A stretch of 64,000 nucleotides of DNA, taken from a virus. Taxonomy: Duplodnaviria > Heunggongvirae > Uroviricota > Caudoviricetes. Both the position numbers and the translations under genes were made by a program. Under the pieces are notes generated by a model. It saw only the letters and a list, made by a program, of their open reading frames with translations. It had not been told where the DNA came from and made no database searches. Where the stretch lies: IMG/VR virus record IMGVR_UViG_3300045988_009603; one strand, 5' to 3'. Positions 1 to 64,000 of this stretch are shown here, piece by piece (within the stretch, counting starts at the first letter, position 1; each line of letters begins with the position of its first letter).

Positions 1-178
1 CTTTGGAGATTACCTGCACAGTTTGAAAATGAATTTTCTCTTTGGAGTTCAAAATTCTCTCTACAGATTTCTCTACAGAACTCTACCTGCACAATCCTGA
101 AATAAAAAAGCCCTCCTTACCTGAAAAATTTACCAGATAAGAAAGGCTTAGCCTATTGTGAATATTCTACAGAGTTTC

Positions 179-964
179 TTAGTTCTTTGCGTCTAAGAAG
201 GTAACTTCCGGTGAAGAGAAGACCGTCTCGATATCCTCATCAGTTCTTGCATAGATATATGTATCTGCATCACTACCAAACGTTACAGCTATCCTGTGAT
301 TGCTCTTCGACAGGTGGGTAACTAGAGCGTTACTTAGAGACATCTTCTCAACCGGAGGGTTACTTTGATGTATCTTACCTTTTCTTCGTCTGAAGAGGGT
401 AACTGCATCCTCTGTGAACGTTACTACACCTGCAAAGTATTCTGGTTCACAGTAGTTATTCCAACCTGAGCGTAACTTGTGGTACATCTCTCCTTCGTAG
501 ACATACAGATAAACATCTACACTCTTCATCACCTGATTAATGATAACTGTGACGGCTTGAGGGTCTAGCCCACCGATACCTGCACCAATCATAGGTAACC
601 CAACTTTCTTCAACTGATTAACTTCACAGTATCTGTTAAGCTGTTTCAAAGATGACTCTAAAGCACTGTATCTGGCATCTTTACCAGTCTTAAGCTGAGT
701 GTAAAGATTAGCTATACGACCTTGTTTTAAACGTGCTACAGAGAAATTACCTAGTAAATTTTCACAGGGTTTGTGACCTATACCACCTGCATACAGATAA
801 ACTTCTGTATCAGTCTCATATGCTTTTGGGTAAAGTTTAGAAATCTTGTCAGCGATACCTGCACCCATTAAGTTCATACAGTTGCAACCGTGACCAATAA
901 TATCAAACTTACCTTTATCAAATGCGTCAAAGATATCACCTTTGATGATTTTTACAATACCCAT
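179..964 (-). CDS. TARG1-like macro domain protein (ADP-ribose processing) with unassigned C-terminal extension
   Basis: N-terminal ~155 aa carry macro-domain signatures KGDIF, GHGCNCMNLMGAGIA and LPMIGAGIGGLD, collinear with TARG1/OARD1-type macro domains; C-terminal ~100 aa unassigned. Confidence 0.55.
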   Translation of the reverse strand: MGIVKIIKGDIFDAFDKGKFDIIGHGCNCMNLMGAGIADKISKLYPKAYETDTEVYLYAGGIGHKPCENLLGNFSVARLKQGRIANLYTQLKTGKDARYSALESSLKQLNRYCEVNQLKKVGLPMIGAGIGGLDPQAVTVIINQVMKSVDVYLYVYEGEMYHKLRSGWNNYCEPEYFAGVVTFTEDAVTLFRRRKGKIHQSNPPVEKMSLSNALVTHLSKSNHRIAVTFGSDADTYIYARTDEDIETVFSSPEVTFLDAKN

Positions 965-965
965 A

Positions 966-1166
966 CTAATAATGCTCCCAACGTTGCATGTCTTCGGATG
1001 GTTTTACACGGTTACCTTCATGGTCTACATAACCTGCACCACAACCTTCACAGATAACTGGCATAGCCGAGCCAGCTTCAAACTCTTCTTTGGTGAAGAG
1101 ACCTTTCAAGTCCCCTGTATCAACACCAAAATGTTCTATTGCACACTTCTTGCAGAAATCAGCCAT
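966..1166 (-). CDS. small zinc-ribbon protein
   Basis: Start taken at internal Met (MADFCKKC...); CxxC...CEGCG cysteine pairs; tracked ORF 966..1244 trimmed. Confidence 0.3.
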   Translation of the reverse strand: MADFCKKCAIEHFGVDTGDLKGLFTKEEFEAGSAMPVICEGCGAGYVDHEGNRVKPSEDMQRWEHY

Positions 1167-1386
1167 GAATAATTGCCTCTTGAATGATGATACCTTTACC
1201 ACAACGACTTTTAAAGTCTTCCAATGGTTCAGAGATAAAGCCACGTAAGCAGTCAGTGAATACTAAGTTCTTCCGGTAAGCTATCACATCATTTGCTGTA
1301 AATGGTATGACCTTATTTCGTCCAATGAACACCGCTGACCTGATAAGTTTCCGTGTCTTTTTATCTCTGGCTAGTATTACTTTCAT
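1159..1386 (-). CDS. hypothetical protein
   Basis: 75 aa ORF in minus-strand operon, slight overlap with neighbours. Confidence 0.3.
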   Translation of the reverse strand: MKVILARDKKTRKLIRSAVFIGRNKVIPFTANDVIAYRKNLVFTDCLRGFISEPLEDFKSRCGKGIIIQEAIIHG

Positions 1387-1687
1387 AGTTTACCTTCTCA
1401 GTTAGCTCGTATAAATCAACATGCTCAATACTATCAATGTTGATACCAATCTTTTTGAAGCGTTCTATCACTTCGTTGTCAGTCATCCATATCAGACACC
1501 AATGATTATGGATGGATTCTTCAAGAAGGTCAACACAATCTTTAAAAGTTTTTGTATCACTCCTTGTTCCGACTACTGCGATTGTTCCATACAACCACTT
1601 ACCATTACCATAAGATACTTGTGCTACGCCAACTTCTTTATCTTTCTCGTAGTAAACAGCTACAAAGTCTCTTCCATTAATTTGCAT
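1361..1687 (-). CDS. hypothetical protein
   Basis: 108 aa ORF, tightly packed in minus-strand operon. Confidence 0.35.
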   Translation of the reverse strand: MQINGRDFVAVYYEKDKEVGVAQVSYGNGKWLYGTIAVVGTRSDTKTFKDCVDLLEESIHNHWCLIWMTDNEVIERFKKIGINIDSIEHVDLYELTEKVNYESNTSQR

Positions 1688-1689
1688 AG

Positions 1690-1959
1690 TTACTTCCTCG
1701 TTTTAAGAACTGCTAAGATTTCTTTAGAATCTGGTAAGAACCATGTGTAGTGATTCTCTTTGATTTCTGGATGAGTGTCAACCTTTATTTTGCACTCTTT
1801 ACCAACATGCTTAAGCTGTGCTGTGACACCTTGCATAAAGATATGACACATCACATTATCCATAATGGTTGGTGAGAAATCAATTCGCATATAAGTTTCT
1901 TTTGGTCGTGGCAACAGTAAGTAACCTTCTACATAGAAAGTGTCTTGATTCTCTGTCAT
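1690..1959 (-). CDS. hypothetical protein
   Basis: 89 aa ORF, 3 nt after upstream gene. Confidence 0.35.
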   Translation of the reverse strand: MTENQDTFYVEGYLLLPRPKETYMRIDFSPTIMDNVMCHIFMQGVTAQLKHVGKECKIKVDTHPEIKENHYTWFLPDSKEILAVLKTRK

Positions 1960-2225
1960 TGCTGCTTATTCCCTAATAAAATCATGTCAATAAGGTTATT
2001 AGTTTTAATTGTACACTGGTAAAAGCCGTCACGGTAGAACTCAAGTGCTGCTGCTACATCACTACCTGTGTTGCCTTTGATGATATACTGTGACTCTTCT
2101 TGAGTGTACTTATCACCCTCACTTACTTGGGAGTTTTTGAATGTACTGTTCACTTTGTTCGTTGAACACCCTGACATAATTATCAGTAACACAAACATTA
2201 TAAAACTCTGGCTTAGTTTTTTCAT
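1956..2225 (-). CDS. o-spanin-like outer membrane lipoprotein
   Basis: Signal peptide with lipobox LLIIMSGC; gene start embedded in the 3' end of the preceding membrane-anchored ORF in another frame (overlapped spanin architecture). Confidence 0.45.
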   Translation of the reverse strand: MKKLSQSFIMFVLLIIMSGCSTNKVNSTFKNSQVSEGDKYTQEESQYIIKGNTGSDVAAALEFYRDGFYQCTIKTNNLIDMILLGNKQQ

Positions 2226-2466
2226 ATGTTAGTACCTCTTTTGTATGCTTATTCTTAGCAAGCACATCTTTCAAATCATTTTTGTAATTGGTGCTCAATG
2301 TAACTAATCCTTCCTGATAAGCATCTTTAGCAACACTTATGAGCTTTTGATTGTTTAGCTCAGTTTCAGCAACTTGGTAGTCTCTGTAAGAGTACCCTCC
2401 CCAGACACCCGCCCCAACTAAGAAAACAATTATGAAAGTAGCTTGACAGAACTCTTTAAATGTCAT
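2119..2466 (-). CDS. i-spanin-like inner membrane protein
   Basis: N-terminal TM helix (FIIVFLVGAGVWGG) followed by charged, probably helical periplasmic segment; overlaps the lipoprotein ORF; AGGAG RBS. Confidence 0.45.
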   Translation of the reverse strand: MTFKEFCQATFIIVFLVGAGVWGGYSYRDYQVAETELNNQKLISVAKDAYQEGLVTLSTNYKNDLKDVLAKNKHTKEVLTYEKTKPEFYNVCVTDNYVRVFNEQSEQYIQKLPSK

Positions 2467-2483
2467 TTAACAATCTCCTGAAA

Positions 2484-2506
2484 TGAAAAAGGCTCCCGAA
2501 GGAGCC
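2484..2506 (-). terminator. intrinsic terminator (GGCTCC-CGAA-GGAGCC hairpin plus U-run on minus strand)
   Basis: Perfect 6 bp stem with tetraloop followed by A-run on plus strand. Confidence 0.5.
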
Positions 2507-2518
2507 TGTATCTTAACC

Positions 2519-2983
2519 TTAACTGAGGACTTTAGCAAGGACATTTGCAGCCATCGAAGAAGCTTTTGCAGCAGCAGCTACCCCAGCTTTGACAGTGCTA
2601 TCCTTAATAGCAGATACCGTTGCAGCATCAGTAAAGAGATAAGTAGTTGTTTTATAACCACTTGTAAAGGAAAGCATAAGAGCAGTTTCCAGATTGAAAG
2701 AGCGATACGGAGCACCTTCTTTAACGATACCTTCAGCACCTAACTCTGAAGCCATACCCATATCATAGATAGTCATCAGGTTTTCTTTGTGTGCAGTCGT
2801 TGAACCAGCACCTTTGACGTGTTTCTTAACATTCAGAAGAGCACGGTATTCTCGGATGTTACCGTCTGCTTTTACATTGACAGCACGGAAGATTTTACCC
2901 TCAAAGTTGCTTTTGATAATGTTACGAACTACTTCAGATTTGTTTGCCGTAACGTCCAGTGCTACCGTAATGATATTGTTCAT
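2519..2983 (-). CDS. hypothetical protein
   Basis: ORF 2519..2998 in track; start probably at second Met (MNNIITVALDV). Confidence 0.35.
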   Translation of the reverse strand: MNNIITVALDVTANKSEVVRNIIKSNFEGKIFRAVNVKADGNIREYRALLNVKKHVKGAGSTTAHKENLMTIYDMGMASELGAEGIVKEGAPYRSFNLETALMLSFTSGYKTTTYLFTDAATVSAIKDSTVKAGVAAAAKASSMAANVLAKVLS

Positions 2984-2994
2984 AAGTTTTTCTC

Positions 2995-3690
2995 TCAATG
3001 TTTAACTAACATGGTTTTAATGTGTGGAAGGATTCTGTTTACCTTCTGAACATTCTTCTCTGTATCTTCTATAAAGCATACTATATTAAAGTAAGGAAGA
3101 ATGCAAGACTGAATCATCCTAACTTTTAAACTTTCTGCACTTATAGAGTTAGTTCCAAAACCACGCATGAAAAGCATGTAATCATGCTCTATGTTATGCC
3201 TTAAAAACATCTCAGTAGGTATTCTCTGAGATTCACCTCTTGCTGTCAAGAGTCCAATGGCAGCATGATTAGCAATTGCATCAATAATACTAAAAACATA
3301 CGTTGGTTTTGCTCTTACAGAGTCAAGAAGATTAGTGTACTGTGAGAATGACCCATCAGTCAATTCCGTTGAGCAATCTTCGTGATTAAAATTTGTAAGA
3401 ACACCATCAATATCTGCTAAGATGAGGTTACCTTTTTCTACAAGGTCTTTATTGACTATGACTAAACTGTCACGTCTTACACCTACAGTTTGTCCAGTCT
3501 CTTTGTCCACAACGTTCACAATTGGTTGTGATGTGTGGAACTCTTCAAGTGAACATACAACTTCTCTTGCAGTGTCTTCAAAATCCCTGCACTGTTCTGG
3601 AGTCCATATACAGGAATCAAGACCTAACTCATGAGGATGCAAGTCGTAAGCATGACACAGTACTTCATCAGACTTTCTTAATTTTTTCAT
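2995..3690 (-). CDS. HAD-superfamily phosphatase-like protein (possible nucleotidase)
   Basis: Motif LILADIDGVLTNF (DxDG HAD motif I) and downstream GLLTARGE; N-terminal ~90 aa unassigned. Confidence 0.4.
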   Translation of the reverse strand: MKKLRKSDEVLCHAYDLHPHELGLDSCIWTPEQCRDFEDTAREVVCSLEEFHTSQPIVNVVDKETGQTVGVRRDSLVIVNKDLVEKGNLILADIDGVLTNFNHEDCSTELTDGSFSQYTNLLDSVRAKPTYVFSIIDAIANHAAIGLLTARGESQRIPTEMFLRHNIEHDYMLFMRGFGTNSISAESLKVRMIQSCILPYFNIVCFIEDTEKNVQKVNRILPHIKTMLVKH

Positions 3691-4216
3691 GATTTACCTT
3701 AGAAATGTTTGTTGCAAATTCACATTGAGCAATGACTTTCATATTGTTATAGACATCTTGAGAGTATTTCTTAGCTTTAGGGATTTTGTACGAATACCCA
3801 GCATTATATGATGCTAAAACTTTTTGTAAAGTCTTCTTTGACTTTGGTTGACCGTGTACCTTAGTCCAAAATTCAAGCTCTTTGTGTGTTTCCTTTGCAG
3901 CATAGTCAAAATCTTTTAAGAGTTTCTTTTTAGCCACATTAGGACTAATTTTGTTACGCTTTACAACAGTCTTCAAGTGATTCTGGAAAATACCATAGTC
4001 ATGGGTCTTTTTATTCTCTACCTTCAGACCTAACTCTGACTCTTGTAAGGCTATAGCAGCTAGAGTAATACCCCAACCTTTACCCATATTATTCTCACCA
4101 TACTGGTAAGCTTTTAACATGTTTACTTTTTGGCTAATTGATAGCTCTGGGCAGTCAACTGCATAAGATAAGTGTGCTGTAAACATTAAGCACAAACCTA
4201 GAATCAACTTCTTCAT
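3668..4216 (-). CDS. lytic transglycosylase (SLT domain) with N-terminal signal sequence; candidate endolysin
   Basis: Hydrophobic N-terminus MKKLILGLCLMFTAHLSYA; SLT motifs QESELG (catalytic Glu-Ser), GIFQ and YNAGYSY. Confidence 0.55.
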   Translation of the reverse strand: MKKLILGLCLMFTAHLSYAVDCPELSISQKVNMLKAYQYGENNMGKGWGITLAAIALQESELGLKVENKKTHDYGIFQNHLKTVVKRNKISPNVAKKKLLKDFDYAAKETHKELEFWTKVHGQPKSKKTLQKVLASYNAGYSYKIPKAKKYSQDVYNNMKVIAQCEFATNISKVNHEKIKKV

Positions 4217-4278
4217 TGGTTCTCCTGTTTAGTTTATCGTGACAACAATTATACAGCACTCTACACAAAATACAAATA

Positions 4279-4304
4279 AAAAAAGGCCGCCGAAGCAGCC
4301 TTTT
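4279..4304. terminator. bidirectional hairpin terminator
   Basis: GGCCGC-CGAA-GCAGCC stem-loop flanked by A-run and T-run, between lytic enzyme gene and rIIB-like gene. Confidence 0.4.
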
Positions 4305-4317
4305 AAGAAATTACTTA

Positions 4318-5427
4318 TTAGATTTCACGTTTACGTTGAGAAATGAGTTCACCAGCAGTACCAACGATGACATGCAAAGCTTCAGTCTTACCATCCCACG
4401 CTTTCAGCACTTTACGCTGATTATCAACGATTGCTGCAACTTCATAACGGGATGAACGCATCTTCATATCGTTGTAATCAGTTGGAACAGATACAACATC
4501 TCGTGGATGGACACGAACCTTCAGGATTGTATCACCTGAGAAGCAACGAACATAATCCCAAGCACCAACATGAAGACCCTGAGAGCAAGTTACGTTACGG
4601 TTGTTATCAACCATCCAACGTGGCATTTCTACAATATTACCTAAATCATTAGGTACTTTATAGGTGTGGGAGTCAACCAACTTGCCTTCACGAGTAGAGA
4701 CTTTCTTCCAACCAATGATGTAACCTTCTTCATCAATTTCAACATCAAGGTGAGATACGAATCCCCAAAGTTGTTCTACAGAATCTTTAGATGGGTTTTC
4801 CATCAGTTTTTCGAAGAACATTACAAGTCGTTCAAAACCTTTATCACCAGTCTTCATCATGTGAAGAATACGGTCAACCAGAGTAGAACGCATCTCAACA
4901 GCACCGTAGAATAACTTGTCACCTTTGATTGTGATAGCACCCTGAGTGAAGTTTTCGATAGACTTACGAATGTTCATCAGTTCAAAAGCTTTCTTGTACT
5001 CACCACCTACAACAGCCATTACGATTTCTTTGTAGTTTGGATGGGTAGACTCAACGATTTCAGAATCTGCACCGAAAGTCATGATAACAGAATCGCCAGT
5101 AATCATATACTCAATCTGGTTACCATTCTGCATAGCTTCGTGTAGTTTATTTACTGGAGCTTCCTGTACAGCCTCTTTAACAACCTTTTCAACTGGTTTT
5201 CCAGCTTTCTTTTTAACTGATTTAGCAACTTGCTTCAAAGTCTTCGTAGCTGGTTTAGAAGCTACCTTTTTCTTACCTTTTAAGGTTGCTTCATGACGCT
5301 CTACAGCACGACCAACTGAACGGGTTGAAGTATTGAACTTCTGTGCAATAGCTGTTTTAGTCAGCTTACCTTCTTTCACCAGTTCGTAAATTTCTGCGTC
5401 AATCTGTGCTTTAGTTTTAATAGTCAT
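4318..5427 (-). CDS. rIIB: rIIB-like protein
   Basis: Call rests on position immediately downstream of the rIIA-like gene and similar size; no diagnostic motif recognised. Confidence 0.4.
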   Translation of the reverse strand: MTIKTKAQIDAEIYELVKEGKLTKTAIAQKFNTSTRSVGRAVERHEATLKGKKKVASKPATKTLKQVAKSVKKKAGKPVEKVVKEAVQEAPVNKLHEAMQNGNQIEYMITGDSVIMTFGADSEIVESTHPNYKEIVMAVVGGEYKKAFELMNIRKSIENFTQGAITIKGDKLFYGAVEMRSTLVDRILHMMKTGDKGFERLVMFFEKLMENPSKDSVEQLWGFVSHLDVEIDEEGYIIGWKKVSTREGKLVDSHTYKVPNDLGNIVEMPRWMVDNNRNVTCSQGLHVGAWDYVRCFSGDTILKVRVHPRDVVSVPTDYNDMKMRSSRYEVAAIVDNQRKVLKAWDGKTEALHVIVGTAGELISQRKREI

Positions 5428-5506
5428 CTTATTACTCTCTCTTGTTAGTTAATAAATCATTTTGTAAGGCTATTCTAAGGGGCTTCAAAGCCCCTTGTCA
5501 AACACT

Positions 5507-7873
5507 TTAATCGTAAATTGTAGTCCCTTCTGGAACACACTTCACATCAAAGCCTAAGAATTTACTCACTTCAATGGGTGACACTTTATTCCAATCTAAA
5601 TGAGAAAGCAAGAAGTTTTCTTGTTTTCTTTTTGAAAGATAGTTTGTCACCTTAATAATCATACGGTCACCAGCTTTCTTAATTTTCTTGTATAGCTTTG
5701 TATCGTTGTCAAGGCATTCTTTCAAAGTTTGCAACCGACTAATAGTGTAGGTGTATGCAAACGGTGCAGCAACGTATTGGATTTTACCAAACATTGCCTC
5801 AACAGCATCTTCATTACCTTCTAAGAAGATAGTTTTGTTTGTGTCTCGTGAATAGCAATAGCCACGAGAAATCTTCTTGTTATTGAACGTAAAGTTTCTG
5901 GCAATAATCCAACTGCTTGTAAGGTCTAGAACACCATTCATATAGATACGTGTCATATACCTGTTATGATTAATCCAGTGAACATCAGTTAAGCTGTCGT
6001 TCAAGAGTTTCTCATCTACTTCAATCCAGTCTTCTGGTATCTTTTTCCAATTTGCTTTTCGGAAAACATAGACTGTCTTTTCAATGACATTGGCAACTGA
6101 CTTAGCTACATCTTCTGGAGACGAGCAAAAACATTCACCATCAACAGTATCACCTACTGCCTTGATATAAAGTTGAGGCTCTTCAATTGTGTCTAAGTCT
6201 TCTGACACCTCTTTATAGGAAGCTACACCTTCTGCTGGAACAGCTTTCCAGAGTTTTACAACACCTCTTACAGCTTCTTTACGCTGATAATGATGTTCCT
6301 TATCAGACATCTTCACAATCTTTAACAAGCTTTTATCAAGTTTGTGCAGATTGATTAGGTCGTCTAACTCTTTTTCAGTCGAGAATACAAAGACAATACC
6401 ATTATATCTGTGAAACAGACTTGACTCACTGGCATAGTCTCGACATGCACCACGCAAGATTTGGTTGCGTCCTACAGTCTTCTCAGTACCATTTTTATTG
6501 CGACGGTCATTGATAACAAACAAAAACTGTTCAATTTGGCTTTTGCGCATTGCGCCAAAGATATTGAACATACTTGCCTCTTGAGTGTAGGAAAGTGCTG
6601 TTGCACGAATCTTACTTTCTAAAGAGTTGAACTTAACATAAGCAACTGGATTATAAAGATAATCTACTTTAGGGATGTTGTTTCCGTTCCTATCAACCTT
6701 AATATTACCTTTACCATCACGTTCATAAATAACTGAGCCGTCTTCTGCGTAGATAATTCCACGACGAATGTTTAGTAATTCTTCTTCCAGAGAATCAAGC
6801 TTAACACCACCCCACTCTAGCTTTGGACACACAGCATTAAACATCTCTCGTGAGTTCAAACGTAACTCAGCATAAGCCTGTGCAGCATCCATGAGTGTAG
6901 GTTGGCTATTAACTTTCTTGATAACATCCTTTGTAATGGCTTCAGTTATCTTTTTAGTAGCCTCAATGATAACATTTTTTGTCGTGTCATTCATCTGTAA
7001 TGCTTCACGAGAAGCTGCGATAGCAACTGAACCAATAGGCATATAGATGTTTACAAGGTCTACGCTCCTACGGAAAAATTCTGGCAAGACTTTGAAGAAA
7101 TCATCACCAAGTAATGCTTCCATGTTAACAGGGTATGCAATGTTACCCATCACCACATTAAACTCTGTCCTGTTACCACTAGAACGCCAACTTTGCTTAT
7201 GAATCATAGCATCATAAACACCTTCTTCACGGGCAATGACGTTCATATCTGCTAATACATCGTCATACTCGATATTGCTTTCTGGTTTTACAGCAAAGTA
7301 TGAGTATACGTGACCAGCTTCTTCAAAGAATTTTGAGATACGATGGTCAGCAACTGCTACACGTACAGCTAAACCATTAGGTTCTTTTGTTGGATTGGTG
7401 GTCAGCTTAGTTACTTGAGGGATACCATTCTCAAGATAAACAGAGTACTTATTAACAACACCATCAACATAACTGGACACTGTGAATGACTGAGCAATTG
7501 CAAATGGGGATTTTGAGCCGATACCCATTGCACCAATGTAGTCATTAGAGTCATTCTTCGTAGAAGCCCCGTAGTTTAGATACAAACTCATAACTTTATC
7601 ATGAGTCAATCCAGTTCCAAAATCACGAACTTCAAAGTAAGGCTCAAAACGAGTAGGTAAATGCACATGGAACGGGATGTTCTCTTTTCCAGCTTCTTTC
7701 TGAGCATCCACTGCGTTACATGACAGTTCACGAATAACTGCCCTTTCTTTAAAGGTGTATACACCAGAACTCAAAAGGCTGAACATTTCGGGTGTCATTG
7801 TAATCTGTGCTTGAGACGTCTCTAAAGAAGTTGAACTCTTAATCACTTCTGCGTGGTCATTTACCATGCGCAT
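5507..7873 (-). CDS. rIIA: rIIA-like protein (HATPase_c-type ATPase domain)
   Basis: N-terminal GHKL-type motifs (ELSCNAVDA, DFGTGL, GAMGIGSKS); 788 aa. Confidence 0.6.
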   Translation of the reverse strand: MRMVNDHAEVIKSSTSLETSQAQITMTPEMFSLLSSGVYTFKERAVIRELSCNAVDAQKEAGKENIPFHVHLPTRFEPYFEVRDFGTGLTHDKVMSLYLNYGASTKNDSNDYIGAMGIGSKSPFAIAQSFTVSSYVDGVVNKYSVYLENGIPQVTKLTTNPTKEPNGLAVRVAVADHRISKFFEEAGHVYSYFAVKPESNIEYDDVLADMNVIAREEGVYDAMIHKQSWRSSGNRTEFNVVMGNIAYPVNMEALLGDDFFKVLPEFFRRSVDLVNIYMPIGSVAIAASREALQMNDTTKNVIIEATKKITEAITKDVIKKVNSQPTLMDAAQAYAELRLNSREMFNAVCPKLEWGGVKLDSLEEELLNIRRGIIYAEDGSVIYERDGKGNIKVDRNGNNIPKVDYLYNPVAYVKFNSLESKIRATALSYTQEASMFNIFGAMRKSQIEQFLFVINDRRNKNGTEKTVGRNQILRGACRDYASESSLFHRYNGIVFVFSTEKELDDLINLHKLDKSLLKIVKMSDKEHHYQRKEAVRGVVKLWKAVPAEGVASYKEVSEDLDTIEEPQLYIKAVGDTVDGECFCSSPEDVAKSVANVIEKTVYVFRKANWKKIPEDWIEVDEKLLNDSLTDVHWINHNRYMTRIYMNGVLDLTSSWIIARNFTFNNKKISRGYCYSRDTNKTIFLEGNEDAVEAMFGKIQYVAAPFAYTYTISRLQTLKECLDNDTKLYKKIKKAGDRMIIKVTNYLSKRKQENFLLSHLDWNKVSPIEVSKFLGFDVKCVPEGTTIYD

Positions 7874-7901
7874 AATACTTTCCTCTTAGTTTACTGTTAA
7901 A

Positions 7902-8078
7902 TTACTTATTAAACATTTTACCAGAACCACCACATATAGGGCAACAGCCTGTTCTTGTATAACCTTCCCCATTACAGAAGTCACATTTTTTGTGCTCTGC
8001 GTAGTACTTGCAAAGAAGGTAAACAAACACTGCTACACTACCAAGTGACAGTAAAATTTCTATCCAATATGCTTGCAT
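7902..8078 (-). CDS. small membrane protein with DnaJ-type CxxCxGxG zinc finger
   Basis: 58 aa ORF absent from the >=60 aa track; GAGGTGA RBS 5 nt upstream of ATG; N-terminal TM helix then CDFCNGEG and CPICGGSG; 19 nt overlap with upstream gene. Confidence 0.35.
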   Translation of the reverse strand: MQAYWIEILLSLGSVAVFVYLLCKYYAEHKKCDFCNGEGYTRTGCCPICGGSGKMFNK

Positions 8079-8407
8079 GACTCACCTCTCATATTTTTGT
8101 AAAGGATAAAGCTTCTGTCATGGACGATACTTGTAGATACTGCAAAGTTACTTTCAAGCATCTGTTTGTTTGGATTGTAGAAGTTTTCTTTAAACTCGTC
8201 AAGTGCAAATTGGTGATTGTCTGGAAGACCTTTTACACAGACCTTTATTGTAATTGCTGCTGCAACCTTGCCAGTCAGTTCTTCTTTAGCTGCTACTAAG
8301 ATTTTGTTGAGGAACTTATGACCATTTTCAGGCTTCTTGATATTCTCCCAGCGTTCTTCTAAGACAATATTGATGTTCATTTCTTTGATTTTCATAATTT
8401 TCACCAA
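8060..8407 (-). CDS. hypothetical protein
   Basis: 115 aa ORF. Confidence 0.35.
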   Translation of the reverse strand: MVKIMKIKEMNINIVLEERWENIKKPENGHKFLNKILVAAKEELTGKVAAAITIKVCVKGLPDNHQFALDEFKENFYNPNKQMLESNFAVSTSIVHDRSFILYKNMRGESCKHIG

Positions 8408-8745
8408 GTCCAGTTAACGAGTATACCATCAAAACCTTTTGCTAAGGGTACACCCTCATGCTCATAAAATTCAGGATTAACTTCGAATCCACGATTTTCA
8501 ATATAATCTATCATATATTTCATTACAAAGCTAATCTCTTCGTGGTCATCTGGGTCTCTGCCAAAGAACTGTTCTATGACAAACATACCTTCTTTTGTAG
8601 CAAATTGGCAGTGGTGATTGTGGATACCTTCACAAAACTTTTCAAACTTTTCTTTACCGAGAACTTCAAGGATGTCTGTATAGGCAACTTGTAAGTATTT
8701 CGGTTGTACAGGTTTCTTGTTAAACCATATGGAAAGGTTGTCCAT
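8401..8745 (-). CDS. hypothetical protein
   Basis: 114 aa ORF. Confidence 0.35.
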   Translation of the reverse strand: MDNLSIWFNKKPVQPKYLQVAYTDILEVLGKEKFEKFCEGIHNHHCQFATKEGMFVIEQFFGRDPDDHEEISFVMKYMIDYIENRGFEVNPEFYEHEGVPLAKGFDGILVNWTW

Positions 8746-8762
8746 AGCATTCTCCAGAAATT

Positions 8763-8783
8763 AAAAAGGCTCCCGTAGGAGCC
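8763..8783 (-). terminator. intrinsic terminator (GGCTCC-CGTA-GGAGCC)
   Basis: Hairpin plus A-run on plus strand, immediately downstream of the nadV-like gene. Confidence 0.5.
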
Positions 8784-8798
8784 TCTTATCATATACTT

Positions 8799-10580
8799 TT
8801 AAAGCTGCTTGTCAATATTATTTCGAATATCACCAAGAGATGTGTAACCGAACTGCTCAGAGTCACTAAAGACTAAACGTAAAGCACAAGCTGGATGTTC
8901 AAGCACATCTGCAAAGCTCTGGAATCCATAGCCATCTACAGCTTGCAGCTTATCACCATCCCACATAGGTGCTACACCACCAAAAGCAGACTTCTTAACA
9001 CCACTATCTGTTTTAGGGTCTTTTGCAAGCATAATCTCTTTACCGCCAATGCTTGCAAGAGTTGCTTTGACAGCAAATGCAAAGGTGTCACGAGTCATGT
9101 ACTGGTAAGTGTAAGAACCTACACCAAACACTACGTTAGAGCTTGCAAAACCCATTTCATACAAACGCTTCAAGATTTCGTTTGCACGTTCCAACGTGAT
9201 AGAGTCACCATAAATAAGTCCGATGTGCTCATCCAGTACTTTAAAACCTTTAGAGTTGATAGTTCCCCCAAAGATGTTATACAGTGTCTTGATAGCTCCA
9301 TCAATCTCTGCTACAGGACGTGTTACAACGTTTGCAGAACCAACCATATAAGCGTTTTTCAACATCACTGTATCAGCAACTTCAAAGTCTTCTCTGTCAA
9401 CAACCATTTCGTAGCCTTCTGACAGTAGCCACCCAGCAATACCATAGTTGATGTTTTCAAGCTTCATGTTCAGAACAGCATTCAACATTGTGTCGCTGGC
9501 TTCCAGCTTGCTTAGGTGTTCGTAATAAGATTTTTTAGCGCACTCTAAATGGATTGCTTTGTATCCTGTGACAATATGTACAGGGTCTCCAGAGTCAGGA
9601 CGGATTACCAGTTTACCATCACGTTCCATAATCTCTTTACGAAGTGCTGGTAAGATTTCTGATACAGTTCTCCAGAAATTATAAGTGTCTGAAACAACAC
9701 TTGCAATACCAGTTGGGTAAGTTTCTGTTAAGAAACGACGGAAGGTTTGTAACTCACCTTTAAAGCGTCTTTCTTCTTCAACCAACTCGTTACCACCTTC
9801 CCAAGCAATGTTTGCACACATTACAGAGTGTTCAGTGGCTGGTACAGAACCACCAATATCAGAGATTGGGTAAGATTGTCCGTAGATGCGTTTAGCTGTA
9901 TATACAGCAGGGAAGCTATCAGTCCCTTTAAAGCTGGTTAAGTGGCCTACAGCGTTAAATGCGTCATCGGTAAAGCCAGACATACCACGCATAGCAAAGT
10001 CATGGCACTGATAAGGTAAATGCAAGGTATTGTCGCAAGTAAGGTCAGCCCACTTCTTACAGATACGTTTGTAGTGCAATGCAATAGTTGCAATGGTACA
10101 AGCCTTCCAAATCTCAGCAGAGAAAGCATCTTCAAGATACCCCGCTACCCAATGGAAACCTGAAACAGTGTTCTGGAAGATAATCATTGGTACACGCATA
10201 GGGACAACTGTGCCTTCTTCTACAGCGTATACTTCAACTGGTAGATAACCTAAGTCGTGAAGTGCTTCCCAATGTTCTCGACCAATAGCATCTTTACCCA
10301 GAACACCGTTCATGACTTCTAAGATTTCGTCAATTGCTTCTTTTTTGTCACGTTCAAAGAAAGTGGCGTTCCAATGGTCTATCAAGTAATCTTTAACGAA
10401 ACGTTGAATACCAAAAGCCACTACACCGTCAATTGCTAAAGGACTGTTAAACCATTTATCACTACGTGGTGTCAGGTTCAACATAAGATATTGCGTAGCA
10501 TCTGGATACTGATATACATGTGATGCCTTGTAAGCATCTGCATTAAGACCTGCTGGTACTGCATAAAGTGATTTAGTCAT
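8799..10580 (-). CDS. nadV: nicotinamide phosphoribosyltransferase (NAMPT/NadV)
   Basis: 593 aa; length and overall conservation typical of NAMPT family; adjacent to prs. Confidence 0.75.
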   Translation of the reverse strand: MTKSLYAVPAGLNADAYKASHVYQYPDATQYLMLNLTPRSDKWFNSPLAIDGVVAFGIQRFVKDYLIDHWNATFFERDKKEAIDEILEVMNGVLGKDAIGREHWEALHDLGYLPVEVYAVEEGTVVPMRVPMIIFQNTVSGFHWVAGYLEDAFSAEIWKACTIATIALHYKRICKKWADLTCDNTLHLPYQCHDFAMRGMSGFTDDAFNAVGHLTSFKGTDSFPAVYTAKRIYGQSYPISDIGGSVPATEHSVMCANIAWEGGNELVEEERRFKGELQTFRRFLTETYPTGIASVVSDTYNFWRTVSEILPALRKEIMERDGKLVIRPDSGDPVHIVTGYKAIHLECAKKSYYEHLSKLEASDTMLNAVLNMKLENINYGIAGWLLSEGYEMVVDREDFEVADTVMLKNAYMVGSANVVTRPVAEIDGAIKTLYNIFGGTINSKGFKVLDEHIGLIYGDSITLERANEILKRLYEMGFASSNVVFGVGSYTYQYMTRDTFAFAVKATLASIGGKEIMLAKDPKTDSGVKKSAFGGVAPMWDGDKLQAVDGYGFQSFADVLEHPACALRLVFSDSEQFGYTSLGDIRNNIDKQL

Positions 10581-10589
10581 CTTTTAATC

Positions 10590-10618
10590 TCTCTCAAAAT
10601 GGGGCTTGAAAGCCCCCT
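10590..10618 (-). terminator. hairpin terminator downstream of prs
   Basis: GGGGCT-TGAA-AGCCCC stem-loop followed by U-rich tract on minus strand. Confidence 0.35.
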
Positions 10619-10626
10619 ATAAAGTT

Positions 10627-11526
10627 TTAATCAAGGTTTGCTACAGTAACTTGACCATAATGTGTTAAACCACGGTCTTTAGCTTCCCCTAAAGAGTTTG
10701 TAGTGTAGATGTGGTCAATACCATTGTCAAGAAGGTTTTCAACCCCTTTAGAGAAGATACCATGTGTTACATAGAGTTCCACACGTTTTGCACCTGCTTC
10801 ACGAAGATGTTTAGCTGCTTCTATGAAGGTTCGACCGCCATCACAGATGTCGTCGAGAATCATAACAGTTTTATCGGTCAAATCAACATCATCAAGGATT
10901 CGCATACCAGTAATTTCACCAGTTTTGAGGTTACGTACTTTAGACATTGTGATGTATGGCTTATCCACCTCTTTAGCAGTTTCTGCAATCTTCTTAGAAG
11001 CACCTGCATCTGGGGCTACTAAGTAATCAACCAGTGGGTCATTTGCATAGTGGACTGCAATTTCATTTTGAGGAATACTTTGGAAGCAGTTAAACAGGTT
11101 ATCTGGTACATAACTGTGAGGGTCAACTGCACAGACTGCACCAAACCCCATTGCATTGACCTGTTTAGCAAAAACCTTTAAAGCTGCTGCATCACCTTTA
11201 AACATGTGACGGTCATATCGTGCATTTGGTAAGTAGTAAAAAATGACAGTCTTTAAGGCATAGTCATGAGGGACTAAATCATCAATTGCTTCTTTAGCAA
11301 GTGCCACAGCAAACAATGTGTCCTTGTCATAACCTTTCACAATAATAATCACATTGTTGATAGACGATGCTGCATAAGCAGTAAAATCAACAAGCTCTTG
11401 TGAAAAATGTCCACCAATCTCACCAGAAGGGAATTGGATGATGTTAAACTCTTCTTCATGAGTTCCTTTAGTCGGTGAATGAACTGTAACACGGATAGAT
11501 GTTTTCATAGTTTCTCTCTTAGTCAA
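10627..11526 (-). CDS. prs: ribose-phosphate pyrophosphokinase (PRPP synthetase)
   Basis: 299 aa; PRPP-binding loop VMILDDICDGGRTF; typical Prs length. Confidence 0.75.
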   Translation of the reverse strand: MTKRETMKTSIRVTVHSPTKGTHEEEFNIIQFPSGEIGGHFSQELVDFTAYAASSINNVIIIVKGYDKDTLFAVALAKEAIDDLVPHDYALKTVIFYYLPNARYDRHMFKGDAAALKVFAKQVNAMGFGAVCAVDPHSYVPDNLFNCFQSIPQNEIAVHYANDPLVDYLVAPDAGASKKIAETAKEVDKPYITMSKVRNLKTGEITGMRILDDVDLTDKTVMILDDICDGGRTFIEAAKHLREAGAKRVELYVTHGIFSKGVENLLDNGIDHIYTTNSLGEAKDRGLTHYGQVTVANLD

Positions 11527-11797
11527 AAGTTACGTTTGTTACTGCCATTGCAGATTTGCATTTTGCAGGGTCTACAACGTGATAAAGTACACTACAGTTA
11601 CCTGTGCTGTCTGGTACAGGCTTTACCCATTGATGCTTTATAGTTGGCTCTCCTAAGTCTTTGTAAGAACCATCTGTAAAGTTGTTTACCATCTCAAGTG
11701 CAATTGGTTCTGGAACATGACCACGTATCATGTACATCTCACAACCATTACCACCTTCACTGACTAATGGTAAAATCTCCCACTTTTCTTTAGCCAT
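11519..11797 (-). CDS. hypothetical protein
   Basis: 92 aa ORF. Confidence 0.35.
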   Translation of the reverse strand: MAKEKWEILPLVSEGGNGCEMYMIRGHVPEPIALEMVNNFTDGSYKDLGEPTIKHQWVKPVPDSTGNCSVLYHVVDPAKCKSAMAVTNVTFD

Positions 11798-12305
11798 TGT
11801 AAGTTGCCCTATAAACTGTCTCGAACTTCAACAGGAGAGATATTGCCAAATCTGTATAGTTGTTGTCAAGCACATCTGGCATATTATTTTTGATATATTT
11901 CTCTTGCTCTTCATAGGTCATCTTAGGGGTGCTTAAAAGATTATCCCCTTGCTTCTGGTTATCAAGTTTAGTCTGGATAAACCAGTTTGCACAGTGGTGC
12001 TCACCACCCTTTGTAACAGGTTTGTGGTGGCCTAATGTGAAGGATTGACTACCTGTATATCTGCAAAGTTTATTGAGTACTGTAATGGTGTTCTTCACAA
12101 CAAAACATTCATACAGGTTGTCTATGGTGTAGTATGGGTAATATCGGAATAATACTCTTTCACGAGTACTCTCACGATTCCAGAGAATCATGTGATTGGA
12201 GTTGGAAGGGTCATATTGGTGGGAGTCAATGAACTCTTGACGTTCCTCAAAGCTGAGCCTTAACACTGACATTGCAGCCGAACGTTTCAGGTTTGACAGG
12301 TACAT
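11790..12305 (-). CDS. hypothetical protein with HNH-like His-rich motif
   Basis: LGHHKPVTKGGEHHCANW resembles the HH..P..GG..N core of HNH nucleases; weak. Confidence 0.3.
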   Translation of the reverse strand: MYLSNLKRSAAMSVLRLSFEERQEFIDSHQYDPSNSNHMILWNRESTRERVLFRYYPYYTIDNLYECFVVKNTITVLNKLCRYTGSQSFTLGHHKPVTKGGEHHCANWFIQTKLDNQKQGDNLLSTPKMTYEEQEKYIKNNMPDVLDNNYTDLAISLLLKFETVYRATYNG

Positions 12306-12316
12306 ATTGTCTCCAA

Positions 12317-12344
12317 AATAAAAAAGGGAACCTTTACAGTTCCC
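12317..12344 (-). terminator. intrinsic terminator
   Basis: GGGAAC-loop-GTTCCC hairpin followed by long A-run on plus strand. Confidence 0.5.
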
Positions 12345-12357
12345 TAATCATAGACTC

Positions 12358-12669
12358 TTACTGAACTAATTTCAATACTTTGAAGAAACCTTCTTCGCCA
12401 ATTGCATCATAGACCTTTTCAGTTGGCTTGATAAGGTTGTTCAAGCAGATTATTTTCTTACGTTTCTTATCATAAGAGAGTTTAAGCTGCTTCAGCTCTT
12501 TATCATCTTCAGGGTGCTCATTGTACATCTTTACAGCCTCTTTGAAGCTAATGTAACCGCCACCAAGAGTAAGGAAACCTGTGCCACAATAATGTGAATT
12601 GTGTTTATCAGCCATAAACTGACACAGAACAGAAATCTGAATTTTACGGGTGTTATAAATCTTTTCCAT
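12358..12669 (-). CDS. hypothetical protein
   Basis: 103 aa ORF. Confidence 0.35.
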   Translation of the reverse strand: MEKIYNTRKIQISVLCQFMADKHNSHYCGTGFLTLGGGYISFKEAVKMYNEHPEDDKELKQLKLSYDKKRKKIICLNNLIKPTEKVYDAIGEEGFFKVLKLVQ

Positions 12670-12680
12670 TTTAGTTATCC

Positions 12681-12929
12681 TTACTTGTTGCGTTTACGGT
12701 TACGAGCTTTCTTAGCTGCCCGTTTAATAGCTGCTGCACCAGTTGGTCGATGTGCTTGTTTCTTACCACCTTTACCACGGCCTACATAGATACTTTTCAT
12801 AATCTCATTAGCCAACTTCTCATCCATCTTGAAGTTCTGCATGAGATGAGTCACATCAACACCAGTGAGCATACCTAGTGATGCCAGTGCTGCTTTTACT
12901 TTTGATTTAAAACTGTTCCAGATTCCCAT
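12681..12929 (-). CDS. hypothetical basic protein
   Basis: 82 aa, Lys/Arg-rich C-terminus. Confidence 0.3.
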   Translation of the reverse strand: MGIWNSFKSKVKAALASLGMLTGVDVTHLMQNFKMDEKLANEIMKSIYVGRGKGGKKQAHRPTGAAAIKRAAKKARNRKRNK

Positions 12930-13198
12930 TTCTTATCTCTCTCAATCTTTTCACAAAATGTTTTAAGTTCTTCTTCAGTGACACCAACAACACTGTCACC
13001 AACGTTTAAATTTGTTCTATAGAACATTGTAAAGTGGCCTTTACCAATAACTTCAAATGTTCCAGCCTTCTCAATCTCTGCTAAGGCTTCCATTCCAACA
13101 TTACCGAAGAGTGAGTTTGTATACTTTTTCCACTCATCAAGGAGTTCGGTCTTAACCTTATAAGTGCCTAATAGGGCACTGTTGAAAGAGATAATCAT
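12896..13198 (-). CDS. hypothetical protein
   Basis: Trimmed from tracked ORF 12896..13354; AAGGTGAG RBS before internal ATG (MIISFNS...); longer form would overlap nrdG by >100 nt. Confidence 0.35.
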   Translation of the reverse strand: MIISFNSALLGTYKVKTELLDEWKKYTNSLFGNVGMEALAEIEKAGTFEVIGKGHFTMFYRTNLNVGDSVVGVTEEELKTFCEKIERDKKWESGTVLNQK

Positions 13199-13235
13199 TA
13201 TCTCACCTTTTCCGTAGCCAATTTTACGGCGAGAT

Positions 13236-13721
13236 TTATTCTGCTCGCCATTGACAATCACCTTGCCACCCATACTCTTTTCTCCAGAGGTTTTGGTTAT
13301 CAGAACCACGATATGGTTTAACTGTTGGTTTAGATGAATCATACTTACCATCAATCACCACGTCAACATATTTCATCACATCAAGGTGGATTTTTTCGTG
13401 TAACTGAAAACCTGTCCAAAGCCATATAGACTTTTCTGGATAAACAGTTTTAATACGCTTGCATATGTTGGTGACTTCTTGAATGTTTCTGTCATCCAGA
13501 GGCTCCCCACCAAGTATTGACAGCCCACTGATAGCATTATCATCCATTAACTTAATAATGCCATAGAGGTTTGCATAAGTAAACTCTTTACCAGCATTAA
13601 ATTTCCAAGACTCCCTGTTAAAGCAGCCTTCACAGTGATGTTTGCAGCCAGCTACGAAGAGGCTTACACGAACCCCTTCACCATTAGCTGTGTCAAATGG
13701 TCTAATCTCCATGTAATTCAT
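13236..13721 (-). CDS. nrdG: anaerobic ribonucleotide reductase activating protein (radical SAM)
   Basis: Cys cluster VAGCKHHCEGCFN typical of NrdG; 161 aa. Confidence 0.7.
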   Translation of the reverse strand: MNYMEIRPFDTANGEGVRVSLFVAGCKHHCEGCFNRESWKFNAGKEFTYANLYGIIKLMDDNAISGLSILGGEPLDDRNIQEVTNICKRIKTVYPEKSIWLWTGFQLHEKIHLDVMKYVDVVIDGKYDSSKPTVKPYRGSDNQNLWRKEYGWQGDCQWRAE

Positions 13722-13756
13722 CTAGTTACCTCACCAATATTATTTAAGCCTTTTAC

Positions 13757-14152
13757 TCATTCAAACACCACCTGACAAGGAACTTGTTTAGTAATAAATT
13801 CTTCACAGTGTTCTTTAATGAAGTTTTGTAATGGCACACAGTCTTGTGCACAAGTCATTAGCATAATGTACTCTGGATTCATAATATTTTCAATGGTGTA
13901 GAAGACAACATTGTCAAATAATTCATGACCGTCTTCTTCAGACCAAGTTCCAGTGACTATAGCTAATTTGTCAAGCAATTCATTAGGCAACGCTACACCA
14001 TCTTCTACGGAATCACTTAGAACGTTGTCACCTATGTACAATGTGAAGACCGTATGAAATGTTGAGTATCTTACGTGATTCTTTTCACAAGAGCCACACT
14101 CTGAGGCGTAATCTTTAATCCACTCTAACTGTTTTTTGTTCAACTTAATCAT
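13757..14152 (-). CDS. hypothetical protein
   Basis: 131 aa ORF. Confidence 0.35.
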   Translation of the reverse strand: MIKLNKKQLEWIKDYASECGSCEKNHVRYSTFHTVFTLYIGDNVLSDSVEDGVALPNELLDKLAIVTGTWSEEDGHELFDNVVFYTIENIMNPEYIMLMTCAQDCVPLQNFIKEHCEEFITKQVPCQVVFE

Positions 14153-14364
14153 AATTTCACCTTAGTTGGTAATGCACTGAATGCTATAGCTAACCCTAAA
14201 AATGGTTTGAAGCATGACCATAAATCCATTTGTCCATGATATGATAAACTCCATTGTGGGTCTGAAAAACCCCATACCATAACACTAACCCCAAAGAAGA
14301 AGATTGCTATGTATAGTATGGGTGCTAATACCCTTAAGAGTGTTGTCATTATTAATTCCACCAT
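14149..14364 (-). CDS. small membrane protein
   Basis: 71 aa, hydrophobic. Confidence 0.3.
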   Translation of the reverse strand: MVELIMTTLLRVLAPILYIAIFFFGVSVMVWGFSDPQWSLSYHGQMDLWSCFKPFLGLAIAFSALPTKVKL

Positions 14365-14738
14365 ATAGTTTTACCATTATCACATGTGTAAAGATACTCT
14401 ACAGAAGTTTGTGGGACAAGTATAGTGGTGTTCCCACTAAGTACACTCACAAAATAAGTAGCCTCACGATGTTGATGAGTTTTTACACAATGGTTTGCCT
14501 CCATCCATATCACAGTTTTGTATGAATAGAACACCGCCAAGACACAAAGTGTAATAACCCCAACTATCATGGCAAACTCAGGCAAAAAATCTGACTGTAT
14601 GATGTCTCTAAATCTCATTATTCCAAGAATAAATAAGATTATCAGACATACAATCCCACAAACTGCTACATAAAGCCACAAGTCCATAATGCAACTCCAA
14701 AGAAAAAGGTGATGTAAGCCTATCAAGAACCACATCAC
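14352..14738 (-). CDS. membrane protein
   Basis: 128 aa with multiple hydrophobic segments. Confidence 0.3.
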   Translation of the reverse strand: MMWFLIGLHHLFLWSCIMDLWLYVAVCGIVCLIILFILGIMRFRDIIQSDFLPEFAMIVGVITLCVLAVFYSYKTVIWMEANHCVKTHQHREATYFVSVLSGNTTILVPQTSVEYLYTCDNGKTIWWN

Positions 14739-14759
14739 CTTGTCAAGTTTTACATAAGG

Positions 14760-15317
14760 TTATTTTTTCTTACAATTGTCAAAATGATATCGAGTCATGT
14801 TACCAGCACCACCAGTCATACCACAATGAGGGCAAGTTTTCTTTTTCTTTGGCTTTTTTCCGGCTTCTGACATCTTCTTCCTTGTTTCTATAGACCTTTT
14901 ACAACCTTTTGATTTTGTATTGCCTATTTGAGATTCTCCTAACCGTCTTCGATGTTCTTCAGTGAAAACCCTACCTTTATTCACAATAGATAGAGCTTTC
15001 GAGTTCAAAGCCCTTACCTTTTCATAGTCTCTGGATGATATTTTCCTATCTAGGCCATCATGGGCTAACCTGTTCCATGCAAACCATAACTTATGATTGT
15101 TTGGATACATCTTAACCAGTAATTTATGAGCTATATAATGCTCTCTAGGTGTAAGTAAAGCAATATTATCTCCACTAATTTTATCGCCACCTAGACATAC
15201 TGGTGTGATATGGTGTCTTTCATAACCCTTACCTTGACATTTGTAGTATGTAAGAGGCACACCCCTTTCAGAATGTGCCTTCTTAATAATTGCATTATAT
15301 ATTAGTTCGTAATTCAT
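14760..15317 (-). CDS. free-standing HNH homing endonuclease
   Basis: HNH core ERHHITPVCLGGDKISGDNIALLTPREHYIAH; Lys-rich C-terminus with CPHCG; alternative start at 15368 overlaps nrdD 3' end. Confidence 0.6.
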   Translation of the reverse strand: MNYELIYNAIIKKAHSERGVPLTYYKCQGKGYERHHITPVCLGGDKISGDNIALLTPREHYIAHKLLVKMYPNNHKLWFAWNRLAHDGLDRKISSRDYEKVRALNSKALSIVNKGRVFTEEHRRRLGESQIGNTKSKGCKRSIETRKKMSEAGKKPKKKKTCPHCGMTGGAGNMTRYHFDNCKKK

Positions 15318-15324
15318 TTGTATG

Positions 15325-16272
15325 CTACATAGAAACCCTATCCTTAATTTCTGCCATCTTAGCGTCATTCATTCGAGACTGACCTTTAATTTTTGTGAAT
15401 GACAAGTACCCGCACACCCTGTTAATCACAGAGATGTCATGTGAATGGCAAACCTCACATTCTTCAACATCAGCCTTTGGTCTGTTACCACAATGTTCAC
15501 AGATTGCTAAGTCAAAGTTAAGTCCCTGATAGAAGCCTTTCAACATCCCTCTTGTAATACAACTTTTAAGTGCTGGTAAGTTTTCTGGGTTAGCTACCCT
15601 TACATACTGGATTCTGCCACCTCTACAAATATGGAAGAATGGTTCTTCTAAGTCCTGCTTCTCAAATGGTGAGATATCTGCTGCAACATTCATATGAAAA
15701 CTGTTTGTAAAGTATTCCTTATCAGAAACACCTTTGATAACGCCAAACATATCTCTGAACTGTTTTAGTTGAGTCCCACAAAGTGATTCTGCTGGAGTAC
15801 CATATACCGCATATAAGAAGCCATCTTCATTCTTAAACTCTTCAGTTTTCATGTTAATGTATGCCAGAACATCGTATGCAAAACTACAGCTTCCAACTTC
15901 ATGAAGTCGTTTACCCTCAGCAAGAACAGATAACTCATCAAGCGCAGTAACACCAAAAGAAGCTGTGAAAGACTTCACAATATCCCAGCCAACCTTGTCA
16001 GTAGGTTTCTTAGTCCCTTTGTACAGACCACCTTGTGTGAATGCAAGAGGGTTAGAGCTTGCTGGCATATTAGCAATCATTTCGTAGCGTTTCTTGTGGA
16101 AGCTGCGAATCATCTCTAGGTACTTATCAAGCTCTTTCCAGAAATCTAAGCCATTCTCTTTAGAATACTGGTAAATCATTGGTAAGTTCAAAGATACAGC
16201 ACCAATGTTAGCACGACCTACATAAAACTCTTCACCATCTTCGTTATGGTATGGTGATAAAAACGCTCTACA
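15325..16272 (-). CDS. nrdD: anaerobic ribonucleoside-triphosphate reductase, exon 2
   Basis: Glycyl-radical motif RVCGYLS and C-terminal Zn site CEHCGN...CEVCH; frame is open upstream of the tracked start back to the proposed 3' splice site. Confidence 0.7.
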   Translation of the reverse strand, partial: CRAFLSPYHNEDGEEFYVGRANIGAVSLNLPMIYQYSKENGLDFWKELDKYLEMIRSFHKKRYEMIANMPASSNPLAFTQGGLYKGTKKPTDKVGWDIVKSFTASFGVTALDELSVLAEGKRLHEVGSCSFAYDVLAYINMKTEEFKNEDGFLYAVYGTPAESLCGTQLKQFRDMFGVIKGVSDKEYFTNSFHMNVAADISPFEKQDLEEPFFHICRGGRIQYVRVANPENLPALKSCITRGMLKGFYQGLNFDLAICEHCGNRPKADVEECEVCHSHDISVINRVCGYLSFTKIKGQSRMNDAKMAEIKDRVSM

Positions 16273-17014
16273 CTTGTTGTTCAGGTAAGTTCGCTACGCT
16301 TACCCCGCTTTATTCAAGCTGCTTACTGTCACCAGTAAGTCCAGACTATATCTTCTACTTATTTCTAAGTAGCGTACCATTTCGAGTCGCTTGACCCTAC
16401 ACCGCTACATTCATCACGGTTAGTCGTTTGGCATTTAGATGTACTCAAATTCATGTTCAAAGTTATTATATTCTTTTACACCCTTCAGTATTGAAGAGAT
16501 AGTCTTGCGATTATACCCAAGTATCTTGGATAACTCTCGTATCGAGTTCGCAACAATAACTTCTTTTGTTACTTTGTGTGTAGCCTTCACAGCATATGAA
16601 CGCTTACAAAACTTGTAGCAACCATTCTCATAACCTTCTTTAACATTCTCAGAATGAGTTCCCCATTCTAAGTTAGAAGCATGGTTATTCAGTTTGTTGT
16701 CATCTTTGTGTTTTACAATTGGAAGATTGTTCGGGTTAGGTACATATTTCTCAGCAACTAACCTATGAACATACATGTCACGATTCTTCTTACCGTAAAA
16801 CCTCACTTTCATATACCCAGTGTTGGATTTCCACTGCTTAAGTTCTACACCATTTTTCCTAAAGACTCTTCCATCTTCAGTAACATGATAATTTGGCATG
16901 TAATACTCCTATGTTATATAGTTTCTTACATCGTACATCATTTAGCACAGGATTGTCTACATCTGTAGAGTTTCCCTGTTTAGGCACGTTTTAGATGAGC
17001 TATAGAGCTTGTTA
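16273..17014 (-). mobile_element. group I intron in nrdD carrying an HNH endonuclease ORF
   Basis: Minus-strand P-like (AAACAGGGAAAC), Q-like (AATCCTGTG), S-like (AGATATAGTC) elements; P1 pairing exon ATGGGT with intron GCTCAT giving U.G at the 5' splice site; intron ends in G; spliced junction reads ...ISPMG|CRAFLSPY... Confidence 0.65.
16435..16899 (-). CDS. intron-encoded HNH-type homing endonuclease
   Basis: Motif HRLVAEKYVPNPNNLPIVKHKDDNKLNNHASNLEWGTHSEN; located between intron Q and R elements. Confidence 0.65.
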   Translation of the reverse strand: MPNYHVTEDGRVFRKNGVELKQWKSNTGYMKVRFYGKKNRDMYVHRLVAEKYVPNPNNLPIVKHKDDNKLNNHASNLEWGTHSENVKEGYENGCYKFCKRSYAVKATHKVTKEVIVANSIRELSKILGYNRKTISSILKGVKEYNNFEHEFEYI

Positions 17015-18211
17015 ACCCATCGGTGAAATTACCTTGCCAGAACGCTCAAAAGCCTCTGCTACAGCACCATGACCAGATACACTTAAGAAATCTGGATACA
17101 TAGCTTTAGAGCAACACTCTATAGCTTTTTCAAACAACCTTGCTTGGCATACATCAAGCTTATGTCTTGTCTCTTCATAGATATACACAAGTTTAGGGAA
17201 CACCACAGGTTTTTTGCTTTTACCTTGCCCATTCATTCTTACATTAAGAATTGTATTAGCAATCATAAACTGAAGACGGTTATCTTCATTGTGCATATCT
17301 GGTTCCAGCAAACCAAATGTCAGAGTAGTAAATGCAAAATCACCGCGACTGCAAGGAACAGTGTTAAGTTTCATTTCAAGAGATTGGAAACCCTGTGTTA
17401 ACTCATTCTGTAGTTGTTCCATTACGTAATTATAGTGTTGCTCTTTAGGGATTCCGTACTCTTCAGCTTTCTCTGAATGGTACACTAAAGACTTCTTAGC
17501 ATACGGTACAAGCACCTTATCAATCTCTGCTAAAGTAAATCCACCAAATTGCTGTGCAGTTGCTGAAAGAACTACATCACCAATAACCTGTAAGGCTGAC
17601 AGCACAGACTTTGGTTCACAGTATTCAATGCCAGACATTTCAAAGCCACCTTTTAGTACTTTACCAATGTCAAACAGGCAACAGTTGATACCACCAAAAA
17701 TTAGGTCTCTTAAGTCATGGATGTAGATAAATCCTTTTTCAATGGCTTCAAGTTCCTCTGGTGTTAAATGGTACTGTTTAAAGATTTCTTTAGTCAGGTA
17801 ACCACGAATAATTGAACCTTTTGTAGAAATTAAACTGCTGTCAAAGTTAGCATTTTCACGGTCACCTAAGAAGAGTGTGTCTTTAGTCTTCTGGTAAAGC
17901 TCATCCCAATTTTGAGCAACCTCTTTACGGTAATTTCTATATGTTGAGTAAGACTCATAAATCTCGTGATTTACTTCTGCCAAAGCACCCTCAACAATGC
18001 TGTGAATATCGTTTACTGAGATGAGCAAATTATTCTGCTTAGTGGACTTTACCAGAATCCTCATAAATGCTGATTCAAGAGCTTGGGTAACATCTGGTGG
18101 CAGTTCTTTATATCCAACCCTGTTAGCTGACTTAGTTACTGCTGCTAAAACTTTTTTGATATCCGGTTCTTCAAGTGAGCCATTCTTTTTAATAATTTGT
18201 ACTTTGTTCAT
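17015..18211 (-). CDS. nrdD: anaerobic ribonucleoside-triphosphate reductase, exon 1
   Basis: 399 aa ORF read as the N-terminal part of NrdD; its tracked stop lies inside the intron. Confidence 0.7.
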
Positions 18212-18230
18212 TATTGCCCCTTTACATGCT

Positions 18231-18256
18231 AAAAAGGTCTCCGAAGAGACCCTTTC
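18231..18256. terminator. bidirectional hairpin terminator (GGTCTC-CGAA-GAGACC)
   Basis: Perfect stem-loop with flanking A-run and T-run. Confidence 0.4.
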
Positions 18257-18259
18257 ATT

Positions 18260-18466
18260 TTAAATCTTTTTAGAAAACTTCGAAAAGAGTTCTCTTAGTT
18301 TTTCAGTGATACCTAACTGTATTTCTAATATTTCAAAGATAACCCATAGTAACATGGCTCCGAACAACGAACCTTGTTCAAAATCAGTAAATAGGTTAAC
18401 AACAAGCATACCAATCACAATAACTGGTGCATCAACAACCAAACCTTCCCAAAGGCGTTTAAGCAT
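18260..18466 (-). CDS. small membrane protein
   Basis: 68 aa, two hydrophobic segments. Confidence 0.3.
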   Translation of the reverse strand: MLKRLWEGLVVDAPVIVIGMLVVNLFTDFEQGSLFGAMLLWVIFEILEIQLGITEKLRELFSKFSKKI

Positions 18467-18701
18467 TATTCACCTCTGCCATGAAATTCTGTAGCGTTCC
18501 AACAGGTTTTAGGTTTTGACCGTCAGTTTTCATGATGAATGGCATCTGACGAACTGGCATCTGTGCAATATCCATCAGGTCTGACAGCTCATAATCCTGC
18601 CCTAACATTCTCACAACATGGTCAATACCACGAGCTTTCGCAAAATTCTTTGCAGTCTCACACTGAGGGCATCCAGTTTTGGAGTAAATTACATAAGTCA
18701 T
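18459..18701 (-). CDS. glutaredoxin/NrdH-like redoxin
   Basis: Active-site CPQC near N-terminus; 80 aa; adjacent to nrdB. Confidence 0.6.
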   Translation of the reverse strand: MTYVIYSKTGCPQCETAKNFAKARGIDHVVRMLGQDYELSDLMDIAQMPVRQMPFIMKTDGQNLKPVGTLQNFMAEVNNA

Positions 18702-19774
18702 TAAGGAACCTCTAAAAATCCACTATTCAAATCATCTACAACAGTATTCAATAGATACGCACCGTTCTGTTGCTCCTGATTAGCATTCTGCTCTTTATCA
18801 ATTTCCATCTTCTTAATCATATACTTCAAAGGTGGTTCTTTAGGAGCTACAAAATCTCTAGGAATGCCAAACATATCATACAGTGGGGCAGCATTATAGT
18901 AAACCCACTCATGAAGAAGCTTTGTATTTAACCCAACTACAGCACGTCCTTCGGAGAAGATATAATACGACCATTTCTCTTCACTTTCAACTACTTCATC
19001 TAAGATTACTTTAATCTCTGGAAGAATTTGTTGGAAAGCTTTTTGCCACTCATCATCTCTTAAAGTTTCTTTTAAAACTTCAATATCAATTTTAGTGTGA
19101 AGGATTTCGTCAAGCATAATTTTCTGGACAGCTTGAGCAATACCTTGAAATTTATCTTGAGCATCAAGTGCAAAAGTACATGCAAAGGATGCCATAAAAG
19201 AAATGCCTTCAAGTGCAGTCACTGCAAATAGACCTTTTAGAATCACTTTATGGAAGTGCAAAGGGTCTTTGTCCAGAAGTGAGTCACGGACATAGCTTAG
19301 CCGATAGTTTATACCTTCATCTAGTAATTCTTCAAGAACACGATTCACAGTTTTTAATCGGTCTTGTACAGCAATATTCTGGTTAATCTCATCTAAGATT
19401 GTTTCAGGATTTTTAATACATTGTCTTACAATCTCCGAGTAAGTAAGAGCATGTAGGTTTTCAATCTCAGACTGCTTCATAATTGAAGTTGCATAAATGT
19501 CATCAGAGATAAATGGTGCAAAGGCAAATGCTAAGCTCTTAGCAACTTGGGTGTCTGCTTCCCACTGCCACTTAAGAATCTCAAGCATTACACCTGACAT
19601 TGATGCTGGCACACTCTCAAAATCAAGACGTGATTGCTCAAAAGGGAACTCATCTTCTGACCAATCTTGTGCTTTTTGTTGTTTATAGAGTTCAAAGATT
19701 TTTGGGTAGTGCTTATTAAGTGAGTCAAATGTTTTTCTCTCACCACCTAAAAAGATTGGGTGTTGGTTAATCAT
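18701..19774 (-). CDS. nrdB: ribonucleotide reductase small subunit
   Basis: Start set at MINQHPIFLGG (AAGGAG RBS; ATGA overlap with upstream stop); typical R2 length. Confidence 0.75.
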   Translation of the reverse strand: MINQHPIFLGGERKTFDSLNKHYPKIFELYKQQKAQDWSEDEFPFEQSRLDFESVPASMSGVMLEILKWQWEADTQVAKSLAFAFAPFISDDIYATSIMKQSEIENLHALTYSEIVRQCIKNPETILDEINQNIAVQDRLKTVNRVLEELLDEGINYRLSYVRDSLLDKDPLHFHKVILKGLFAVTALEGISFMASFACTFALDAQDKFQGIAQAVQKIMLDEILHTKIDIEVLKETLRDDEWQKAFQQILPEIKVILDEVVESEEKWSYYIFSEGRAVVGLNTKLLHEWVYYNAAPLYDMFGIPRDFVAPKEPPLKYMIKKMEIDKEQNANQEQQNGAYLLNTVVDDLNSGFLEVP

Positions 19775-20028
19775 AGTGTGATTTCTCCTTTCTTTATCAT
19801 CTCTAAGGCTTGTTTTCTGTCTAAAACTTCCCAATTTTCTTTGTTAAACATGTCATAAGGTCTTGCATAGATTTTACCATCTGCTGTAGAGATGTAAGAG
19901 ACACCAGCGACCCATGAGTCATCATTTTGTTTTATCATCATATCTGTGCTACTCACATAGTACAGCGTTTTCCGAGGTTTGTGGAGCAAATATATGGGCC
20001 ACTCGTGATTTGCTATTAAATCTTTCAT
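19771..20028 (-). CDS. hypothetical protein between nrdA and nrdB
   Basis: GGAGAA RBS before MKDLIANHEWP; trimmed from tracked 19771..20112. Confidence 0.35.
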   Translation of the reverse strand: MKDLIANHEWPIYLLHKPRKTLYYVSSTDMMIKQNDDSWVAGVSYISTADGKIYARPYDMFNKENWEVLDRKQALEMIKKGEITL

Positions 20029-20083
20029 AGTTTCTCCAAAGTTAATTTTAGAGGGTCTTTTACGACCCTCATAGTTATTAAAA

Positions 20084-22318
20084 CTAAACACCACAACCCT
20101 CGCAATAAGCATCTTGCAGTGCAGATTTACCTACACCAATGCGACTGTTAAGGTAGTACATGGTTTTCATACCTACTGAGTTGGCATAAATCATGTACTT
20201 CAAAGCCTGAGCCAATGATACCTTCTTAGACTTTGCGTAGTCAACATAGAAGTCTGAAGAGATAGCTTGACCAGTGAACTTTTGAACAATTGCATAACAA
20301 TCAATCAGGTCAAAGGTGTCAATACCCCAAGCAATTTCATAGACATACTTCAACTCTTCATAATCTGGAACAATAAACAGTACGTTACCAGTTGCAGACT
20401 TTTTAGTTAAAATAAAGTCACGAATTGGATACAAGCCATTTGTCGTATTAGTTGCCAGTGAAGAACTCTCATTAGGCATGTAAGCCTCTAATACAGAGTT
20501 ACGGATTCCACCGTTTTCTTTAATACGTTGTGCTAAGTCATCCCAATCATAACGAAGTTTTGCATCATGCTTCTCATCAATCTTCTTGTTAGCTGTCTTC
20601 GGAGGAACCCAACCTTCAGGGTATTTAGTGAACTGCATATACTCAGGCACACCACGTTCTTTAGCAAGTCTTAAAGAAGCTTCGTGTAAGTAGTAAGAGT
20701 GCATTTCAGCAAGCTCATGAAGCTTTGTCTTACCCGCTCTTGAAGAATAGTTCACGTAGTTTTTCGCAAGGTAATGAGCCACATTTGTAAGGCCAATCCC
20801 AACAGAACGACGCTTCTGAACATGGTTACGCATCGACGGATACGGATAATCCATAAGGTCAATAACGGAGTCAACCATTGCAAGAGCATAATAAGCAACG
20901 TCAGCGTATTCATCTTCTGAAATTCTCCCTGCAACCAAACTAGCTAGGAAGCAAAGAGCTACCTCACCATCCTCTTTCACAGCGTCATCTCTGTAAAGGT
21001 CTGTCTCTTTCTCAAAGCCGTACACTGGCAACACAATTTCCATACAAAGGTTTGACATCTTCAAAGGCTCTTTAAATGGTGTATGTGTGTTTGCATTATT
21101 TGTGAAGAATGGATACACACGGCCTGTTGCATAACGCTGCTGGATAAACAGTTTAGCAATTTCACGAGCCTTCACACGTCTGTGTTTGACACCTGAATGT
21201 ACTGCATGACCAACTGCCATAGCAAACTCATCAGCAGATGCTGTGTAGAACATGTCATAGAGCTTTGGTGCATCCTTGTAAGAGAATAACAACCAGTCTG
21301 TATCATATTGAACACACTGCCAGAAGTAATCATTTGTACCAAATGAGTAGTCCATCTCGTTAATACGTTTCGAAGGAACCGTTGTAGGGTGCTTCAAACG
21401 CAGTAAATCTTCAATCTGTGGGTCTAGAGCAGTGTAGAAGTTGTTAGCTGAACCACCACGACTCTTCTGTTTGTTTGCCTCTACAGATGAGCGTACAAGC
21501 TTGTAATAAGGCAGTTTACCCATGTGCTCAATAGTATTTTGACGGATACCATCACCAATAGTACGAGTCTCCATCAGCATCCCAATGCCAGCTTGCTTTG
21601 TAGTCATATCATAAGCAACCTTTGCAGCAATACCGAGAGATTCAGCGGTATCATTCGCCTTAATCAAACAGCACGACGCATAACCTGATTTAGTAGCTCT
21701 TAAACCATTCAGATAAGGCGTAGGAGCGTTAATCTTCAGGTCAGATAGGTAAGTGTACAGCTTAATCACATCTTGCAGCCTACGGTGCTTTGGTTGCTTC
21801 TCAAAGGCTTTCATAGCCATACCCATAAACATAAATTGTGGTGACTCAAAAAGTCTTCCTGTTTTAATATCACGGATACCATACTTGTCTCTGAACTGTT
21901 TCAGGACTGCATAACCGTAAGAGATATCCTTTGAGTGCACAATGTACCCTTGCAGATATTCAAGCTCTTCCTGAGAATAGTCCATCTTCTCCCAAAGTCC
22001 TGCTCTCTCCATATTTTTAACGAAGGTAACCAGCGTAGGAACCTTAGTAAAGCCTCCAAAGGCTTCTTTGTAGATAATTCCCAGAAGTAGCCGTCCAGCC
22101 ATGTCTGAGTACTCTTGAGTTTGTTTATCAACACAAACATCAATCATGGCTTGGTGCATCTCTTTTGTAGTGCAACCTTCATAGACACGTTTCATAGCTT
22201 CCATAGTGACTTCTGACCAGATAATCCCACGCTTATCTGCCCATGATGCCCACTTATTCAATCTTTCTGGGTCAAAGCTTACTACTGTACCATTTGATTT
22301 TTTAATTGTCTTAATCAT
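20084..22318 (-). CDS. nrdA: ribonucleotide reductase large subunit
   Basis: 744 aa; C-terminal CEGCGV tail typical of class I R1; start within the N-terminal ATP-cone region. Confidence 0.8.
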   Translation of the reverse strand: MIKTIKKSNGTVVSFDPERLNKWASWADKRGIIWSEVTMEAMKRVYEGCTTKEMHQAMIDVCVDKQTQEYSDMAGRLLLGIIYKEAFGGFTKVPTLVTFVKNMERAGLWEKMDYSQEELEYLQGYIVHSKDISYGYAVLKQFRDKYGIRDIKTGRLFESPQFMFMGMAMKAFEKQPKHRRLQDVIKLYTYLSDLKINAPTPYLNGLRATKSGYASCCLIKANDTAESLGIAAKVAYDMTTKQAGIGMLMETRTIGDGIRQNTIEHMGKLPYYKLVRSSVEANKQKSRGGSANNFYTALDPQIEDLLRLKHPTTVPSKRINEMDYSFGTNDYFWQCVQYDTDWLLFSYKDAPKLYDMFYTASADEFAMAVGHAVHSGVKHRRVKAREIAKLFIQQRYATGRVYPFFTNNANTHTPFKEPLKMSNLCMEIVLPVYGFEKETDLYRDDAVKEDGEVALCFLASLVAGRISEDEYADVAYYALAMVDSVIDLMDYPYPSMRNHVQKRRSVGIGLTNVAHYLAKNYVNYSSRAGKTKLHELAEMHSYYLHEASLRLAKERGVPEYMQFTKYPEGWVPPKTANKKIDEKHDAKLRYDWDDLAQRIKENGGIRNSVLEAYMPNESSSLATNTTNGLYPIRDFILTKKSATGNVLFIVPDYEELKYVYEIAWGIDTFDLIDCYAIVQKFTGQAISSDFYVDYAKSKKVSLAQALKYMIYANSVGMKTMYYLNSRIGVGKSALQDAYCEGCGV

Positions 22319-22336
22319 TTTTGAATCCTACAGATG

Positions 22337-22358
22337 AAAAGAGCCTCCGAAGAGGCTC
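22337..22358 (-). terminator. intrinsic terminator (GAGCCTC-CGAA-GAGGCTC)
   Basis: 7 bp stem, tetraloop, U-run on minus strand. Confidence 0.5.
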
Positions 22359-22364
22359 CCTAGT

Positions 22365-22703
22365 TTAAATCTTGAAAATTTGCTCATTCTGCCACATATC
22401 GTAAAACTTATCACTTACTTTTGTGACTGAAGAAGTGTGCATACAATTCAGGGAGAACCATGATGATGTATTATCATCCATAATTGTTTCAAGTTTTTGT
22501 GTAACGTTCACATCCATGTCTGCAACAACGTAATTACCTCGCATCTTGCAAACAATTCTTCCAAACAAGATTGCACTTCTGCCTCTTCGGTCATCACAGT
22601 ACATAACTGTGTCTCCGTGCTTAACGTCTTGTCCGATACTGTCAACACCTAACTTAGCACCTGAGATAATGTCATCATAAGATAACTTTTTTGCTTTAGA
22701 CAC
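22365..22703 (-). CDS. hypothetical protein
   Basis: 112 aa ORF. Confidence 0.35.
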   Translation of the reverse strand: MSKAKKLSYDDIISGAKLGVDSIGQDVKHGDTVMYCDDRRGRSAILFGRIVCKMRGNYVVADMDVNVTQKLETIMDDNTSSWFSLNCMHTSSVTKVSDKFYDMWQNEQIFKI

Positions 22704-23028
22704 GGTATTTCTCCAAGTTTCTTTTTAGATATAACCAACCATAGTCAGTTCTTTCTACACCCATGAAGAGTGGAGCCATTACAACTTTACCAAAAGTATT
22801 TCTGTGTAGGCAGATTTCAAAGGAATACTCTTTCTCAATATCAATCCCATATTTGTACAGGACTGCTTTTAAAACTTGTTCATTATCCAGAAGTGTATCT
22901 GGAGTCTCACCATACTTCTCAAGTAACGGGTCATTCATAAACACCGTCATCGAAATATTGTAGTTTGAGAAGTGGCTCTTCTGAGCCACAACCTCTTTAT
23001 TAATGTTCTGTGAATCCATTATAACCAA
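22696..23028 (-). CDS. hypothetical protein
   Basis: 110 aa ORF. Confidence 0.35.
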   Translation of the reverse strand: MVIMDSQNINKEVVAQKSHFSNYNISMTVFMNDPLLEKYGETPDTLLDNEQVLKAVLYKYGIDIEKEYSFEICLHRNTFGKVVMAPLFMGVERTDYGWLYLKRNLEKYRV

Positions 23029-23755
23029 CCCCTTTTAACCAGCACTTCAGGTTATTAGCATCATAATTCAGTTTCGGGTATGAGGTTACATGGAACTGCT
23101 CACCATCATAGTAGACAATATCTGCAATCCATAGTCCATTCTCTTTACAGAAATCTTTATCTGCTTTAGAGGTAATTGGATTAACTTCTACAAAACCATC
23201 TACACCCAAATCCTTTAAGCTACCTACAATACCTTTGCAGATAACGCATGTCTCAGATACTACCACAAAAAGTTCTTGGCTTTCAAGCTCTACAATGTAT
23301 TCACCAAGCTGTACTTTAGGGAGATTTGATTGCTTCATAATCTTCCCATCGGCTGCACGGACAATCGCATACCACTCTTTACCATCAACCACTGACATTC
23401 TGATGATACACTCTTGACCAGTACGCTTCTCAATATCTGCAAGACGTTTTAAAGCTTCTTCATAGTCATCTGTGTACTTCAGGTCATTATTATGACAAAC
23501 AGCTTTCATCGCACCGTTATGGTCATGTTGTGACAGGTAAATCAAACCGTCAAGAACATATTGCAAATCTGCCTGAGCATCCAATGTCTCAATTGGGTCT
23601 TTCTCTTCAATTGCTTTCACAAGCTCTTTTGCTTCTTCAAGCATACATAAAGATTGAGACTTTAAAGATTCCCAATACTCATCACTGTAAGGTTGCTTTT
23701 GAGTGTTCCCACAACGAAGGTTCCAGTTTTTTACTGATTCTCTTGAGTTAAACAT
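23000..23755 (-). CDS. hypothetical protein, possible MazG-like nucleotide pyrophosphohydrolase N-terminal domain
   Basis: Acidic helical motif EEAKELVKAIEEKD...LDAQADLQYVLDGL; weak. Confidence 0.25.
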   Translation of the reverse strand: MFNSRESVKNWNLRCGNTQKQPYSDEYWESLKSQSLCMLEEAKELVKAIEEKDPIETLDAQADLQYVLDGLIYLSQHDHNGAMKAVCHNNDLKYTDDYEEALKRLADIEKRTGQECIIRMSVVDGKEWYAIVRAADGKIMKQSNLPKVQLGEYIVELESQELFVVVSETCVICKGIVGSLKDLGVDGFVEVNPITSKADKDFCKENGLWIADIVYYDGEQFHVTSYPKLNYDANNLKCWLKGVGYNGFTEH

Positions 23756-23994
23756 TCGGACTCCTTAAAATATTTGTTAACCTTTATCTCTCGTGTTTCA
23801 ATATATTCCAGATGCTCACGTAGCTCTTGACGTTTAAGCATTAGGTGCTGCATTTGAGATTCAACAGCTTCAACCTCTTTAATTATTGACTCTCTGGCAT
23901 TTGCAAGAATGCGCTCAAGTTCTTCAATCTTACTGTCAACTTTTGCTACATGACTCACAGCTTTACTTTTGTTAAACATTTTATTCTCTCTCAA
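23731..23994 (-). CDS. hypothetical coiled-coil protein
   Basis: 87 aa, heptad-like charged sequence. Confidence 0.3.
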   Translation of the reverse strand: MRENKMFNKSKAVSHVAKVDSKIEELERILANARESIIKEVEAVESQMQHLMLKRQELREHLEYIETREIKVNKYFKESECLTQENQ

Positions 23995-24000
23995 TAGTTA

Positions 24001-24498
24001 TCAAGCACAGTTTGCTTTCATTACCTTATGGATTCTTTTTTCAGCATCTTCATAAGTTTCTTTAGTAATAAACTTAATTGCTGCAATATTGGCATTGTAG
24101 AAGAGTCTGAGCTTAGAGTCAATCCTTTTTGTCATTACATCGAATTTATGTTGGAGGTTTGCTTCACCATAAACTAGGCCACCTTTCGTGTAGTAGGTTT
24201 GGATAATGTAAAAGTCAAAAAATTCCTTTCCAAAGCTCTCGATATCTTTTTTAATATACTCAGAAGAAGTCTCATAAGTCATCCAATCACTCTCCTTAGT
24301 GACTACCTTCTTCCGAGTCTTGCCAGCAACTTTTCTTTTGGTCACACTATTAAGCTGTTTCTTTCCTATGTAATATTGTCCGGTTTTCTTACAGTGTACT
24401 AAATAGACAAAACCAAAATGTTTAGTGGGGTCAACTTCCCCACATAAAGATACCCAATGACCATAGGTGGGACAATTGCCAAATCCTTTAATCTTCAT
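24001..24498 (-). CDS. GIY-YIG family endonuclease (free-standing)
   Basis: N-terminal FGFVYLVHCKKTGQYYIGKK matches GIY-(10-11)-YIG. Confidence 0.5.
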   Translation of the reverse strand: MKIKGFGNCPTYGHWVSLCGEVDPTKHFGFVYLVHCKKTGQYYIGKKQLNSVTKRKVAGKTRKKVVTKESDWMTYETSSEYIKKDIESFGKEFFDFYIIQTYYTKGGLVYGEANLQHKFDVMTKRIDSKLRLFYNANIAAIKFITKETYEDAEKRIHKVMKANCA

Positions 24499-25528
24499 TC
24501 ATACACGGCTCCCAATTATATTTCTTAAAAGAGAAATTATCTTTTGGATTTCTCTCTTGATATGCTACCCAGAAATGCTGCTCCATTAACTCTAACGGTG
24601 TCTTTGTAACAGTTTGTCCATCCCATGACACATAGGTATAAGACTCTTTTTTAGCATAGAGTTCATAGATAGCGTCAAGACACTCTTTATAGGTCTCTTT
24701 ACCATCTAAAGCATTCATCACAGCTACTTTTCCAGCACCTTTAAGTCCGAAGTAGTTGTCTGCATTATCCCCAGCAACAGCCTGATAACACAAGAATTTA
24801 AAACCTACACCAACTGTTTTTGCAGCTTTTGGTTTTGATTTGATAGGGCAATCCCAGATATCACCAACATTATTGTCAGCAATAAAAATTAGTGGTGACT
24901 TTTCATAAGTCATGTCAATACAATAAGTCCCTTCAGCTTGTCGAAGGTCTTTGTCAATACTCATAAGAGCAGCCTTTTTACCCATCTTCTCAGCTTTAGC
25001 AATTACGATTGAATCAGCTTCGAATCCACCCTTTAAGAGTTTGAACTCTGGTCTGGATAAAAGATATTCACGACAAGCGACTAAATGTGTTGGTGTGACA
25101 GCATCTTTACGGTTACCTTGATATTGGTGCTCAAGACCTTTAATGTCTTTATGTTTATGTACACCCTTCTCTGTTAAATAACCTAACCAAGTTCTTTCTT
25201 TACCAACAACCTTAAGCCATTCCTGAAGAACCTGCTGAGTAGCCATGATAGCTTCTTTTTCACTCTTAGCTTCTTTCCAAGTCTGTCTTTCCCATTCATC
25301 TTCATCAAATGTTAGGCCAAGCTCTTCTACAAGGATTCTCTGGTCTGCTAACCATCTTGCAGCATCTTTTGCATTATCAAATGGTTCAGATTCTTCTGCT
25401 GTGAGTTTATTGACGTATTTATATTTTGCTTTCTCAACTACACAAGCACCTTTATAGGCAATACTGTCAGAGTCAATAAAGACATGTGTAACTGAATCGG
25501 GAAGTTTTGTTAGTGTATACTTCTCCAT
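24488..25528 (-). CDS. 5'-3' exonuclease / RNase H (FEN family)
   Basis: GFEADSIVIA resembles the G(Y/F)EADD(I/V)IA motif; acidic N-terminal VFIDSDSIAY. Confidence 0.5.
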   Translation of the reverse strand: MEKYTLTKLPDSVTHVFIDSDSIAYKGACVVEKAKYKYVNKLTAEESEPFDNAKDAARWLADQRILVEELGLTFDEDEWERQTWKEAKSEKEAIMATQQVLQEWLKVVGKERTWLGYLTEKGVHKHKDIKGLEHQYQGNRKDAVTPTHLVACREYLLSRPEFKLLKGGFEADSIVIAKAEKMGKKAALMSIDKDLRQAEGTYCIDMTYEKSPLIFIADNNVGDIWDCPIKSKPKAAKTVGVGFKFLCYQAVAGDNADNYFGLKGAGKVAVMNALDGKETYKECLDAIYELYAKKESYTYVSWDGQTVTKTPLELMEQHFWVAYQERNPKDNFSFKKYNWEPCMNED

Positions 25529-25590
25529 TATGACTCTCCATATGAAAAAGCCCCATACTAAGTACAGGGCTTCAAAGTAACTTTTAGAGA

Positions 25591-26448
25591 TTAGTCTTCT
25601 GTATCGAAGTCTTCATCTTCTTCGTCATCTGGGTCTGGCAAGTCTTCATCATCGCCATCATCAGAGTGATTCGAAGGTTTGTGGTCTGTTGCGTCTTCTT
25701 CAGTGATTTCACCGTTATCTTCAACACCATCAAGACCAAGCATAGCCAGTTCGTCTTCATCCAGCTCAGGTTCACCGTTAGCACCGTTACCACCAGTGTA
25801 AGGTACAAGAGTATCAATGATAAACTGTTCCTGAATAGGTTTTGTCAGAACATTGTTCTCAAAAGTGTAGAAGTGAGTAGAAAGAATCACACTACCAAAA
25901 GAACCGTTACCAACTGCAATATCTGGATGAATCACATCATAGTTCTTGTCATCTTCATGTTTATCAGATGCTTGAGCTTTGATTTTCTTCATCGGCTGCT
26001 TAACAGCTACACGCTTACCATTTACTTCTTCAATCAGCATTACAGGGAATGACTGTTTAGCTGTCCACACAGCACCATCTTTATAAGCTGCTGCACGACT
26101 TACTTTCAGGATGTAGTAAGTGTCTGCTTCAAATGGTGGTTTACAACCAAACTTCTCTTCGAAGTCATCTGCATCAACTGCTTCAGTAGTAACTTTATCC
26201 CAACCTTCTGGGTTTTTCTTAGACTTAGTAAACTCTTTAAACAGCTTGTTACCATCTTCTGCCAGAATTGAAACACTGTAGTTGCAGTCTTTGCCTGGGA
26301 ATTTCTTATCAATGGATTTACCTTTTCCCGGACGTGGTGAAGTGTTCAGGTAATAAAACCAAACATCTTTCAGCAGGTAACGCAGAGTTTGACGTTCAGT
26401 ACCGTTGTACTTCTCTACCGGAGCTTTCATTTTAACAACTTTAGACAT
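25591..26448 (-). CDS. putative ssDNA-binding protein
   Basis: 285 aa with extremely acidic C-terminal tail (DDEDLPDPDDEEDEDFDTED); position beside replication genes. Confidence 0.4.
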   Translation of the reverse strand: MSKVVKMKAPVEKYNGTERQTLRYLLKDVWFYYLNTSPRPGKGKSIDKKFPGKDCNYSVSILAEDGNKLFKEFTKSKKNPEGWDKVTTEAVDADDFEEKFGCKPPFEADTYYILKVSRAAAYKDGAVWTAKQSFPVMLIEEVNGKRVAVKQPMKKIKAQASDKHEDDKNYDVIHPDIAVGNGSFGSVILSTHFYTFENNVLTKPIQEQFIIDTLVPYTGGNGANGEPELDEDELAMLGLDGVEDNGEITEEDATDHKPSNHSDDGDDEDLPDPDDEEDEDFDTED

Positions 26449-26520
26449 TATTTAAACCTCTATCTCAATTTATGAAGAGTACCAATTCTAGTTTGTTGAT
26501 ACTCTATTGTCAAATATTAA

Positions 26521-26670
26521 TTACTGGAAGTTGTGCTTATCTTTAGAAGCTGCTTTACGTGCAGTTTTTCCAGTTCTTACACGCTTCTCTTCATAGTATT
26601 TTGCTGGTTTGCCAGCAGTGGCTTTTAAGGAATCCCCAAAAACTTTTTCAAATGCTTTAGAGTGTTTCAT
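26521..26670 (-). CDS. small basic protein
   Basis: 49 aa ORF below track cutoff; GGAGA RBS 5 nt upstream of ATG; Lys/Arg-rich. Confidence 0.25.
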   Translation of the reverse strand: MKHSKAFEKVFGDSLKATAGKPAKYYEEKRVRTGKTARKAASKDKHNFQ

Positions 26671-26922
26671 GATATTCTCCGATATACTTGATATTCAAAC
26701 ACATTTTCTTTTATTACAAACAGCCAACCAATATTATGTTGAGGTATAGTAATAGTGACTGTGATAATGCTGTGATGGAACTTTTCTTCTACCTAAACGC
26801 CTCCATCACATTTCATGTAGAGCATTCTATAGAACCTATCAACCTTTGTCAAACACTCTTCCTGAAATTCATTTAAACTTTTTTCTTCAAAGAAGGGTAT
26901 GAACCCCTCTCTTTTATAACTT

Positions 26923-28914
26923 TCACTCAGTTTCGAACGGGCAGTCATCTGCATCCTCACTTAATACAGGTGGAATCGTTGAGCTTTGACGCTGCTCTTC
27001 AGTATAAACTTCACCAGTCTCACGGTCAAACACTTCATCCTCATAATGAGGTAAAGAGTCATCGTAATGGTCTTCAGCTTCACCAATACCAAACTGCTGG
27101 CGAATATTTTCTGCTGCACCGTCAATATCAACACCACATCCAGAAGCTTTGATAAGACGTCCTGTATCTGGATTGTACCAAGTATGACCAGCAATACCTG
27201 TTGACTTACCATGACGACGACACTTAGTTAACTTGATTTTTGTCAAGTTTTTCTTAACAGGGTCTGGGTCAACCTTGTTACGCATTAACAGAATGTTGTT
27301 CATAGAAATCTGGAAATACGCACCAGAACCTTTAATATCCTCTTCAGAGATATCTCCACCTTCAGAGTTGGCTTTCTGACCACCTGCACTCTTACGAACG
27401 TGACATACGTTTACCTGTGCATACTGGTAGCGTTTGCAACGACGCAATAGCTCAGACAAAACTTCCTCTTCATCCGTATCTGAACGTGACAGAGCCAACG
27501 TAATAGGGTCAAGAATAATAATCTTGCAATCTAAGCTGTTAACAAGATAGTCAACAAACTCCAGCAAATTATCTTGGTCAATTGCCCCTTGATGGTCTAC
27601 GATATGGATACGACGACCTTTAGATAGCTCTGCGTGTGCTCCCTTTAGTTCATCCCAATCCCGTTCATCATAAGGAATCTCAGAAATCTGCTTGCTCAGG
27701 TGGATTGCACAGAGCATTTCCATAAGTTCTTCGTAAGTATCTTCTACAGGAATTACACCGATATTATAATCAGTTTCTTTCCAAGCTGAATAAATCATCT
27801 CACGAGTGTAAGCTGACTTACCTACTGAAGATGGTGCTGCAATAGTTGTAATCTCACCTAAACCATAACCACCATAAGTCAGCCTGTTCAAATCTCCGAA
27901 AGACTCTGGGAAAGGAATCAATGGAATCTGACCACGATTCTTCATCGCCTCAAAACCATCTGCAAAGTTCTTGATACCAGCAGGGCAGTAACGAGGTGCG
28001 TTGTAGATACGCTGTTTAAATCCTTCCAGAACTGTGTCTTTCTCTTTATAGAACTTTGTCCACCATTCATTAAGGTCTTTTACACCTTCTGGATACTGGA
28101 ATAAACGAACCTTCTCAATAGGTAGGATGCCAGCGGCCTCTTTGGTAGCTTTAGCACCTGCTTCATCGTTATCAAAGCACAAGTAAATCTCATCAAATGA
28201 TGTGATGTACTGATAGTTGTCTTTGATAGACTTAATGTTTGCACCTGATGGAACAGATACGTGACAGTAATTCTTACGACGAGACTTATCTTTAATTGCC
28301 AGAGAAGTCATGTAGATTGCTGTAGCACATTCCATCTCACCTTCCCAGATGAATAAACGGTTACCACCTTCTGGAGCAATCCATGAACCGAACATTGCCA
28401 GTTCACCTTTAATATCCCCAACACCACCTGAAAAGTCTTTTAGCTTACCACGTAGGTGTTCTTTTGGATGGTCTTCTGGGTAACGGTGACGAACACGGTA
28501 ACCAACATGTTCTAGTTTGCCATCTTCATTACGTTTGTAAGTTGGATAGAAATGTGCATCAATTTCACCATCACTATCAATGTCAACCTTGATACCTAAA
28601 CGTTCAAGGACTTTTGCAGGGATTTTCCTGTCTTTCAAGTCCATTGCTTCTAGGTTTTCTTTTACATCATCTAAATCCATTCCACGGAAAGTACGGTTTT
28701 TATTATCTGAACCAGTAGAATAAGTGCTCACGATTTGTCCTTTATCAAAATCCCACTCTGGGAAACCTTTGTTACAGCTAAAGCAAGTCATCGAATAAGA
28801 ATCATCGTCATGATGGTAGATTGAACCAGCATCTGATGAACCACAACGTGGACATGCACAATGACCAACAAACTGACCAGCCTCTTTCAATTTACGACCT
28901 TTAGACATTAGCAC
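26923..28914 (-). CDS. DNA primase/helicase (zinc-ribbon primase plus DnaB-like helicase)
   Basis: N-terminal CPRCGS...CFSCNKG zinc ribbon; Walker A GLGEITTIAAPSSVGKSAYT; 663 aa. Confidence 0.75.
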   Translation of the reverse strand: MLMSKGRKLKEAGQFVGHCACPRCGSSDAGSIYHHDDDSYSMTCFSCNKGFPEWDFDKGQIVSTYSTGSDNKNRTFRGMDLDDVKENLEAMDLKDRKIPAKVLERLGIKVDIDSDGEIDAHFYPTYKRNEDGKLEHVGYRVRHRYPEDHPKEHLRGKLKDFSGGVGDIKGELAMFGSWIAPEGGNRLFIWEGEMECATAIYMTSLAIKDKSRRKNYCHVSVPSGANIKSIKDNYQYITSFDEIYLCFDNDEAGAKATKEAAGILPIEKVRLFQYPEGVKDLNEWWTKFYKEKDTVLEGFKQRIYNAPRYCPAGIKNFADGFEAMKNRGQIPLIPFPESFGDLNRLTYGGYGLGEITTIAAPSSVGKSAYTREMIYSAWKETDYNIGVIPVEDTYEELMEMLCAIHLSKQISEIPYDERDWDELKGAHAELSKGRRIHIVDHQGAIDQDNLLEFVDYLVNSLDCKIIILDPITLALSRSDTDEEEVLSELLRRCKRYQYAQVNVCHVRKSAGGQKANSEGGDISEEDIKGSGAYFQISMNNILLMRNKVDPDPVKKNLTKIKLTKCRRHGKSTGIAGHTWYNPDTGRLIKASGCGVDIDGAAENIRQQFGIGEAEDHYDDSLPHYEDEVFDRETGEVYTEEQRQSSTIPPVLSEDADDCPFETE

Positions 28915-29101
28915 CTCTTCGTTGTAGTTCTGCCTTCAATCCGTTTTCAATCTTGTCCAGTTCATGAATTTCATCTGCAATCTCTTTCCTTCGTGATTCA
29001 ACTCTCTTAAGACGTTCAATCATTACCTCATTGGAAAGAGATGAGAGTTCCACTAAACGATGGTCAATAACTTTAAAATTATCTTTTACTCTCATCTTCA
29101 T
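28901..29101 (-). CDS. hypothetical protein
   Basis: 66 aa, charged/helical. Confidence 0.3.
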   Translation of the reverse strand: MKMRVKDNFKVIDHRLVELSSLSNEVMIERLKRVESRRKEIADEIHELDKIENGLKAELQRRGANV

Positions 29102-29109
29102 TCTCTCTT

Positions 29110-29853
29110 TTAAATTTTCAGGATAGCTCTTAGCTTACTTTCAAGGTCTTCAAGAGTACCATTATTATGGATAATGTCACGCGCATATTTGGTAGAAATT
29201 CCATTTTCTGAAACATGTGATGAAACTTTATCCACATTGTCTCTTTTTACTTCAATAGTTTGGTGTGCAAATCTGCTCAACCACTCAGCTTCAGAGTCAA
29301 ACCTTAAGTCACTGATTAAAACAACACCTTCTTGATTTCTAAGTGAACAAGATTCAAAGAATCGAACCATCCGTTTTTCGAGGTCTTTAGACCAGAACTT
29401 GTCACCCATAACTTTACGGATAACTTCAGTGCCCCAAATCTGTTGAATTTGCCTTGATGAGAATTTATACTTTTTACTAAACCCCAGACGTGTCAATATG
29501 GTCGGTTTAGCGACCTTCTTAAGCTCCATGATTAATCGTCCTGTTAGCTCTGACATAAGTTTAAAGTCCATATGGTAACGTTCATCTCTGAAGGTGAACT
29601 CAATAGCTTCCGTAACTTTAGGCATAAGTTCAGAGTATGATAAATCAAAAACCTGTGGAGTCTCTTTAGTTTCGCCGTAAAGGTCATTCCATGTCAGGTC
29701 AAATATCTTTGATGCAGATAGCTTAAGATTGTCTGCATAGGCCATTACTGCAACATTGTAGCCATACTCATCTTCTAAGATATTCTTGACAATAGAACAT
29801 GAGGTATCCTTTCCAGAACGTGCTTTTCCAGTAAATGCGATAATATTACTCAT
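29110..29853 (-). CDS. deoxynucleoside monophosphate kinase
   Basis: P-loop FTGKARSGKDT typical of T4 gp1-type dNMP kinases. Confidence 0.55.
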   Translation of the reverse strand: MSNIIAFTGKARSGKDTSCSIVKNILEDEYGYNVAVMAYADNLKLSASKIFDLTWNDLYGETKETPQVFDLSYSELMPKVTEAIEFTFRDERYHMDFKLMSELTGRLIMELKKVAKPTILTRLGFSKKYKFSSRQIQQIWGTEVIRKVMGDKFWSKDLEKRMVRFFESCSLRNQEGVVLISDLRFDSEAEWLSRFAHQTIEVKRDNVDKVSSHVSENGISTKYARDIIHNNGTLEDLESKLRAILKI

Positions 29854-29914
29854 TTTATCTCCATTAATTACTAAAAAGCCCCCAATTAAGGAGGCTTGTA
29901 AGGTTTATAAAGAC

Positions 29915-30727
29915 TTAGTGCAGTTGGTCAGTACTAATCTGTGAATACTCTTTTTCAGCCATAGCTGAGACTTGCTTCACAAAATCGTCACCAAAGTGGA
30001 TGCGAAGCTTCTCTTCAATGATTGAAGCGCCAATGTTTACCAAAACATCATTGATTGCTTGCATACTGACACCACCAGTCATCTCCTCAACGAACTCAAT
30101 GGTTACACCCAACATCTGAGAAAGTTGGATTAGTGCAACAATATTCATCATTGTAGAAATAGCTGGAATCATCAGAGCGACCTTCACCTGTAGTGGTTCT
30201 ACATCAGCTACAGAATCATCTTTCACAGCTTCTGCTAAAGAGTCTTTAGTTTGCTGGATAATCTCTTTGATTCGTGGGTTTAACTCTTCTACACCCCAAT
30301 CAAGTTTTTCATATCGTGACAGCTTCTCTTCCATGCGCTTCTCAAGAGCAGCCATAACAGCACTCGTTGACGAAATTAATAGGTCAACTAGCTCATTATT
30401 ACCTAAGAGCAGTAGTGAGTCTTTTTCTTCAGAGGTCATGGCAATATAGTCATTTTTCTGCATCTCATAAAAAATGAACTCTGCAAGGGCATCAACACCT
30501 ACAACGATAGATGCTAAGGCAAGTGTTTTGTCACACAGCATCATGTTAACCTGTTCTGCAAAAGCACCGTTATCAGACTTATCTTTAGGCAAGTTATAGC
30601 TTGCAGGCATAAACTGTTCTGTGTAGTTGTTTCCACGAAGAATCATAGCCATGCTTTCTACGGCATTGATTAAGAATGCTTCGTCAATACCTTTTTCTTT
30701 AAGCATTTGGTCTACAGTAGTGTTCAT
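29915..30727 (-). CDS. hypothetical protein
   Basis: 270 aa ORF. Confidence 0.35.
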   Translation of the reverse strand: MNTTVDQMLKEKGIDEAFLINAVESMAMILRGNNYTEQFMPASYNLPKDKSDNGAFAEQVNMMLCDKTLALASIVVGVDALAEFIFYEMQKNDYIAMTSEEKDSLLLLGNNELVDLLISSTSAVMAALEKRMEEKLSRYEKLDWGVEELNPRIKEIIQQTKDSLAEAVKDDSVADVEPLQVKVALMIPAISTMMNIVALIQLSQMLGVTIEFVEEMTGGVSMQAINDVLVNIGASIIEEKLRIHFGDDFVKQVSAMAEKEYSQISTDQLH

Positions 30728-30728
30728 A

Positions 30729-31151
30729 TTATTTCTCTCTCAGTTGGTTAAGTTTCTTTCTAGAACATTTTAAGTTTTCTGATGAAGAAAAGTCAAGTGT
30801 CTTTTCAGAACGTGGATAGTAATGTCTATCCCAAGAAGTTTCAACATCGTTAATCAGTGACGCTAGATTACACAGGTCTGTACCACTTTGCAACCTCTTT
30901 TTAAGAGAATCTAGTAAAGCAACTGTATCTTTAGCTTTACGCCTTGCTGTAGCAACATCTTTCATATGCTCAAATACAGAGCATTTTAAGTCATCTTCAT
31001 AGTTTTCAGACAACTCTATTTCATGTTGTATATCAACCATCCTCCTGTGATGGTGAGCATATTCCCGTTGAGCAGCAATGTCAAGTTCTTCCAACTTCTG
31101 CAAAGCTCTAACAAAGTCAGCTATGTCTGGGTGAACAAACATTTTCTGCAT
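30729..31151 (-). CDS. hypothetical protein (first gene of minus-strand operon)
   Basis: 140 aa; adjacent to divergent intergenic region. Confidence 0.35.
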   Translation of the reverse strand: MQKMFVHPDIADFVRALQKLEELDIAAQREYAHHHRRMVDIQHEIELSENYEDDLKCSVFEHMKDVATARRKAKDTVALLDSLKKRLQSGTDLCNLASLINDVETSWDRHYYPRSEKTLDFSSSENLKCSRKKLNQLREK

Positions 31152-31407
31152 GTAAGCCTCTTTTAAGTAACTATTAAGTTTTAATCTTTTATCTTAACGT
31201 ATTCTATACGTTATACTTTAAAGCTTTTTAAAAGCTATTAAATAATCTTTTAAGAGTTTTAAAGTAACTGTATAGTTAAACTGTTAAGTAACCTTTTAAG
31301 TAAAAACCCACTTCGCAAAGATTAACACCTTGTCAAGTACATTGTCAACTTGCTTTTTATAATTTTTTGCAGTAATGTATGAGGTTAATGAATTAGAGGG
31401 AGTACAA

Positions 31408-33550
31408 ATGGAAAACGTAGATTTTAAAAACTTACACTTAGTTGGTGATACAGAAACTGATGGTTTACTCCTTGAGTTCACTAAAGTCCACGTCATGGCT
31501 TTCGCAGACTATAAATCTGACGATGAAGAGCCACCTGTATGGGTCTTTACAGATGAGCCTATCCTCGGTCACAAGTATACCAAGTACATTAAAGGTGGTT
31601 TGCGTGAAGGTATTGAGTTTGCGTTAAAGGCAAAACGGCTTTGCATCCATAATGGTCTGGGGTATGACTGGTGGGTTTTCAATCACATTGCACCTGATTT
31701 GTGGAACTTTGATAATCCAAAGTGTAAGCCGTGGAGTAATTTCTTTCAGGATTCTCTTATCCAGTCTCGTGTTCAGTGGATGGATAGACCAACTCCAAAA
31801 GGCTATAAAGGTGCTCATGGCTTGGCAGCATGGGGTGCTCGTGTTGGTGTACGTAAACCAGAGATTGAACATTGGGGTGTGTGGAATGCAGAAATCTTCA
31901 CTCGTGTTGTAGAGGATATCCGTATTAACGCCAAAACTAAACGAGCACTGGATAATGAATATCTCAAGTTAAAGAAGTGTGGTATAGACACTTATGAAAC
32001 CTATATGCGAGCTAAAGAGACATCTTTCTGGATGAGTCAACAAGCTATTAATGGTTGGAAAGCTGATAAGGAGCTTATGGAGTTCCATGTAAAGGAACTT
32101 GACAAGTTGACTAATGAGCTTGCTTCAGAAGTTGAACCACACCTTCCACCAACTATTAAGACCAAAGGTAAAGTCACTGGAGAAGAGTTTGCAAAAGCTT
32201 GGAATGAGTATGTTGAAGCGTTTGGTCATGCAGATGGACTGAAAAGAATTACCAAGTACCCTAAGACAAAGTATCGTCAGCAGGTACGTAACGGTGAGAT
32301 GCAGACATATGAAATCAAGCCATTTGGTAAGCCAACTACAAAGATTTTTAACATTGAAAAGCGGAATTGCTATACACCAACCAACACTGTAACTGGCGAA
32401 GAGTACAAAGAAGGTTTTGTAGCAATGAAGGATGCTCGTGCAATTTGCAATGAGTTGAATGCAAAGATTGGTAAGAAATGCAAAGACTGGAAGCCAGTAA
32501 AAACAGTCAAAACTGTGAAGTACTATAACAGTCACGTTGTTAACCACTTTGAACTTGAGTCAAGTCGCTACACAGGATTGATTGATGCACCATATACACC
32601 AATTGAGTTTGAAGTTTCTCGTATGACTCAGGTAGCAGTTGTTAAAGACTACTTGAAATCAGTTGGTTGGATTCCAGATGACTGGAACTACAAGAAAGAC
32701 TCAGACGGTCGCCCTGTCAAAGTTTGTCGTTTCAAAGACAATAAAAAGATGATTACAAAGCATCCTAAGTGGCAGGAGATGGTTGAGCGTTGTGGATTGA
32801 GCTATGTTGAACATGAAGGTGTACAGTACATTGAGCATAACTGGTCTGTGAAGAAGTACACAGATTTGCTTGAACCTTGTCTGATTAGGACTTCACCAAA
32901 ACTTACTGAATCATCTTATGATACGATTGAAGGTGAGCTTGGACAGAAGATTGCTAAGTACTACACTTTGATGCACCGACGCAGAACTATTGAGAACTCA
33001 AAGGATGATGAAAAAGGTTGGTTGAACCAGATTCGTCCTGATGGTCGCCTTAGTGCTGGCGCAATGGTGTTTGGTACTTCAACTGGACGTATGACACAAT
33101 ATGGTATTGTAAACGTACCGTCTGGCGCTGCTGTCTATGGAGCACCCATGAGGGAAGTTTGGACTTGTGAAGAGGGTACTAATATTGTTTCAGCCGACAT
33201 GAATAGCGCCCAACTTGTGCTACTGTGTAACTTTATGGGTGATAAAGATTTCACTAAAGCGGTGACAGAGGGTAAAGAAGAGGTTGAGTTTGTTAAACAA
33301 GATGATGGTAGATACTATTGCAAACATTTTGACCAGTATCTAAACCCAGCTATTGACAAGTATTTACATTATGATTCGGAAAATGACTTATACGTGGTGT
33401 ACTCAGGGACTGATGCACATACTTTAAATAGTATCTACTTCAGTCTTAATAAAGAGGAAGACATCTTGACGTGTCGAGCTACTCAGGATACAAATCTTCT
33501 TCAAGAAATTAGTAAAGGTCGTAAGAAAGCCAAAAATGGCATTTATGCGT
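31408..33550 (+). CDS. DNA polymerase (family A), exon 1
   Basis: GAGGGAG RBS before ATG 31408; 3'-5' exo motif VGDTETDGL; motif A IVSADMNSAQL; start of motif B RKKAKNGIYA; exon end set by intron P1 pairing. Confidence 0.75.
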
Positions 33551-34354
33551 CAGTGGCGCATGTAAAACGTTGTGAATTGCTGGAAGCCTAAGTCTGTAAA
33601 GATATGGTAATCAGCAGCGAAGTCTCTGTTAGGACTCCTAAAACAAAGGAGAGAGAGACAATGGCAGGTTACGAAGAGAGATTATGCACTGAGTGTGGCA
33701 CGGAGTTTAAACCATACCAATACAATCAGAAACGGTGCAGAAGCTGTGTATTAAAATTTGACAGAAGGGCAGAACACAGGGTTCTTACTAAGAAATGCCC
33801 TAGCTGCGAGAAGGTGTTCATGCCGAGAACAGCAAGGCAAGTTTATTGCTCTTCACATTGCGGTGAGAAAGGTAGAGTTAAAAATTACTACCTAAGAACA
33901 TATGGCTTGGAAAGGGAAGAGGTTGAAGCTCTACTCCGCAACTGTGATTACAAATGTCAAATTTGTGGCGGTGAAGGTTTTATCATGAATGGTTCACGAC
34001 ACAAGGCTAAACTTGTTGTTGACCATGACCACAAAACCGGAAAGGTAAGAGGTATGCTATGCCACAATTGCAACAGAGCTTTGGGGTTGCTTGCAGATAG
34101 CGTTGATAATATGCAAAGAGCAATTGACTACCTAAGCAAATAATATAATTGTAGAGATTCCTAACAGAGAAACGTTCAGAGACTATCGAAAAGCATACTT
34201 AACGTATGAACTGAGTAGAGTAGGGTGGTAAGCTAATGACCATCCCCAAGTGCAACGGTAGCACCAATGCTACGTGATATAGTCCGACACTCCGTAGAAA
34301 TGCGGAGAAGTTCATAAGAGAACTGGTACACCTTGCGAGTGTATTGACCAGATG
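33551..34354 (+). mobile_element. group I intron in DNA polymerase gene with HNH endonuclease ORF
   Basis: P (GAATTGCTGGAA 33574-85), Q (AATCAGCAGC 33609-18), R (GTTCAGAGACTA 34174-85), S (GATATAGTCC 34276-85); P1 exon ATGCGT pairs intron GCGCAT; ends in G 34354; exon lengths sum to 2700 nt. Confidence 0.75.
33661..34143 (+). CDS. intron-encoded HNH endonuclease
   Basis: AAGGAGAGAG RBS; Cys-rich N-terminus; VVDHDHKTGKVRGMLCHNCNRALG HNH core. Confidence 0.7.
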   Translation: MAGYEERLCTECGTEFKPYQYNQKRCRSCVLKFDRRAEHRVLTKKCPSCEKVFMPRTARQVYCSSHCGEKGRVKNYYLRTYGLEREEVEALLRNCDYKCQICGGEGFIMNGSRHKAKLVVDHDHKTGKVRGMLCHNCNRALGLLADSVDNMQRAIDYLSK

Positions 34355-34911
34355 TATTGTTCGGGGCTGGCGATGAGAAATTTGCTAAGACGATTAAAGC
34401 ATCTACAACTGAGGAAGGTGCTTTAACTAAGCAAACATACTTTGTACGCCTCCCTAAAATTAAGAAGTTGATAGATGATTTAGAAGCAGACTTCAAAGCC
34501 ACTAAGAAGGCTCTTGAAGAGGTATTTGGTAAGACTGCTGCAATCTCTAAAGGGGGGTTTGTAAAGGTTGCTGGAGCTTGGTTGTGGTGCAAATCTCCAC
34601 ATAAGTTATTGAATTATTTGCTCATGGGTTCGGAAAGTCAGGTTCAGAATGAAGCCATCAACCTTGCTTGTAGAAGAACTTGTGAAGAAGGTCTTACAAA
34701 GTTGAATGGTCGAAAACCAGCTATTGGTGCTAGATTGCTTTTGGCATATCACGATGAGAATAGTTGGGAGTGTCCAGAAGACATGACGCAGGATGTTAAA
34801 GCAGTAATTGACTGGATGTATGGTCAAGCATCAAGAAATTTAGGGCTTAAGGAGGAAACTCTTGTAACTGGCACTGGTAAAGTTGGTAAAAATTGGCTTG
34901 AGGTACACTGA
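34355..34911 (+). CDS. DNA polymerase (family A), exon 2
   Basis: Completes motif B (LFGAGDEKFAKTI) and carries motif C YHDE; tracked ORF at 34357 begins on a TTG, not an independent gene. Confidence 0.75.
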
Positions 34912-34917
34912 TTAGTA

Positions 34918-34946
34918 TTGACAAGGTGCTCATGGAAGAGTACCTT
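34918..34946 (+). promoter_or_regulatory. possible sigma70-like promoter (TTGACA-N17-TACCTT)
   Basis: Perfect -35 hexamer, weak -10, upstream of gene at 34973. Confidence 0.25.
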
Positions 34947-34972
34947 ATACAATATCTTATATAGGAGGGCTT

Positions 34973-35182
34973 ATGAGCCACCGTGGAAGAACCCATGCAG
35001 CGATGATGAAAGGTGCTTCAAAGGAAACTATCAAGAATCGTAAACAGAAGTTGTTTGAGAGGATGAACAGGTTAATTGACAATTCATCTCTGTCAGGTTC
35101 TGAGAAGGTTTTCTTGAAAGGTAATCTGAAAAGCATTGCACAAGAGCTTATTGATATTGAATATTGGAGACACCAAAAATGA
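34973..35182 (+). CDS. hypothetical protein
   Basis: 69 aa; AGGAGG RBS. Confidence 0.4.
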   Translation: MSHRGRTHAAMMKGASKETIKNRKQKLFERMNRLIDNSSLSGSEKVFLKGNLKSIAQELIDIEYWRHQK

Positions 35183-35397
35183 AACTTGCAGATGTTATCC
35201 AACAACTTCACGACAACTGCTACACTCCAGAGTTGATTCAAGAGATGCTTATTGTGGTGATGCCTAGTAAGTTCTTAAAAGGTTTTAATCGTGAGGCTTT
35301 AAAGGTCGCGCATATCCTTATCGTTGACGGTAAGATTGCAAGAGACCGTACAGGTGTTCTTAAGGGTGAACGTATTGATATCTTGGAATTGCTATGA
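35179..35397 (+). CDS. hypothetical protein
   Basis: Start at ATG 35179 (GGAGA RBS); overlaps upstream stop. Confidence 0.4.
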   Translation: MKLADVIQQLHDNCYTPELIQEMLIVVMPSKFLKGFNREALKVAHILIVDGKIARDRTGVLKGERIDILELL

Positions 35398-35570
35398 ATA
35401 AGTTATATAGTCTCTGGGGAAGGATGGGTAAAGATTCTGACTGGAATCTGCTCAAAACAAATGTAAAAAGTAATGAGATAGCGTACTACAAAATTCATTA
35501 CTACAAAACTTTCAGAGAGCTTGAGTATCGTGAACAACAGACAGGAGAAGTATTATGTGGAAATCAGTAA
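35394..35570 (+). CDS. hypothetical small protein
   Basis: 58 aa ORF below track cutoff; ATGA start/stop overlap with upstream gene. Confidence 0.3.
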   Translation: MNKLYSLWGRMGKDSDWNLLKTNVKSNEIAYYKIHYYKTFRELEYREQQTGEVLCGNQ

Positions 35571-35800
35571 TTGTGCTTGGTGTTATTTTTCTAGCTGGCT
35601 GCAACCCTTCTTATGAAGATAAAAATGCTTCTTATAGTCTCCCACCAGAGATGCAAGATTGTAAAGTCTATAAGCTAAATGGTGATACTATAAGCAGGGA
35701 TATTGTTGTTGTCAGATGCCCCAACTCTCAAACAACAACATCTTATAGATATGGCAAAAATGGTCAATCTCACACCACTGTTATTGATGGAGGGTACTGA
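35555..35800 (+). CDS. putative lipoprotein
   Basis: Signal peptide with lipobox FLAGC; AGGAGAAG RBS. Confidence 0.4.
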   Translation: MWKSVIVLGVIFLAGCNPSYEDKNASYSLPPEMQDCKVYKLNGDTISRDIVVVRCPNSQTTTSYRYGKNGQSHTTVIDGGY

Positions 35801-35801
35801 T

Positions 35802-36008
35802 ATGCAAATTTTAGTAAACTATATCTATTGCTACGATGTTGTTTATTCCACTGCAACCGTGGCCCAACAAAACCCAATAGTACCACGAGAGGGTGAATGG
35901 GTTCGTATTGATGGTTGGACTTACACTGTGGAGAGTATTACTCACAAGTTTGATGTTGCTGGTGATGTTCAAGTTATCGACGTAGAGATTGGTGGTAAGA
36001 GAAAATGA
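35802..36008 (+). CDS. hypothetical protein
   Basis: Start at ATG 35802 with GGAGGG RBS; tracked 35703 start overlaps lipoprotein gene. Confidence 0.35.
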   Translation: MQILVNYIYCYDVVYSTATVAQQNPIVPREGEWVRIDGWTYTVESITHKFDVAGDVQVIDVEIGGKRK

Positions 36009-36223
36009 CTGTAGAAGACAAATTTAAGAACGCAGTTCTTACAGAAGATGGTGAGCTTGAAACATTCATTCTCCGTGTTGATGGTAAACTATTCCGGTGT
36101 CGTTGTGGGTCAAACTGTTTTCATAAACCAGATAAAAATGACTTAGAGCTTTACGCATGTAATGCTTGTTACACTTGGTATCACTCAGAGGTTAAAAATG
36201 ACAATTCTGTACAAACAAAATAA
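36005..36223 (+). CDS. small Cys-rich (zinc-ribbon-like) protein
   Basis: CRCGSNC...CNAC cysteine pattern. Confidence 0.35.
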   Translation: MTVEDKFKNAVLTEDGELETFILRVDGKLFRCRCGSNCFHKPDKNDLELYACNACYTWYHSEVKNDNSVQTK

Positions 36224-37301
36224 AGATGGTTCTTTCAATGTCTGGTCATGTGTCGCTGTAGGTGACAAAGTTATTACAACCTATGGTAAAGAAAATGGCA
36301 AGATGATGTTTGAAGAGTATACAGCAGAACCTAAAAACATCGGTAAAAAGAATGAGCGTAACGCTGGACAGCAAGCTCTCTTTGAAGTTTCTGCTAAGTA
36401 CAAGAAACAAGTAGACCGTAAAGGTTATGCTTACACAAAAGAGTCTGCACAGAATACTGAGAAGGTAGGTGTACAGCTTGCTCATGATGCTGCAAAGGTT
36501 AGTCATGCAAAGTATCTGAAGTTCCCTGCTGATGCTCAACCAAAACTTGATGGTGTACGTTGTAGGATTTCAAGGCACTTAAGTATTGGCAGTGTATTCA
36601 CAGCATACTCTCGTGAAAATACTGTTTACAAAATCCCTACTGAACTAATACCTGACATTATGGCAATGTTAAGGCTCCACAAAGATGTTGATGAATTTGA
36701 TGGAGAGATTTATGCTCATGGGTGGGACTTAGAAGATATTGTCTCTATGATTAAAAATGAAGACAATCCTGACAGACACTTGCTCAAATTTTACTGGTAT
36801 GATATCTGTGACAGTACTAAGACGTGGCCTGAGCGTAGAGATATTATTGAGACTTCACCATTGAATGACTTTAGAGATGGCTGTAAAGTTATCCCTGTTA
36901 AGTCTCGTCGTGTAAATTCTTGGGAAGAGTTTGATGAAGCTCATGATAAGTGGGTTGAAGCTCAGTTTGAAGGTGCAATGTACCGTTCAATCTCTGAAGA
37001 CTCATTCTATGAGTGTTGTCACCGTTCATACTTCTTGATTAAGCACAAGAAGATGCACACTGAAGAGTTTAAAGTGACTGGTGTAAAGACCGATAAACGT
37101 GGTCATGGCAAGTTTGTTGTAGAGACTCTCCCTAACGTCTTTGTAGATGTCTCATGGAAGACTACTCATGAGAAGAAACAGTATCTTGCTGAACATCCTG
37201 AAGAGTTTATCGGGAAGCCTTTAACGGTTCAGTTCCAGAAGATGACTCGTAAGGGTTCTTTACAGTTCCCTGTCGGGCTAGTTATTAGGGATTATGAATA
37301 A
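36198..37301 (+). CDS. ATP-dependent DNA ligase
   Basis: Adenylation motif I KLDGVR (AQPKLDGVRCRI); GAGG RBS; ~367 aa typical of phage ligases. Confidence 0.7.
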   Translation: MTILYKQNKDGSFNVWSCVAVGDKVITTYGKENGKMMFEEYTAEPKNIGKKNERNAGQQALFEVSAKYKKQVDRKGYAYTKESAQNTEKVGVQLAHDAAKVSHAKYLKFPADAQPKLDGVRCRISRHLSIGSVFTAYSRENTVYKIPTELIPDIMAMLRLHKDVDEFDGEIYAHGWDLEDIVSMIKNEDNPDRHLLKFYWYDICDSTKTWPERRDIIETSPLNDFRDGCKVIPVKSRRVNSWEEFDEAHDKWVEAQFEGAMYRSISEDSFYECCHRSYFLIKHKKMHTEEFKVTGVKTDKRGHGKFVVETLPNVFVDVSWKTTHEKKQYLAEHPEEFIGKPLTVQFQKMTRKGSLQFPVGLVIRDYE

Positions 37302-37304
37302 ACT

Positions 37305-37451
37305 ATGTTCAGTACAGTCATTCTGTTTATACTGGTTGTCTTTGTATTGTCATACGTTGCAAGTAAGCTTTTGGACACATCTTTTGCAATGGGTGTCTTG
37401 TTTACAATCTTTTGTTTCGTGACACATATAGCTATCAGGACTTTTATATAA
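37305..37451 (+). CDS. small hydrophobic membrane protein
   Basis: 48 aa ORF starting 4 nt after ligase stop; two hydrophobic helices; preferred over antisense tracked ORF 37292..37522. Confidence 0.3.
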   Translation: MFSTVILFILVVFVLSYVASKLLDTSFAMGVLFTIFCFVTHIAIRTFI

Positions 37452-37458
37452 AAAGCTG

Positions 37459-37486
37459 TTGACATAGAAAATTTGGTGAGTATACT
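37459..37486 (+). promoter_or_regulatory. sigma70-like promoter TTGACA-N16-TATACT, -10 embedded in inverted repeat GGTGAGTA / TACTCACC
   Basis: Perfect -35, near-consensus -10; 8 bp inverted repeat arms at 37476-37483 and 37506-37513. Confidence 0.5.
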
Positions 37487-37517
37487 GAGCAGCATAAACC
37501 AACAGGTACTCACCAGC

Positions 37518-37667
37518 ATCACTTAAGAGTCTTTCTAAGAGGGTTTTTAAGTGATGTGTAGCTCGGTCAGGTATGGTGCGGTGGTGTAAGGTGGTGTCAG
37601 GTGTAGTATGGTGCGGTGATGTGAGGTATGGGTAGTTAGTCTCAGCTACATTAAAATGAGACTTACC
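37518..37667 (+). repeat. composite repeat unit copy 1 (T-rich palindromic box, C-depleted GGT-rich tract, conserved-loop hairpin)
   Basis: ATCACTTAA...TTAAGTGAT box 37518-37555; GGT-rich tract 37564-37635; hairpin AGTCTCA-GCTACATTAAAA-TGAGACT 37631-37667. Confidence 0.6.
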
Positions 37668-37670
37668 TTT

Positions 37671-37786
37671 TTAAAAGGCCTTTTAAGAGGGTCTTTTAAT
37701 GAGGTGGGGTGGTGTAAGGTGGTGTAAGGTCTGGTTCGGTGTGTCGCGGTATGGGTGGATGGTAGTAGCCACGTTAAAAATCTACC
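37671..37786 (+). repeat. composite repeat unit copy 2
   Basis: Palindrome TTAAAAGGCCTTTTAA, box CCTTTTAAGAGGGTCTTTTAATG, GGT-rich tract, hairpin GGTAG-TAGCCACGTTAAAAAT-CTACC. Confidence 0.6.
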
Positions 37787-37793
37787 AAGTTTC

Positions 37794-37821
37794 TAAAGAG
37801 TCTTCTGTTGAGGGTTCTTTA
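37794..37821 (+). repeat. partial third copy of T-rich box directly upstream of gene 37863
   Basis: TAAAGAGTCTTCTGTTGAGGGTTCTTTA resembles TTAAGAGTCTTTCTAAGAGGGTTTTTAA. Confidence 0.45.
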
Positions 37822-37844
37822 CAAACAACTTAACAATCAACTAA

Positions 37845-38450
<606 letters not shown>

Positions 38451-38452
38451 TT

Positions 38453-38893
38453 ATGAATACAAAAGCATTAGCAGCAAAGTTTAGTTACGGTGACACTGTA
38501 TCACATTCTGAGATGGACACCTTCTTAGGTATTGTGAAGCCAACTTATCAAGGTGACATTGTTAAGTACGAAGATGAAATGAAGGCTTATGCGCTTACAC
38601 GTCTAAACCGACTTGAAAAGTTTATTGAAAAACTTCTTAAAGAAGAGAAGATTTATCTGGTTGCTTCAATGGGTGTTGGTTATCGTGTGGTTGAACCTAA
38701 GCATCAAGCAACTATTGCAAAACGCAAAATGTCTGGTAAGATTGGTCGTGCTTTAAAGCAAGCCACTCAAGCGATTGAGAATGTGAACACTATGGCACTT
38801 AGTCATCAAGAACGTTCACGACTGATTGAACAGCAAAATCACTTAGCTGCTATGAAAGCTAATATTAACAAGCAACGCAGAAAACCTTTCTAA
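38453..38893 (+). CDS. hypothetical protein (cassette gene 2)
   Basis: 146 aa; charged/helical, basic C-terminus; no recognised motif. Confidence 0.5.
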   Translation: MNTKALAAKFSYGDTVSHSEMDTFLGIVKPTYQGDIVKYEDEMKAYALTRLNRLEKFIEKLLKEEKIYLVASMGVGYRVVEPKHQATIAKRKMSGKIGRALKQATQAIENVNTMALSHQERSRLIEQQNHLAAMKANINKQRRKPF

Positions 38894-38904
38894 GTTGACT
38901 AGGT

Positions 38905-38927
38905 AGCCTCTTCGGAGGCTCCTTTTT
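38905..38927 (+). terminator. intrinsic terminator (AGCCTC-TTCG-GAGGCT plus T-run)
   Basis: 6 bp stem, UUCG loop, CCTTTTT tail directly after cassette gene 2. Confidence 0.6.
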
Positions 38928-39041
38928 AAAAGGTCTTTAAACAGGGTCTTTTAACAAGGCTTAGCTTGGTTAGGTATGGTAAGGTGGTGTTTGGTGTTGT
39001 AAGGTATGGGTAGTTAATCGGAGCTACATAAAAATTCGATT
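38928..39041 (+). repeat. composite repeat unit copy 3
   Basis: Box AAAAGGTCTTTAAACAGGGTCTTTTAAC, GGT-rich tract 38961-39013, hairpin AATCG-GAGCTACATAAAAATT-CGATT 39016-39041. Confidence 0.6.
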
Positions 39042-39043
39042 AC

Positions 39044-39178
39044 ATCACTTAAGAGTCTTTTAAGAGGGTTTTTAAGTGAGGTGTGGCACGGTAATGTTAG
39101 GTAGGGTCAGGTCAGGTCAGGTCAGGTGAGGTAAGGTAATGTATGGAAGGATGGCAGTAGCCTTATAAAAAATCTGCC
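39044..39178 (+). repeat. composite repeat unit copy 4, includes (GGTNA)7 tandem pentamers
   Basis: Box ATCACTTAAGAGTCTTTTAAGAGGGTTTTTAAGTGA near-identical to copy 1; GGTCA x4 + GGTGA + GGTAA x2 at 39105-39139; hairpin GGCAG-TAGCCTTATAAAAAAT-CTGCC 39153-39178. Confidence 0.6.
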
Positions 39179-39182
39179 AAAT

Positions 39183-39232
39183 AAGCTATAAAATCTGTTG
39201 ACAAGTCAGGTGTTATAGCTTATTTTTATACT
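39183..39232 (+). promoter_or_regulatory. candidate promoter (TTGACA at 39198) flanked by inverted repeat AAGCTATAA / TTATAGCTT
   Basis: Perfect -35 hexamer; weak -10 candidates TATTTT/TATACT; 9 bp inverted repeat arms 39183-39191 and 39215-39223. Confidence 0.35.
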
Positions 39233-39270
39233 CAATGTAATACAAAATTTAATATAACTTTGAGGTCATT

Positions 39271-39654
39271 ATGAAAAAGATTTTATTAGCTGCTGCAATG
39301 GTTATGGCAATGAATTTACCAGTCAATGCAACAGAACTTCCAAATGTGGACTTATCAGGTGTTCCAGAAGACACTTGCCAGATTGTTAAAGGTGTTGCTC
39401 TGGCTAATGGTGAGCTACTTAAACCAATCTCTGAAGAGTCTTTAACAGAGATGACTGATAAGGTAACTGACTATCAGTATCGTGTTCTTGCAGAGTATTT
39501 CCTGCAATCTGCAAATATTAAAGAGAAGCACCATGATGATATTGATGTACAGGTAATGCTAAATCATCGTATCCAGTTTAAAGAGGATTTGATGCAAAAA
39601 GCTATGTACGGTGTTGAGTATTTCTTAGAAAACAGAAGCTGCACAGGTATTTGA
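39271..39654 (+). CDS. secreted/periplasmic protein of unknown function
   Basis: Signal peptide MKKILLAAAMVMAMNLPVNA; GAGG RBS. Confidence 0.45.
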   Translation: MKKILLAAAMVMAMNLPVNATELPNVDLSGVPEDTCQIVKGVALANGELLKPISEESLTEMTDKVTDYQYRVLAEYFLQSANIKEKHHDDIDVQVMLNHRIQFKEDLMQKAMYGVEYFLENRSCTGI

Positions 39655-39655
39655 T

Positions 39656-39868
39656 ATGGCTCTTAAAAAGTTACATCCCAGAAGCGGTTATGGTAAGATA
39701 ATTGATGATACAGACGGCTTTACAGTCTTTACAGTTATCTGTCAAGATGATTCACAGATTGAAAAGGCTCTTGACGATTATCTTAACGATGAACGTGAAA
39801 AGGTTAGGGCTACTAACATAGACTCATTAATTGATACTTCACGCAAACGGAAGAAGAAAGATGAATGA
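39656..39868 (+). CDS. hypothetical protein
   Basis: 70 aa ORF. Confidence 0.35.
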   Translation: MALKKLHPRSGYGKIIDDTDGFTVFTVICQDDSQIEKALDDYLNDEREKVRATNIDSLIDTSRKRKKKDE

Positions 39869-40160
39869 GGTTTTTGACCCTTATGCCCCACAAGATGATT
39901 GGGAGGCTGATAGAGAGGTTGAAATGGAGAGTTATATTTGTCCAATGGATGTAGACGAAATGAGGGATTTCGTTGCACATCGTTTTAAGAGAGAGATTAA
40001 GTCCAGAGGTCTTTCTCAAGAGCAAGTTGCGAAAATTTGTGGTATCTCTCAGGCTCGTGTATCCAACATAATCAATCTCACTGGTAATGTCTCTCTTGAG
40101 TTTATGTTGGAAGTATGTGAAAAATTTGGTGTTAACTTCAATTTAAGGTTGGCAGATTAA
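39861..40160 (+). CDS. helix-turn-helix (XRE-like) DNA-binding protein
   Basis: HTH segment LSQEQVAKICGISQARVSNIINL; start at ATG 39861 overlapping upstream stop. Confidence 0.5.
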   Translation: MNEVFDPYAPQDDWEADREVEMESYICPMDVDEMRDFVAHRFKREIKSRGLSQEQVAKICGISQARVSNIINLTGNVSLEFMLEVCEKFGVNFNLRLAD

Positions 40161-40161
40161 T

Positions 40162-40521
40162 ATGAAACGTGAAAACATTATCCACTCTGAAAACTTCGCA
40201 CTAGGTTTTTATGGTGTACCTACTCACCTTGAAAAGTATTACGGTGTAAAGATTCTTTCCAATCTCATTATGGCTTACAAAGATGGTAAGATTAAGCATA
40301 CTGAGAAGAAACGTGTCATGGGTTATATGGCTGTAGGTTCAGCAATCTCAAACATTAAGCTGGAAACAACTAGCAGTCAGATTGTAAAAGACCACTTCAT
40401 CAAAGAGCTTTACCACAACCTTGATGGTGTAGATGTTCAGGCTGTTTGGCTGGATGTTGATGGTCACAATTACACAAGTTTCGTTTTCAAAAACGACGAC
40501 ATTAAGTGTCTGTTCCCATAA
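40162..40521 (+). CDS. hypothetical protein
   Basis: 119 aa ORF. Confidence 0.35.
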   Translation: MKRENIIHSENFALGFYGVPTHLEKYYGVKILSNLIMAYKDGKIKHTEKKRVMGYMAVGSAISNIKLETTSSQIVKDHFIKELYHNLDGVDVQAVWLDVDGHNYTSFVFKNDDIKCLFP

Positions 40522-40534
40522 TAGGTGATTAACT

Positions 40535-41050
40535 ATGATTGATATCTTCTTACAAGATGCCCATGCAGATTTCCTTAAAGAGATGCTTAAAAAGTTTATG
40601 GCTTCACAGTATGAGAATGAAGCATCTTTTAAAATAGTTACATGTGGCGACGAAGCTGGTTTTGTTGAGATTGAGCATGAAGGTACTGGAAAGACTGTTT
40701 GTAAGCTACCTGATAGTATGTTCTCTAATACGTTCTTAACAAAGACTAGTATAAATGTTAAACTTGTACCGCAGATTGAAACATACTCTGGTACAGATTA
40801 CCCTAAAGGTTTCAAGTCGCTAATGAGGTACTTCTTAGATGACTTTGTGAGCAATCTTCTGAGAGAGGTAAAAGAAAGTCGTACAGTGTTAACTGTAGAG
40901 AACATGGGAGGCACTATAAGGGTTACTTCTGACTGTTTTGTTATGAGCCTCTTCGACTTCGTTCCTAAGAACTTTGATGGTATTCTGGATGAAGAAGATG
41001 ACTGTGTAGACTTTATATTGGTTCTTGAACCAGTTTTTGAGGTTAAATAA
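40535..41050 (+). CDS. hypothetical protein
   Basis: 171 aa ORF. Confidence 0.35.
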   Translation: MIDIFLQDAHADFLKEMLKKFMASQYENEASFKIVTCGDEAGFVEIEHEGTGKTVCKLPDSMFSNTFLTKTSINVKLVPQIETYSGTDYPKGFKSLMRYFLDDFVSNLLREVKESRTVLTVENMGGTIRVTSDCFVMSLFDFVPKNFDGILDEEDDCVDFILVLEPVFEVK

Positions 41051-41311
41051 ATGAAAATTGAACACTGCTATGAGTCTGATGGAACGCCTATACGTTGCCC
41101 ACATTGTGGGTGTACAGACTTGCAAGGTGAAGTTCATGTGATTGTTAATGGTCATATAGCTGAAGAGAGTACGACATGTGTTGATTGTGGTGAGCAGCTA
41201 TCATTCTGGGCTTATGGTTCATACCAACCATCTCCACATTTTATCTACCATCGTAGTAAAGTTGTGAAGAGTGTCATCAACTGGTTCATTAAGAAAGGGT
41301 TTACAAAATGA
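41051..41311 (+). CDS. small zinc-ribbon protein
   Basis: CPHCGC...CVDCGEQ cysteine pairs. Confidence 0.35.
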   Translation: MKIEHCYESDGTPIRCPHCGCTDLQGEVHVIVNGHIAEESTTCVDCGEQLSFWAYGSYQPSPHFIYHRSKVVKSVINWFIKKGFTK

Positions 41312-41853
41312 TTAAGCTAATATTTGCAAGTGGTGAAAACGGTGAATTTGGTACTCCAACTGGTATGCCGTGGCCTCGACATAAACAGGACATGCAAGAG
41401 TTTAAGAGACTCACTAAAAATAACTTAGTAGTCATGGGTAATGAGACTTTTAAGACTCTGGGTAGTAAACCTCTACCAGAACGTGCAAACCTTATCTTAA
41501 CAAATTCTGTACCATACTTAGGCATAGACTTTGGCAAAGATGATGTAATGTATGCTAAAGCCAGTAAAGAGTCATTTGGAGCATTTTTGAAGTATCTTGA
41601 TAGCTCTATTGATGAAGATGTCTTTGTAATTGGTGGCGCAGGTGTCCTTGTCGATGCTTTACCGTATGCTGATGTAGTGTTCCATACTGTTTTCCATAAA
41701 GTTACTGAAGAGGTCACTGTGCATTTACCTTTTGAAAACTTCTTTGAGAAGCTGTATGATAACCATGTATTTACAAAGGTACAGTCAAAACCATCAGAGG
41801 ATGGTAAAGCAACTTTTGAAATTTATGTTCCACAAGTAAAAGGACACTTTTGA
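41308..41853 (+). CDS. frd: dihydrofolate reductase
   Basis: N-terminal IFASGENGEFG...PWP and VVMGNETFKTLGSKPLPERANLILT match DHFR signatures; upstream of td. Confidence 0.7.
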   Translation: MIKLIFASGENGEFGTPTGMPWPRHKQDMQEFKRLTKNNLVVMGNETFKTLGSKPLPERANLILTNSVPYLGIDFGKDDVMYAKASKESFGAFLKYLDSSIDEDVFVIGGAGVLVDALPYADVVFHTVFHKVTEEVTVHLPFENFFEKLYDNHVFTKVQSKPSEDGKATFEIYVPQVKGHF

Positions 41854-41854
41854 T

Positions 41855-42754
41855 ATGTCACAAGCAGATTCAAGTTACAAAAATATCCTGAACCATGTTC
41901 TATCCGTTGGTGAACTGCGTACTACACGAACTGGAGATGTTATCTCTGCATTCGCTCCACCTAAGTTTCGCTTTGATATGCGAACTGGTTTCCCGCTTTT
42001 AACATCTAAACAGGTGTTTACACGGCAAGTTATTGGGGAAGCTTTATGGTTCCTGAATGGTGAGAATAAGCTTGGTGAACTCCGTTACCGTACTTGGGGT
42101 GAAAATGACGGAGAACGCTGGACTATCTGGTCAGATGATTTTAAACGCTGGTTAAGCTCTAATTACTCTTCTGAACAAGATTGGTTAGAAGATGCAGGTG
42201 GAAGAATTTATGGGGTTCAGTGGAGAAACTTTGAAGGTCATAACGGTTGTGTTGTAGACCAGTTAGAGACCTTAGTAACAAAGATGAAGGGTGATATCAC
42301 AGACCGTTACATGCTTGTTAATGCTTGGAATGCAGCAGATATTGCAGCAAACTCAATGGCTTTAGCACCTTGTCATGTTCTGTTTCAGATTTATATCACT
42401 AATGAAGGTGAAGTTGACTTACAATGGTATCAGCGTTCAGTAGACACCTTTTTAGGACTTCCGTTTAATATTGCATCTTATGGTTTTATTCTGGAAGTTC
42501 TTTGTAAGATGACTGGATACACTCCACGATATTTGATAGGTGTCTTTGGAGATACTCAGATTTATCAGAACCATATGAAGCAGGTTTATGAACTGATGAG
42601 CAATGAAGAGTTCCATGCACCTACTTTTGAGATTGGTTTACAGCTTAATACTTTAAGTGACTTAAAACATCTCACTGCAAGTGACTTTATTGGTGGCATC
42701 AGCAACTATCAACATGCAGGAAAGATTGAAGCACCTTTGTCAGTAGGTAAATAA
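41855..42754 (+). CDS. td: thymidylate synthase
   Basis: Active-site region LAPCHVLFQIY, plus WRNFEG region; 299 aa. Confidence 0.8.
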   Translation: MSQADSSYKNILNHVLSVGELRTTRTGDVISAFAPPKFRFDMRTGFPLLTSKQVFTRQVIGEALWFLNGENKLGELRYRTWGENDGERWTIWSDDFKRWLSSNYSSEQDWLEDAGGRIYGVQWRNFEGHNGCVVDQLETLVTKMKGDITDRYMLVNAWNAADIAANSMALAPCHVLFQIYITNEGEVDLQWYQRSVDTFLGLPFNIASYGFILEVLCKMTGYTPRYLIGVFGDTQIYQNHMKQVYELMSNEEFHAPTFEIGLQLNTLSDLKHLTASDFIGGISNYQHAGKIEAPLSVGK

Positions 42755-42763
42755 AACAAAAAA

Positions 42764-42784
42764 GGCTCCCGTAAAAAAGGAGCC
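42764..42784. terminator. hairpin terminator between convergent td and minus-strand block
   Basis: GGCTCC-loop-GGAGCC with A-run upstream on plus strand. Confidence 0.45.
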
Positions 42785-42791
42785 TTAAACT

Positions 42792-43163
42792 TTACTTTTC
42801 AGTATTCTTTGTGTTCTTCTCAGTAATAGCTTGGAGGGCTGATACTGATTGAGCCAGATTGTTAACACTATCAGAGAATTTATCAAGAGTCTTAGTAAGT
42901 TTTGCGTTCTCACCCTTAACATTCTCTAACTGGACTTTCTGGTTCTCCATCCCTAGCTGAAGCAGCCTCATATCAGACTGTAAATCACGAATAGCTGAAT
43001 AATTACTTTTGGAATAATTATCTAACTGCTGTAATTTTGTTGTGATAGACACTTCTTGCTTACCATCCGAGACTTGCATGGTGGTATACATCCCAATAAC
43101 ACTAAAAATACCAACTACAATTGCACCAATATTATTTTTAAAAGCTTCCTCTAGCCACTTCAT
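42792..43163 (-). CDS. membrane-anchored coiled-coil protein (lysis-associated?)
   Basis: N-terminal TM IGAIVVGIFSVIGMY followed by heptad-rich sequence. Confidence 0.3.
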   Translation of the reverse strand: MKWLEEAFKNNIGAIVVGIFSVIGMYTTMQVSDGKQEVSITTKLQQLDNYSKSNYSAIRDLQSDMRLLQLGMENQKVQLENVKGENAKLTKTLDKFSDSVNNLAQSVSALQAITEKNTKNTEK

Positions 43164-43358
43164 TTATTCTCCCCCCTTAAAAGCTTTTTCTAAGTTATCT
43201 ACGAACTCATCATCAATAGGTGTGTCTGTTTTACTCGCAAGGTATCTTGCAAGCCTAAAGAACACTTTCTCAATCATGTATTCACTTAGAAGGGATAAAA
43301 TGAGTTTCCAGAAGAAGCTACCTAGATTTTTTAGAAGAATTGCTAGGATTGTAGGCAT
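43164..43358 (-). CDS. small membrane protein (holin-like?)
   Basis: 64 aa with hydrophobic N-terminus and charged C-terminus. Confidence 0.3.
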   Translation of the reverse strand: MPTILAILLKNLGSFFWKLILSLLSEYMIEKVFFRLARYLASKTDTPIDDEFVDNLEKAFKGGE

Positions 43359-43437
43359 TTAATCACCTCATCAGCCAAGATGGTGAGAATACCCATAAAG
43401 AATATTAACACCATCTTAACAATCAGTCAACAAGGGA

Positions 43438-45783
43438 TTAAGCAGTTCTCACCCAAGCCATTAGCTTGTAGAATTGGTTAGTAACACTAAATGCTGAACC
43501 AGAACCTGTACCACCAGTGTTACCACTTACTGTATGACTGTGAGCACCAATACCAACACTGTGAGCATGGTTACCAGCAGAAGCAGCAGTACCACTTACA
43601 GAGTGGGTGTGGTCACCACCCCCATCAGTGTAACCCGGACCTGTACCGATTCTACCACCACCACCACCAGAATAGTGTGTAGAGTTCTGACCAATCCACG
43701 AGATAGCGTGGTTGTGGTGACCAGCAGATGAAGTAGAGCCACTTACAGAGTGAGTGTGAGCACCAGTCGTGTTAGTGTTTTTTGTTCCGTAGTCAAACGA
43801 CGAAGTGGTAGCAGAAAAACTGTGAGTGTGTGAAGGCAAGTTCCCAACAGCTAACGTCACAGAGTCTGAACCACCAGTTGTAGCAACATCTGAACCATTT
43901 GCTGCTGCAATTCTGATAGTTCTACCAACACCATTGTTGAGGTACGTCCAAGTTAACCCAGGAAGTGCTGTATTAGGGTCAACATTACTGTTAAACCACG
44001 TTACAATACCTACTGGATAGATTTTATTAAGGTCTGTAGAGTCACTAATTGCTGTTGCAATTTTCTGGTCAGTTTCAGCTTTAGTGTATGCACCAATATC
44101 TGAAGGGGTTGGTTTAAATGCCGTTGAATACAACTGTGCCTCTCCAACATATGCTCCATCTGCCCCATAAGCATACGTGAAGATATCAAGACCTTTAGAC
44201 CCATATGTAAAAGCAATACCTCTGGCATGAGCAATACCAGCAGCATGTGCTACATGGATGGCTAAATCTTTCAGACCCTGCTCAATACCGTTGTTTCTTA
44301 CAAACCCTGAATAATCTTTATTGAATGATGATGGGTCATCTAGTCTATTAGTTGTCCTTGTCATTAAAGATTGGTTTAACAGTTTTGTTTTTAAGAAATA
44401 TCTAGCATCTAAGTTAGCCCAATCAGAAGGTTGAACTTGACCAGTAATGGTTAGGTTCTTATTAGCCTTAATCGCTGAGGACATAAGAGTAATTTGAGTC
44501 CCAGAGTAGCTGTTGTTTAATGCTACATCATTAGAATTTGTGCCACCCACACCTACCCACCACCTAGATACATTCGCAGTATCAACACCACGGATATATT
44601 GTGGCTGCCCCTGTGTTAAGTTTCTTAATACTAAACCTTCATTATTTGATACAATAGTTTGCACATTTGTAAAAGTGTTTGCCACATTAATCTTAGCAAG
44701 ATTACTCAAAGTTCCTGCTGGAATGTATCTAGCATCAATGTTAGTCCAATCAGAAGGTTGAACTTGACCAGTGATTTTTAGTGTTGTATTGATAGCGGTA
44801 TTTGAACCAATAGTGAGTTTACCACCAGTTTTGTAATTCTCTAGTGATACATCATCACCGCCGTTTGCGCATCCAACATACCACCTGTTAGCACCAGAAG
44901 AGTCAATAGCCTTGATGTACAATGGCTGGCTAACTGATGAATTTTGCAACCTTAACACTTCACCATCACGTTTAATTGTGTTAAAGCCATTAAACACATT
45001 TGCACCACTAAAGGTATTATTACCAGTTAACTGTGCAAATCTCTGATTAGCTGCTGTCTGAGTAAAATATCTAGCATCTAAGTTAGAGAAGTCAGAGGGT
45101 TGAACCTGTCCAGTAATAGCAAGGGTTTTATTAATAGCAACACTTGTGCCTAGAGTAATGGTTGAACCTTGTTCGCTCTCAATTTGAACATCACGGCTGC
45201 CTTTAATTAGGTTCCCGATAGCCCAAACTTTTTCACTACTAGCATCCCTAGCTACAACAGCAGTGTATGCCTCACTAGCACTTGCAGGGTTTCTTAGTGT
45301 TAGAATCTCTCCATTTGCTGTAATAGTCTGCTTGACGTTAAACGTGTTTGAGTTAGCCAACCTTGCATACCTTTCATCATTCTCTTCATTAGTTCTCATG
45401 CCAAGCTCATTAGGACTTGGCTTATTCAGAGTATGGTAAACGGTTGCAGACCTTGAAGCATCTGCAATAGTCAGTTTAAGACCATTTGCATTGATTTTAA
45501 AAGTCTTTAAAACATCACCAATATTAATCTCAGAAGAGCCTGTTGGGTCAAAGACTGCCTTACCACCGTAAAGTAACTTCACAATACCTAAGTCACCCGT
45601 CATAGTACTGCCAGCAATCTGAACAAATCTTTCAAGTTTAAAAGATGCTAAGAAGTCTTGATAGGTCATTCGACGGTCTTCATCACCTAGCATTTCAGGT
45701 CTCTTTTTAACCCTGACATGAAGAAGGTCATCTGAACGGATTGTGTCGATTGAGTTTAATTCACTCAACTTGTAATCTGCCAT
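43438..45783 (-). CDS. long tail fibre protein with internal triplicated module and His-rich C-terminal tip
   Basis: Three ~110 aa repeats each containing ITGQVQPSD(F/W)xN(L/I)DARY; C-terminal HTHS/HNH/HxH-rich segment. Confidence 0.6.
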   Translation of the reverse strand: MADYKLSELNSIDTIRSDDLLHVRVKKRPEMLGDEDRRMTYQDFLASFKLERFVQIAGSTMTGDLGIVKLLYGGKAVFDPTGSSEINIGDVLKTFKINANGLKLTIADASRSATVYHTLNKPSPNELGMRTNEENDERYARLANSNTFNVKQTITANGEILTLRNPASASEAYTAVVARDASSEKVWAIGNLIKGSRDVQIESEQGSTITLGTSVAINKTLAITGQVQPSDFSNLDARYFTQTAANQRFAQLTGNNTFSGANVFNGFNTIKRDGEVLRLQNSSVSQPLYIKAIDSSGANRWYVGCANGGDDVSLENYKTGGKLTIGSNTAINTTLKITGQVQPSDWTNIDARYIPAGTLSNLAKINVANTFTNVQTIVSNNEGLVLRNLTQGQPQYIRGVDTANVSRWWVGVGGTNSNDVALNNSYSGTQITLMSSAIKANKNLTITGQVQPSDWANLDARYFLKTKLLNQSLMTRTTNRLDDPSSFNKDYSGFVRNNGIEQGLKDLAIHVAHAAGIAHARGIAFTYGSKGLDIFTYAYGADGAYVGEAQLYSTAFKPTPSDIGAYTKAETDQKIATAISDSTDLNKIYPVGIVTWFNSNVDPNTALPGLTWTYLNNGVGRTIRIAAANGSDVATTGGSDSVTLAVGNLPSHTHSFSATTSSFDYGTKNTNTTGAHTHSVSGSTSSAGHHNHAISWIGQNSTHYSGGGGGRIGTGPGYTDGGGDHTHSVSGTAASAGNHAHSVGIGAHSHTVSGNTGGTGSGSAFSVTNQFYKLMAWVRTA
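44380..45130 (-). repeat. three tandem ~330 nt intragenic repeats in tail fibre gene
   Basis: Recurrent DNA segment TCTAGCATCTAAGTTAG...CAGAAGGTTGAACTTGACCAGT at ~44401, ~44728, ~45070. Confidence 0.55.
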
Positions 45784-45829
45784 TATAAATTTTCCTCTTA
45801 AAAGGGGCTATAAAGCCCCTGTAAAGAAA

Positions 45830-46978
45830 TTAAGCTGTTCTCTGCCATACATACAATACGAAGGATGGCTGTTCAACACTAAATGCTTGACCAGAACCAG
45901 TTGTACCAGTTGTGCCAGAGTGCGAATGCTCACCTGCTCCGGTTACTGTTACTGTTGCTGAGTGGTTGTGGGAACCAATTGCAACAGTATGGCTGTGAGC
46001 ACCAATACCAACCGTGTGATTATGCGCACCAATTGCTACAGAGTGAGTGTGGTTATTAGCTGTTGTCAATGTAGCTCTTGGGTCATAGCTTGCCCCCTCA
46101 ACTGATAAACCTCTCCAGCCACCATCAGCATAGCCACGGTTAATGAATGTTGTTTGTGTTAAGCCAGCAGCACTTGTTGTTCTGTTGCCATAGTCATAAG
46201 TAGATACAGTCTTGGTTCCATAGTCAAACGTTGTAGTCCCTTTAGTGCCATAGTCAAAAGCACTGATAGAGGCCGTTGCACCATGAGTATGACCACCACC
46301 AGTGACGTACACTGAGTGGGTATGTGCAGGGATGTTATTAACCGTCAGTGCAGTAGTCTGTGAACCAAACGTTGAACCAACTGGCCTAGAATCACTATCA
46401 TAACCTACAAGTGCTCTCCCTTTTGAGACTAACTCCCAAGTACCTCCGCAAATTAAATATGTAGAGGGGTTTGCAGGATTCATAGAGAGATGGATAGTAC
46501 CTACTGGATAAGAAGCCTGAACAGCCTTGTACAAGTTATTTACTGCTCTTGCTGTAGCATACTTATCTGCATCTTCATTATAAAGGTTAGATGTTGTCCA
46601 GTTCTGGATATTACTTAAACCAACCTGCGCCTTAGTTGTATTGTGTGGGTTGCTCTTGTCATTAATATGCTGCTGAATAAGACTATTAACCTCTTCTGAA
46701 GACATAATCTGTAGATTTTTTCTTGCCTCAGCTACATTAACAATATCTGATAAGTTATTTGCAGCAACTAACTGAAGAGCATTAATAACATTGTCTAGAC
46801 CAATTTGTGTCTTAGTAACACCATGAGGGTTATTTCTTAGGCTTGAGTGTGGAGCAAGTAGTTGCTCAAGAGTACATCTCTTATCCTCAATACCCTGCTT
46901 AAGATGGAAGATATCACTAAGGTCAATCGGTAAGGCTGCTTGAGGCAAGGCACTAATTTGAATTTCACCTACTGCCAT
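45830..46978 (-). CDS. tail fibre protein with His-rich (HxH) tip
   Basis: C-terminal NHTHSVAIGAHNHTVGIGAHSHTVAIGSHNHS repeats. Confidence 0.55.
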   Translation of the reverse strand: MAVGEIQISALPQAALPIDLSDIFHLKQGIEDKRCTLEQLLAPHSSLRNNPHGVTKTQIGLDNVINALQLVAANNLSDIVNVAEARKNLQIMSSEEVNSLIQQHINDKSNPHNTTKAQVGLSNIQNWTTSNLYNEDADKYATARAVNNLYKAVQASYPVGTIHLSMNPANPSTYLICGGTWELVSKGRALVGYDSDSRPVGSTFGSQTTALTVNNIPAHTHSVYVTGGGHTHGATASISAFDYGTKGTTTFDYGTKTVSTYDYGNRTTSAAGLTQTTFINRGYADGGWRGLSVEGASYDPRATLTTANNHTHSVAIGAHNHTVGIGAHSHTVAIGSHNHSATVTVTGAGEHSHSGTTGTTGSGQAFSVEQPSFVLYVWQRTA

Positions 46979-46980
46979 TA

Positions 46981-54975
<7,995 letters not shown>

Positions 54976-54976
<1 letters not shown>

Positions 54977-55215
54977 TACATTTTTCCTGCTCTTCTAAGT
55001 TCGTTGTAAGCAATTTCCTCTTTATACGACCTCTGAATTTCAAGAAATTGTCTCAATGATAATAAATCAGAGAATGTCATAGCAAAGAGTTGGTCAAGTG
55101 TTTCTTTACACCCTTCCATACCATAAATAGCAAGCACAAATTTCATCTCGTCTGCTTCTTCATAGGTTGACTCTACAGCAGCATCAGTTAGTGGTGTCTG
55201 TAGAGTGTTACCCAT
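54976..55215 (-). CDS. tail assembly chaperone, frameshift-extension ORF
   Basis: -1 frame relative to upstream chaperone ORF, open through the overlap; 1 nt overlap with tape measure start. Confidence 0.5.
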
Positions 55216-55217
55216 GT

Positions 55218-55616
55218 TTACTGAGAAGTTAGGCTTTTGAAAATGCTTGCTTCGAAAAAACTTCCGAAGTTTGCCTCCAGCGCAAATGCTAAGTAATCAA
55301 TAAATTCACCGTAGTTTGCTTGGAAGTATGTATCAATATTGAGTGGGAAGTCATCAACAGTTGCCCCTTGAAATAGCAGGGTAGCCATTTCTTCTAGGTT
55401 AATTTCTTCAATTCTGTCAAAACAAGCTTCAACCAGTTCTTTAAATGGAACCATTGGAGCTTCTTTCTTATCTTTATCCGTAAGACTTGACAGCATCTGT
55501 GCAAATGTTGGAACAACAATTTTACCCAACTTCATAGACATCTTAATACCGTCTCTTGCCCCAAGCAGAATGATATTTACTTTCTTACCATTAATTACTC
55601 TAGATTCTGTTTTCAT
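55218..55616 (-). CDS. tail assembly chaperone
   Basis: 132 aa between tube and tape measure genes. Confidence 0.5.
   Translation of the reverse strand: MKTESRVINGKKVNIILLGARDGIKMSMKLGKIVVPTFAQMLSSLTDKDKKEAPMVPFKELVEACFDRIEEINLEEMATLLFQGATVDDFPLNIDTYFQANYGEFIDYLAFALEANFGSFFEASIFKSLTSQ
55254..55260 (-). other. candidate -1 programmed ribosomal frameshift heptamer (U UUU UUC)
   Basis: In-frame X XXY YYZ site 12 codons before the chaperone stop; -1 frame continues without stop into ORF 54976..55215. Confidence 0.45.
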
Positions 55617-55639
55617 TGTGATTCCTTAATACTTTAAAA

Positions 55640-55672
55640 GAAACAAAAAAGGGGAAGACCTTTTAAAGTCTC
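55640..55672 (-). terminator. hairpin terminator downstream of tail tube gene
   Basis: GGGGAGAC-loop-GTCTCCCC stem-loop with flanking A/T runs. Confidence 0.4.
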
Positions 55673-55688
55673 CCCCTTATAGGATTTA

Positions 55689-56135
55689 TTAAACACTTGA
55701 CGCTGGAATTGTAGAAGTGTAGTCTAGCTTCTCACAACCAAAAATCCAAGTTTTAGAGTTCTGGTCACGACCAAGTTCAATCTGCGGCAATTCCTGCAAC
55801 CAAGCATTAATACCAGTTGCCAGAACAGAGCCTGATGGGTCGTAGATTACGAAGTTAGAAGAGATATCTTCTTCAAGTTCCATATTGTCTTGTTTAGCTT
55901 GAATTGCAGAAAGCATCTGGTTAGAGAGAGAAGTCTGCATTAGCTCAATCTCAATAGTACCTGTCTTGTCTGCATTTCTTGTCAGAGCAACTTGACCACC
56001 TGCACCTACAACTGGTGTAATAAGTGGTGATGTTCTCTGTAGACGTAAGAATGAGTCTGGGGCAAAGCCTTCAATAGCAATGCCGTTCCAGCTACATACA
56101 ACGTCTTTAGGGGAATATTGCTGATACATAGCCAT
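55689..56135 (-). CDS. tail tube protein
   Basis: 148 aa, immediately downstream of sheath gene. Confidence 0.5.
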   Translation of the reverse strand: MAMYQQYSPKDVVCSWNGIAIEGFAPDSFLRLQRTSPLITPVVGAGGQVALTRNADKTGTIEIELMQTSLSNQMLSAIQAKQDNMELEEDISSNFVIYDPSGSVLATGINAWLQELPQIELGRDQNSKTWIFGCEKLDYTSTIPASSV

Positions 56136-56150
56136 TCCAATTTACCTCTA

Positions 56151-57503
56151 TTATTCGTAAGCCACTGTACCTTTCAAGTCAACATCCAAGATAGCACCTG
56201 CTAAGATACCTGCGAAGGTAACGTCTTTCAGGATACGAGCTTTCTTGTCTGCCAAAGCAACTTGAGAGGCTTTAGGAACATTAACTGTGTAAGATGACAG
56301 GAAGTTTCTGTTAACTGCTCTTTGTAGAGAGGTTTCAATGACTTGACGAATACGGGTAATACCAGTATCATCATAAGTAATCTTACCACCCTTCTGATTA
56401 ATTAGCAAGTCTCTCAGAGAAGTTTTCAGGTCTGATTCTAACCAGTCAACACCACGGATGATGTCAATCCATTCCCCACCAGAAGTAATCCCTCTACGAA
56501 CCACTGGAACACCACCATCAAGGTCAATAAAGTTACAGTGACGTACATCTAAAGCAGACTTCTGAATACTTGTCAGAGGTCTCTGATTAGATGGCTGTAG
56601 AGAAGCAGCTACACCAGTTAACTGTGCATTACCCCAAGCAATTGAACCTGCATCATATGGAGCACCATAAGCAATGTATGCCATCTCTGGATAATCTTCT
56701 GCTGCTGTGTGATGCCACAAACAAACTGTACGAGTGTACATATTCTTAGCAAGCTGTGCTGGGACATCATTTGCACTAGCCAATTCTGTGCCTTGTAGTG
56801 CTGCTACATCAGAGTTAGCCGTGAAGAAGACTTTCTTACGAGCCTGAATCTCGGAAGCCATTGCTAAGACAAACTGTTGAGTTCTATCTTCTGCTGCAAT
56901 GAAATACCAGTCGGTAGAGTAAGTTTCGATGGCTGCCAGAGCAGTTGATGCTGTATCAGCAGTTGTACTTGCAACATATACAGTCTGTGCTGTAGTTGTT
57001 ACTTTCACAAAGTCATTATCACCAGCTTTGGTAATAATCATTGTGGCAGAACCATTGCTACCAGTTACGTTCACAGAAACCTTATCTTTGATTGTTGGGT
57101 CAGCTTCAATCTGTGTTTTAAGCTGTTGCAACACGTTTTCAGCAGTGTCTTCAGCTTGTGCTGTATACTGATATGGTTGAGAAATTCCACCGCCAGCAGC
57201 TACAGTAATTGAGTAGTCTGTACTTTCAGTAACGGCATTAGGAATTGATACAGTGTACTGCATAGCACGTCTACCAATATAAAGCTGAGTCACTTTAGGA
57301 GTCTGACTCCAAAGTTGTTTAGCAGCCTTATATGCAGCAGTATTCTCATCGAAATCTTCAGCAACTTCAGTTAAGGAAGTGTAACCACGAACTCTTTCTT
57401 CGAAATTATCTGTTGAAGCTAAGAATAGTGGTAAGCCAAAACCTTCTCTTGTAGTTCCTGCGGTGTTCAATGTAATATCTACATTAACAATTGGATTCCA
57501 CAT
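56151..57503 (-). CDS. tail sheath protein
   Basis: 450 aa; synteny sheath-tube-chaperones-tape measure. Confidence 0.55.
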   Translation of the reverse strand: MWNPIVNVDITLNTAGTTREGFGLPLFLASTDNFEERVRGYTSLTEVAEDFDENTAAYKAAKQLWSQTPKVTQLYIGRRAMQYTVSIPNAVTESTDYSITVAAGGGISQPYQYTAQAEDTAENVLQQLKTQIEADPTIKDKVSVNVTGSNGSATMIITKAGDNDFVKVTTTAQTVYVASTTADTASTALAAIETYSTDWYFIAAEDRTQQFVLAMASEIQARKKVFFTANSDVAALQGTELASANDVPAQLAKNMYTRTVCLWHHTAAEDYPEMAYIAYGAPYDAGSIAWGNAQLTGVAASLQPSNQRPLTSIQKSALDVRHCNFIDLDGGVPVVRRGITSGGEWIDIIRGVDWLESDLKTSLRDLLINQKGGKITYDDTGITRIRQVIETSLQRAVNRNFLSSYTVNVPKASQVALADKKARILKDVTFAGILAGAILDVDLKGTVAYE

Positions 57504-58103
57504 TTATTTTACCCCTTTGGAGTCTACATCTAGATGGATAGTATATTCTGGTGGCTCTTGTCCTTCTTCATAAACTAACTCGCCATCGACAATGACACGC
57601 TCAATAATACTTCCACGTTCATCTTTCAGGACTGAGTTTTTTACAAGAGTTACAACAAGAGGTGCAGAATTTTCGAAATCTGTATTGAGATAAGTGTAAT
57701 CATTTGGGGTAGCTCCAGTGTCTAGTACTGTAGCTCCTGTTTCTTCAAGGATTAAATCTCTGACTGAACTCATCTCTAATCGTTGTTTAAGCTCAAGCAT
57801 AATACTGTGAGCACCTTTACCATTCACCGTAATTAATACTGGAATCTGAAAAGCAATTCTGTAGCAAACTACATCATCCTCAACAAATTTATCAAGAACC
57901 CAACCATAAGGTGTTGCAGCATCTTGACAGTATACGGTAATAAATGGCTGGTCAGGTTTTAAACCTTTGTCATTTGAGTTATCAGAAGGGTAAGCTCTAA
58001 TTACGTTTGGTCTATTATTCTTATCACGAGCTAGTCTGTGACCAATAACATCCACTAAGGTTCTAACTAGACCTTTTTCAAGTTCTGCTGTTTCTAACTG
58101 CAT
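57504..58103 (-). CDS. putative tail completion / head-tail joining protein
   Basis: Position between capsid and sheath genes. Confidence 0.3.
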   Translation of the reverse strand: MQLETAELEKGLVRTLVDVIGHRLARDKNNRPNVIRAYPSDNSNDKGLKPDQPFITVYCQDAATPYGWVLDKFVEDDVVCYRIAFQIPVLITVNGKGAHSIMLELKQRLEMSSVRDLILEETGATVLDTGATPNDYTYLNTDFENSAPLVVTLVKNSVLKDERGSIIERVIVDGELVYEEGQEPPEYTIHLDVDSKGVK

Positions 58104-58479
58104 TCATTTTATCCCTTCTAATAATGATATATTCATAATGGGACGTATGGGCTAATTGTTGTGACCAATCCATAGTCATAAATACTTCATACTCATGACC
58201 ATCAATCATAACAATGTCAGACTCATTCCACTCTACATCATCTGAAGTTCTAAGTTTATATGTAGTATACAGGATTCTTGTATCGGTGAGTCTAATACCT
58301 TCCGGTAAAGCAATCTGTGTACCGTTCTTTACAGAACCTTTGATGTATGGCTGAATATTACCTTTGCAGTTAACCTCAACAATATCTTGTGAAGCTACCC
58401 AATCACCATCATCATTATAATAACCGTCTTCAGAGACTTTACGCTTTACTACAAAGCTGTGTCTGTTTAAGAGTCTCAT
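58078..58479 (-). CDS. putative head-tail connector protein
   Basis: Position. Confidence 0.3.
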   Translation of the reverse strand: MRLLNRHSFVVKRKVSEDGYYNDDGDWVASQDIVEVNCKGNIQPYIKGSVKNGTQIALPEGIRLTDTRILYTTYKLRTSDDVEWNESDIVMIDGHEYEVFMTMDWSQQLAHTSHYEYIIIRRDKMNAVRNSRT

Positions 58480-58958
58480 TTTTTAATACCCTTCTTAGTA
58501 GAAATTTTATAAGCAAGGTTATCCCTTAAGTCACCTGTCTCAACAAGAGGTGCATTAAAGCCTTTTTTCTTGACTGTGGAAGGTGCGTTAGGAGGGAGGA
58601 TAGCAGAATTACCAAAACCTCTTTTAATTGCCTTCTGAGCATTCTTTGCAAATACTTCTAAGGTATCTGAAGGGTCTGTGTTGAGACTGCTAAGTTGCTT
58701 ATATAGATTCTTCTTAGTCTGCTCTAACAAGGTCTGTCTGTTTAGCATCATAGTGATTTCAAACAACCTACGATATACTTTACCAGAAGCTGAGGGAACC
58801 CCAATAACTTCTTGTAAATACATTAAAGCAGGATAAGAAAAACCAGAGCTATGTTGACCTTGTTCTTGAAAATACCCAACTTGAGCATTAGCCGTTTGCA
58901 AGTTCTTCATAGCCCCGACTAATTTTGCTCTAGCGGGGTGAATAACCCTTTTAACCAT
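58476..58958 (-). CDS. putative head-tail connector protein
   Basis: Position. Confidence 0.3.
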   Translation of the reverse strand: MVKRVIHPARAKLVGAMKNLQTANAQVGYFQEQGQHSSGFSYPALMYLQEVIGVPSASGKVYRRLFEITMMLNRQTLLEQTKKNLYKQLSSLNTDPSDTLEVFAKNAQKAIKRGFGNSAILPPNAPSTVKKKGFNAPLVETGDLRDNLAYKISTKKGIKK

Positions 58959-59407
58959 TATTCATCTCGCTCGATAATAAATACGCCATTAACACGGTTG
59001 CAGTAATCTCTGCCTTCGTATCTGGCAGCATCACCATATTCTGTGTATTTCTTGACAGAGCAAGGGTTCTGACGACGCATGTCAATGTCACACTGGTTAA
59101 TACCACCTGCATAGGGTAGTCCTGAAACAGAGCTTTTAACAAGGTCATCATAAACAGCTTTCAGAGATTTGAATCTGGAAGAGTTACGTAAATAAACACC
59201 ACCAACCTTCTCATCTCCCATCTTGGCTACTTGAAAGAGTAAATATTTAAGAGCTTTGATGGCTGCTTTCTTTTCATCCTTTCCAGATTCTAGATAGAAC
59301 CACTCTAGCACAGACTGCTCAATAAGAATTTCATCATTATTGGTGTCTGTGCAGAGGATTCTTACTCTATCAAGAGGGTTATTGGCTGGGTCGCCTGTAT
59401 AACACAT
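58958..59407 (-). CDS. putative head completion protein
   Basis: Position. Confidence 0.3.
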   Translation of the reverse strand: MCYTGDPANNPLDRVRILCTDTNNDEILIEQSVLEWFYLESGKDEKKAAIKALKYLLFQVAKMGDEKVGGVYLRNSSRFKSLKAVYDDLVKSSVSGLPYAGGINQCDIDMRRQNPCSVKKYTEYGDAARYEGRDYCNRVNGVFIIERDE

Positions 59408-59427
59408 TCATAACCCTCCTAAGTTTA

Positions 59428-60534
59428 TCAGCCACCTTGAGCGTCAGCGCGAACATCTACCAGCAACTGAGGACGAGTACAGTATGGCAGCATGTAAGAG
59501 TGAGCTTCGAAGTCAATACCTTCGTCACGGTCTTTTTCGTATTCGAATACGTACAGTTCTTGACCAAGTGTATTTGCATAACCCATCTTAGGACATGGAC
59601 CATATGCAACTTCGAAGATGTTGTTTGCTTCGCCCAGCATAGAAACGTTAGGGAAAGCATGACCAACACCAACAGTGTCTGCTACGCTATCAATGCTCAC
59701 CAGAGTGTGAACCTTACCACGCTTGTCTTTGAACTTACCGTTGTACTGGACAAATTTAACACCACCGTAGTAGAAAGTGTTCATATGAGCCTGAACGCCG
59801 TCAGTACCACCAGTTCTCAGAGAACCAGTAATCTGTTGCCAAGCCAGTGGAGTCTGCTGTGCAAGATAAGCGTCACGAATCTTAGGGTGTTTAGTCAGCT
59901 TGCTGAAGAACACACGGTCAACAACTACGTGAATTTCTTCACCGTTGATTACAGTGCCGGTCTTAGCTTCATCTTCCATGTGCATACGCAGTTCTTCGAT
60001 AGAAGCGTCGATGTCAGCATTAGGGTTGTCAAGGTCGAAGTAAATAGTCTTCTTCTCAACGTCGAACTGCTTGTACAGGTCAGCATACAGCGTACCACGA
60101 GCATCGACAACTTTACCCTTCAGAGCTTGCATAAACAGGAACTCACGAGTAATATCGAACTTGGTACGAATCTTCATCAGCTTCTTAGCACGTACTACGG
60201 CTTCAGTAGTCAGTTCGTTTGCAGTGCCTGGCTGACGTACACCCTGAATTTCATCAGGAGTGATGCTTTCAACTTCTTTGAAGTACATCATTGGGAAGCT
60301 GATTTGACGAACACGCTCAGGTGCGCTAGTCTCTGCTTTACGGCTATCGCGGTCTACCGCATCAAGCAAGCTAACATCCCAATCAGTCAAGTCCATAAGG
60401 AAAGTAGTTTGGGTGATTGGTGCTGAACGGAACAGACCTAAGTTGGAAATATACCCATAAGTATTTGGGATAGACTGGACTTCACCAGTCAGGTCAGCAA
60501 GGAAAAATCTGCTTTTTTCAGAATTAGTCAACAT
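59428..60534 (-). CDS. major capsid protein
   Basis: 368 aa; downstream of protease-scaffold gene; locally higher GC consistent with a highly expressed gene. Confidence 0.6.
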   Translation of the reverse strand: MLTNSEKSRFFLADLTGEVQSIPNTYGYISNLGLFRSAPITQTTFLMDLTDWDVSLLDAVDRDSRKAETSAPERVRQISFPMMYFKEVESITPDEIQGVRQPGTANELTTEAVVRAKKLMKIRTKFDITREFLFMQALKGKVVDARGTLYADLYKQFDVEKKTIYFDLDNPNADIDASIEELRMHMEDEAKTGTVINGEEIHVVVDRVFFSKLTKHPKIRDAYLAQQTPLAWQQITGSLRTGGTDGVQAHMNTFYYGGVKFVQYNGKFKDKRGKVHTLVSIDSVADTVGVGHAFPNVSMLGEANNIFEVAYGPCPKMGYANTLGQELYVFEYEKDRDEGIDFEAHSYMLPYCTRPQLLVDVRADAQGG

Positions 60535-60567
60535 TGTAAAATTCTCCAGAATGTCTTATTATTGTTA

Positions 60568-60945
60568 TTACAGGCCAGTTGGTACGAAATCAATACCTTT
60601 AGCAGCCAGAGCTTTCTTGACGTTCTCAGCATTAACGCCAGACTCAAGAGTAAGCATGTCTTTCAGTTCTGCGTCACGGTAAATACCAACAACTTTCAAC
60701 TGACCGTGGTAAGACAGTTGCAGGTCTGAATAAAAGTTAACGATACATACAGAATCAGCCTGAGCTTCTTCCCCTGCTGCAACTTTAGTACCGTCTTCCT
60801 TAAGAACTTCACCTACACGATATTCTGTAGATGCCTGTGGAGTGTACTCTTTACGAGAGTGGCCTGTTGGGGTAACCTGTTCCCAAAGAATGATATCATT
60901 CAGAGGTTCTCTTTTACCTAACTTAGTAAAACCTTGATATGCCAT
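60568..60945 (-). CDS. putative head decoration/accessory protein
   Basis: 125 aa between protease and capsid genes. Confidence 0.3.
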   Translation of the reverse strand: MAYQGFTKLGKREPLNDIILWEQVTPTGHSRKEYTPQASTEYRVGEVLKEDGTKVAAGEEAQADSVCIVNFYSDLQLSYHGQLKVVGIYRDAELKDMLTLESGVNAENVKKALAAKGIDFVPTGL

Positions 60946-60956
60946 TATTGTGTTCC

Positions 60957-62303
60957 TTATTTGATAAGAGATTTTAGAGCATTCTGGAGAGCCAGTTTGC
61001 GTTGTTCAGCGGTGTCTTCGGAAGCATTCTTAGCTGGTTCGTTTTCTTCTTCAACCAAATCAGCTTCGCCGTCATTACCCACTTCTTCCATAGCGTTGGA
61101 ATGTTCAAGAACAGCACCAGCAGTTTCTTTCAGCTTGGTAATTTCTGATTCTTTTTGTTCCATTGCAGAAGCATGGGATGCGATAGTTTCATTAAGTCTC
61201 TGGTTAGCACCTTCCATAGCATTCATAAACAGAACACTCAGAGGGTTATCAAGACCAGCACCTAAAATAGTCGTTGCAGCTTCTTTTGCATCAAATCCAA
61301 AAGCTTCAGCAGAAGCAGAAATCTTATTAGTCAAATCTGACAAAGCAGCTTCCTGTTCTTTAGCTTTCATTTGAGCAACCTGAAGACGCAAAGCTTCTAG
61401 TTCTTGCTTTTCTTGTTCAGTCATTTCTTCACCTGAATTGTTAACGTTTAAACTTACAGGAGCCTCTTCAGAACCTTGTAAGTAATTTAAGAAATCATCT
61501 TGAGACATGATTGAGTTAATTAAACCAAGTTCAAGAGCTTCCTGAGCAGAATAAACATTCGCCTCAGTATTCTTTACAGCTTCTTCAGAGAGATTACGAG
61601 ATTCAGCTACAAAACCTGTGAAGGTCGCGTAGGTATCATTAATTCTCTTTTGAAGTCTTTCTTTGCTTTCTTCTGAAAGTGCTTGGAATGGTGAACCCAT
61701 ACCTTTAAACTCACCAGCTTTGATGACGTTAATTGTTACGCCATTCTTTTCAAATGCCTTAGTTAATTCCTGATGAACCATGATTACACCAATAGAACCA
61801 ACATCTGCATCTGGTGATGCAATAATTTCTTCAGCAGAAGATGCAAGAGCATATGCAGCGGAACAAGCGAACTCATCTACATAAGCAATAATTTTCTTTT
61901 GGCCTCTTGAAGCCATAATGTGACGTGCTAATTCAAAGCAACCTGAAGCTTCACCACCACCAGAATCAATATGCAGAACAATAGTCTTAATTGACTCATC
62001 TGCTAAAGCTTCGTCAAAGCCTCTGCGTAAACCTTCATAAGAGCTTAAACCACCTGTACACATTGCATCAATGAATGTCATACGATGAGTTAAACCACCC
62101 ATAATAGGAATAATAGCAATGTCATCTTTTACTTTTAAAAGACTTCTTGCTTCACCTTTGGGTTTATCAAAGTTTACTGCTGCTTGGACATCACCCAGCA
62201 ATCTGTTATTCACATAGGTTGCTGCTGAGTGAGCTAATGATTCAGTGGCTAGTAAAGGTTGGTTGAATAATCTATCAGCAAGTCTGAAGATATTCGAACT
62301 CAT
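60957..62303 (-). CDS. prohead protease (S49/ClpP-like) fused to scaffold-like C-terminal domain
   Basis: Peptidase region IVLHIDSGGGEASG...; C-terminal charged coiled-coil-like region. Confidence 0.55.
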   Translation of the reverse strand: MSSNIFRLADRLFNQPLLATESLAHSAATYVNNRLLGDVQAAVNFDKPKGEARSLLKVKDDIAIIPIMGGLTHRMTFIDAMCTGGLSSYEGLRRGFDEALADESIKTIVLHIDSGGGEASGCFELARHIMASRGQKKIIAYVDEFACSAAYALASSAEEIIASPDADVGSIGVIMVHQELTKAFEKNGVTINVIKAGEFKGMGSPFQALSEESKERLQKRINDTYATFTGFVAESRNLSEEAVKNTEANVYSAQEALELGLINSIMSQDDFLNYLQGSEEAPVSLNVNNSGEEMTEQEKQELEALRLQVAQMKAKEQEAALSDLTNKISASAEAFGFDAKEAATTILGAGLDNPLSVLFMNAMEGANQRLNETIASHASAMEQKESEITKLKETAGAVLEHSNAMEEVGNDGEADLVEEENEPAKNASEDTAEQRKLALQNALKSLIK

Positions 62304-62314
62304 TTTTACTCACC

Positions 62315-62647
62315 CTATTTGTTTAAATCTACAGAGACTGAAGAGATAACATAGATACCTTCTTCAGCAAAGAATTGAGGTTTGCTAAGAGCACCAGTTG
62401 CCACGCATTTATCGTTAGCATCCCACAAGCTATAGTGTGAGACCGTTGCAGAAGCTGGAACAGTAATGTTAACTGTGTCTTCTGAGGCAATTAAGCCATT
62501 ATCCGGTTCAGAAAAATAAATAGCCACTGGCTGAGTAACCTTATTTGCTGTAGGGTCTGCCGTTGGGTCTACATTGTGTAAAATAATAGTCGTTGGGGTT
62601 AGCGTGGCGAGGATTTTATTCTTACCATCAATAGTTAATGTTCCCAT
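62315..62647 (-). CDS. hypothetical head protein
   Basis: 110 aa. Confidence 0.3.
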   Translation of the reverse strand: MGTLTIDGKNKILATLTPTTIILHNVDPTADPTANKVTQPVAIYFSEPDNGLIASEDTVNITVPASATVSHYSLWDANDKCVATGALSKPQFFAEEGIYVISSVSVDLNK

Positions 62648-63147
62648 TAATTAAACCTTACTTTTTGTTTAAGGACTGTTGAATGGTTACCAGATTCATC
62701 TACCACATTTACAATCATATCATATACTTTACCTTTGACAAGTACTTTGTAATCATTTTGTGAAAAAATGTATTCAAGTCTGTTTGTTTCTTTATTAACT
62801 GTCATTGGAGATTGAAATGCAGTGTCGAGGGTAATGAAAGCGGCTTCAATGCTATTAACATTGATACGTTTATTCTCGCAGTTATATAACTTTACACCCA
62901 AAAGGCATGAACTGTCAAATGGAATTTTAACAATTTCACTACAATTTCCTGAAATAAACGGTTTTCCACTCATTGGTGCATCAAGTAACCTACAAATAGT
63001 GAAAACGTCAGAGATTCCACCATCACTAACATAACCTGAAAGGCTGACCTTTGAGCCAGCCTCTACAGATAACTTATCAGTAATGACAAGGACACCTCTA
63101 TACGAATGCACTCGTGTAGCATTTGAAATAGAGATAACTTCAGCCAT
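62647..63147 (-). CDS. hypothetical head protein
   Basis: 166 aa. Confidence 0.3.
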   Translation of the reverse strand: MAEVISISNATRVHSYRGVLVITDKLSVEAGSKVSLSGYVSDGGISDVFTICRLLDAPMSGKPFISGNCSEIVKIPFDSSCLLGVKLYNCENKRINVNSIEAAFITLDTAFQSPMTVNKETNRLEYIFSQNDYKVLVKGKVYDMIVNVVDESGNHSTVLKQKVRFN

Positions 63148-64000
63148 TATTTATTTGCCTTATTTGCTGTGCTTGGGTCTTTCGCTGAAGGTGTCTTTGC
63201 AGTACCTTCTCCAGCGGTCTTATAACCATCTCCTGAACGGCTTTGGCTATTCGGAGAAAGCTTTTCAGATACTGGCTGAGACTCATCAGCAGGAGGAAGA
63301 CCAATATGTTCTCTAAGTTTGTTAGATAGCTTTTTGTCAACTTCCAAAGCACCTACTGCAACAGTCTTCTGAATATAAGAACCAATTGCTTCAAGGTCTG
63401 GAGTTTCGATATCATCATATGTGATTTGTACATGTTCTTCATCATCCCACATATTAAGAGCATAAGTCTGTGCAACTAAGTCACGGTTGATTACGTTCTT
63501 AATTTGCTTCAGCAGAATATCTACTGACATTGCTAATAAGCTTGTCTTAGAATCTGCAAGAGAGAATGAACCATATTTTGACTGACCCATAGCAAGAACA
63601 TCTGACATAAATGCCATCATAATCTGCTTAGAATATCTGTCAATAATAGAACCTGTATCATATGCTTTAGCACCCTGTCTAGAAACTAATGAGAACTCAA
63701 AGATATCCTCTTTAGTTTCTGGGTCGATATATCTAGGCCAGATTAAACCTGCTCTGTCATTAGCAATCATATCATTAACAACAGTTTTGCAGTATTGTAC
63801 GAAAGCTTTCTTTTCAGGTTCTGCATTTTCATCCAGATAATCTGGTGGTAAACCAATCTTTGGCATACCTACTAAGTCTCTTGAAACACCAACAGCTTCA
63901 TACTCTTCAATCTGTACTTTATACTTCCACGGTACATAAGCATTAAGCAATGGTGAACGACCTTCTGGGTTACCATACTCATCGTCATACTTAAACAGCA
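63147..64000 (-). CDS. portal protein, C-terminal part (gene continues beyond window end)
   Basis: ORF open to the window edge; position upstream of protease and capsid genes; tracked Met at 63950 probably internal. Confidence 0.45.
   Translation of the reverse strand, partial: LFKYDDEYGNPEGRSPLLNAYVPWKYKVQIEEYEAVGVSRDLVGMPKIGLPPDYLDENAEPEKKAFVQYCKTVVNDMIANDRAGLIWPRYIDPETKEDIFEFSLVSRQGAKAYDTGSIIDRYSKQIMMAFMSDVLAMGQSKYGSFSLADSKTSLLAMSVDILLKQIKNVINRDLVAQTYALNMWDDEEHVQITYDDIETPDLEAIGSYIQKTVAVGALEVDKKLSNKLREHIGLPPADESQPVSEKLSPNSQSRSGDGYKTAGEGTAKTPSAKDPSTANKANK

What the first reader, a model, noticed from the sequence alone, without database searches (positions are those of the whole stretch)
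179..964. TARG1-like macro domain protein with an unassigned C-terminal domain
The N-terminal 155 aa align motif-for-motif with TARG1/OARD1-type macro domains (KGDIF..., GHGCNCMNLMGAGIA, LPMIGAGIGGLD). That class removes ADP-ribose from proteins and, as in the antitoxin of DNA ADP-ribosylating toxin systems, from DNA. A phage copy near the NAD+ salvage genes could reverse ADP-ribosylation imposed by host defence, or process ADP-ribose-derived products. The extra ~100 aa C-terminal region has no motif I recognise.
Basis: partly seen in the sequence, partly recalled or inferred. Interest (0 to 1): 0.6.

Follow-up and report, generated by a model that had tools for sequence, protein, structure and literature searches.

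The report
Felix O1 macro-domain anti-defence enzyme
This gene of a Felix O1-like phage encodes an ADP-ribose-processing (macro-domain) enzyme whose relatives help phages undo host ADP-ribose-based defences; here it is fused to a fast-evolving extra domain that resembles nothing known.

Summary
ORF 179..964 (minus strand, 261 aa) encodes an N-terminal macro domain (Pfam E=1e-7; best solved matches TARG1, DarG and Poa1p) plus a ~105-aa C-terminal domain with no detectable relatives.

The window is a Felixounavirus. The protein is 97% identical to Bas63 gp95, and the nearby "NAD+ salvage genes" are the experimentally validated NARP1 enzymes Adps and Namat.

"TARG1-like" is right for fold and class, but not motif-for-motif. 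TARG1's catalytic K84 and D125 are Q90 and G131 here. The protein belongs to a phage branch with Gln at that position. That branch includes T4 Tk.4 (AdfM, shown genetically to counter DarTG2) and the NARP1-linked Adpp (an ADPR-1''-phosphate phosphatase that counters aRES). Sequence and structure cannot decide between them; context slightly favours the AdfM-like role.

Verdict: a new variant of a known kind, of moderate interest. A Bas63 gene 95 deletion makes it directly testable.

The parts
179..964 (-). Complete CDS (261 aa plus stop). It is the orthologue of Bas63 gp95, annotated 'putative phosphatase', at 97% identity.
497..964 (-). Macro domain, aa 1-156, of the TARG1/DarG/Poa1p (ALC1-like) class, in the Gln-type phage branch shared with T4 Tk.4/AdfM and NARP1-linked Adpp.
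881..892 (-). H25-G-C-N28 motif. H25 aligns with Adpp H24 and Poa1p H23. N28 aligns with PhiKZ AdfM N23. Both residues are invariant across the 23-member family.
851..868 (-). M33-G-A-G-I-A38, the first glycine-rich ADP-ribose (diphosphate) binding loop. It is invariant or nearly invariant in the family.
695..697 (-). Q90, invariant within the Y-T-Q motif. It occupies the position of TARG1 K84, DarG K80 and SCO6735 Q85.
563..586 (-). G127-A-G-I-G-G-L-D134, the second glycine-rich loop. G131 occupies the position of TARG1 D125.
182..496 (-). Orphan C-terminal domain, aa 157-261: helix 158-167, six beta-strands, helix 242-249. The conserved linker residues are N170, P174 and G179, plus Y236.
108..149 (-). 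Terminator-like hairpin (17 pairs followed by a T-run) 30 nt after the stop codon. The gene ends a transcription unit, and several relatives annotate a terminator at this position.
966..1166 (-). Context: a 66-aa CxxC...CxxC ORF whose TAG stop lies 1 nt before the macro ATG. It is conserved in Felixounavirus, Mooglevirus and Suspvirus but has no homologue upstream of the macro gene in Pectobacterium phage Wc4-1.
8799..10580 (-). Context: Namat (nicotinamide ADPR-transferase of NARP1), 97% identical to Bas63 gp80.
10627..11526 (-). Context: Adps (ADPR pyrophosphokinase of NARP1), 78% identical to Bas63 gp79. The true start is probably the ATG at 11508.

Best explanation
The gene encodes a catalytically competent macro-domain hydrolase of a phage-specific, Gln-type branch of the TARG1/DarG/Poa1p class. 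It binds an ADP-ribosyl group and cleaves whatever is attached at ribose C1'', releasing free ADP-ribose (general claim, about 0.85). Its most likely job in infection is the one shown genetically for its nearest characterised homologue, T4 Tk.4/AdfM: removing ADP-ribose that a host DarT2-type toxin places on thymidines of phage single-stranded DNA, so that replication can proceed (specific claim, about 0.4). The released ADP-ribose is itself a substrate of this phage's own NARP1 pathway (Adps plus Namat), which rebuilds NAD+. The C-terminal ~105 aa form a separate, rigidly attached beta-rich domain that is unique to Ounavirinae-type phages. By inference only, it is a partner- or substrate-specificity module analogous in role, but not in sequence, to the DarT-binding C-terminal domain of DarG. 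Shown here: the ORF, the fold, residue conservation, orthology to Bas63 gp95, the NARP1 context, purifying selection on both halves, and the orphan status of the C-terminal domain. Inferred: enzymatic activity, substrate, anti-defence role, and the role of the C-terminal domain.
For: Macro fold and class are supported. DarG profiles are the only hits in NCBIfam and PADLOC, at E about 1e-13. The residues mutated to inactivate relatives are invariant here: H25 (Adpp H24A; Poa1p H23A, PDB 6lfs), N28 (PhiKZ AdfM N23A) and Q90 (SCO6735 Q85, which is essential in an enzyme that cleaves thymidine-linked DNA ADP-ribose). The macro half is under strong purifying selection, with dN/dS 0.056. The nearest characterised homologue by BLAST is T-even Tk.4 at 82-84 bits and 34% identity, against 52-57 bits for Gary/Javier Adpp and 26 bits for PhiKZ AdfM. 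Tk.4 and the Felix-type proteins share the short loop after the Gln, whereas all six NARP1-linked macros carry insertions there. The gene is stand-alone, as in T4. It lies 14 genes from NARP1 behind a terminator-like site, and its closest macro-only relatives are also not next to NARP1. T4 delta-tk.4 becomes sensitive to DarTG2. For the C-terminal domain: pLDDT is 82-92 in the full-length model and pTM is 0.89, falling to pLDDT 74 when the domain is modelled alone; dN/dS is 0.24; it evolves much faster than the macro half, for example 18% against 53% identity within the same protein; and a divergent allele exists within the same genus.
Against: No activity has been measured for this protein or for Bas63 gp95. 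PhageMaP of Bas63 reports nothing for gene 95, and its panel lacked DarTG and aRES. The mechanism of T4 AdfM is itself inferred from genetics alone. The biochemically proven AdfM (PhiKZ gp104) keeps the DarG-type Lys and is only distantly similar, at 26 bits. The aromatic residue that stacks on thymine in DarG (W83, three residues after K80) has no counterpart here, where the sequence after Q90 is L-K-T. Tk.4 and Adpp are as similar to each other (77 bits) as either is to this protein. Nearest-PDB patterns do not track function within the clade. T4 and PhiKZ AdfM work without any extra domain, so the C-terminal domain is not explained by this role. Its net charge ranges from -5 to +5 across homologues, which argues against a generic DNA-binding surface.
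Confidence: 0.4

Rival explanations
1. Adpp-like role. The enzyme is an ADP-ribose-1''-phosphate phosphatase. When a host RES-type defence (aRES) phosphorolyses NAD+ to nicotinamide plus ADPR-1''P, which NARP1 cannot use, the enzyme removes the 1''-phosphate and so supplies ADPR to the phage's Adps and Namat for NAD+ resynthesis. It might also recycle ADPR-cyclic-phosphate decay products of ADPR-PP. A dual-substrate enzyme that does this and also removes DarT2 adducts is included under this rival.
For: The phage carries the validated NARP1; its Namat is 97% and its Adps 78% identical to Bas63 gp80 and gp79. Adpp proteins belong to the same Gln-type clade and share the N-x-Y-(T/G)-Q motif and the catalytic His, Adpp H24 aligning to H25 here. 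One NARP1-linked macro (JG004) scores nearly as high as Tk.4, at 75 bits. Poa1p, the founding ADPR-1''P phosphatase, is as close in fold as TARG1 (Foldseek E=3.6e-10). aRES occurs in E. coli, Klebsiella, Enterobacter and Salmonella, the hosts of these phages. A clade member (P0030) is fused to a cREC_REC 'cyclic-phosphate processing' domain, pointing to soluble ADPR-phosphate substrates. Other NARP1 phages recruit enzymes that funnel ADPR derivatives into the pathway (RyDEP).
Against: The gene is not in the NARP1 operon. It is 14 genes and about 8 kb away and is not counted among the 15% of NARP1 loci with an associated macro; no Felixounavirus appears in Table S1. Similarity to the one biochemically tested Adpp is lower than to Tk.4, at 52 against 82 bits. 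All six sampled NARP1-linked macros carry a loop insertion that this protein lacks. The closest macro-only relatives are not NARP1-linked. Most members of the clade are in phages such as T4, which does not carry NARP1 to my knowledge (not tested here); the distribution is.
Confidence: 0.3
2. Protein or RNA de-ADP-ribosylase. The enzyme removes mono-ADP-ribose from proteins (Glu/Asp-linked, as TARG1 does) or from RNA (for example CmdT-type mRNA ADP-ribosylation), acting either against host ADP-ribosyltransferase defences or to tune modifications made by the phage itself.
For: TARG1 is the top sequence and fold match. SCO6735, which also has Gln at the catalytic position, cleaves Glu/Asp-linked protein ADP-ribose as well as thymidine-linked DNA ADP-ribose. 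An mRNA ADP-ribosyltransferase defence against T-even phages exists (CmdTAC, PMC11618068, listed).
Against: TARG1's K84/D125 dyad is absent. No ADP-ribosyltransferase gene was noted next to this gene, though the rest of the window was not searched for one. No homologue in this clade has been shown to act on protein or RNA.
Confidence: 0.1
3. Non-catalytic binder or sponge. The macro domain only binds an ADP-ribose-containing immune signal (for example Thoeris cADPR isomers or His-ADPR) and sequesters it, with the C-terminal domain mediating oligomerisation.
For: Macro domains can act as pure readers. Thoeris type II effectors sense His-ADPR through a macro domain. Phage sponges for ADPR-derived signals are known. 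The canonical TARG1/DarG catalytic Lys is missing.
Against: All residues required for catalysis in active relatives (H25, N28, Q90) are invariant, and the macro half evolves under very strong constraint. The characterised members of the same clade are enzymes or behave as such.
Confidence: 0.05

Closest known systems
T4 Tk.4 = AdfM (anti-DarT factor, macrodomain), bioRxiv 10.1101/2025.11.20.689424
   Same: Both belong to the same Gln-type macro clade: 34-35% identity over about 160 aa, E about 1e-24, with shared N-L-Y-T-Q and H-G-C-N-C motifs and the same loop length after the Gln. Both are stand-alone genes in a virulent enterobacterial myovirus rather than part of a NARP1 operon.
   Different: Tk.4 is about 155 aa with no C-terminal domain. 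T4 has no NARP1, to my knowledge (not tested here). The Felix-type protein has a distinct insertion at aa 55-70 and lacks the aromatic residue that directly follows the Gln in Tk.4.
Adpp, the NARP1-associated ADPR-1''-phosphate phosphatase (Vibrio phage Gary), bioRxiv 10.64898/2026.01.28.702374
   Same: Same Gln-type clade, with the catalytic His conserved (H24 aligning to H25). It is encoded by a phage that also has Adps and Namat.
   Different: Identity is only 27-30%. Adpp genes lie within two genes of NARP1, whereas this gene is 14 genes away. Adpp proteins have a longer loop after the Gln and no C-terminal domain.
Human TARG1/OARD1 (PDB 4J5R/4J5S)
   Same: It is the best solved match by sequence (profile E=6.9e-12) and by fold (TM 0.86 on the target). 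The ADP-ribose-binding glycine loops are shared.
   Different: The catalytic K84 and D125 are replaced by Q90 and G131. TARG1 is a single-domain protein.
DarG antitoxin of DarTG2 (PDB 5M31/5M3E/5M3I; NCBIfam NF048014)
   Same: The macro domains are homologous (E about 1e-13 to the DarG profiles; TM 0.81-0.84). Both have a two-domain layout with an N-terminal macro domain and a C-terminal extra domain.
   Different: The score is 48.5 bits against the equivalog cut-off of 250, and only profile positions 2-152 of 338 match. There is no similarity to DarG's DarT-binding domain. K80 is replaced by Q90, there is no counterpart of W83, and there is no adjacent DarT gene.
SCO6735 of Streptomyces coelicolor (PDB 5E3B)
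   Same: It is an ALC1/TARG1-like macrodomain with Gln (Q85) at the catalytic-Lys position. It hydrolyses thymidine-linked DNA ADP-ribose.
   Different: It did not appear among PDB sequence hits for this protein or its family profile, although it does for Gary Adpp and Tk.4. It is a bacterial, single-domain protein.
PhiKZ gp104 AdfM (Cell Rep 2026, PMC13309987)
   Same: It is a phage macro-domain protein that removes DarT2 ADP-ribose from DNA, and the conserved Asn (N23 aligning to N28) is shared.
   Different: It retains the DarG-type Lys (P-T-K), lacks the His, and scores only 26 bits against this protein. It is imported into the phage nucleus and has no C-terminal domain.

Membership tests
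Macro domain superfamily (Pfam PF01661) | Significant match to the family profile above the gathering threshold | tested here: met
   32.3 bits against a cut-off of 22, E=1e-7, covering aa 25-141 over profile positions 2-117 of 118.
Macro domain superfamily (Pfam PF01661) | Three-layer alpha/beta/alpha macro fold with two glycine-rich ADP-ribose-binding loops | tested here: met
   The AF2 model has pLDDT 91 and superposes on TARG1, Poa1p and DarG with TM 0.77-0.87. The MGAGIA and GAGIGGLD loops are invariant or nearly so.
TARG1/OARD1-type hydrolase | Catalytic Lys (K84) that forms the lysyl-ADP-ribose intermediate | tested here: not met
   The position is Q90, invariant in all 23 family members. 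The role of K84 is taken from PMC9967889.
TARG1/OARD1-type hydrolase | Asp (D125) that resolves the intermediate | tested here: not met
   It aligns to G131 in the GAGIGGLD loop.
DarG antitoxin (NCBIfam NF048014 equivalog) | Full-length match above the equivalog cut-off, including the C-terminal DarT-binding domain | tested here: not met
   48.5 bits against a cut-off of 250, with only profile positions 2-152 of 338 matched. PADLOC DarG gives the same picture.
DarG antitoxin (NCBIfam NF048014 equivalog) | Catalytic K80 and an adjacent DarT toxin gene | tested here: not met
   Q90 occupies the K80 position. No DarT-like gene is among the neighbours in the window or in relatives.
AdfM (anti-DarT2 macro; T4 Tk.4 type) | Homology to Tk.4 with shared active-site motifs | tested here: met
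   34-35% identity, E about 1e-24. The HGCNC and NLYTQ motifs and the loop length are shared.
AdfM (anti-DarT2 macro; T4 Tk.4 type) | Protects the phage from DarTG2 and removes thymidine-linked ADP-ribose from DNA | not testable with these tools
   This needs plaque assays and enzyme assays. No published data exist for Bas63 gene 95.
Adpp (NARP1-AP phosphatase) | Macro gene located within two genes of an Adps/Namat pair (the operational definition in the paper) | tested here: not met
   It is 14 genes (about 8 kb) downstream of Namat in both the window and Bas63. No Felixounavirus appears in Table S1.
Adpp (NARP1-AP phosphatase) | Catalytic His (H24 in the Gary Adpp; H23 in Poa1p) | tested here: met
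   H25 is invariant in the 23-member family. It is Gln in the more distant phiEa104 protein.
Adpp (NARP1-AP phosphatase) | Converts ADPR-1''P to ADPR and rescues NARP1 against aRES | not testable with these tools
   This needs LC-MS and infection assays.
PHROG 335 ('phosphatase') | Full-length match to the phage orthologous-group profile | tested here: met
   E=3.1e-113, with aa 1-260 matching profile positions 53-312 of 422.

The most novel reading that the evidence does not exclude
The orphan C-terminal domain gives the enzyme a second, non-catalytic anti-defence function. In this reading it is a fast-evolving binding module that either captures a variable host defence protein (a DarT-like or RES-like NAD+-consuming effector, as DarG's own C-terminal domain captures DarT) or docks the hydrolase onto the phage's NARP1 enzymes or replisome. 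The protein would then be a bifunctional hub that funnels several defence-generated ADP-ribosyl products (DNA-ADPr, ADPR-1''P, and possibly His-ADPR) into NAD+ resynthesis. The domain would represent a new fold family of phage immune-evasion binders.
Probability: 0.15. Interest if true: 0.65.

Novelty: new variant of a known kind. Interest (0 to 1): 0.38.

Why it matters
Felix O1-like phages are widely used for Salmonella and E. coli typing, biocontrol and therapy. Bas63 is the phage in which NARP1 was discovered, and it already has knockout tools. If its gene 95 turns out to be an AdfM-type or Adpp-type enzyme, this phage group would combine NAD+ reconstitution with removal of ADP-ribose adducts, which would help explain its broad host range against ADP-ribose and NAD+-based defences. 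The analysis also shows that the two recently named phage activities (AdfM of T4 and Adpp) sit in one Gln-type macro clade that cannot be split by sequence or nearest structure. A cross-test of substrates is therefore needed before either name is propagated in annotation; more than 2,700 phage records carry a homologue. The C-terminal domain is a conserved, selected orphan domain of about 100 aa, and its partner could reveal a new interaction in phage-host conflict.

Tried and rejected
1. Searching the 5.8-billion-protein word-indexed database with the C-terminal fragment alone and with its profile returned essentially nothing. It did not even return the known family, so the tool is insensitive for this short, divergent query. 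The exhaustive phmmer run is the meaningful negative.
2. The one outside hit in that run, P0040 (1072 aa, E=8e-4, six stretches), is a repeat protein matching 28 residues (…GAEADTYTFAAT…). I treat it as a chance match amplified by the repeats.
3. I tested whether the C-terminal domain resembles the aRES inhibitor aRad1. It does not (sequences).
4. I tested whether the C-terminal domain arose by fusion with the small gene that follows tk.4 in T-even phages (Tk.3). There is no alignment.
5. I tested whether the upstream, translationally coupled 66-aa CxxC ORF is a conserved partner. There is no homologue upstream of the macro gene in Pectobacterium phage Wc4-1.
6. I looked for a conserved basic surface on the C-terminal domain that would suggest DNA binding. 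Net charge ranges from -5 to +5.
7. I tried using the nearest solved structure to decide between AdfM and Adpp. The pattern is inverted for the two characterised proteins, so it is uninformative.
8. Foldseek against afdb50 was not available.
9. Pfam scans of all 19 C-terminal sequences gave only single-member hits at E>0.02. The profile search against PDB sequences gave tetrathionate hydrolase at E=0.02 over 49 residues, which I treat as noise.
10. I looked for a published phenotype of Bas63 gene 95 in PhageMaP, HIDEN-SEQ, and the DarTG1 and aRES papers. There is none.
Full report
**1. What is there.**
Window 179..964 holds a 261-codon ORF on the minus strand, running from ATG to stop. A GGGAG Shine-Dalgarno-like sequence precedes the ATG, and the TAG stop of a 66-aa upstream ORF lies 1 nt before it. 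A 17-bp hairpin followed by a T-run sits at 149..108, 30 nt after the stop. Several relatives annotate a terminator at that position.

**2. Which genome.**
The first 8 kb of the window is 95% identical to many Salmonella and Escherichia Felixounavirus genomes. Felix O1 itself matches the gene region at 91%.

The BASEL phage Bas63 (JohannRWettstein, MZ501086) has the same layout:
- gene 79 ('ribose-phosphate pyrophosphokinase') and gene 80 ('nicotinamide phosphoribosyltransferase');
- 14 further genes, including rIIA, rIIB, a PNK-like protein and the spanins;
- gene 95, annotated 'putative phosphatase'.

The window protein is 97% identical to gp95. The window's NAMPT-like protein is 97% identical to gp80, and the Prs-like protein is 78% identical to gp79. 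Genes 79 and 80 of Bas63 are the enzymes in which NARP1 was discovered: Adps makes ADPR-pyrophosphate from ADPR, and Namat converts that to NAD+ (bioRxiv 10.1101/2024.02.11.579819). They lie 8-10 kb upstream on the same strand, with a terminator-like site in between.

**3. The N-terminal half is a macro domain of the TARG1/DarG/Poa1p class.**
- Pfam Macro matches at E=1e-7, above the gathering score.
- PHROG 335 ('phosphatase') covers the full length at E=3e-113.
- Among PDB sequences, TARG1/OARD1 is best (1e-5 for the single sequence, 6.9e-12 for the family profile). M. tuberculosis and T. aquaticus DarG come next, and then Poa1p over the N-terminal third.
- NCBIfam and PADLOC return only DarG, at E about 1e-13. 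The score is far below the equivalog cut-off and covers only the macro part of the DarG profile.
- An AlphaFold2 model built on 23 homologues is confident (pLDDT 91.4, pTM 0.89). Its N-terminal half superposes equally well on TARG1, Poa1p and DarG (Foldseek E of 2-6e-10, TM 0.77-0.87 on the target). No hit extends beyond about 178 columns.

**4. It is not TARG1 motif-for-motif.**
In both the pairwise and the profile alignments, TARG1 K84 aligns to Q90 and D125 aligns to G131. K84 is the nucleophile that forms the lysyl-ADP-ribose intermediate, and D125 resolves that intermediate (residue roles from PMC9967889). Q90 is invariant in the family.

A multiple alignment with reference proteins shows the same N-x-[Y/H/F]-x-Q pattern in three groups:
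- T-even Tk.4;
- the biochemically characterised Adpp of Vibrio phage Gary;
- five other NARP1-linked macro proteins taken from Table S1 of the aRES paper.

Human TARG1 and PhiKZ gp104 (AdfM) instead have T-K. A Gln at this position has precedent. In SCO6735, Q85 is essential, and the enzyme cleaves thymidine-linked DNA ADP-ribose.

Other residues needed in relatives are invariant in this family:
- H25, which aligns with Adpp H24 (the inactivating mutant used in the aRES paper) and with Poa1p H23 (PDB 6lfs title);
- N28, which aligns with PhiKZ AdfM N23.

I therefore regard the protein as an active hydrolase of a Gln-type branch, not a TARG1 orthologue.

**5. What homologues do.**
- T4 tk.4 was the single hit in a transposon screen on DarTG2-expressing cells. 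A clean deletion made T4 sensitive, and the gene was named adfM. DNA de-ADP-ribosylation was inferred, not measured. An unrelated-looking Lys-type macro, PhiKZ gp104, was shown biochemically to remove DarT2 adducts.
- aRES defences phosphorolyse NAD+ to ADPR-1''P, which NARP1 cannot use. In 15% of NARP1 loci a macro gene lies within two genes of the pair. The one from Vibrio phage Gary (Adpp) converts ADPR-1''P to ADPR and restores NARP1 function.

Felixounavirus proteins are absent from that list, because the gene is 14 genes away from NARP1.

**6. Can the two roles be told apart for this protein?**
Only weakly.

In favour of the AdfM-like role:
- BLAST scores are 82-84 bits to Tk.4, against 75 bits to the JG004 NARP1-linked macro and 52-57 bits to Gary/Javier Adpp.
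- The loop after the Gln has the same short length as in Tk.4, whereas all six NARP1-linked proteins carry insertions there.
- The gene is stand-alone, and the closest macro-only relatives (P0024, P0028) are not next to Adps or Namat.

In favour of the Adpp-like role:
- The phage has NARP1.
- The catalytic His is conserved.
- aRES occurs in the hosts of these phages.
- A clade member is fused to a cREC_REC 'cyclic-phosphate processing' domain.

Two results show that sequence cannot settle the question. Tk.4 and Adpp are as similar to each other (77 bits) as either is to this protein. Under the same PDB search, the proven phosphatase is nearest to TARG1 and SCO6735, while the anti-DarT2 factor is nearest to BT1257 and the Poa1p phosphatase. 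Both reactions cleave a substituent at ribose C1'' and release ADPR, so one enzyme could do both. My estimates are: AdfM-like 0.4, Adpp-like or dual 0.3, protein or RNA de-ADP-ribosylation 0.1, non-catalytic binder 0.05.

**7. The C-terminal domain (aa 157-261).**
In the full-length model it consists of a helix (158-167), six beta-strands and a final helix, with block pLDDT of 82-92. Modelled alone, it keeps the same secondary-structure elements but falls to pLDDT 74. Together with the pTM of 0.89, this suggests it packs in a fixed way against the macro domain. I could not inspect coordinates or PAE, so that is inference.

It has no detectable relatives:
- There are no hits in Pfam, NCBIfam or PADLOC, and only single-member noise across 19 homologues.
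- The best PDB profile hit has E=0.02 over 49 residues.
- BFVD returns only the protein's own family, from phage SUSP2.
- phmmer over 1.84 billion representatives returns only the family plus a spurious repeat protein.

In the phage collection the domain is found only in Ounavirinae, in about 258 records. Identity is 84-97% in Felixounavirus, about 53% in Suspvirus and about 46% in Mooglevirus. The protein database adds about 15 more divergent two-domain homologues of 246-269 aa, including Pectobacterium phages Wc4-1 and Arno162, which share the same synteny. Only N170, P174, G179 and Y236 are invariant or nearly so.

The domain evolves much faster than the macro half. Mean column entropy is 2.18 against 1.15, and in P0009 identity is 18% against 53%. 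It is still under purifying selection: median dN/dS is 0.24 against 0.056 over 36 Felixounavirus pairs. Some Felixounaviruses (pSJ21, ECML-1) carry a strongly divergent allele at the same locus. Net charge varies from -5 to +5, so there is no conserved basic surface. The domain resembles neither aRad1, nor Tk.3, nor the C-terminal part of the DarG profile.

My working inference is a partner- or substrate-specificity module. This rests only on the pattern of a selected but rapidly diverging domain that is rigidly attached, and I give it low confidence.

**8. Published phenotypes.**
I found none for this protein. PhageMaP made a genome-wide Bas63 knockout library and screened 33 Gao-panel defences, which included neither DarTG nor aRES. 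It reports genes 77, 79, 80, 84, 85 and 130 as defence counters (genes 40 and 123 as triggers), not gene 95. The DarTG1 paper tested only other BASEL phages. The aRES paper does not mention BASEL phages.

**9. Verdict.**
The family is already annotated in hundreds of genomes as 'phosphatase' or 'macro domain protein' and forms a PHROG. Its macro half belongs to a clade with two freshly described anti-defence activities. The unexplained part is the orphan C-terminal domain.

I rate this a new variant of a known kind with moderate interest (0.38). It is directly testable in Bas63.

Noticed in passing
window 8799..10580 (-) and 10627..11526 (-): These are orthologues of the Bas63 NARP1 enzymes: Namat at 97% and Adps at 78% identity. 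Adps is notably more divergent than Namat and than the macro protein. The Bas63 protein starts at the window ORF's residue 7, so the true start is probably the ATG at 11508.
   Followed up: yes
window 966..1166 (-): A 66-aa ORF with two CxxC pairs (zinc-ribbon-like) whose TAG stop lies 1 nt before the macro ATG. A 201-nt gene sits in this position in Felixounavirus, Mooglevirus and Suspvirus. The ORF upstream of the macro gene in Pectobacterium phage Wc4-1 is not homologous.
   Followed up: partly
L005 (Salmonella phage pSJ21, OK539833) 2485-3264; also ECML-1: Within a genus that is otherwise about 90-95% identical, some phages carry a strongly divergent allele of this gene (macro dN 0.40, C-terminal dN 0.89 relative to the window). 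This suggests allelic replacement or recombination at the locus.
   Followed up: partly
L024 (Erwinia phage phiEa104) 1498-2280: The Kolesnikvirus counterpart is also 260 aa. It has Gln instead of the conserved His (H25 position), and its C-terminal half cannot be aligned with the Felix O1-type domain.
   Followed up: no
P0030 / L027 1250-2269: A metagenomic member of the same Gln-type macro clade is fused to a cREC_REC (PF20274, 'cyclic-phosphate processing receiver') domain. This is a different C-terminal partner, and it points to soluble ADPR-phosphate substrates.
   Followed up: partly
window 11790..12305 (-): A 171-aa ORF in the position and of the size of Bas63 gene 77, which PhageMaP reports as a GIY-YIG counter of the Ec67 retron. 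Pfam gave only a weak DUF7167 hit, and identity to gp77 was not checked.
   Followed up: no
window 4318..5427 (-) and 5507..7873 (-): rIIB-like and rIIA-like genes lie between NARP1 and the macro gene. PhageMaP reports the Bas63 orthologues (g84, g85) as co-essential against the qatABCD defence.
   Followed up: no
window 1956..2225 (-) and 2119..2466 (-): An overlapping pair that looks like o-spanin and i-spanin. The first has a lipoprotein signal (…LIIMSGC…), and both are annotated as spanins in Bas63 and pSJ21. They appear to share a transcription unit with the macro gene, bounded by the terminator-like sites at 2507..2490 and 149..108.
   Followed up: no
L025 (87-kb metagenomic phage contig) 6001-8196: A macro-only relative (P0028) lies two genes upstream of a reverse-transcriptase (RVT_1) gene, which is followed by an rIIA-like gene, on an Ounavirinae-sized contig.
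   Followed up: no
(Gary Adpp and T2 Tk.4 against the PDB): Nearest-structure patterns are the reverse of the assigned functions. The proven ADPR-1''P phosphatase is closest to TARG1 and SCO6735, and the anti-DarTG2 factor is closest to BT1257 and Poa1p. The names AdfM and Adpp may describe one promiscuous clade.
   Followed up: partly

Follow-up and report, generated by a model that had tools for sequence, protein, structure and literature searches.

The window, a stretch of 64,000 nucleotides, is a Felixounavirus genome fragment, and the two adjoining minus-strand genes considered here are very probably its operon for NAD+ reconstitution pathway 1 (NARP1). The first, adps (10627..11508), would encode a Prs-like ADPR-pyrophosphate synthetase (Adps) of 293 aa; the second, namat (8799..10580), would encode a Nampt-like nicotinamide ADPR-transferase (Namat) of 593 aa. 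In the proposed mechanism, a NADase-type defence with SIR2, TIR, or SEFIR effectors would cleave NAD+ into ADP-ribose (ADPR) and nicotinamide; Adps would pass the beta-gamma pyrophosphate from ATP to the terminal ribose of ADPR, yielding ADPR-PP and AMP; and Namat would swap this pyrophosphate for nicotinamide, generating NAD+ directly. PRPP, NMN, and NMN adenylyltransferase (Nmnat) would have no part in NARP1. Since the substrates are products of NAD+ cleavage, the pathway is expected to operate only after host-triggered NAD+ depletion. For the window, this reading is based on orthology, synteny, conserved catalytic and specificity residues, and the absence of Nmnat in the searches described below; we infer that its Adps and Namat have the same activities as their homologs. 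The pair is an already known system: the NARP1 family gains one more near-identical member, and nothing further is new.

The gene pair itself is a confirmed observation. Two open reading frames (ORFs) lie on the minus strand, one of 593 aa that starts at an ATG (8799..10580) and one of 299 aa when read from a TTG, its first possible start (10627..11526); the genes adjoin on the same strand, with a spacer of 46 nt. Pfam assigns NAPRTase (E 6e-35) and NAMPT_N to the first protein, and Pribosyltran and Pribosyl_synth to the second. The NCBIfam matches are NF006629 (E 3e-141) for the Nampt-like protein and TIGR01251 (E 1.6e-34) for the Prs-like protein, and the PHROG names are likewise Prs and Nampt. 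On the strength of the Pfam and NCBIfam matches, "Nampt-like" and "Prs-like" are correct at the superfamily level, far past chance, and at this level an earlier, sequence-only reading that described adjacent, co-directional nadV and prs genes stands. Its end coordinate, 11526, holds for the maximal ORF, but the likely start of adps is the ATG at 11508. This start is the most likely one because a purine-rich, RBS-like AAGAGAGAAA lies just upstream, and because the resulting 293 aa equal the annotated length in phage Bas63 and other relatives. Annotation pipelines return the names Prs and Nampt because the folds are the same and the core catalytic residues are common; NCBIfam, PHROGs, and Pfam yielded generic names only, and no Adps- or Namat-specific model. 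The Pfam-level names mislead: the earlier reading detected a real counter-defence module and gave it the wrong mechanistic label.

Orthology and synteny point to a counterpart that has been studied experimentally. The window is matched by 258 phage records, and the gene pair is kept together in 219 phage records at a coverage of at least 80%. Its syntenic counterpart in Escherichia phage Bas63 (JohannRWettstein; MZ501086) is genes 79-80, and the gene order there is the same: nrdG...gp77 (171 aa)-gp78 (92 aa)-gp79 (293 aa)-gp80 (593 aa)-gp81 (114 aa)...rIIA. The window Adps is 78.5% identical to gp79 over 293 gapless aligned residues. Namat is 97.0% identical to gp80, and none of its 18 substitutions falls at a mapped functional residue. 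Bas63 and the window are alike in genus, gene order, flanking genes, protein lengths of 293 and 593 aa, Namat clamp residues and inserted subdomain, all mapped Adps catalytic residues, the spacer hairpin, and the flanking terminator-like hairpins.

NARP1 was discovered in this very Bas63 operon of Adps and Namat (Osterman et al., bioRxiv 10.1101/2024.02.11.579819). The criterion is an Adps-clade Prs homolog with a Namat-clade Nampt homolog nearby, no more than 10 genes away as first defined. Deletion of Bas63 genes 79-80 results in ~20-fold fewer plaques on SIR2-HerA and in deeper NAD+ depletion. NARP1 counters SIR2-HerA/Nezha, DSR2, type I Thoeris, Kongming, and SPARSA. The idea that the window pair rebuilds NAD+ in the face of NAD-depleting immunity is thus borne out through the orthologous operon, and the proposed check, deletion of nadV/prs followed by challenge with a NADase defence, has already been performed on this congeneric phage. 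By extension, the window phage is expected to evade those NADase defences whose cleavage products are ADPR and nicotinamide, which matters when host range is predicted for Felixounavirus therapeutic phages.

The chemistry first assigned to the pair was different: a PRPP synthetase and a Nampt would make NMN, and the host (NadR, or PncC followed by NadD/NadE) or an unrecognised phage adenylyltransferase would complete NAD+ in a NARP2-type route. We consider this very improbable. It draws on the Prs and Nampt names in Pfam, NCBIfam, and PHROGs and on a Prs-like protein that barely exceeds one Prs subfamily cut-off, but the experiments on homologs run against it. The Bas63 operon overcomes SIR2-HerA even in a host deleted for pncC and nadR, and the idea that it depends on the host to convert NMN to NAD+ is thereby refuted. 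The infection-specific metabolite in Bas63 is ADPR-PP (m/z 720.010). Since the Bas63 proteins purified poorly, the enzymology comes from homologs (31-46% identical), and NARP1 activities have been shown in vitro for SPbetaL1, ICP1, and DyoEdafos. SPbetaL1 Adps (WIT26982) converts ADPR and ATP to ADPR-PP and gives no product in a PRPP-synthetase test. SPbetaL1 Namat (WIT26983; structures PDB 9W5W/9W5X; PMC12774641) converts ADPR-PP and nicotinamide to NAD+ and prefers ADPR-PP over PRPP; when both donors are present, its product is NAD+ only. Namat keeps PRPP-dependent NMN synthesis in vitro, and a minor NMN side-route that uses host PRPP may accompany NARP1.

The search for Nmnat bears on the same alternative. 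Among 48 window ORFs, Pfam detects no Nmnat (CTP_transf_like), Nudix, NadR, or PnuC domain. A tblastn search of the window and the complete Bas63 genome, with KVP40 Nmnat as the query, gives a best E of 3.4 (positive control, 714 bits; ~24 kb of the genome of the window phage lies outside the window). The earlier statement that neighbouring ORFs hold no NMN adenylyltransferase is therefore correct, and this is not a gap, because NARP1 needs none: known biochemistry explains the apparently missing enzyme and no undiscovered gene is required. By definition, NARP2 consists of Nampt and Nmnat, so the NARP2-type label does not fit a Prs-like and Nampt-like pair, which is the composition of NARP1. 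In Vibrio phage KVP40, NARP2 comprises the Nampt NadV and the bifunctional Nmnat/Nudix protein NatV; it also counters NADase defences and, as here, employs a Nampt-superfamily enzyme, but it requires Nmnat, has no Adps, uses PRPP to make NMN, and builds NAD+ with or without depletion. Membership in NARP2 was rejected on the missing Nmnat in the window and Bas63, on Namat scores of 431 bits to SPbetaL1 Namat versus 173 to KVP40-type Nampt, and on the presence of the clamp described below. Membership in NARP3, a PnuC-like nicotinamide riboside transporter with a bifunctional NadR-like enzyme (PMC13464706), was likewise rejected: PnuC and NadR Pfam domains were not found in the scanned window ORFs.

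Returning to NARP1, the two proteins carry the features expected of its enzymes. Gene adjacency, the selectivity-clamp helix (SCH) and loop (SCL) of Namat, the Namat catalytic core, the mapped Adps residues, and, from sequence alignment, the loss of the Adps alpha11-alpha12 module are all seen in the window. Canonical enzymes (Prs of E. coli; Nampt of human and Xanthomonas; H. ducreyi NadV) use R5P and PRPP, whereas NARP1 enzymes use ADPR and ADPR-PP.

For Adps, the scores separate the window protein from Prs. It scores 89-516 bits against Adps proteins (89-134 against validated or operon-linked ones) and 47 against E. coli Prs. It falls below every NCBIfam Prs equivalog cut-off (for example, 104.8 vs 296 and 90.3 vs 297), which argues against the NMN route; the sole Prs cut-off that it passes, narrowly, is that of the broad subfamily TIGR01251 (119.3 vs 113), and other subfamily Prs models fail. 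E. coli Prs, a canonical class I PRPP synthetase, is 23% identical to the window protein and differs from it in having the regulatory C-terminal module. The protein of Seyj1-1, an entry in the published Adps table, is 99.3% identical to that of the window; in the published homolog tables, the Adps proteins of Seyj1-1 and adrianh are Namat-associated. The published tree and tables, together with the ordering of scores, would place the window Adps in the phage-specific Adps clade, apart from cellular Prs.

A search of PDB sequences with the window Adps returned no Adps entry and Prs only, at E 7e-18 or weaker. Residues were therefore mapped through the ICP1 sequence (UniProt F1D1Q1; structure paper PMC13586617), for which the reference numbering was checked at 13/13 positions. 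The acceptor-site residues R97, H131, D167, D219, D220, and D223 and the catalytic Lys190 are kept in the window; they correspond to ICP1 R87, H121, D161, D212, D213, D216, and K185. Two sites differ: ICP1 F92 is M102 in the window, and the PP-loop A218-A219-S220 is G225-R226-T227; Bas63 also deviates at both positions. The ICP1 and window proteins have a Prs-like fold in common at 33% identity, and the window protein has ~13 extra C-terminal residues. Both lack the C-terminal alpha11-alpha12 module, a filament and regulatory module of PRPS whose loss is a proposed signature of the Adps family (PMC13586617). In the alignment, the window protein stops at ...QVTVANLD, ahead of E. coli Prs IRRISNEESISAMFEH, consistent with the absence of this module. 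SPbetaL1 Adps is 31% identical to the window protein, with the catalytic Lys in common (K162 in SPbetaL1, K190 in the window).

Identity between the window Adps and Bas63 is divided into two parts: 66-70% over the N-terminal ~170 residues and 93.5% over the C-terminal part. Bas63, the closest Adps with experimental data, thus diverges considerably in the N-terminal domain, from which the adenine-stacking Phe comes; F26 and the remaining mapped positions are kept all the same. We observe two N-terminal Adps alleles: the window has the Seyj1-1/adrianh type, unlike the Bas63/FelixO1 type.

For Namat, sequenced phages hold proteins that are 98-99% identical. Felixounavirus Namats (adrianh, JohannRWettstein, and FelixO1) are listed as "Adps-associated" in the published tables. 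The phmmer score to SPbetaL1 Namat (PDB 9W5W/9W5X) is 431 bits, versus 178 to Xcc Nampt and ~146 to mammalian Nampt; identity to KVP40-type Nampt is 31%. For an AF2 model of the window protein, the best Foldseek match is the Namat structure 9W5X, at a TM of 0.95 normalised to the target. The catalytic core is kept: D15, Y17, F195, R198, D221, R327, and D329 in the window are D13, Y15, F189, R192, D215, R306, and D308 in SPbetaL1 Namat. SPbetaL1 and the window also have the same two-gene order and the same type of SCH motif.

The selectivity clamp distinguishes Namat from Nampt. The SCH motif, GSYTYQYMTRD, occupies aa 488-498 (9087..9119, minus strand) and has the same letters in Bas63; with the consensus taken from PMC12774641, the motif was found in 29/29 aligned homologs. 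It is missing from KVP40-type Nampt (GGGLLQQLDRD) and H. ducreyi NadV (GAQTYQRNTRD), and Nampts lack the aromatic clamp residues that the window Namat carries. The SCL of Namat supplies the residue that stacks on adenine, either through an Arg at position 3 or through a Lys or Tyr followed by the stacking residue; where Lys is at position 3, the following residue stacks, and Bas63 Namat is the published example. The window has the pair K42-W43 (10452..10457, minus strand) within PRSDKW, the same as in Bas63, whereas SPbetaL1 Namat uses Arg40 directly. The window Namat thus carries the published ADPR-PP selectivity-clamp signature of SCH and K42-W43, a further point against the NMN route.

SPbetaL1 Namat (491 aa) is 46% identical to the window protein and is without insertions of ~85 and ~10 aa. 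The larger is an inserted alpha/beta subdomain at ~aa 340-428 (9297..9563, minus strand; ~85 aa), for which a fold search gave nothing significant. This orphan subdomain of 85 aa is also found in Bas63 Namat.

The genomic neighbourhood suggests a second alternative: the pair lies in a nucleotide-metabolism region with nrdA/B/D/G, dNMP kinase, ThyA, and DHFR, and older literature annotates such genes as NAD salvage genes. They might act as auxiliary metabolic genes that lift nucleotide or NAD+ supply independently of host immunity. This is extremely improbable. In Bas63 infection, ADPR-PP appears only with wild-type phage and a defence system and is not seen in cells without one; the deletion phenotype was read from cells expressing SIR2-HerA, with empty-vector cells as the control; and the substrate, ADPR, is itself a product of NADase cleavage.

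NARP1 as read here has a predicted limit: the window phage should stay sensitive to other forms of NAD+ cleavage (e.g., aRES) unless a distal Macro-domain protein compensates. This protein (179..964, minus strand; 261 aa; Pfam Macro E 1e-7) is the ortholog of Bas63_0095, to which it is 97% identical and which is annotated "putative phosphatase"; it is a candidate ADPR-1''-phosphate phosphatase (Adpp-like). It is 27% identical to the validated Adpp of phage Gary over the whole Macro domain, with conservation at the motif level. BLASTP also matches it to Pakpunavirus ORF20 (E 2e-21) and to Cilsick gp173 (E 2e-14), which has 98.7% identity to Gary Adpp. The window protein has an extra C-terminal region of ~105 aa.

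The NARP1-AP of Vibrio phage Gary is Adps-Adpp-Namat, and the NARP1-AP table lists no Felixounavirus in a survey that covered two genes on either side of NARP1 (10.64898/2026.01.28.702374). Gary and the window have the Adps and Namat core in common, and the window Macro protein belongs to the same subfamily as Adpp, but the Adpp gene of Gary is inside the operon and the Macro gene of the window is outside it, ~8 kb downstream of the pair and 15 genes off (counted in Bas63). In Pfam and PHROGs searches, neither in-operon accessory (Macro Adpp or RyR-domain RyDEP) was found in the flanking ORFs (three upstream of 82-171 aa, two downstream of 114-115 aa), and 179..964 is the only Macro protein found in the window. 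Its membership in the NARP1 pathway is hypothetical. It is conceivable, if unlikely, that Felixounaviruses run NARP1-AP in trans, with the Macro protein turning ADPR-1''-P from aRES-type RES defences into ADPR for Adps. If so, NARP1-AP would be commoner than the 15% figure implies, and resistance to aRES would be expected of Bas63-like phages.

Two small ORFs precede adps on the minus strand. The nearer (11519..11797; 92 aa; ortholog of Bas63 gp78) lies directly upstream, matches phrog_4726 and no Pfam family, and at its size could hold neither an adenylyltransferase nor a Macro domain; it is confined to Ounavirinae and precedes adps at the examined loci. The farther (11790..12305; 171 aa; ortholog of Bas63 gp77) matches phrog_3500, with weak phrog_2214 HNH and DUF7167 matches; in Erwinia phage M7 its place is unchanged, but in a Phapecoctavirus it lies away from NARP1. 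Given the restriction of the one to Ounavirinae and the unlinked copy of the other, both were rejected as functional NARP1 partners, and their linkage is probably inherited synteny.

Putative transcription signals frame the locus, all on the minus strand. Upstream of the four-gene block, a consensus scan identifies a promoter-like site (12375-12347) and a hairpin with a T-run (12345-12325), together spanning 12325..12375; the hairpin is kept in Bas63, and the two elements may mark a boundary of the transcription unit. Directly after the namat stop, a consensus match at 8764..8787 has a 10-bp stem followed by TTTTT (-16.6 kcal/mol), with letters identical in Bas63, and may act as a terminator. 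The adps-namat spacer (10581..10626) carries GAGAGAG ahead of the namat ATG and a GGGGCT-loop-AGCCCC hairpin (RNAfold, -12.7 kcal/mol); Bas63 keeps the stem of this hairpin but has another loop. Some relatives, vB_EcoM_D4 among them, have a gene for an HNH endonuclease in this spacer.

Judged by its sequence, the gene pair belongs, as a near-identical member, to the experimentally founded NARP1 family, in which the Prs-like protein Adps and the Nampt-like protein Namat make NAD+ straight from ADPR and nicotinamide; as such, it represents an already known system. Both genes lie on the minus strand: a Nampt-like ORF (namat, 8799..10580; 593 aa, ATG start) and a Prs-like ORF (adps, maximally 10627..11526; 299 aa counted from the first possible start, TTG). 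The true start of adps is most likely ATG 11508, giving 293 aa, because the purine-rich AAGAGAGAAA precedes this ATG and relatives are annotated at 293 aa. Pfam assigns NAPRTase and NAMPT_N to the Nampt-like ORF and Pribosyltran and Pribosyl_synth to the Prs-like ORF; the corresponding NCBIfam matches are NF006629 (E 3e-141) and TIGR01251 (E 1.6e-34). At the superfamily level, these ORFs and families confirm the co-directional Nampt-like and Prs-like neighbors recognized by the sequence-only reading as more than chance. The G+C content of the locus is 0.40, the same as that of the remainder of the window.

The 2.7-kb stretch carrying the pair is matched by 258 phage records, 219 of them across at least 80% of its length, and the best nucleotide match reaches 95.8% identity. 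Nearly all are Felixounavirus-type phages from Escherichia, Salmonella, and Shigella, and they include Escherichia phage JohannRWettstein (Bas63, MZ501086), the source of the characterized NARP1 operon. The annotated order in Bas63 is nrdG, three small ORFs, gp77 (171 aa), gp78 (92 aa), gp79, gp80, gp81 (114 aa), rIIA (788 aa), and rIIB, where gp79 is annotated as "ribose-phosphate pyrophosphokinase" (293 aa) and gp80 as "nicotinamide phosphoribosyltransferase" (593 aa); this order recurs in the window, read along the minus strand. Namat shares 575 of its 593 residues (97.0%) with Bas63 gp80, and all 18 substitutions lie outside the mapped functional residues. Adps aligns with gp79 gap-free at 78.5% identity, unevenly distributed: 66% over aa 1-110, 70% over aa 111-170, and 93.5% over aa 171-293. 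Across aa 1-170 (10999..11508, minus strand), Felixounavirus Adps occurs as two alleles, the type of the window, Seyj1-1, and adrianh versus the type of Bas63 and FelixO1, which suggests mosaic recombination or diversifying selection. The Adps of Felixounavirus Seyj1-1 is 99.3% identical to that of the window and the Adps of adrianh has the same N-terminus; both are flagged Namat-associated in the published Adps homolog table. The Felixounavirus entries of the published Namat table are "Adps-associated," not "Nmnat-associated."

Experiments on the Bas63 operon bear directly on the chemistry. Work on its genes 79-80 started from the hypothesis of PRPP supplied by Prs, NMN made from it by Nampt, and NAD+ completed by host enzymes, and this hypothesis was refuted (bioRxiv 10.1101/2024.02.11.579819). 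Deletion of the operon cut plaque numbers on SIR2-HerA cells approximately 20-fold and deepened NAD+ depletion, and wild-type Bas63 still overcame SIR2-HerA defense in a pncC nadR deletion host (bioRxiv 10.1101/2024.02.11.579819). In untargeted metabolomics, ADPR-pyrophosphate (ADPR-PP) appeared only in defense-expressing cells infected with wild-type phage (bioRxiv 10.1101/2024.02.11.579819). The in vitro assays used SPbetaL1 enzymes because the Bas63 proteins "did not purify well": the SPbetaL1 Adps homolog converted ADPR and ATP to ADPR-PP and gave no product when tested as a Prs, and the second enzyme formed NAD+ from ADPR-PP and nicotinamide, with NAD+ as its sole product when offered PRPP and ADPR-PP together (bioRxiv 10.1101/2024.02.11.579819). 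The names Adps, Namat, and NARP1 were coined in this work by Osterman et al. (bioRxiv 10.1101/2024.02.11.579819).

The alternative, advanced by the sequence-only reading, is a NARP2-type pair that makes PRPP and then NMN and leaves the last step to the host or an unrecognized phage gene. NARP2 is a separate route, formed in KVP40 by Nampt and Nmnat. We recovered the KVP40 Nmnat query via the published cloning primer; this 341-aa protein has an HNGH motif as well as a Nudix box. In tblastn it matched neither the window nor the Bas63 genome searched in full (best E 3.4; the positive control scored 714 bits). Pfam detected no cytidylyltransferase-like/NMNAT, Nudix, NadR, PnuC, or RyR domain in the 48 window ORFs. 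The ORFs flanking the pair belong only to PHROG families of unknown function; one of 171 aa carries a weak HNH-like signal, and one of 103 aa has Pfam DUF7390 as its sole match. The earlier observation that no adenylyltransferase is seen near the pair thus holds in the Pfam and PHROG searches, and NARP1 chemistry makes the search unnecessary. In the light of the Bas63 experiments and the clamp motif described below, a counter-defense pair that rebuilds NAD+ survives from that reading; the NMN chemistry, the NARP2 name, and the supposed missing step do not, the last given the success of Bas63 in the pncC nadR deletion host.

Scores and structure order the relatives in the same manner as the NARP1 assignment. 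By phmmer, the window Namat scores 1343 bits against Bas63, 431 against SPbetaL1 Namat, and 324-372 against other operon-linked Namats; values for Nampts are 173 (KVP40-type), 178 (Xanthomonas), and ~146 (mammalian). The window Adps scores 516 against Bas63, 89-134 against other Adps proteins, and 47 against E. coli Prs; it falls below every NCBIfam Prs equivalog threshold and barely passes the broad subfamily model. Modeled with AlphaFold2 (pLDDT 92.4, pTM 0.91), the window Namat best matches Namat crystal structures (TM 0.95, target-normalized), with HdNadV and mammalian Nampts ranking behind.

Residue-level comparison points in the same direction. The reference frames were checked: 20/20 quoted residue numbers fit the fetched SPbetaL1 Namat sequence, and 13/13 of those given for Adps in the structure paper (UniProt F1D1Q1) fit the fetched ICP1 sequence. 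Mapped from the Namat reference structures 9W5W/9W5X (PMC12774641), the catalytic core is kept in the window: D15, Y17, F195, R198, D221, R327, and D329. The window Namat also has the ADPR-PP "selectivity clamp." Its helix (SCH) is GSYTYQYMTRD (aa 488-498), which matches GS-X-phi-X-phi-X-phi-TRD, with the aromatics that stack on adenine at positions 3 and 7; its loop (SCL) is K42-W43, the Lys-type arrangement exemplified by Bas63 Namat (PMC12774641). In contrast, KVP40-type Nampt has GGGLLQQLDRD at the SCH position. The same position reads GAQTYQRNTRD in H. ducreyi NadV, which at 354 bits is the nearest true Nampt among PDB entries; the motif therefore separates Namat even from its closest NMN-forming relative. 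The aromatic SCH motif occurs in 29/29 aligned homologs from a large protein database. In Adps, the catalytic beta-hairpin lysine (K190, mapped from PMC13586617), the acceptor-groove residues R97, H131, D167, D219, D220, and D223, and the adenine-stacking F26 are kept. Relative to ICP1 Adps, F92 is replaced by M and the PP loop AAS by GRT, both changes being exactly shared with Bas63. In alignment, the C-terminus falls short of the PRPS alpha11-alpha12 module, whose loss is a proposed signature of the Adps family (PMC13586617).

A Macro-domain protein (PF01661; 261 aa, 179..964, minus strand), 97% identical to the "putative phosphatase" Bas63_0095, lies ~8 kb from the operon. Its Macro domain aligns along its whole length, at 27% identity and with shared motifs, with Adpp of Vibrio phage Gary, a validated ADPR-1''-phosphate phosphatase; BLASTP gives E 2e-14 to Cilsick gp173 (98.7% identical to Gary Adpp), and Pakpunavirus ORF20, which is operon-linked, is matched at E 2e-21. 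An extension of ~105 aa follows at the C-terminus. The similarity to Adpp raises the possibility, which we consider unlikely, that this distal protein acts in trans as a component of NARP1-AP (NARP1 with Adpp), extending NARP1 to aRES-type defenses. The NARP1-AP survey covered a range within two genes of NARP1 and has no Felixounavirus among its entries. Phage records matching the Macro protein number 2854, T2 and other T4-like phages included, versus 1413 for Adps; Poa1p-like Macro genes are far commoner than NARP1, and a dedicated NARP1 role is therefore only a hypothesis.

Consensus scans predict a promoter-like site and, just after it, a hairpin plus T-run at 12375-12325 (minus strand), upstream of the 171-aa ORF (11790..12305, minus), and a second hairpin, GC-rich with a 10-bp stem and again a T-run, at 8787-8764 (minus), directly after the namat stop codon, where it overlaps a predicted near-consensus promoter for the next genes. 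Because these elements bracket them and both hairpins are kept in Bas63, the gp77-like ORF, the gp78-like 92-aa ORF (11519..11797, minus), adps, and namat may form a four-gene transcription unit. Erwinia phage M7 (Kolesnikvirus, Ounavirinae) retains the arrangement; in a Phapecoctavirus the 171-aa homolog lies away from NARP1, so we treat the linkage as inherited synteny. The 46-nt adps-namat spacer (10581..10626, minus) holds a GGGGCT/AGCCCC hairpin that Bas63 keeps with a different loop. The spacer is uninterrupted in the window; in FelixO1, vB_EcoM_D4, pinkbiff, skuden, and other relatives, a ~490-nt HNH homing-endonuclease gene sits exactly within it (3297-3788 in one such locus, L009).

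Homing-endonuclease-like ORFs also occur elsewhere in the window, at 14760..15368 (NUMOD3 with colicin-DNase-like HNH) and 16435..16899 (HNH_3 with NUMOD1), both on the minus strand. They lie beside or between pieces of nrdD (anaerobic ribonucleotide reductase), split into ORFs 15325..16191 and 17012..18211; the annotation of Bas63 gives nrdD as a joined CDS with a homing endonuclease interrupting it. On the plus strand, a family-A DNA polymerase appears split (31375..33591, 33604..34143, and 34357..34911), with an Endonuclease_7-type ORF between the 738-aa N-terminal polymerase ORF and a 184-aa ORF that corresponds to the C-terminus of DNA_pol_A; the Bas63 polymerase is annotated as single (2730 nt), with a homing endonuclease alongside.

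Two observations concern Namat homologs in other genomes. In Vibrio phage ICP1 isolate 2017_Dha_AB, the homolog (3353-4672 of locus L006) is annotated from an internal start at 439 aa, lacks ~55 residues at the N-terminus, among them the SCL loop and the equivalents of D13 and Y15, and has TCD, not TRD, in its clamp motif; these oddities may reflect misannotation or a frameshift. Chromosomal 496-aa homologs (P0069, P0087, and P0112) from enterobacteria (Klebsiella, Cronobacter, Kosakonia, and Phytobacter) carry the Namat aromatic clamp motif GS[FY]TYQYNTRD under the annotation nicotinate phosphoribosyltransferase; they are likely bacterial copies of NARP1, consistent with reported bacterial NARP1 (PMC12774641).

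Follow-up and report, generated by a model that had tools for sequence, protein, structure and literature searches.

Homing elements and conserved genes in the replication and nucleotide-metabolism region of a Felix O1-like myovirus

Gene content of the region

The window, i.e. the whole 64-kb stretch of DNA analysed, belongs to a Felixounavirus and has phage JH2 as its best match (95.7%). Its features relevant to homing are listed in Table 1. All the ORFs named in the original prediction lie where it placed them. Each of the four nuclease ORFs matches nuclease profiles, and the two HNH ORFs described there as intron-borne do sit between the halves of nrdD and of the family-A DNA polymerase gene, the interruptions being group I introns. 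In a non-exhaustive scan no further endonuclease genes were found elsewhere in the 64-kb window. The proposed reading of these loci as sites of homing and mosaicism holds for three of the five ORFs concerned (the free-standing HNH gene and the HNH ORFs of the nrdD and polymerase introns) and is not supported for the GIY-YIG gene and ORF 11790-12305.

Table 1. Location of the homing elements, interrupted genes, conserved ORFs and empty insertion sites in the window
Feature	Position	Strand	Remarks
Empty homing-endonuclease site nadV/prs	10581..10626	.	gap of 49 nt here
Conserved ORF, PHROG 3500	11790..12305	-	171 aa; HNH-like motif by eye only
Free-standing HNH homing-endonuclease cassette	14757..15325	-	569 nt, directly after the nrdD stop codon
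HNH ORF of the free-standing cassette	14760-15317	-	185 aa; N-terminal colicin-type HNH motif, NUMOD3, C-terminal Cys-rich tail
nrdD exon 2	15325..16272	-	315 codons and stop; from alignment with the continuous nrdD of Felix O1
nrdD group I intron	16273..17014	-	742 nt; boundaries from the intron-less allele
I-HmuI-like HNH homing endonuclease ORF	16435..16899	-	154 aa, looped out of P6 in the nrdD intron
nrdD exon 1	17015..18211	-	399 codons: ATP-cone and N-terminal part of NrdD; from Felix O1 alignment and profiles
Short GIY-YIG-domain protein	24001..24498	-	165 aa; Pfam PF19835, 9.4e-28
Empty homing-endonuclease site between exonuclease and GIY-YIG genes	24488..24498	.	genes overlap by 11 nt ('gap' -8 in the gap table)
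Family-A DNA polymerase exon 1	31375..33550	+	start codon uncertain, 31375 to about 31408; from profiles and Felix O1 alignment
pol group I intron	33551..34354	+	804 nt; boundaries from Felix O1
Endonuclease-VII-type HNH homing endonuclease ORF	33661..34143	+	160 aa, wholly within the P6 loop of the pol intron
Polymerase exon 2	34355..34911	+	spliced length 2733 nt, in frame

The nrdD and polymerase introns

The nrdD intron falls between a Gly codon and that of the catalytic Cys, the TGT with which exon 2 starts. Joined up, the exons give one open frame of 2145 nt, the same length as the continuous Felix O1 gene and colinear with it. P1 is formed by exon GAUGGGU and intron GCUCAUC, with a U.G pair at the splice site, and P10, recovered by minimum-free-energy folding, by GCUCUAUA of the intron and UGUAGAGC of exon 2; the z-score of the fold is -3.8. 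The intron, which we take to be of subgroup IA2, houses an ORF with a UAGGAG ribosome-binding site 7 nt upstream of its ATG, the last codons of which make the 3' strand of P6a. In profile searches the ORF matches HNH_3 (40.2 bits, cut-off 24.8) and I-HmuI (PDB 1U3E, E=1.3e-10).

The polymerase intron interrupts PolA motif B between RKKAKNGIYA and LLFGAG, and its exons also rejoin in frame, colinear with the uninterrupted pol of Felix O1. Here P1 comprises exon AUGCGU and intron GCGCAU, again with U.G at the splice site, and compensatory changes are found in P6 and P8. At both sites the last base of exon 1 is U and the last base of the intron is G, and the P1 and P10 pairings are legible in the sequence itself. 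The ORF, with an AAGGAG ribosome-binding site upstream of the ATG at 33661, matches Endonuclease_7 (71.4 bits, cut-off 23.6) and codes for an HNH core like those of Hpy99I and T4 endonuclease VII, with Cys-rich zinc-ribbon-like repeats at the N-terminus.

Both window introns match Rfam Intron_gpI significantly, although in pieces, the nrdD match being interrupted by the ORF. As their scores (35.4 bits for nrdD and 24.1 for pol) fall below the gathering score of 50, their group I membership is based on ORF-less orthologues and on the manually assigned P1/P10 pairings. The ORF-less copies pass that threshold, the 316-nt nrdD intron of phage momo with 54.4 bits and the pol introns of Mushroom and pSJ21 with 62.3 and 61.7 bits, and their aligned segments are 93-97% identical to those of the window (~97% for momo).

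All states of the two sites occur among relatives: empty, occupied by an intron with its ORF, and occupied by an ORF-less intron, with gaps of 742, 316 or 0 nt in nrdD and of about 804, 271-314 or 0 nt in pol. In a set of ~220 felixounavirus records, the nrdD intron is present in ~95 (60 with the ORF) and the pol intron in ~97 (41 with the ORF). The ORF-less introns are deletion derivatives, since they retain the ends of the ORF; that of momo still has its ribosome-binding site and its last ~33 nt. The intron ORFs themselves show dN/dS of 0.02-0.06.

In GenBank the halves of the interrupted genes are annotated as separate CDSs ('DNA polymerase (x2)', 'nrdD (x2)'), the literature speaks of a 'split nrdD gene' broken up by a homing endonuclease (PMC4837284), and at each junction the exon 1 frame is closed by a stop after a few codons. 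These observations would suit truly split genes, whose halves are translated separately and then assemble, with a free-standing endonuclease gene between them, as in nrdA of Aeromonas phage Aeh1 split by mobE. Such an arrangement is highly improbable here, as the interruptions carry the full group I core, P1/P10, the U.G pair and the terminal G, and the genes are still interrupted in the ORF-less versions of 268-316 nt. Moreover, the split points lie within the catalytic loop of NrdD (between Gly and Cys) and within polymerase motif B, and at the junction exon 2 lacks both a start codon and a ribosome-binding site—it begins at 16272 in nrdD and at 34355 in pol, upstream of the first possible starts at 16191 and 34357, respectively.

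That the introns splice, that the proteins are active nucleases and that homing has taken place is inferred from the sequences. In both introns an HNH-superfamily ORF with its own ribosome-binding site would be looped out of P6, and the RNA would self-splice to give intact NrdD and polymerase. During mixed infection the endonuclease would nick or cut the intron-less allele close to the insertion site, and repair would copy the intron along with the neighbouring exon sequence. A co-conversion signature is found in the first ~55 nt of nrdD exon 2, which form an intron-linked haplotype: intron-bearing (12/12) and intron-less (11/11) alleles differ at ~9 mostly synonymous sites within its first 54 nt and at none in exon 1, an association inflated by the relatedness of the sampled genomes. 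Farther away, from -500 to -100 relative to the junction, the window shares its exon 1 allele only with momo-type genomes. Mosaicism is strong in the 3' part of pol, with a synonymous divergence from Felix O1 of 3.8 in exon 2 versus 0.39 in exon 1. Between the window and EC6 the ribozyme core of the pol intron is 97% identical, the ORF just 74%.

The free-standing HNH gene and empty insertion sites

ORF 14760-15317 matches NUMOD3 (23.2 bits, cut-off 20.4) and PHROG 655 'homing endonuclease' (5e-56) and contains an HNH motif of the colicin E9 type. It is part of a clean cassette: in genomes lacking the gene, homology picks up exactly at 15326 and 14756, with a microhomology of 5-6 nt. The gene is found in about a quarter of the relatives and also at one locus of another genus (76% aa identity), and presumably spreads by 'intron-less homing', like the T4 Seg and Mob endonucleases.

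Comparison with close relatives finds all three HNH genes polymorphic for presence or absence, with intron-less alleles (that of Felix O1 included), clean insertion boundaries, the nrdD exon 2 co-conversion haplotype and highly mosaic surroundings of the pol site. Domain identities, exact boundaries, ribozyme-family membership, P1/P10 pairing, polymorphism and co-conversion signatures are established here.

Real hot spots overlooked earlier lie at the exonuclease–GIY-YIG and prs–nadV junctions and downstream of pol. The window has no insertion at any of these three sites, whereas many relatives have HNH-AP2 genes there. In Felix O1 and other phages the nadV/prs gap is ~520 nt long and holds an HNH-AP2 gene. 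At the exonuclease–GIY-YIG junction, ~40% of relatives (about 25/58 loci) carry an HNH gene on an insert of ~480 nt, exemplified by ORF106 of Felix O1 and gp113 of wV8.

The GIY-YIG gene and ORF 11790-12305

The GIY-YIG gene, predicted to mark a homing hot spot, occupies the same position in all the Ounavirinae loci examined, those of other genera included (61-100% aa identity), an outcome that the original prediction itself named as counting against it, and is under strong purifying selection (dN/dS ~0.035-0.06, synonymous sites being saturated), as tight as that on the adjacent exonuclease gene and tighter than that on mazG, nrdD and nadV. It is a fixed core gene and not a polymorphic homing endonuclease gene. 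It is widely mislabelled 'NAD synthetase'.

The best profile matches of its product are nonetheless homing endonuclease families (SegE_GIY-YIG, 97.4 bits with the cut-off at 25, and PHROG 7363), besides a full-length match to PHROG 447. Longer members of the family, of 230-360 aa, resemble complete Seg-type enzymes, and the gene adjoins a real endonuclease insertion site. It could accordingly be seen as an ordinary homing endonuclease swept to fixation, an end point of the homing cycle with no function for the phage. We consider this unlikely, as a fixed functionless endonuclease gene would be expected to decay, and this one is intact in all the genera examined, with invariant catalytic-type residues. 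In addition, its translation is coupled to that of the exonuclease gene, whose stop its start overlaps by 11 nt, homologues in T4-like cyanophages are kept near nrdAB (~390 cyanophage records), and the protein has no DNA-binding domain or extension.

ORF 11790-12305, the weak HNH candidate, is likewise a fixed core gene and not mobile. It is present in all the Ounavirinae loci with 73-99% aa identity and a dN/dS of ~0.12, and none of its matches to nuclease profiles is convincing. Its reading as an HNH homing endonuclease that has degenerated or diverged is quite doubtful. In favour of that reading, its segment GHHKPVTKGGEHHCANWFIQTKLDNQKQG, HNH-like by eye (HH-x5-GG-x6-N-x8-DN), resembles HNH/HNN, a low-confidence model places a strand-strand-helix there, and the sole profile support is a weak match to PHROG 2214 (3.6e-4). 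Against this, Pfam, NCBIfam and PDB profile searches were negative, hhalign did not align it with the window's own HNH, the predicted structure is of no use (pLDDT 37), and the mean column identity of 91% among 14 homologues, together with the presence at all the loci, argues against mobility on this time scale.

Comparison with known systems

Taken together, the region is very probably the module of a Felix O1-like myovirus that serves replication and nucleotide metabolism, and it carries three independent homing elements—two group I introns similar to those of phage T4, with HNH-superfamily ORFs, and a free-standing HNH gene—with the GIY-YIG gene and ORF 11790-12305 as fixed, constrained core genes outside this mobile load. 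Three selfish homing elements, two of them in introns of nrdD and DNA polymerase genes, form a textbook pattern, and the system is of an ordinary, known kind.

The GIY-YIG protein has a SegE-type catalytic domain, as in the Seg-type homing endonucleases (PF19835); a Seg-type mobile gene is ruled out, as the protein has no DNA-binding domain and the gene is not polymorphic. Like T4 endonuclease II (DenA), the protein is small, with nothing beyond the domain, and in cyanophages its homologues sit downstream of nrdAB, the place of denA in T4. Orthology with DenA by sequence was rejected, since hhalign detected no similarity of the protein to DenA or to I-TevI.

The free-standing HNH gene resembles T4 SegA-G and MobA-E in being a compact endonuclease gene between conserved genes beside nrd genes, polymorphic in relatives and with mosaic flanks. 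It differs from the Mob family in belonging to PHROG 655 and, as far as tested, not to Mob.

The nrdD intron, judged by its sequence, resembles T4 phage introns: its 3' half shares 71% identity with the T4 td intron, and over a 42-nt segment of the core it matches the nrdD intron of T4-like phages at 97.6% identity. The ORFs of the T4 group I introns (td, nrdD/sunY and nrdB, coding for I-TevI, I-TevII and I-TevIII) are also looped out of P6. However, the T4 nrdD intron lies at about residue 180 and not at the Gly–Cys site of the catalytic loop, and the enzyme of the window's nrdD intron is an I-HmuI-type HNH protein, not a GIY-YIG one or I-TevII. Closer in position is the rV5-like Vequintavirus JEP1, whose HNH-bearing nrdD intron sits at exactly this Gly–Cys position (core 72% identical), and the nrdD intron of the RB49-like JSE shows 79% identity across 76% of the core; both phages belong to other subfamilies, and nrdD of JEP1 is in three pieces.

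According to Goodrich-Blair and Shub (1994), as cited in PMC3653736, the DNA polymerase introns of SPO1, SP82 and phi-e encode HNH nickases of the I-HmuI family. The window shares with these virulent phages a group I intron with an HNH ORF in a family-A DNA polymerase gene, and a near-invariant ribozyme core with a highly divergent ORF, as seen against EC6. Their direct I-HmuI homologue in the window is the ORF of the nrdD intron, whereas that of the pol intron is of the endonuclease-VII/Hpy99I type and not I-HmuI-type. The host group is also different, and the similarity to the Bacillus phage introns is confined to short core stretches.

Genetic organization of the region

Across a 21-kb region the window shows 95.7% identity to Escherichia phage JH2; for the Felix O1-like members of Felixounavirus, over 200 phages, the values are 92–96%. 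Several records named "Campylobacter phage", MG065668 (A126), MG065664 (A132), and MG065644 (A147), also show 96–98% identity to felixounavirus DNA or protein and are probably mislabelled or contaminated. The gene order is that of the JH2 and Felix O1 annotations, namely nadV, prs, nrdG, nrdD, grx, nrdB, nrdA, mazG, the exonuclease gene, primase/helicase, and dNMP kinase, followed by the divergently transcribed genes of a family-A DNA polymerase (pol) and a ligase. Upstream of the NAD-salvage genes nadV and prs (8799-11526) lies an ORF (179-964, minus strand) coding for a Macro-domain protein (Pfam PF01661, 1e-07).

The coordinates of the five ORFs named in the original prediction were borne out, and the four described there as endonuclease genes have nuclease profile matches (NUMOD3/PHROG 655, HNH_3/I-HmuI, a SegE-type GIY-YIG domain, and Endonuclease_7). 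No further endonuclease genes were found in the 64-kb window by a Pfam scan of ORFs and phmmer, a search that was not exhaustive: all 88 window ORFs were compared with Pfam for the best 25 families only, so weak HNH matches could be missed, while phmmer searches with endonucleases of Felix O1, like a Pfam scan of a further 10 window ORFs, gave no match.

Features of the window and, for the two introns, insert lengths at the corresponding sites of the Ounavirinae loci
Feature	Position	Strand	Description	Insert length among loci
ORF 11790-12305	11790-12305		His-rich
Free-standing HNH cassette	14757-15325		569 nt, clean insertion, flanking microhomology of 5-6 nt
Free-standing HNH ORF	14760-15317
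nrdD exon 2	15325-16272	-
nrdD intron	16273-17014	-	742 nt, splitting P-M-G|C-R-A-F after GGT (Gly) and before TGT (Cys)	742 nt (intron + ORF) in 9 loci, the window among them; 316 nt (ORF-less) in 3; 0 at all others, among them every locus of other genera
HNH ORF of the nrdD intron	16435-16899
nrdD exon 1	17015-18211	-
GIY-YIG gene	24001-24498
pol exon 1	31375-33550	+
pol intron	33551-34354	+	804 nt, within motif B, RKKAKNGIYA|LLFGAG	~780-808 nt in 6 genomes including the window (804); 271-314 nt in 3; 0 in the other 22 pol loci
HNH ORF of the pol intron	33661-34143
pol exon 2	34355-34911	+

Group I introns in nrdD and pol

The boundaries of the two interruptions were set by alignment to Felix O1, in which both nrdD (2145 nt) and pol (2721 nt) are uninterrupted (PMC3185647). 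Removal of the inserts restores genes colinear with those of Felix O1, as the description of two HNH ORFs as intron-borne had implied: nrdD becomes 2145 nt long, equal to its Felix O1 counterpart, and pol 2733 nt, in frame. In both cases the final base of exon 1 is U and that of the intron is G. As read from the sequence, P1 of the nrdD intron pairs intron GCUCAUC with exon GAUGGGU, leaving a U.G pair at the 5' splice site, and that of the pol intron pairs GCGCAU with exon AUGCGU. P10 comprises 5 bp in pol and 8 bp in nrdD, where exon 2 UGUAGAGC pairs with the adjacent intron GCUCUAUA, a helix also found by minimum-free-energy folding. Inteins were rejected, since the ORFs do not share the frame of the genes that contain them and a stop codon follows each exon 1.

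No Rfam family matched the window at the gathering threshold. In E-value mode Intron_gpI (RF00028) was split in both genes, scoring 35.4 bits in nrdD (E=5e-7) and 24.1 bits in pol (E=1e-3). These scores stay below the curated cut-off of 50 bits because the ORF in the P6 loop splits the match; among the orthologues at the same sites that contain no endonuclease ORF, the pol introns of Mushroom and pSJ21 reach 62.3 and 61.7 bits and the nrdD intron of momo 54.4 bits, and the aligned segments of the window introns are 93–97% identical to these ORF-less copies. The folds contain P3 to P9 with P7 formed by GACUA/UAGUC, plus P7.1 and P7.2, an architecture typical of T4-type phage introns (subgroup IA2). 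Moreover, the pol structure is supported by two compensatory changes, one in P8 (GUAGCA/UGCUAC to GUAGUA/UACUAC) and one at the base of P6 (U-A to C-G). Judged from their sequences, both interruptions are group I introns, and the halves of nrdD and pol are exons of one gene each, with splicing predicted.

The HNH endonuclease ORFs

The ORF of the nrdD intron contains an HNH_3 domain (40.2 bits; cut-off 24.8) together with NUMOD1, and its product aligns over residues 3–140 with I-HmuI (PDB 1U3E; E=1.3e-10), KHKDDNKLNN matching DHKDGNKDNN. It is clearly an I-HmuI homologue and a predicted nuclease. Its final codons form the 3' strand of P6a, and each intron ORF has its own ribosome-binding site. 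The ORF of the pol intron belongs to a different family, Endonuclease_7 (PF02945; 71.4 bits, cut-off 23.6, 5.9e-20), with a DHDH...N...N motif; its HNH core VVDHDHKTGKVRGMLCHNCN, preceded by Cys-rich zinc-ribbon-like repeats, aligns with T4 endonuclease VII and Hpy99I. The product of the free-standing ORF has NUMOD3 above the cut-off and matches PHROG 655, "homing endonuclease" (5e-56); all the H-H-N-H-H residues of its colicin-E9-like motif are aligned, yet the motif scores 19 bits against the Pfam cut-off of 27. The catalytic motifs are intact in all three ORFs, and dN/dS of the two intron ORFs is 0.02–0.06.

Polymorphism and mosaicism among felixounaviruses

About 60 Ounavirinae loci were fetched and the gaps between anchor genes measured. 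The presence/absence polymorphism expected of homing elements was found at both intron sites, each of which occurs empty, with an ORF-bearing intron, and with an ORF-less one. In the whole phage collection, comprising ca. 220 felixounavirus records, the nrdD intron is present in ca. 95, 60 of which carry the ORF, and the pol intron in ca. 97, the ORF being retained in 41. The ORF-less introns keep the ribosome-binding site and the final 14–40 nt of the ORF, and are therefore deletion derivatives. The free-standing HNH cassette is found in about a quarter of the relatives and at one locus of another genus, and is missing from most relatives. Next to it, an indel of ca. 375 nt (14321-14695, with ORF 14352-14738 of PHROG 8826) is shared only by the window, JH2, momo, and L018, a locus with an ORF-less nrdD intron, independently of the HNH cassette.

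In nrdD, polymorphism of the HNH ORF is accompanied by a mark in the flanking exon. Exon 2 has, within its initial 54 nt, about nine mostly synonymous positions at which all 12 alleles with an intron (ORF-bearing or ORF-less) differ from all 11 without one, and in exon 1 no position separates these two sets. One of the exon 2 changes, TGC to TGT, also betters P10, and one intron-bearing locus, L013, has a shorter exon 2 tract. This haplotype would represent a clean signature of co-conversion. On the other side of the junction, at 17115-17515 (-500 to -100) in exon 1, the window shows 88–100% identity to momo and L018 but only 56–88% to all the others, among them genomes that share the intron with its ORF; matching only the former two, the window is therefore itself recombinant around the nrdD site. 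Another mosaic patch involves the small ORFs 12358-12669 and 12681-12929, situated between nrdG and ORF 11790-12305, whose alleles differ sharply (ca. 50% versus 86–99% amino acid identity) and among which no recognisable endonuclease is found in the window.

The junction in pol reads GCG-T|TA-TTG in intron-bearing alleles, and GCA-CTG-CTG or GCC-CTG-TTA in most intron-less ones; thus the U needed for P1 is exon-encoded. The last ca. 400 nt of exon 1 and the whole of exon 2 show 62–86% identity among genomes that are 92–100% identical just upstream, and the synonymous divergence from Felix O1 (locus L002, exon 2 at 24830-25362) rises from 0.39 in exon 1 to 3.8 in exon 2, roughly tenfold. Between the window and EC6, whose pol intron also bears an ORF, the ribozyme core is 97% identical (279/287 nt), the ORF 74%, and the exons 70–84%.

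The 3' third of pol forms a mosaic block between two endonuclease sites. Directly downstream of pol many relatives have a free-standing HNH-AP2 gene (3606-4142 and 3580-4113 in loci L004 and L005, 25366-25869 in Felix O1) without a counterpart in the window. The intron-less pol allele GCCC|TGTTATTTGGAGCC is linked to this downstream gene in 7/7 cases. Two other sites empty in the window, between prs and nadV and between the exonuclease and GIY-YIG genes, are likewise occupied by an HNH-AP2 gene in many relatives. Collaborative homing of the ORF-less pol introns with the free-standing HNH-AP2 gene was considered; the gene accompanies all three sampled ORF-less introns, but ca. 10 of 16 intron-less genomes have it too, and with no exclusive link the proposal was rejected.

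The GIY-YIG gene and ORF 11790-12305

The original prediction treated all four endonuclease genes, crowded into ca. 20 kb around nucleotide-metabolism and replication genes, as likely homing hot spots of mosaicism. This holds for the three HNH elements, with their polymorphism, the putative co-conversion haplotype in nrdD, and pol mosaicism, but not for the GIY-YIG gene. Its 165-aa product has a SegE-type domain at residues 21–138 (PF19835; 97.4 bits, cut-off 25, 9.4e-28), in which GFVY, YIGKK, R62, E112, N114, and N135 vary little or not at all. A Pfam search found neither a second domain nor a C-terminal DNA-binding domain, so that the protein amounts to little more than the catalytic domain. 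In the wider family (2266 representatives) short forms of ca. 135–180 aa and long ones of ca. 230–360 aa are found, and the window protein is a short one.

The gene occupies the same position in every Ounavirinae locus, with ca. 300 records at 60% amino acid identity or above, and the sporadic distribution expected of a Seg-type homing gene was not found. In other genera its product retains 86–87% identity (61% in the most distant locus), compared with ca. 82% for NrdD and ca. 78% for MazG. dN is ca. 0.08 and synonymous sites are saturated, dN/dS therefore being ca. 0.035–0.06, as low as in the exonuclease gene, whose stop the GIY-YIG start overlaps by 11 nt; purifying selection is thus strong across Ounavirinae. 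It is concluded that the gene, rather than being mobile, belongs to the fixed and functional core, its product being nuclease-like with a predicted activity. The short protein may be a domesticated nuclease that serves the phage in a core function, and not the product of a selfish gene, a tentative proposal somewhat short of an even chance. Such a nuclease may start the breakdown of host DNA, or act with the translationally coupled 5'-3' exonuclease in DNA processing.

Homologues 30–36% identical (hhalign 99%) are found in ca. 390 records of T4-like cyanophages, a few kb downstream of nrdA–nrdB, the position occupied in T4 by denA. Orthology to T4 DenA or I-TevI was rejected, with an hhalign probability below 1% and no match in PDB sequence and profile searches; the top Foldseek match, the I-TevI catalytic domain, is not significant (E ca. 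1), and residues 107–147 of the model are unreliable. In GenBank and PHROG 447 both the GIY-YIG gene and its cyanophage homologues (e.g., L117 3974-4414 and L118 3887-4381) bear the label "NAD synthetase", which appears to be a propagated error.

ORF 11790-12305, for which a weak HNH-like motif had been suggested, is present in every locus, with 91% mean column identity in 14 homologues and dN/dS of ca. 0.12. The suggestion is matched by a weak hit to an HNH family, PHROG 2214 (3.6e-4), but not by Pfam, NCBIfam, a PDB profile search, or hhalign, none of which gave an HNH match, the PDB search returning only spurious Protein A repeats. The AlphaFold model (pLDDT 37) is unusable.

Implications for annotation

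In the GenBank felixounavirus records inspected, the halves of nrdD and of the polymerase gene are given as separate CDSs. The Felix O1 genome paper reported no introns, rightly so for its strain. Unjoined halves distort gene counts, core-gene phylogenies, and polymerase trees, and it is advisable to join them. The wrong "NAD synthetase" label could mislead surveys of phage NAD metabolism, the more so because these phages encode real NAD-salvage genes nearby. Moreover, all three stages of the homing cycle occur within the genus at two sites, with ca. 95 of ca. 220 genomes intron-bearing at each, and at least four further free-standing endonuclease sites, offering a tractable E. coli/Salmonella system in which to measure homing, ORF loss, and co-conversion.

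Comparison with known systems

An nrdD split by a homing endonuclease was noted earlier in Felix O1-like phages (PMC4837284), and introns in the ribonucleotide reductase and polymerase genes of phages are standard textbook knowledge (PMC3653736, PMC2988022); a literature search combining Felixounavirus with group I intron yielded no paper. At the identical nrdD Gly|Cys site an HNH-bearing intron also occurs in the rV5-like phage JEP1; in its locus (L116, 1414-5043) the annotation divides nrdD into three pieces separated by two ORFs, and the downstream break is at that site. A T4-like NrdD has the same motif, P-M-G-C-R-S-F, at ca. residue 290, Cys290 being the thiyl-radical cysteine of T4 NrdD. 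Unlike that of the window, the T4 nrdD intron lies elsewhere in the gene, at ca. residue 180. Nevertheless, the two introns share a 42-nt segment 97.6% identical, with 81% identity in the 5' part, while in its 3' half the window nrdD intron shows 71% identity to that of T4 td, and the JSE intron is 79% identical to it. The conserved ribozyme and divergent ORF of the pol intron fit the pattern of similar introns with highly divergent ORFs reported for the Bacillus HMU phages. The homing endonucleases described here are thus a set of an ordinary, well-understood kind, to which modest additions are made: the exact anatomy of the introns, the three-state census, the clean haplotype of putative co-conversion, and the re-classification of the GIY-YIG gene.

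Follow-up and report, generated by a model that had tools for sequence, protein, structure and literature searches.

A probable mobile group IA2 intron with an I-HmuI-type endonuclease gene in the nrdD gene of a Felix O1-like phage

Mobile group I introns that carry their own endonuclease genes have been classical phage elements since their description in T4. Two T4 introns of subgroup IA2 are the closest well-described systems for the element analyzed here: the nrdD (sunY) intron, which carries I-TevII, and the td intron, which carries I-TevI. On the protein side, the nearest described enzyme is I-HmuI, from the DNA polymerase intron of SPO1, a strand-specific nicking enzyme that acts just downstream of the insertion site; its relatives include I-BasI and I-TwoI. 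Within the Felix O1-like phages the literature is brief. The Felix O1 genome paper reports no introns in that phage (PMC3185647), the UAB_Phi87 paper attributes a ‘split’ in nrdD to a homing endonuclease (PMC4837284), and the genome announcement of Meda describes nrdD as interrupted by an HNH endonuclease and mentions ‘another intron’ in the polymerase gene (PMC6486253). Annotators have joined the nrdD exons in the Meda and ECGD1 records, and the nrdD intron is in this sense already recognized in close relatives. Our search of the literature on introns and self-splicing in Felixounavirus, Ounavirinae and Felix O1 found no paper on the class, structure, insertion site or population states of the intron.

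Here we analyze the nrdD locus of a 64,000-nt stretch of DNA from a tailed phage (IMG/VR record IMGVR_UViG_3300045988_009603), hereafter the window. Its nrdD gene is divided by a 742-nt insert that resembles the T4 sunY intron in host gene, in the guide sequence GCUCAU and in a layout that lacks P2. The 3′ half of the core is 77% identical to that of sunY, and the two share P3–P9, P7.1, P7.2, P9.2 and a tail of the form CUGAACA...G. They differ in site, since the sunY intron splits the codon for Tyr180 whereas the window intron lies about 110 codons downstream, and in endonuclease, which is a GIY-YIG protein encoded 3′ of P9 in sunY and an HNH protein encoded in the P6 loop in the window. The td intron is alike in its core (about 71% identity over 160 nt), in having its ORF in the P6 loop and in starting with UAA, but differs in its P2 hairpin, its guide sequence GCCUGA, its host gene and its GIY-YIG endonuclease. 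From these sequence comparisons we consider it highly probable (about 93%) that the insert is a mobile IA2 group I intron that splits nrdD and encodes an I-HmuI-type HNH endonuclease. Biologically this would be a textbook case that holds no surprise.

The divided nrdD gene and its insertion site

The nrdD region of the window shares 93–95% identity with many Felix O1-like phages (genus Felixounavirus) of Escherichia and Salmonella. The initial annotation placed nrdD in two ORFs 742 nt apart, and the coordinates agree:

18211..17015, minus strand: nrdD exon 1, 399 codons, encoding the ATP-cone and the N-terminal part of the NrdD barrel
17014..16273, minus strand: nrdD intervening sequence, 742 nt
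16272..15325, minus strand: nrdD exon 2, 315 codons plus stop, opening with TGT (Cys400) and holding RVCGYL

The minus-strand ORF at 18211..17012 covers the first 399 residues of NrdD and ends in a TAA directly after ...CCG ATG GGT, so that the stop behind exon 1 consists of intron nucleotides 1–3. Exon 2 opens in frame at 16272 with TGT AGA GCG... and closes with its stop at 15325. Joining 17015 to 16272 reproduces the proposed junction, ...ISPMG|CRAFLSPY..., and yields a NrdD of 714 aa with the glycyl-radical motif RVCGYL near its C-terminus. Against Pfam NRDD, the joined product matches in one stretch (model positions 1–560 of 562), in addition to the ATP-cone.

Intron-less relatives confirm the division to the base. 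The phages heid and wV8 read ...CCGATGGGT|TGCAGAGC... across the site, with TGC after the junction and zero bases between the two sides, and in both nrdD is annotated as a single CDS of 2145 nt encoding 714 aa, the length of the joined product in the window. Because these alleles run continuously across the junction, the limits of the insert are exactly 17014..16273. One T can be assigned to either side of the junction, and the choice made here is the only one under which the exon ends in U and the intron in G.

The insertion site falls between Gly399 and Cys400, which align to Gly289 and Cys290 of T4 NrdD. We take Cys290 of the T4 enzyme to be the cysteine of the thiyl radical, situated at the finger-loop tip; the ribozyme is located at the most conserved codon of the enzyme. 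In Felixounaviruses, which are widely used for biocontrol and therapy, nrdD would be read as one functional 714-aa gene, where most GenBank records instead show two fragments and a stray endonuclease.

Predicted ribozyme structure and splicing

Outside its ORF, the insert can be assigned to the helices of a group I ribozyme as follows:

16273..17014, minus strand: predicted group I intron, subgroup IA2 (T4 sunY type), starting UAA... and ending ...CUGAACAACAAG
17020..17015, minus strand: P1 5′ strand ATGGGT, the last six bases of exon 1
17008..17001, minus strand: P10 intron strand GCUCUAUA, pairing with the first 8 nt of exon 2
17000..16995, minus strand: internal guide sequence GCUCAU (P1 3′ strand), the same as in T4 sunY
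16947..16988, minus strand: 5′ half of the core, with the P3 5′ strand, P4 and P5
16988..16983, minus strand: P3 5′ strand CGUGCC
16979..16975 and 16951..16947, minus strand: P4, ACAGG/CCUGU
16969..16965 and 16960..16956, minus strand: P5, UCUAC/GUAGA
16933..16939, minus strand: P6 5′ strand GAUGUAC, opening a 488-nt P6 loop that contains the endonuclease ORF
16444..16438, minus strand: P6 3′ strand, formed by the last ORF codons, GAG UAC AUC
16322..16425, minus strand: 3′ half of the core, with P7, P7.1, P7.2, the P3 3′ strand, P8 and P9
16425..16421 and 16348..16344, minus strand: P7, GACUA/UAGUC
within 16322..16425, minus strand: P7.1, ACCGU/GCGGU, and P7.2, GGGUC/GACUC
16378..16373, minus strand: P3 3′ strand GGUACG
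within 16322..16425, minus strand: P8, CUACUUA/UAAGUAG, and P9, CUUACUG/CAGUAAG
16273..16304, minus strand: P9.2 hairpin, GGUAAG/CUUACC, and the conserved 3′ tail CUGAACAACAAG
16272..16265, minus strand: P10 exon strand UGUAGAGC, the first 8 nt of exon 2

The helices present are therefore P1, P10, P3–P9, P7.1, P7.2 and P9.2, with P2 absent. AUGGGU and GCUCAU pair as A-U, U-A, G-C, G.U, G-C and U.G, the last of these at the splice site, and the intron ends ...CAACAAG, with the omega-G at 16273. The P1 pairing between exon ATGGGT and intron GCTCAT, its U.G and the terminal G were all found as the initial annotation had claimed. P1 is kept in seven of nine aligned homologues; the two exceptions, td and Aeromonas TS9, have P2 and are misaligned there.

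The structure was evaluated on an alignment of nine cores from which ORFs were excised (window, momo, RPN213, ECGD1, A141, F100, T4 sunY, Aeromonas TS9 and T4 td). The intron of phage TH58, described below, is absent from this alignment because its 3′ end was not located in its locus. RNAalifold, run on the nine cores with no structure supplied, returned P1, P3, P4, P5, P6, P7.1, P7.2, P8, P9 and P9.2; 33 of the 64 pairs carried compensatory changes. We also counted the group I model itself, with P7 as a pseudoknot, against controls in which pairing partners were slid by 1–3 columns and against 500 shuffles. Paired cells made up 97.6% of 544 across the nine cores, compared with 36–42% in the slid controls; both sides had changed in 30 of 61 pairs, and none of the 500 shuffles reached the observed measures. 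P7 is invariant in the alignment (5 of 5 pairs), which is compatible with the structure but uninformative, so that this helix lacks covariation support. Folded as a single sequence, the ORF-excised window core has a z of −3.9 and forms the same helices plus an 8-bp P10.

Homology to described introns points the same way. In distant blastn searches, the last ~160 nt of the insert matched the 3′ half of the td intron (~71%) and of sunY (77%), and the same segment also matched introns of Vibrio, Aeromonas, rV5-like and phiKZ-like phages. Local alignment of the window intron gave z values of 36–49 against sunY, td and TS9. The order of elements is shared with sunY throughout, starting with the guide sequence, a UAAAA joiner, P3, UAAA, P4 and P5, continuing through CAAUCC, GCUAAAU, P6, UAAAUGCC.AAC, P7 GACUA, the P7.1 loop GAUGAAUGUA and P7.2, and ending with P3′, P8, AAGAUAUAGUC, P9 (GUGA loop), P9.2 (loop ...AGCGAA) and the tail CUGAACA...G. 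Both P7.1 and P7.2, which lie between P7 and the P3 3′ strand, covary in the nine cores, and under the Michel–Westhof classification these hairpins together with homology to the T4 introns mark subgroup IA2.

Scores against the Rfam group I model divide according to the allele scored. At gathering thresholds the whole window has no Rfam match. A permissive scan with RF00028 (Intron_gpI) matches 16502..16322 at 35.4 bits against a threshold of 50 (E-values 4e-7 locally, 2.4e-5 window-wide), with a second fragment over P4–P6 at 16979..16905. Alleles of the same intron that lack the ORF score above the threshold over model positions 1–253 (P219, 55.7 bits; RPN213, 60.4 bits), and the window core is about 97% identical to these; elsewhere, ECGD1 scores 70.4 bits and T4 sunY 105.3 bits. 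The window falls below 50 bits because the 488-nt P6 loop with its ORF splits the model. The Rfam check on the initial annotation is thus formally a miss for the window and positive for its ORF-less counterparts. Its assignment of the insert to group I is well borne out by the sunY and td homology, the covariation, the ORF-less Rfam scores and the presence or absence of the insert at precisely the predicted ends.

The fold, together with homology to introns of demonstrated self-splicing activity, leads us to expect splicing of this one. In the pathway we propose, the nrdD transcript would fold into a P3–P9 core with P7.1, P7.2 and P9.2 extensions and no P2, and P1 would arise from pairing of the guide GCUCAU with the AUGGGU that closes exon 1, placing U.G at the splice site. 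An external guanosine would attack the 5′ splice site; P10 would then form between GCUCUAUA and UGUAGAGC, the sequence that opens exon 2, and the 3′ OH of exon 1 would attack after the terminal G. The predicted ligated-exon junction is ...CCGAUGGGU|UGUAGAGCG..., in an mRNA for the 714-aa NrdD. The UAA at intron nucleotides 1–3 would keep ribosomes out of the ribozyme core.

The intron endonuclease and intron states in Felixounavirus

The P6 loop holds one ORF:

16899..16435, minus strand: intron ORF, putative I-HmuI-like HNH endonuclease (HNH_3), 154 aa plus stop

An AGGAG ribosome-binding site lies 6 nt upstream of its ATG, and its stop codon falls in J6/7. Residues 43–86 match Pfam HNH_3 (40.2 bits against a cutoff of 24.8, E-value 2.7e-10), and there is a weak match to NUMOD1, a helix-turn-helix domain. 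Residues 3–140 align to I-HmuI (PDB 1U3E; E-value 1.3e-10) with the residues of the H...N...N motif matched. The Pfam match and this homology agree with the initial annotation, which had the intron carrying an HNH homing endonuclease. The likeness to I-HmuI and its relatives extends over the full length, from the HNH_3 catalytic motif to a C-terminal helix-turn-helix-like module, and includes their being encoded within introns; the differences lie in the target gene and in the intron. Searched with tblastn, the protein belongs to a large family of I-HmuI/I-BasI-like phage HNH enzymes. Matches of at least 80% identity come from 61 records, all of them Felixounaviruses, and outside that genus identity reaches ~47% at best, in an rV5-like phage. 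By analogy with I-HmuI, from which a strand preference and cut site are also taken, the protein would be expected to cut or nick intron-less nrdD. A promoter and terminator scan of 15200..18400 found four promoter-like sites, fewer than the 8.5 in shuffled sequence, and is therefore uninformative on how the endonuclease is expressed.

The distribution of the intron within the genus is consistent with mobility. A 500-nt query made of the joined exon ends retrieved 236 phage records. An evenly spaced sample of these contained 59 informative records, of which about 38 are intron-less, 10 have an ORF-less intron and 11 have an intron with the ORF; these proportions agree with 61 full-length matches to the intron and 61 close matches to the HNH protein. 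The window insert is 99.2% identical to that of phage Andreotti. Inserts at the identical point measure 316 nt (P219, momo and ph2-2), 292 nt (RPN213) or 742 nt (the others). In the 316-nt form, ATG CCA AAT continues in frame into the final nine codons of the ORF, leaving a 12-codon mini-ORF, and the 292-nt form has different deletion end points. Since the ORF-less forms are internal deletions with different end points, there were at least two separate losses of the ORF, both of which spared the ribozyme. As further details of the 316-nt form, AAT is a microhomology at the deletion junction, and momo additionally lacks the ATG.

The exon flanking the insert on one side also separates the two kinds of allele. 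Some 10–12 synonymous differences within the first 54 nt of exon 2 distinguish all seven intron-plus from all six intron-less alleles compared, and neither the last 90 nt of exon 1 nor exon 2 beyond position +55 shows such a split among these 13 alleles. A one-sided co-conversion tract of ~54 nt in exon 2 indicates homing. The tract carries TGT rather than TGC, which completes P10, and it may in part be due to selection, favoring P10 pairing or resistance to self-cleavage, instead of pure co-conversion. The locus nevertheless presents what is looked for in a mobile intron, namely presence or absence at one precise site together with co-conversion of a flanking exon.

On family membership and these population patterns, mobility may be pictured as a cycle in which the HNH endonuclease would nick or cut intron-less nrdD alleles in mixed infection, and repair would copy the intron, with ~54 nt of donor exon 2, into the recipient. 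The ORF would subsequently be lost by deletion and the ribozyme retained.

Other readings of the locus have to be set against this evidence. The nrdA gene of Aeromonas phage Aeh1, split by mobE, is reportedly a case of genes in pieces, and nrdD could likewise have been split by a free-standing HNH gene into halves that are translated separately and reassemble. Many GenBank records, with two nrdD CDSs and an HNH gene, are annotated in this manner, and the UAB_Phi87 paper puts it in such terms (PMC4837284). What lies outside the ORF, however, is a complete and covarying group I core, and ORF-less alleles keep an intact ribozyme of 292–316 nt, unlike what a simple gene insertion would leave. Moreover, the junction offers exon 2 no start codon: the earliest are a TTG at 16191 and an ATG at 16179, about 27–31 codons downstream, and a product begun at either would be without the Cys400 loop. 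We regard separate translation of the halves as extremely unlikely. An intein or other protein-level insertion might come to mind because inteins are frequent in ribonucleotide reductase genes, but an in-frame TAA immediately follows exon 1, the ORF is out of frame with both exons and adjoins neither of them, and Pfam gave HNH_3 and NUMOD1 alone, with no intein domains; we give this reading no weight. Both are rejected on sequence grounds.

It is also conceivable, if very unlikely, that the insert is a group I derivative that no longer splices and that nrdD is a pseudogene. Loss of nrdD may be tolerable because the phage encodes the aerobic NrdAB, with nrdA and nrdB just upstream. The score of the window below the Rfam threshold would fit this reading as well. 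Yet all helices are intact in the window sequence, its core is nearly that of the ORF-less alleles that pass the threshold, both exons are open and their joined product is a full-length NRDD, and several phage lineages have kept the intron while accumulating compensatory substitutions. Read as a mobile IA2 intron, the locus offers the stages of a homing cycle within one genus: the empty site, the intron with its endonuclease, and the intron after endonuclease loss. Felixounavirus would thus be a convenient natural system for the study of intron homing outside T4; it opens no new question.

Related introns and other endonuclease genes

Introns at the same ...MG|CR... site, with the same guide and core, occur in other phages. 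ECGD1 (Justusliebigvirus, rV5/phi92-like), whose nrdD is annotated as a joined CDS, differs in having lost most of the ORF, of which a remnant is left, and in a longer P6, of 13 bp. ‘Campylobacter’ phage A141, a Vequintavirus, has a homologous HNH gene in P6, and its P6 is also 13 bp; Vibrio phage F100 likewise has a homologous HNH gene in P6. In both A141 and F100 the last codons of the HNH ORF form the P6 3′ strand, as in the window. The helices of the same-site introns differ from those of the window by compensatory changes.

Two of these records have peculiarities of their own. In F100, nrdD contains two insertions (locus positions 225..1383 and 1891..~2727), each with an HNH ORF, the second being the same-site homologue; the nrdD CDSs are broken again at 3303/3304 in what resembles a frameshift. 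The records named ‘Campylobacter phage A141’ (MG065672.1) and ‘A132’ (MG065664.1), both marked UNVERIFIED, are a Vequintavirus and a Felixounavirus-like genome, respectively, and the host label is doubtful because sequence and taxonomy line disagree with it.

Scanning IMG/VR for the core motifs yielded 21 contigs, comprising nine Felixounavirus and four rV5/phi92-like contigs (the latter at the same site), two contigs of ~43 kb (same site), five Aeromonas phages with the intron in another gene, and T4. The two ~43-kb contigs (locus positions ~7800..8050 and ~6850..7100) have an intron of the same family at VTPMG|CRAYLSPW; their exon ends ...AUGGGC and the guide is GCCCAU, implying a C-G pair at the 5′ splice site in place of the near-universal U.G. 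A junction pattern, ATGGGT-N6-20-GCTCAT-N-TAAAA, was tried as an alternative probe of IMG/VR and discarded, as it hit at least 119 stretches, with an intron core in one among the matches listed and the rest due to chance.

The alignment of NrdD proteins places the sunY and window introns, of common ribozyme type and guide, at different sites that both end AUGRGU. One possibility, which we hold tentatively and with the odds against it, is that a single sunY-type ribozyme lineage with guide GCUCAU colonized two nrdD sites, AUGAGU| (Tyr180) and AUGGGU| (Gly|Cys400), and acquired unrelated endonucleases in different loops. If so, the two introns would be a natural record of guide-directed intron transposition, through either reverse splicing or integration at an ectopic site, with endonucleases captured independently afterward, and the later spread of the Cys-site version, over no fewer than four unrelated lineages of phage, would add to that record. 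A separate observation concerns Escherichia virus TH58 (Mosigvirus; locus positions 1490..1700), where an intron at the sunY site has a P7–P7.1 segment, AACGACTAACCGTGATGAATGTAGCGGTGTAG, identical to that of the Felixounavirus intron, while its remaining helices differ. This identity suggests recombination between introns at different sites.

The window contains a second interrupted gene and further endonuclease candidates:

31375..33591 and 34357..34911, plus strand: ORFs of a family A DNA polymerase, interrupted gene
33551..~34351/34354, plus strand: putative polymerase group I intron, with a partial RF00028 match of 24.1 bits
33604..34143, plus strand: polymerase-intron ORF, 179 aa, Endonuclease_7 (T4 endo VII-like)
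24001..24498, minus strand: free-standing SegE-type GIY-YIG endonuclease, 165 aa (Pfam PF19835, E-value 9e-28), in the replication gene cluster
14760..15368, minus strand: candidate free-standing HNH-type homing endonuclease, with NUMOD3 and a weak, below-cutoff match to colicin/pyocin DNases

In the polymerase gene, the exon end AUGCGU pairs with GCGCAU (33556..33561), and GTTCAGAGACTA and GATATAGTCC elements are present. The initial annotation had suggested that the nrdD and polymerase introns are related, from a segment TAAAACGT shared just after the guide sequence. This kinship is not supported. With 1.81 occurrences expected in the window, the 8-mer is present three times, a count equalled or exceeded in 30 of 100 shuffles; it is made up of the conserved UAAAA joiner and the opening 3 nt of P3, and among true relatives this helix covaries freely. 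Aligning the two introns gave no significant match (best blastn E-value 0.25), and their local alignment z of 5.2 compares with 36–49 for true relatives. The endonucleases are of different families, HNH_3 and Endonuclease_7, and the P4–P6 regions also differ, so that what the two introns have in common is the generic UAAAA joiner.

The ORF at 14760..15368 resembles a free-standing homing endonuclease gene in its position directly downstream of nrdD, overlapping the nrdD stop. A counterpart is absent at this place in the intron-less heid and in the ORF-less momo, and relatives annotate it as a MobE-like homing endonuclease.
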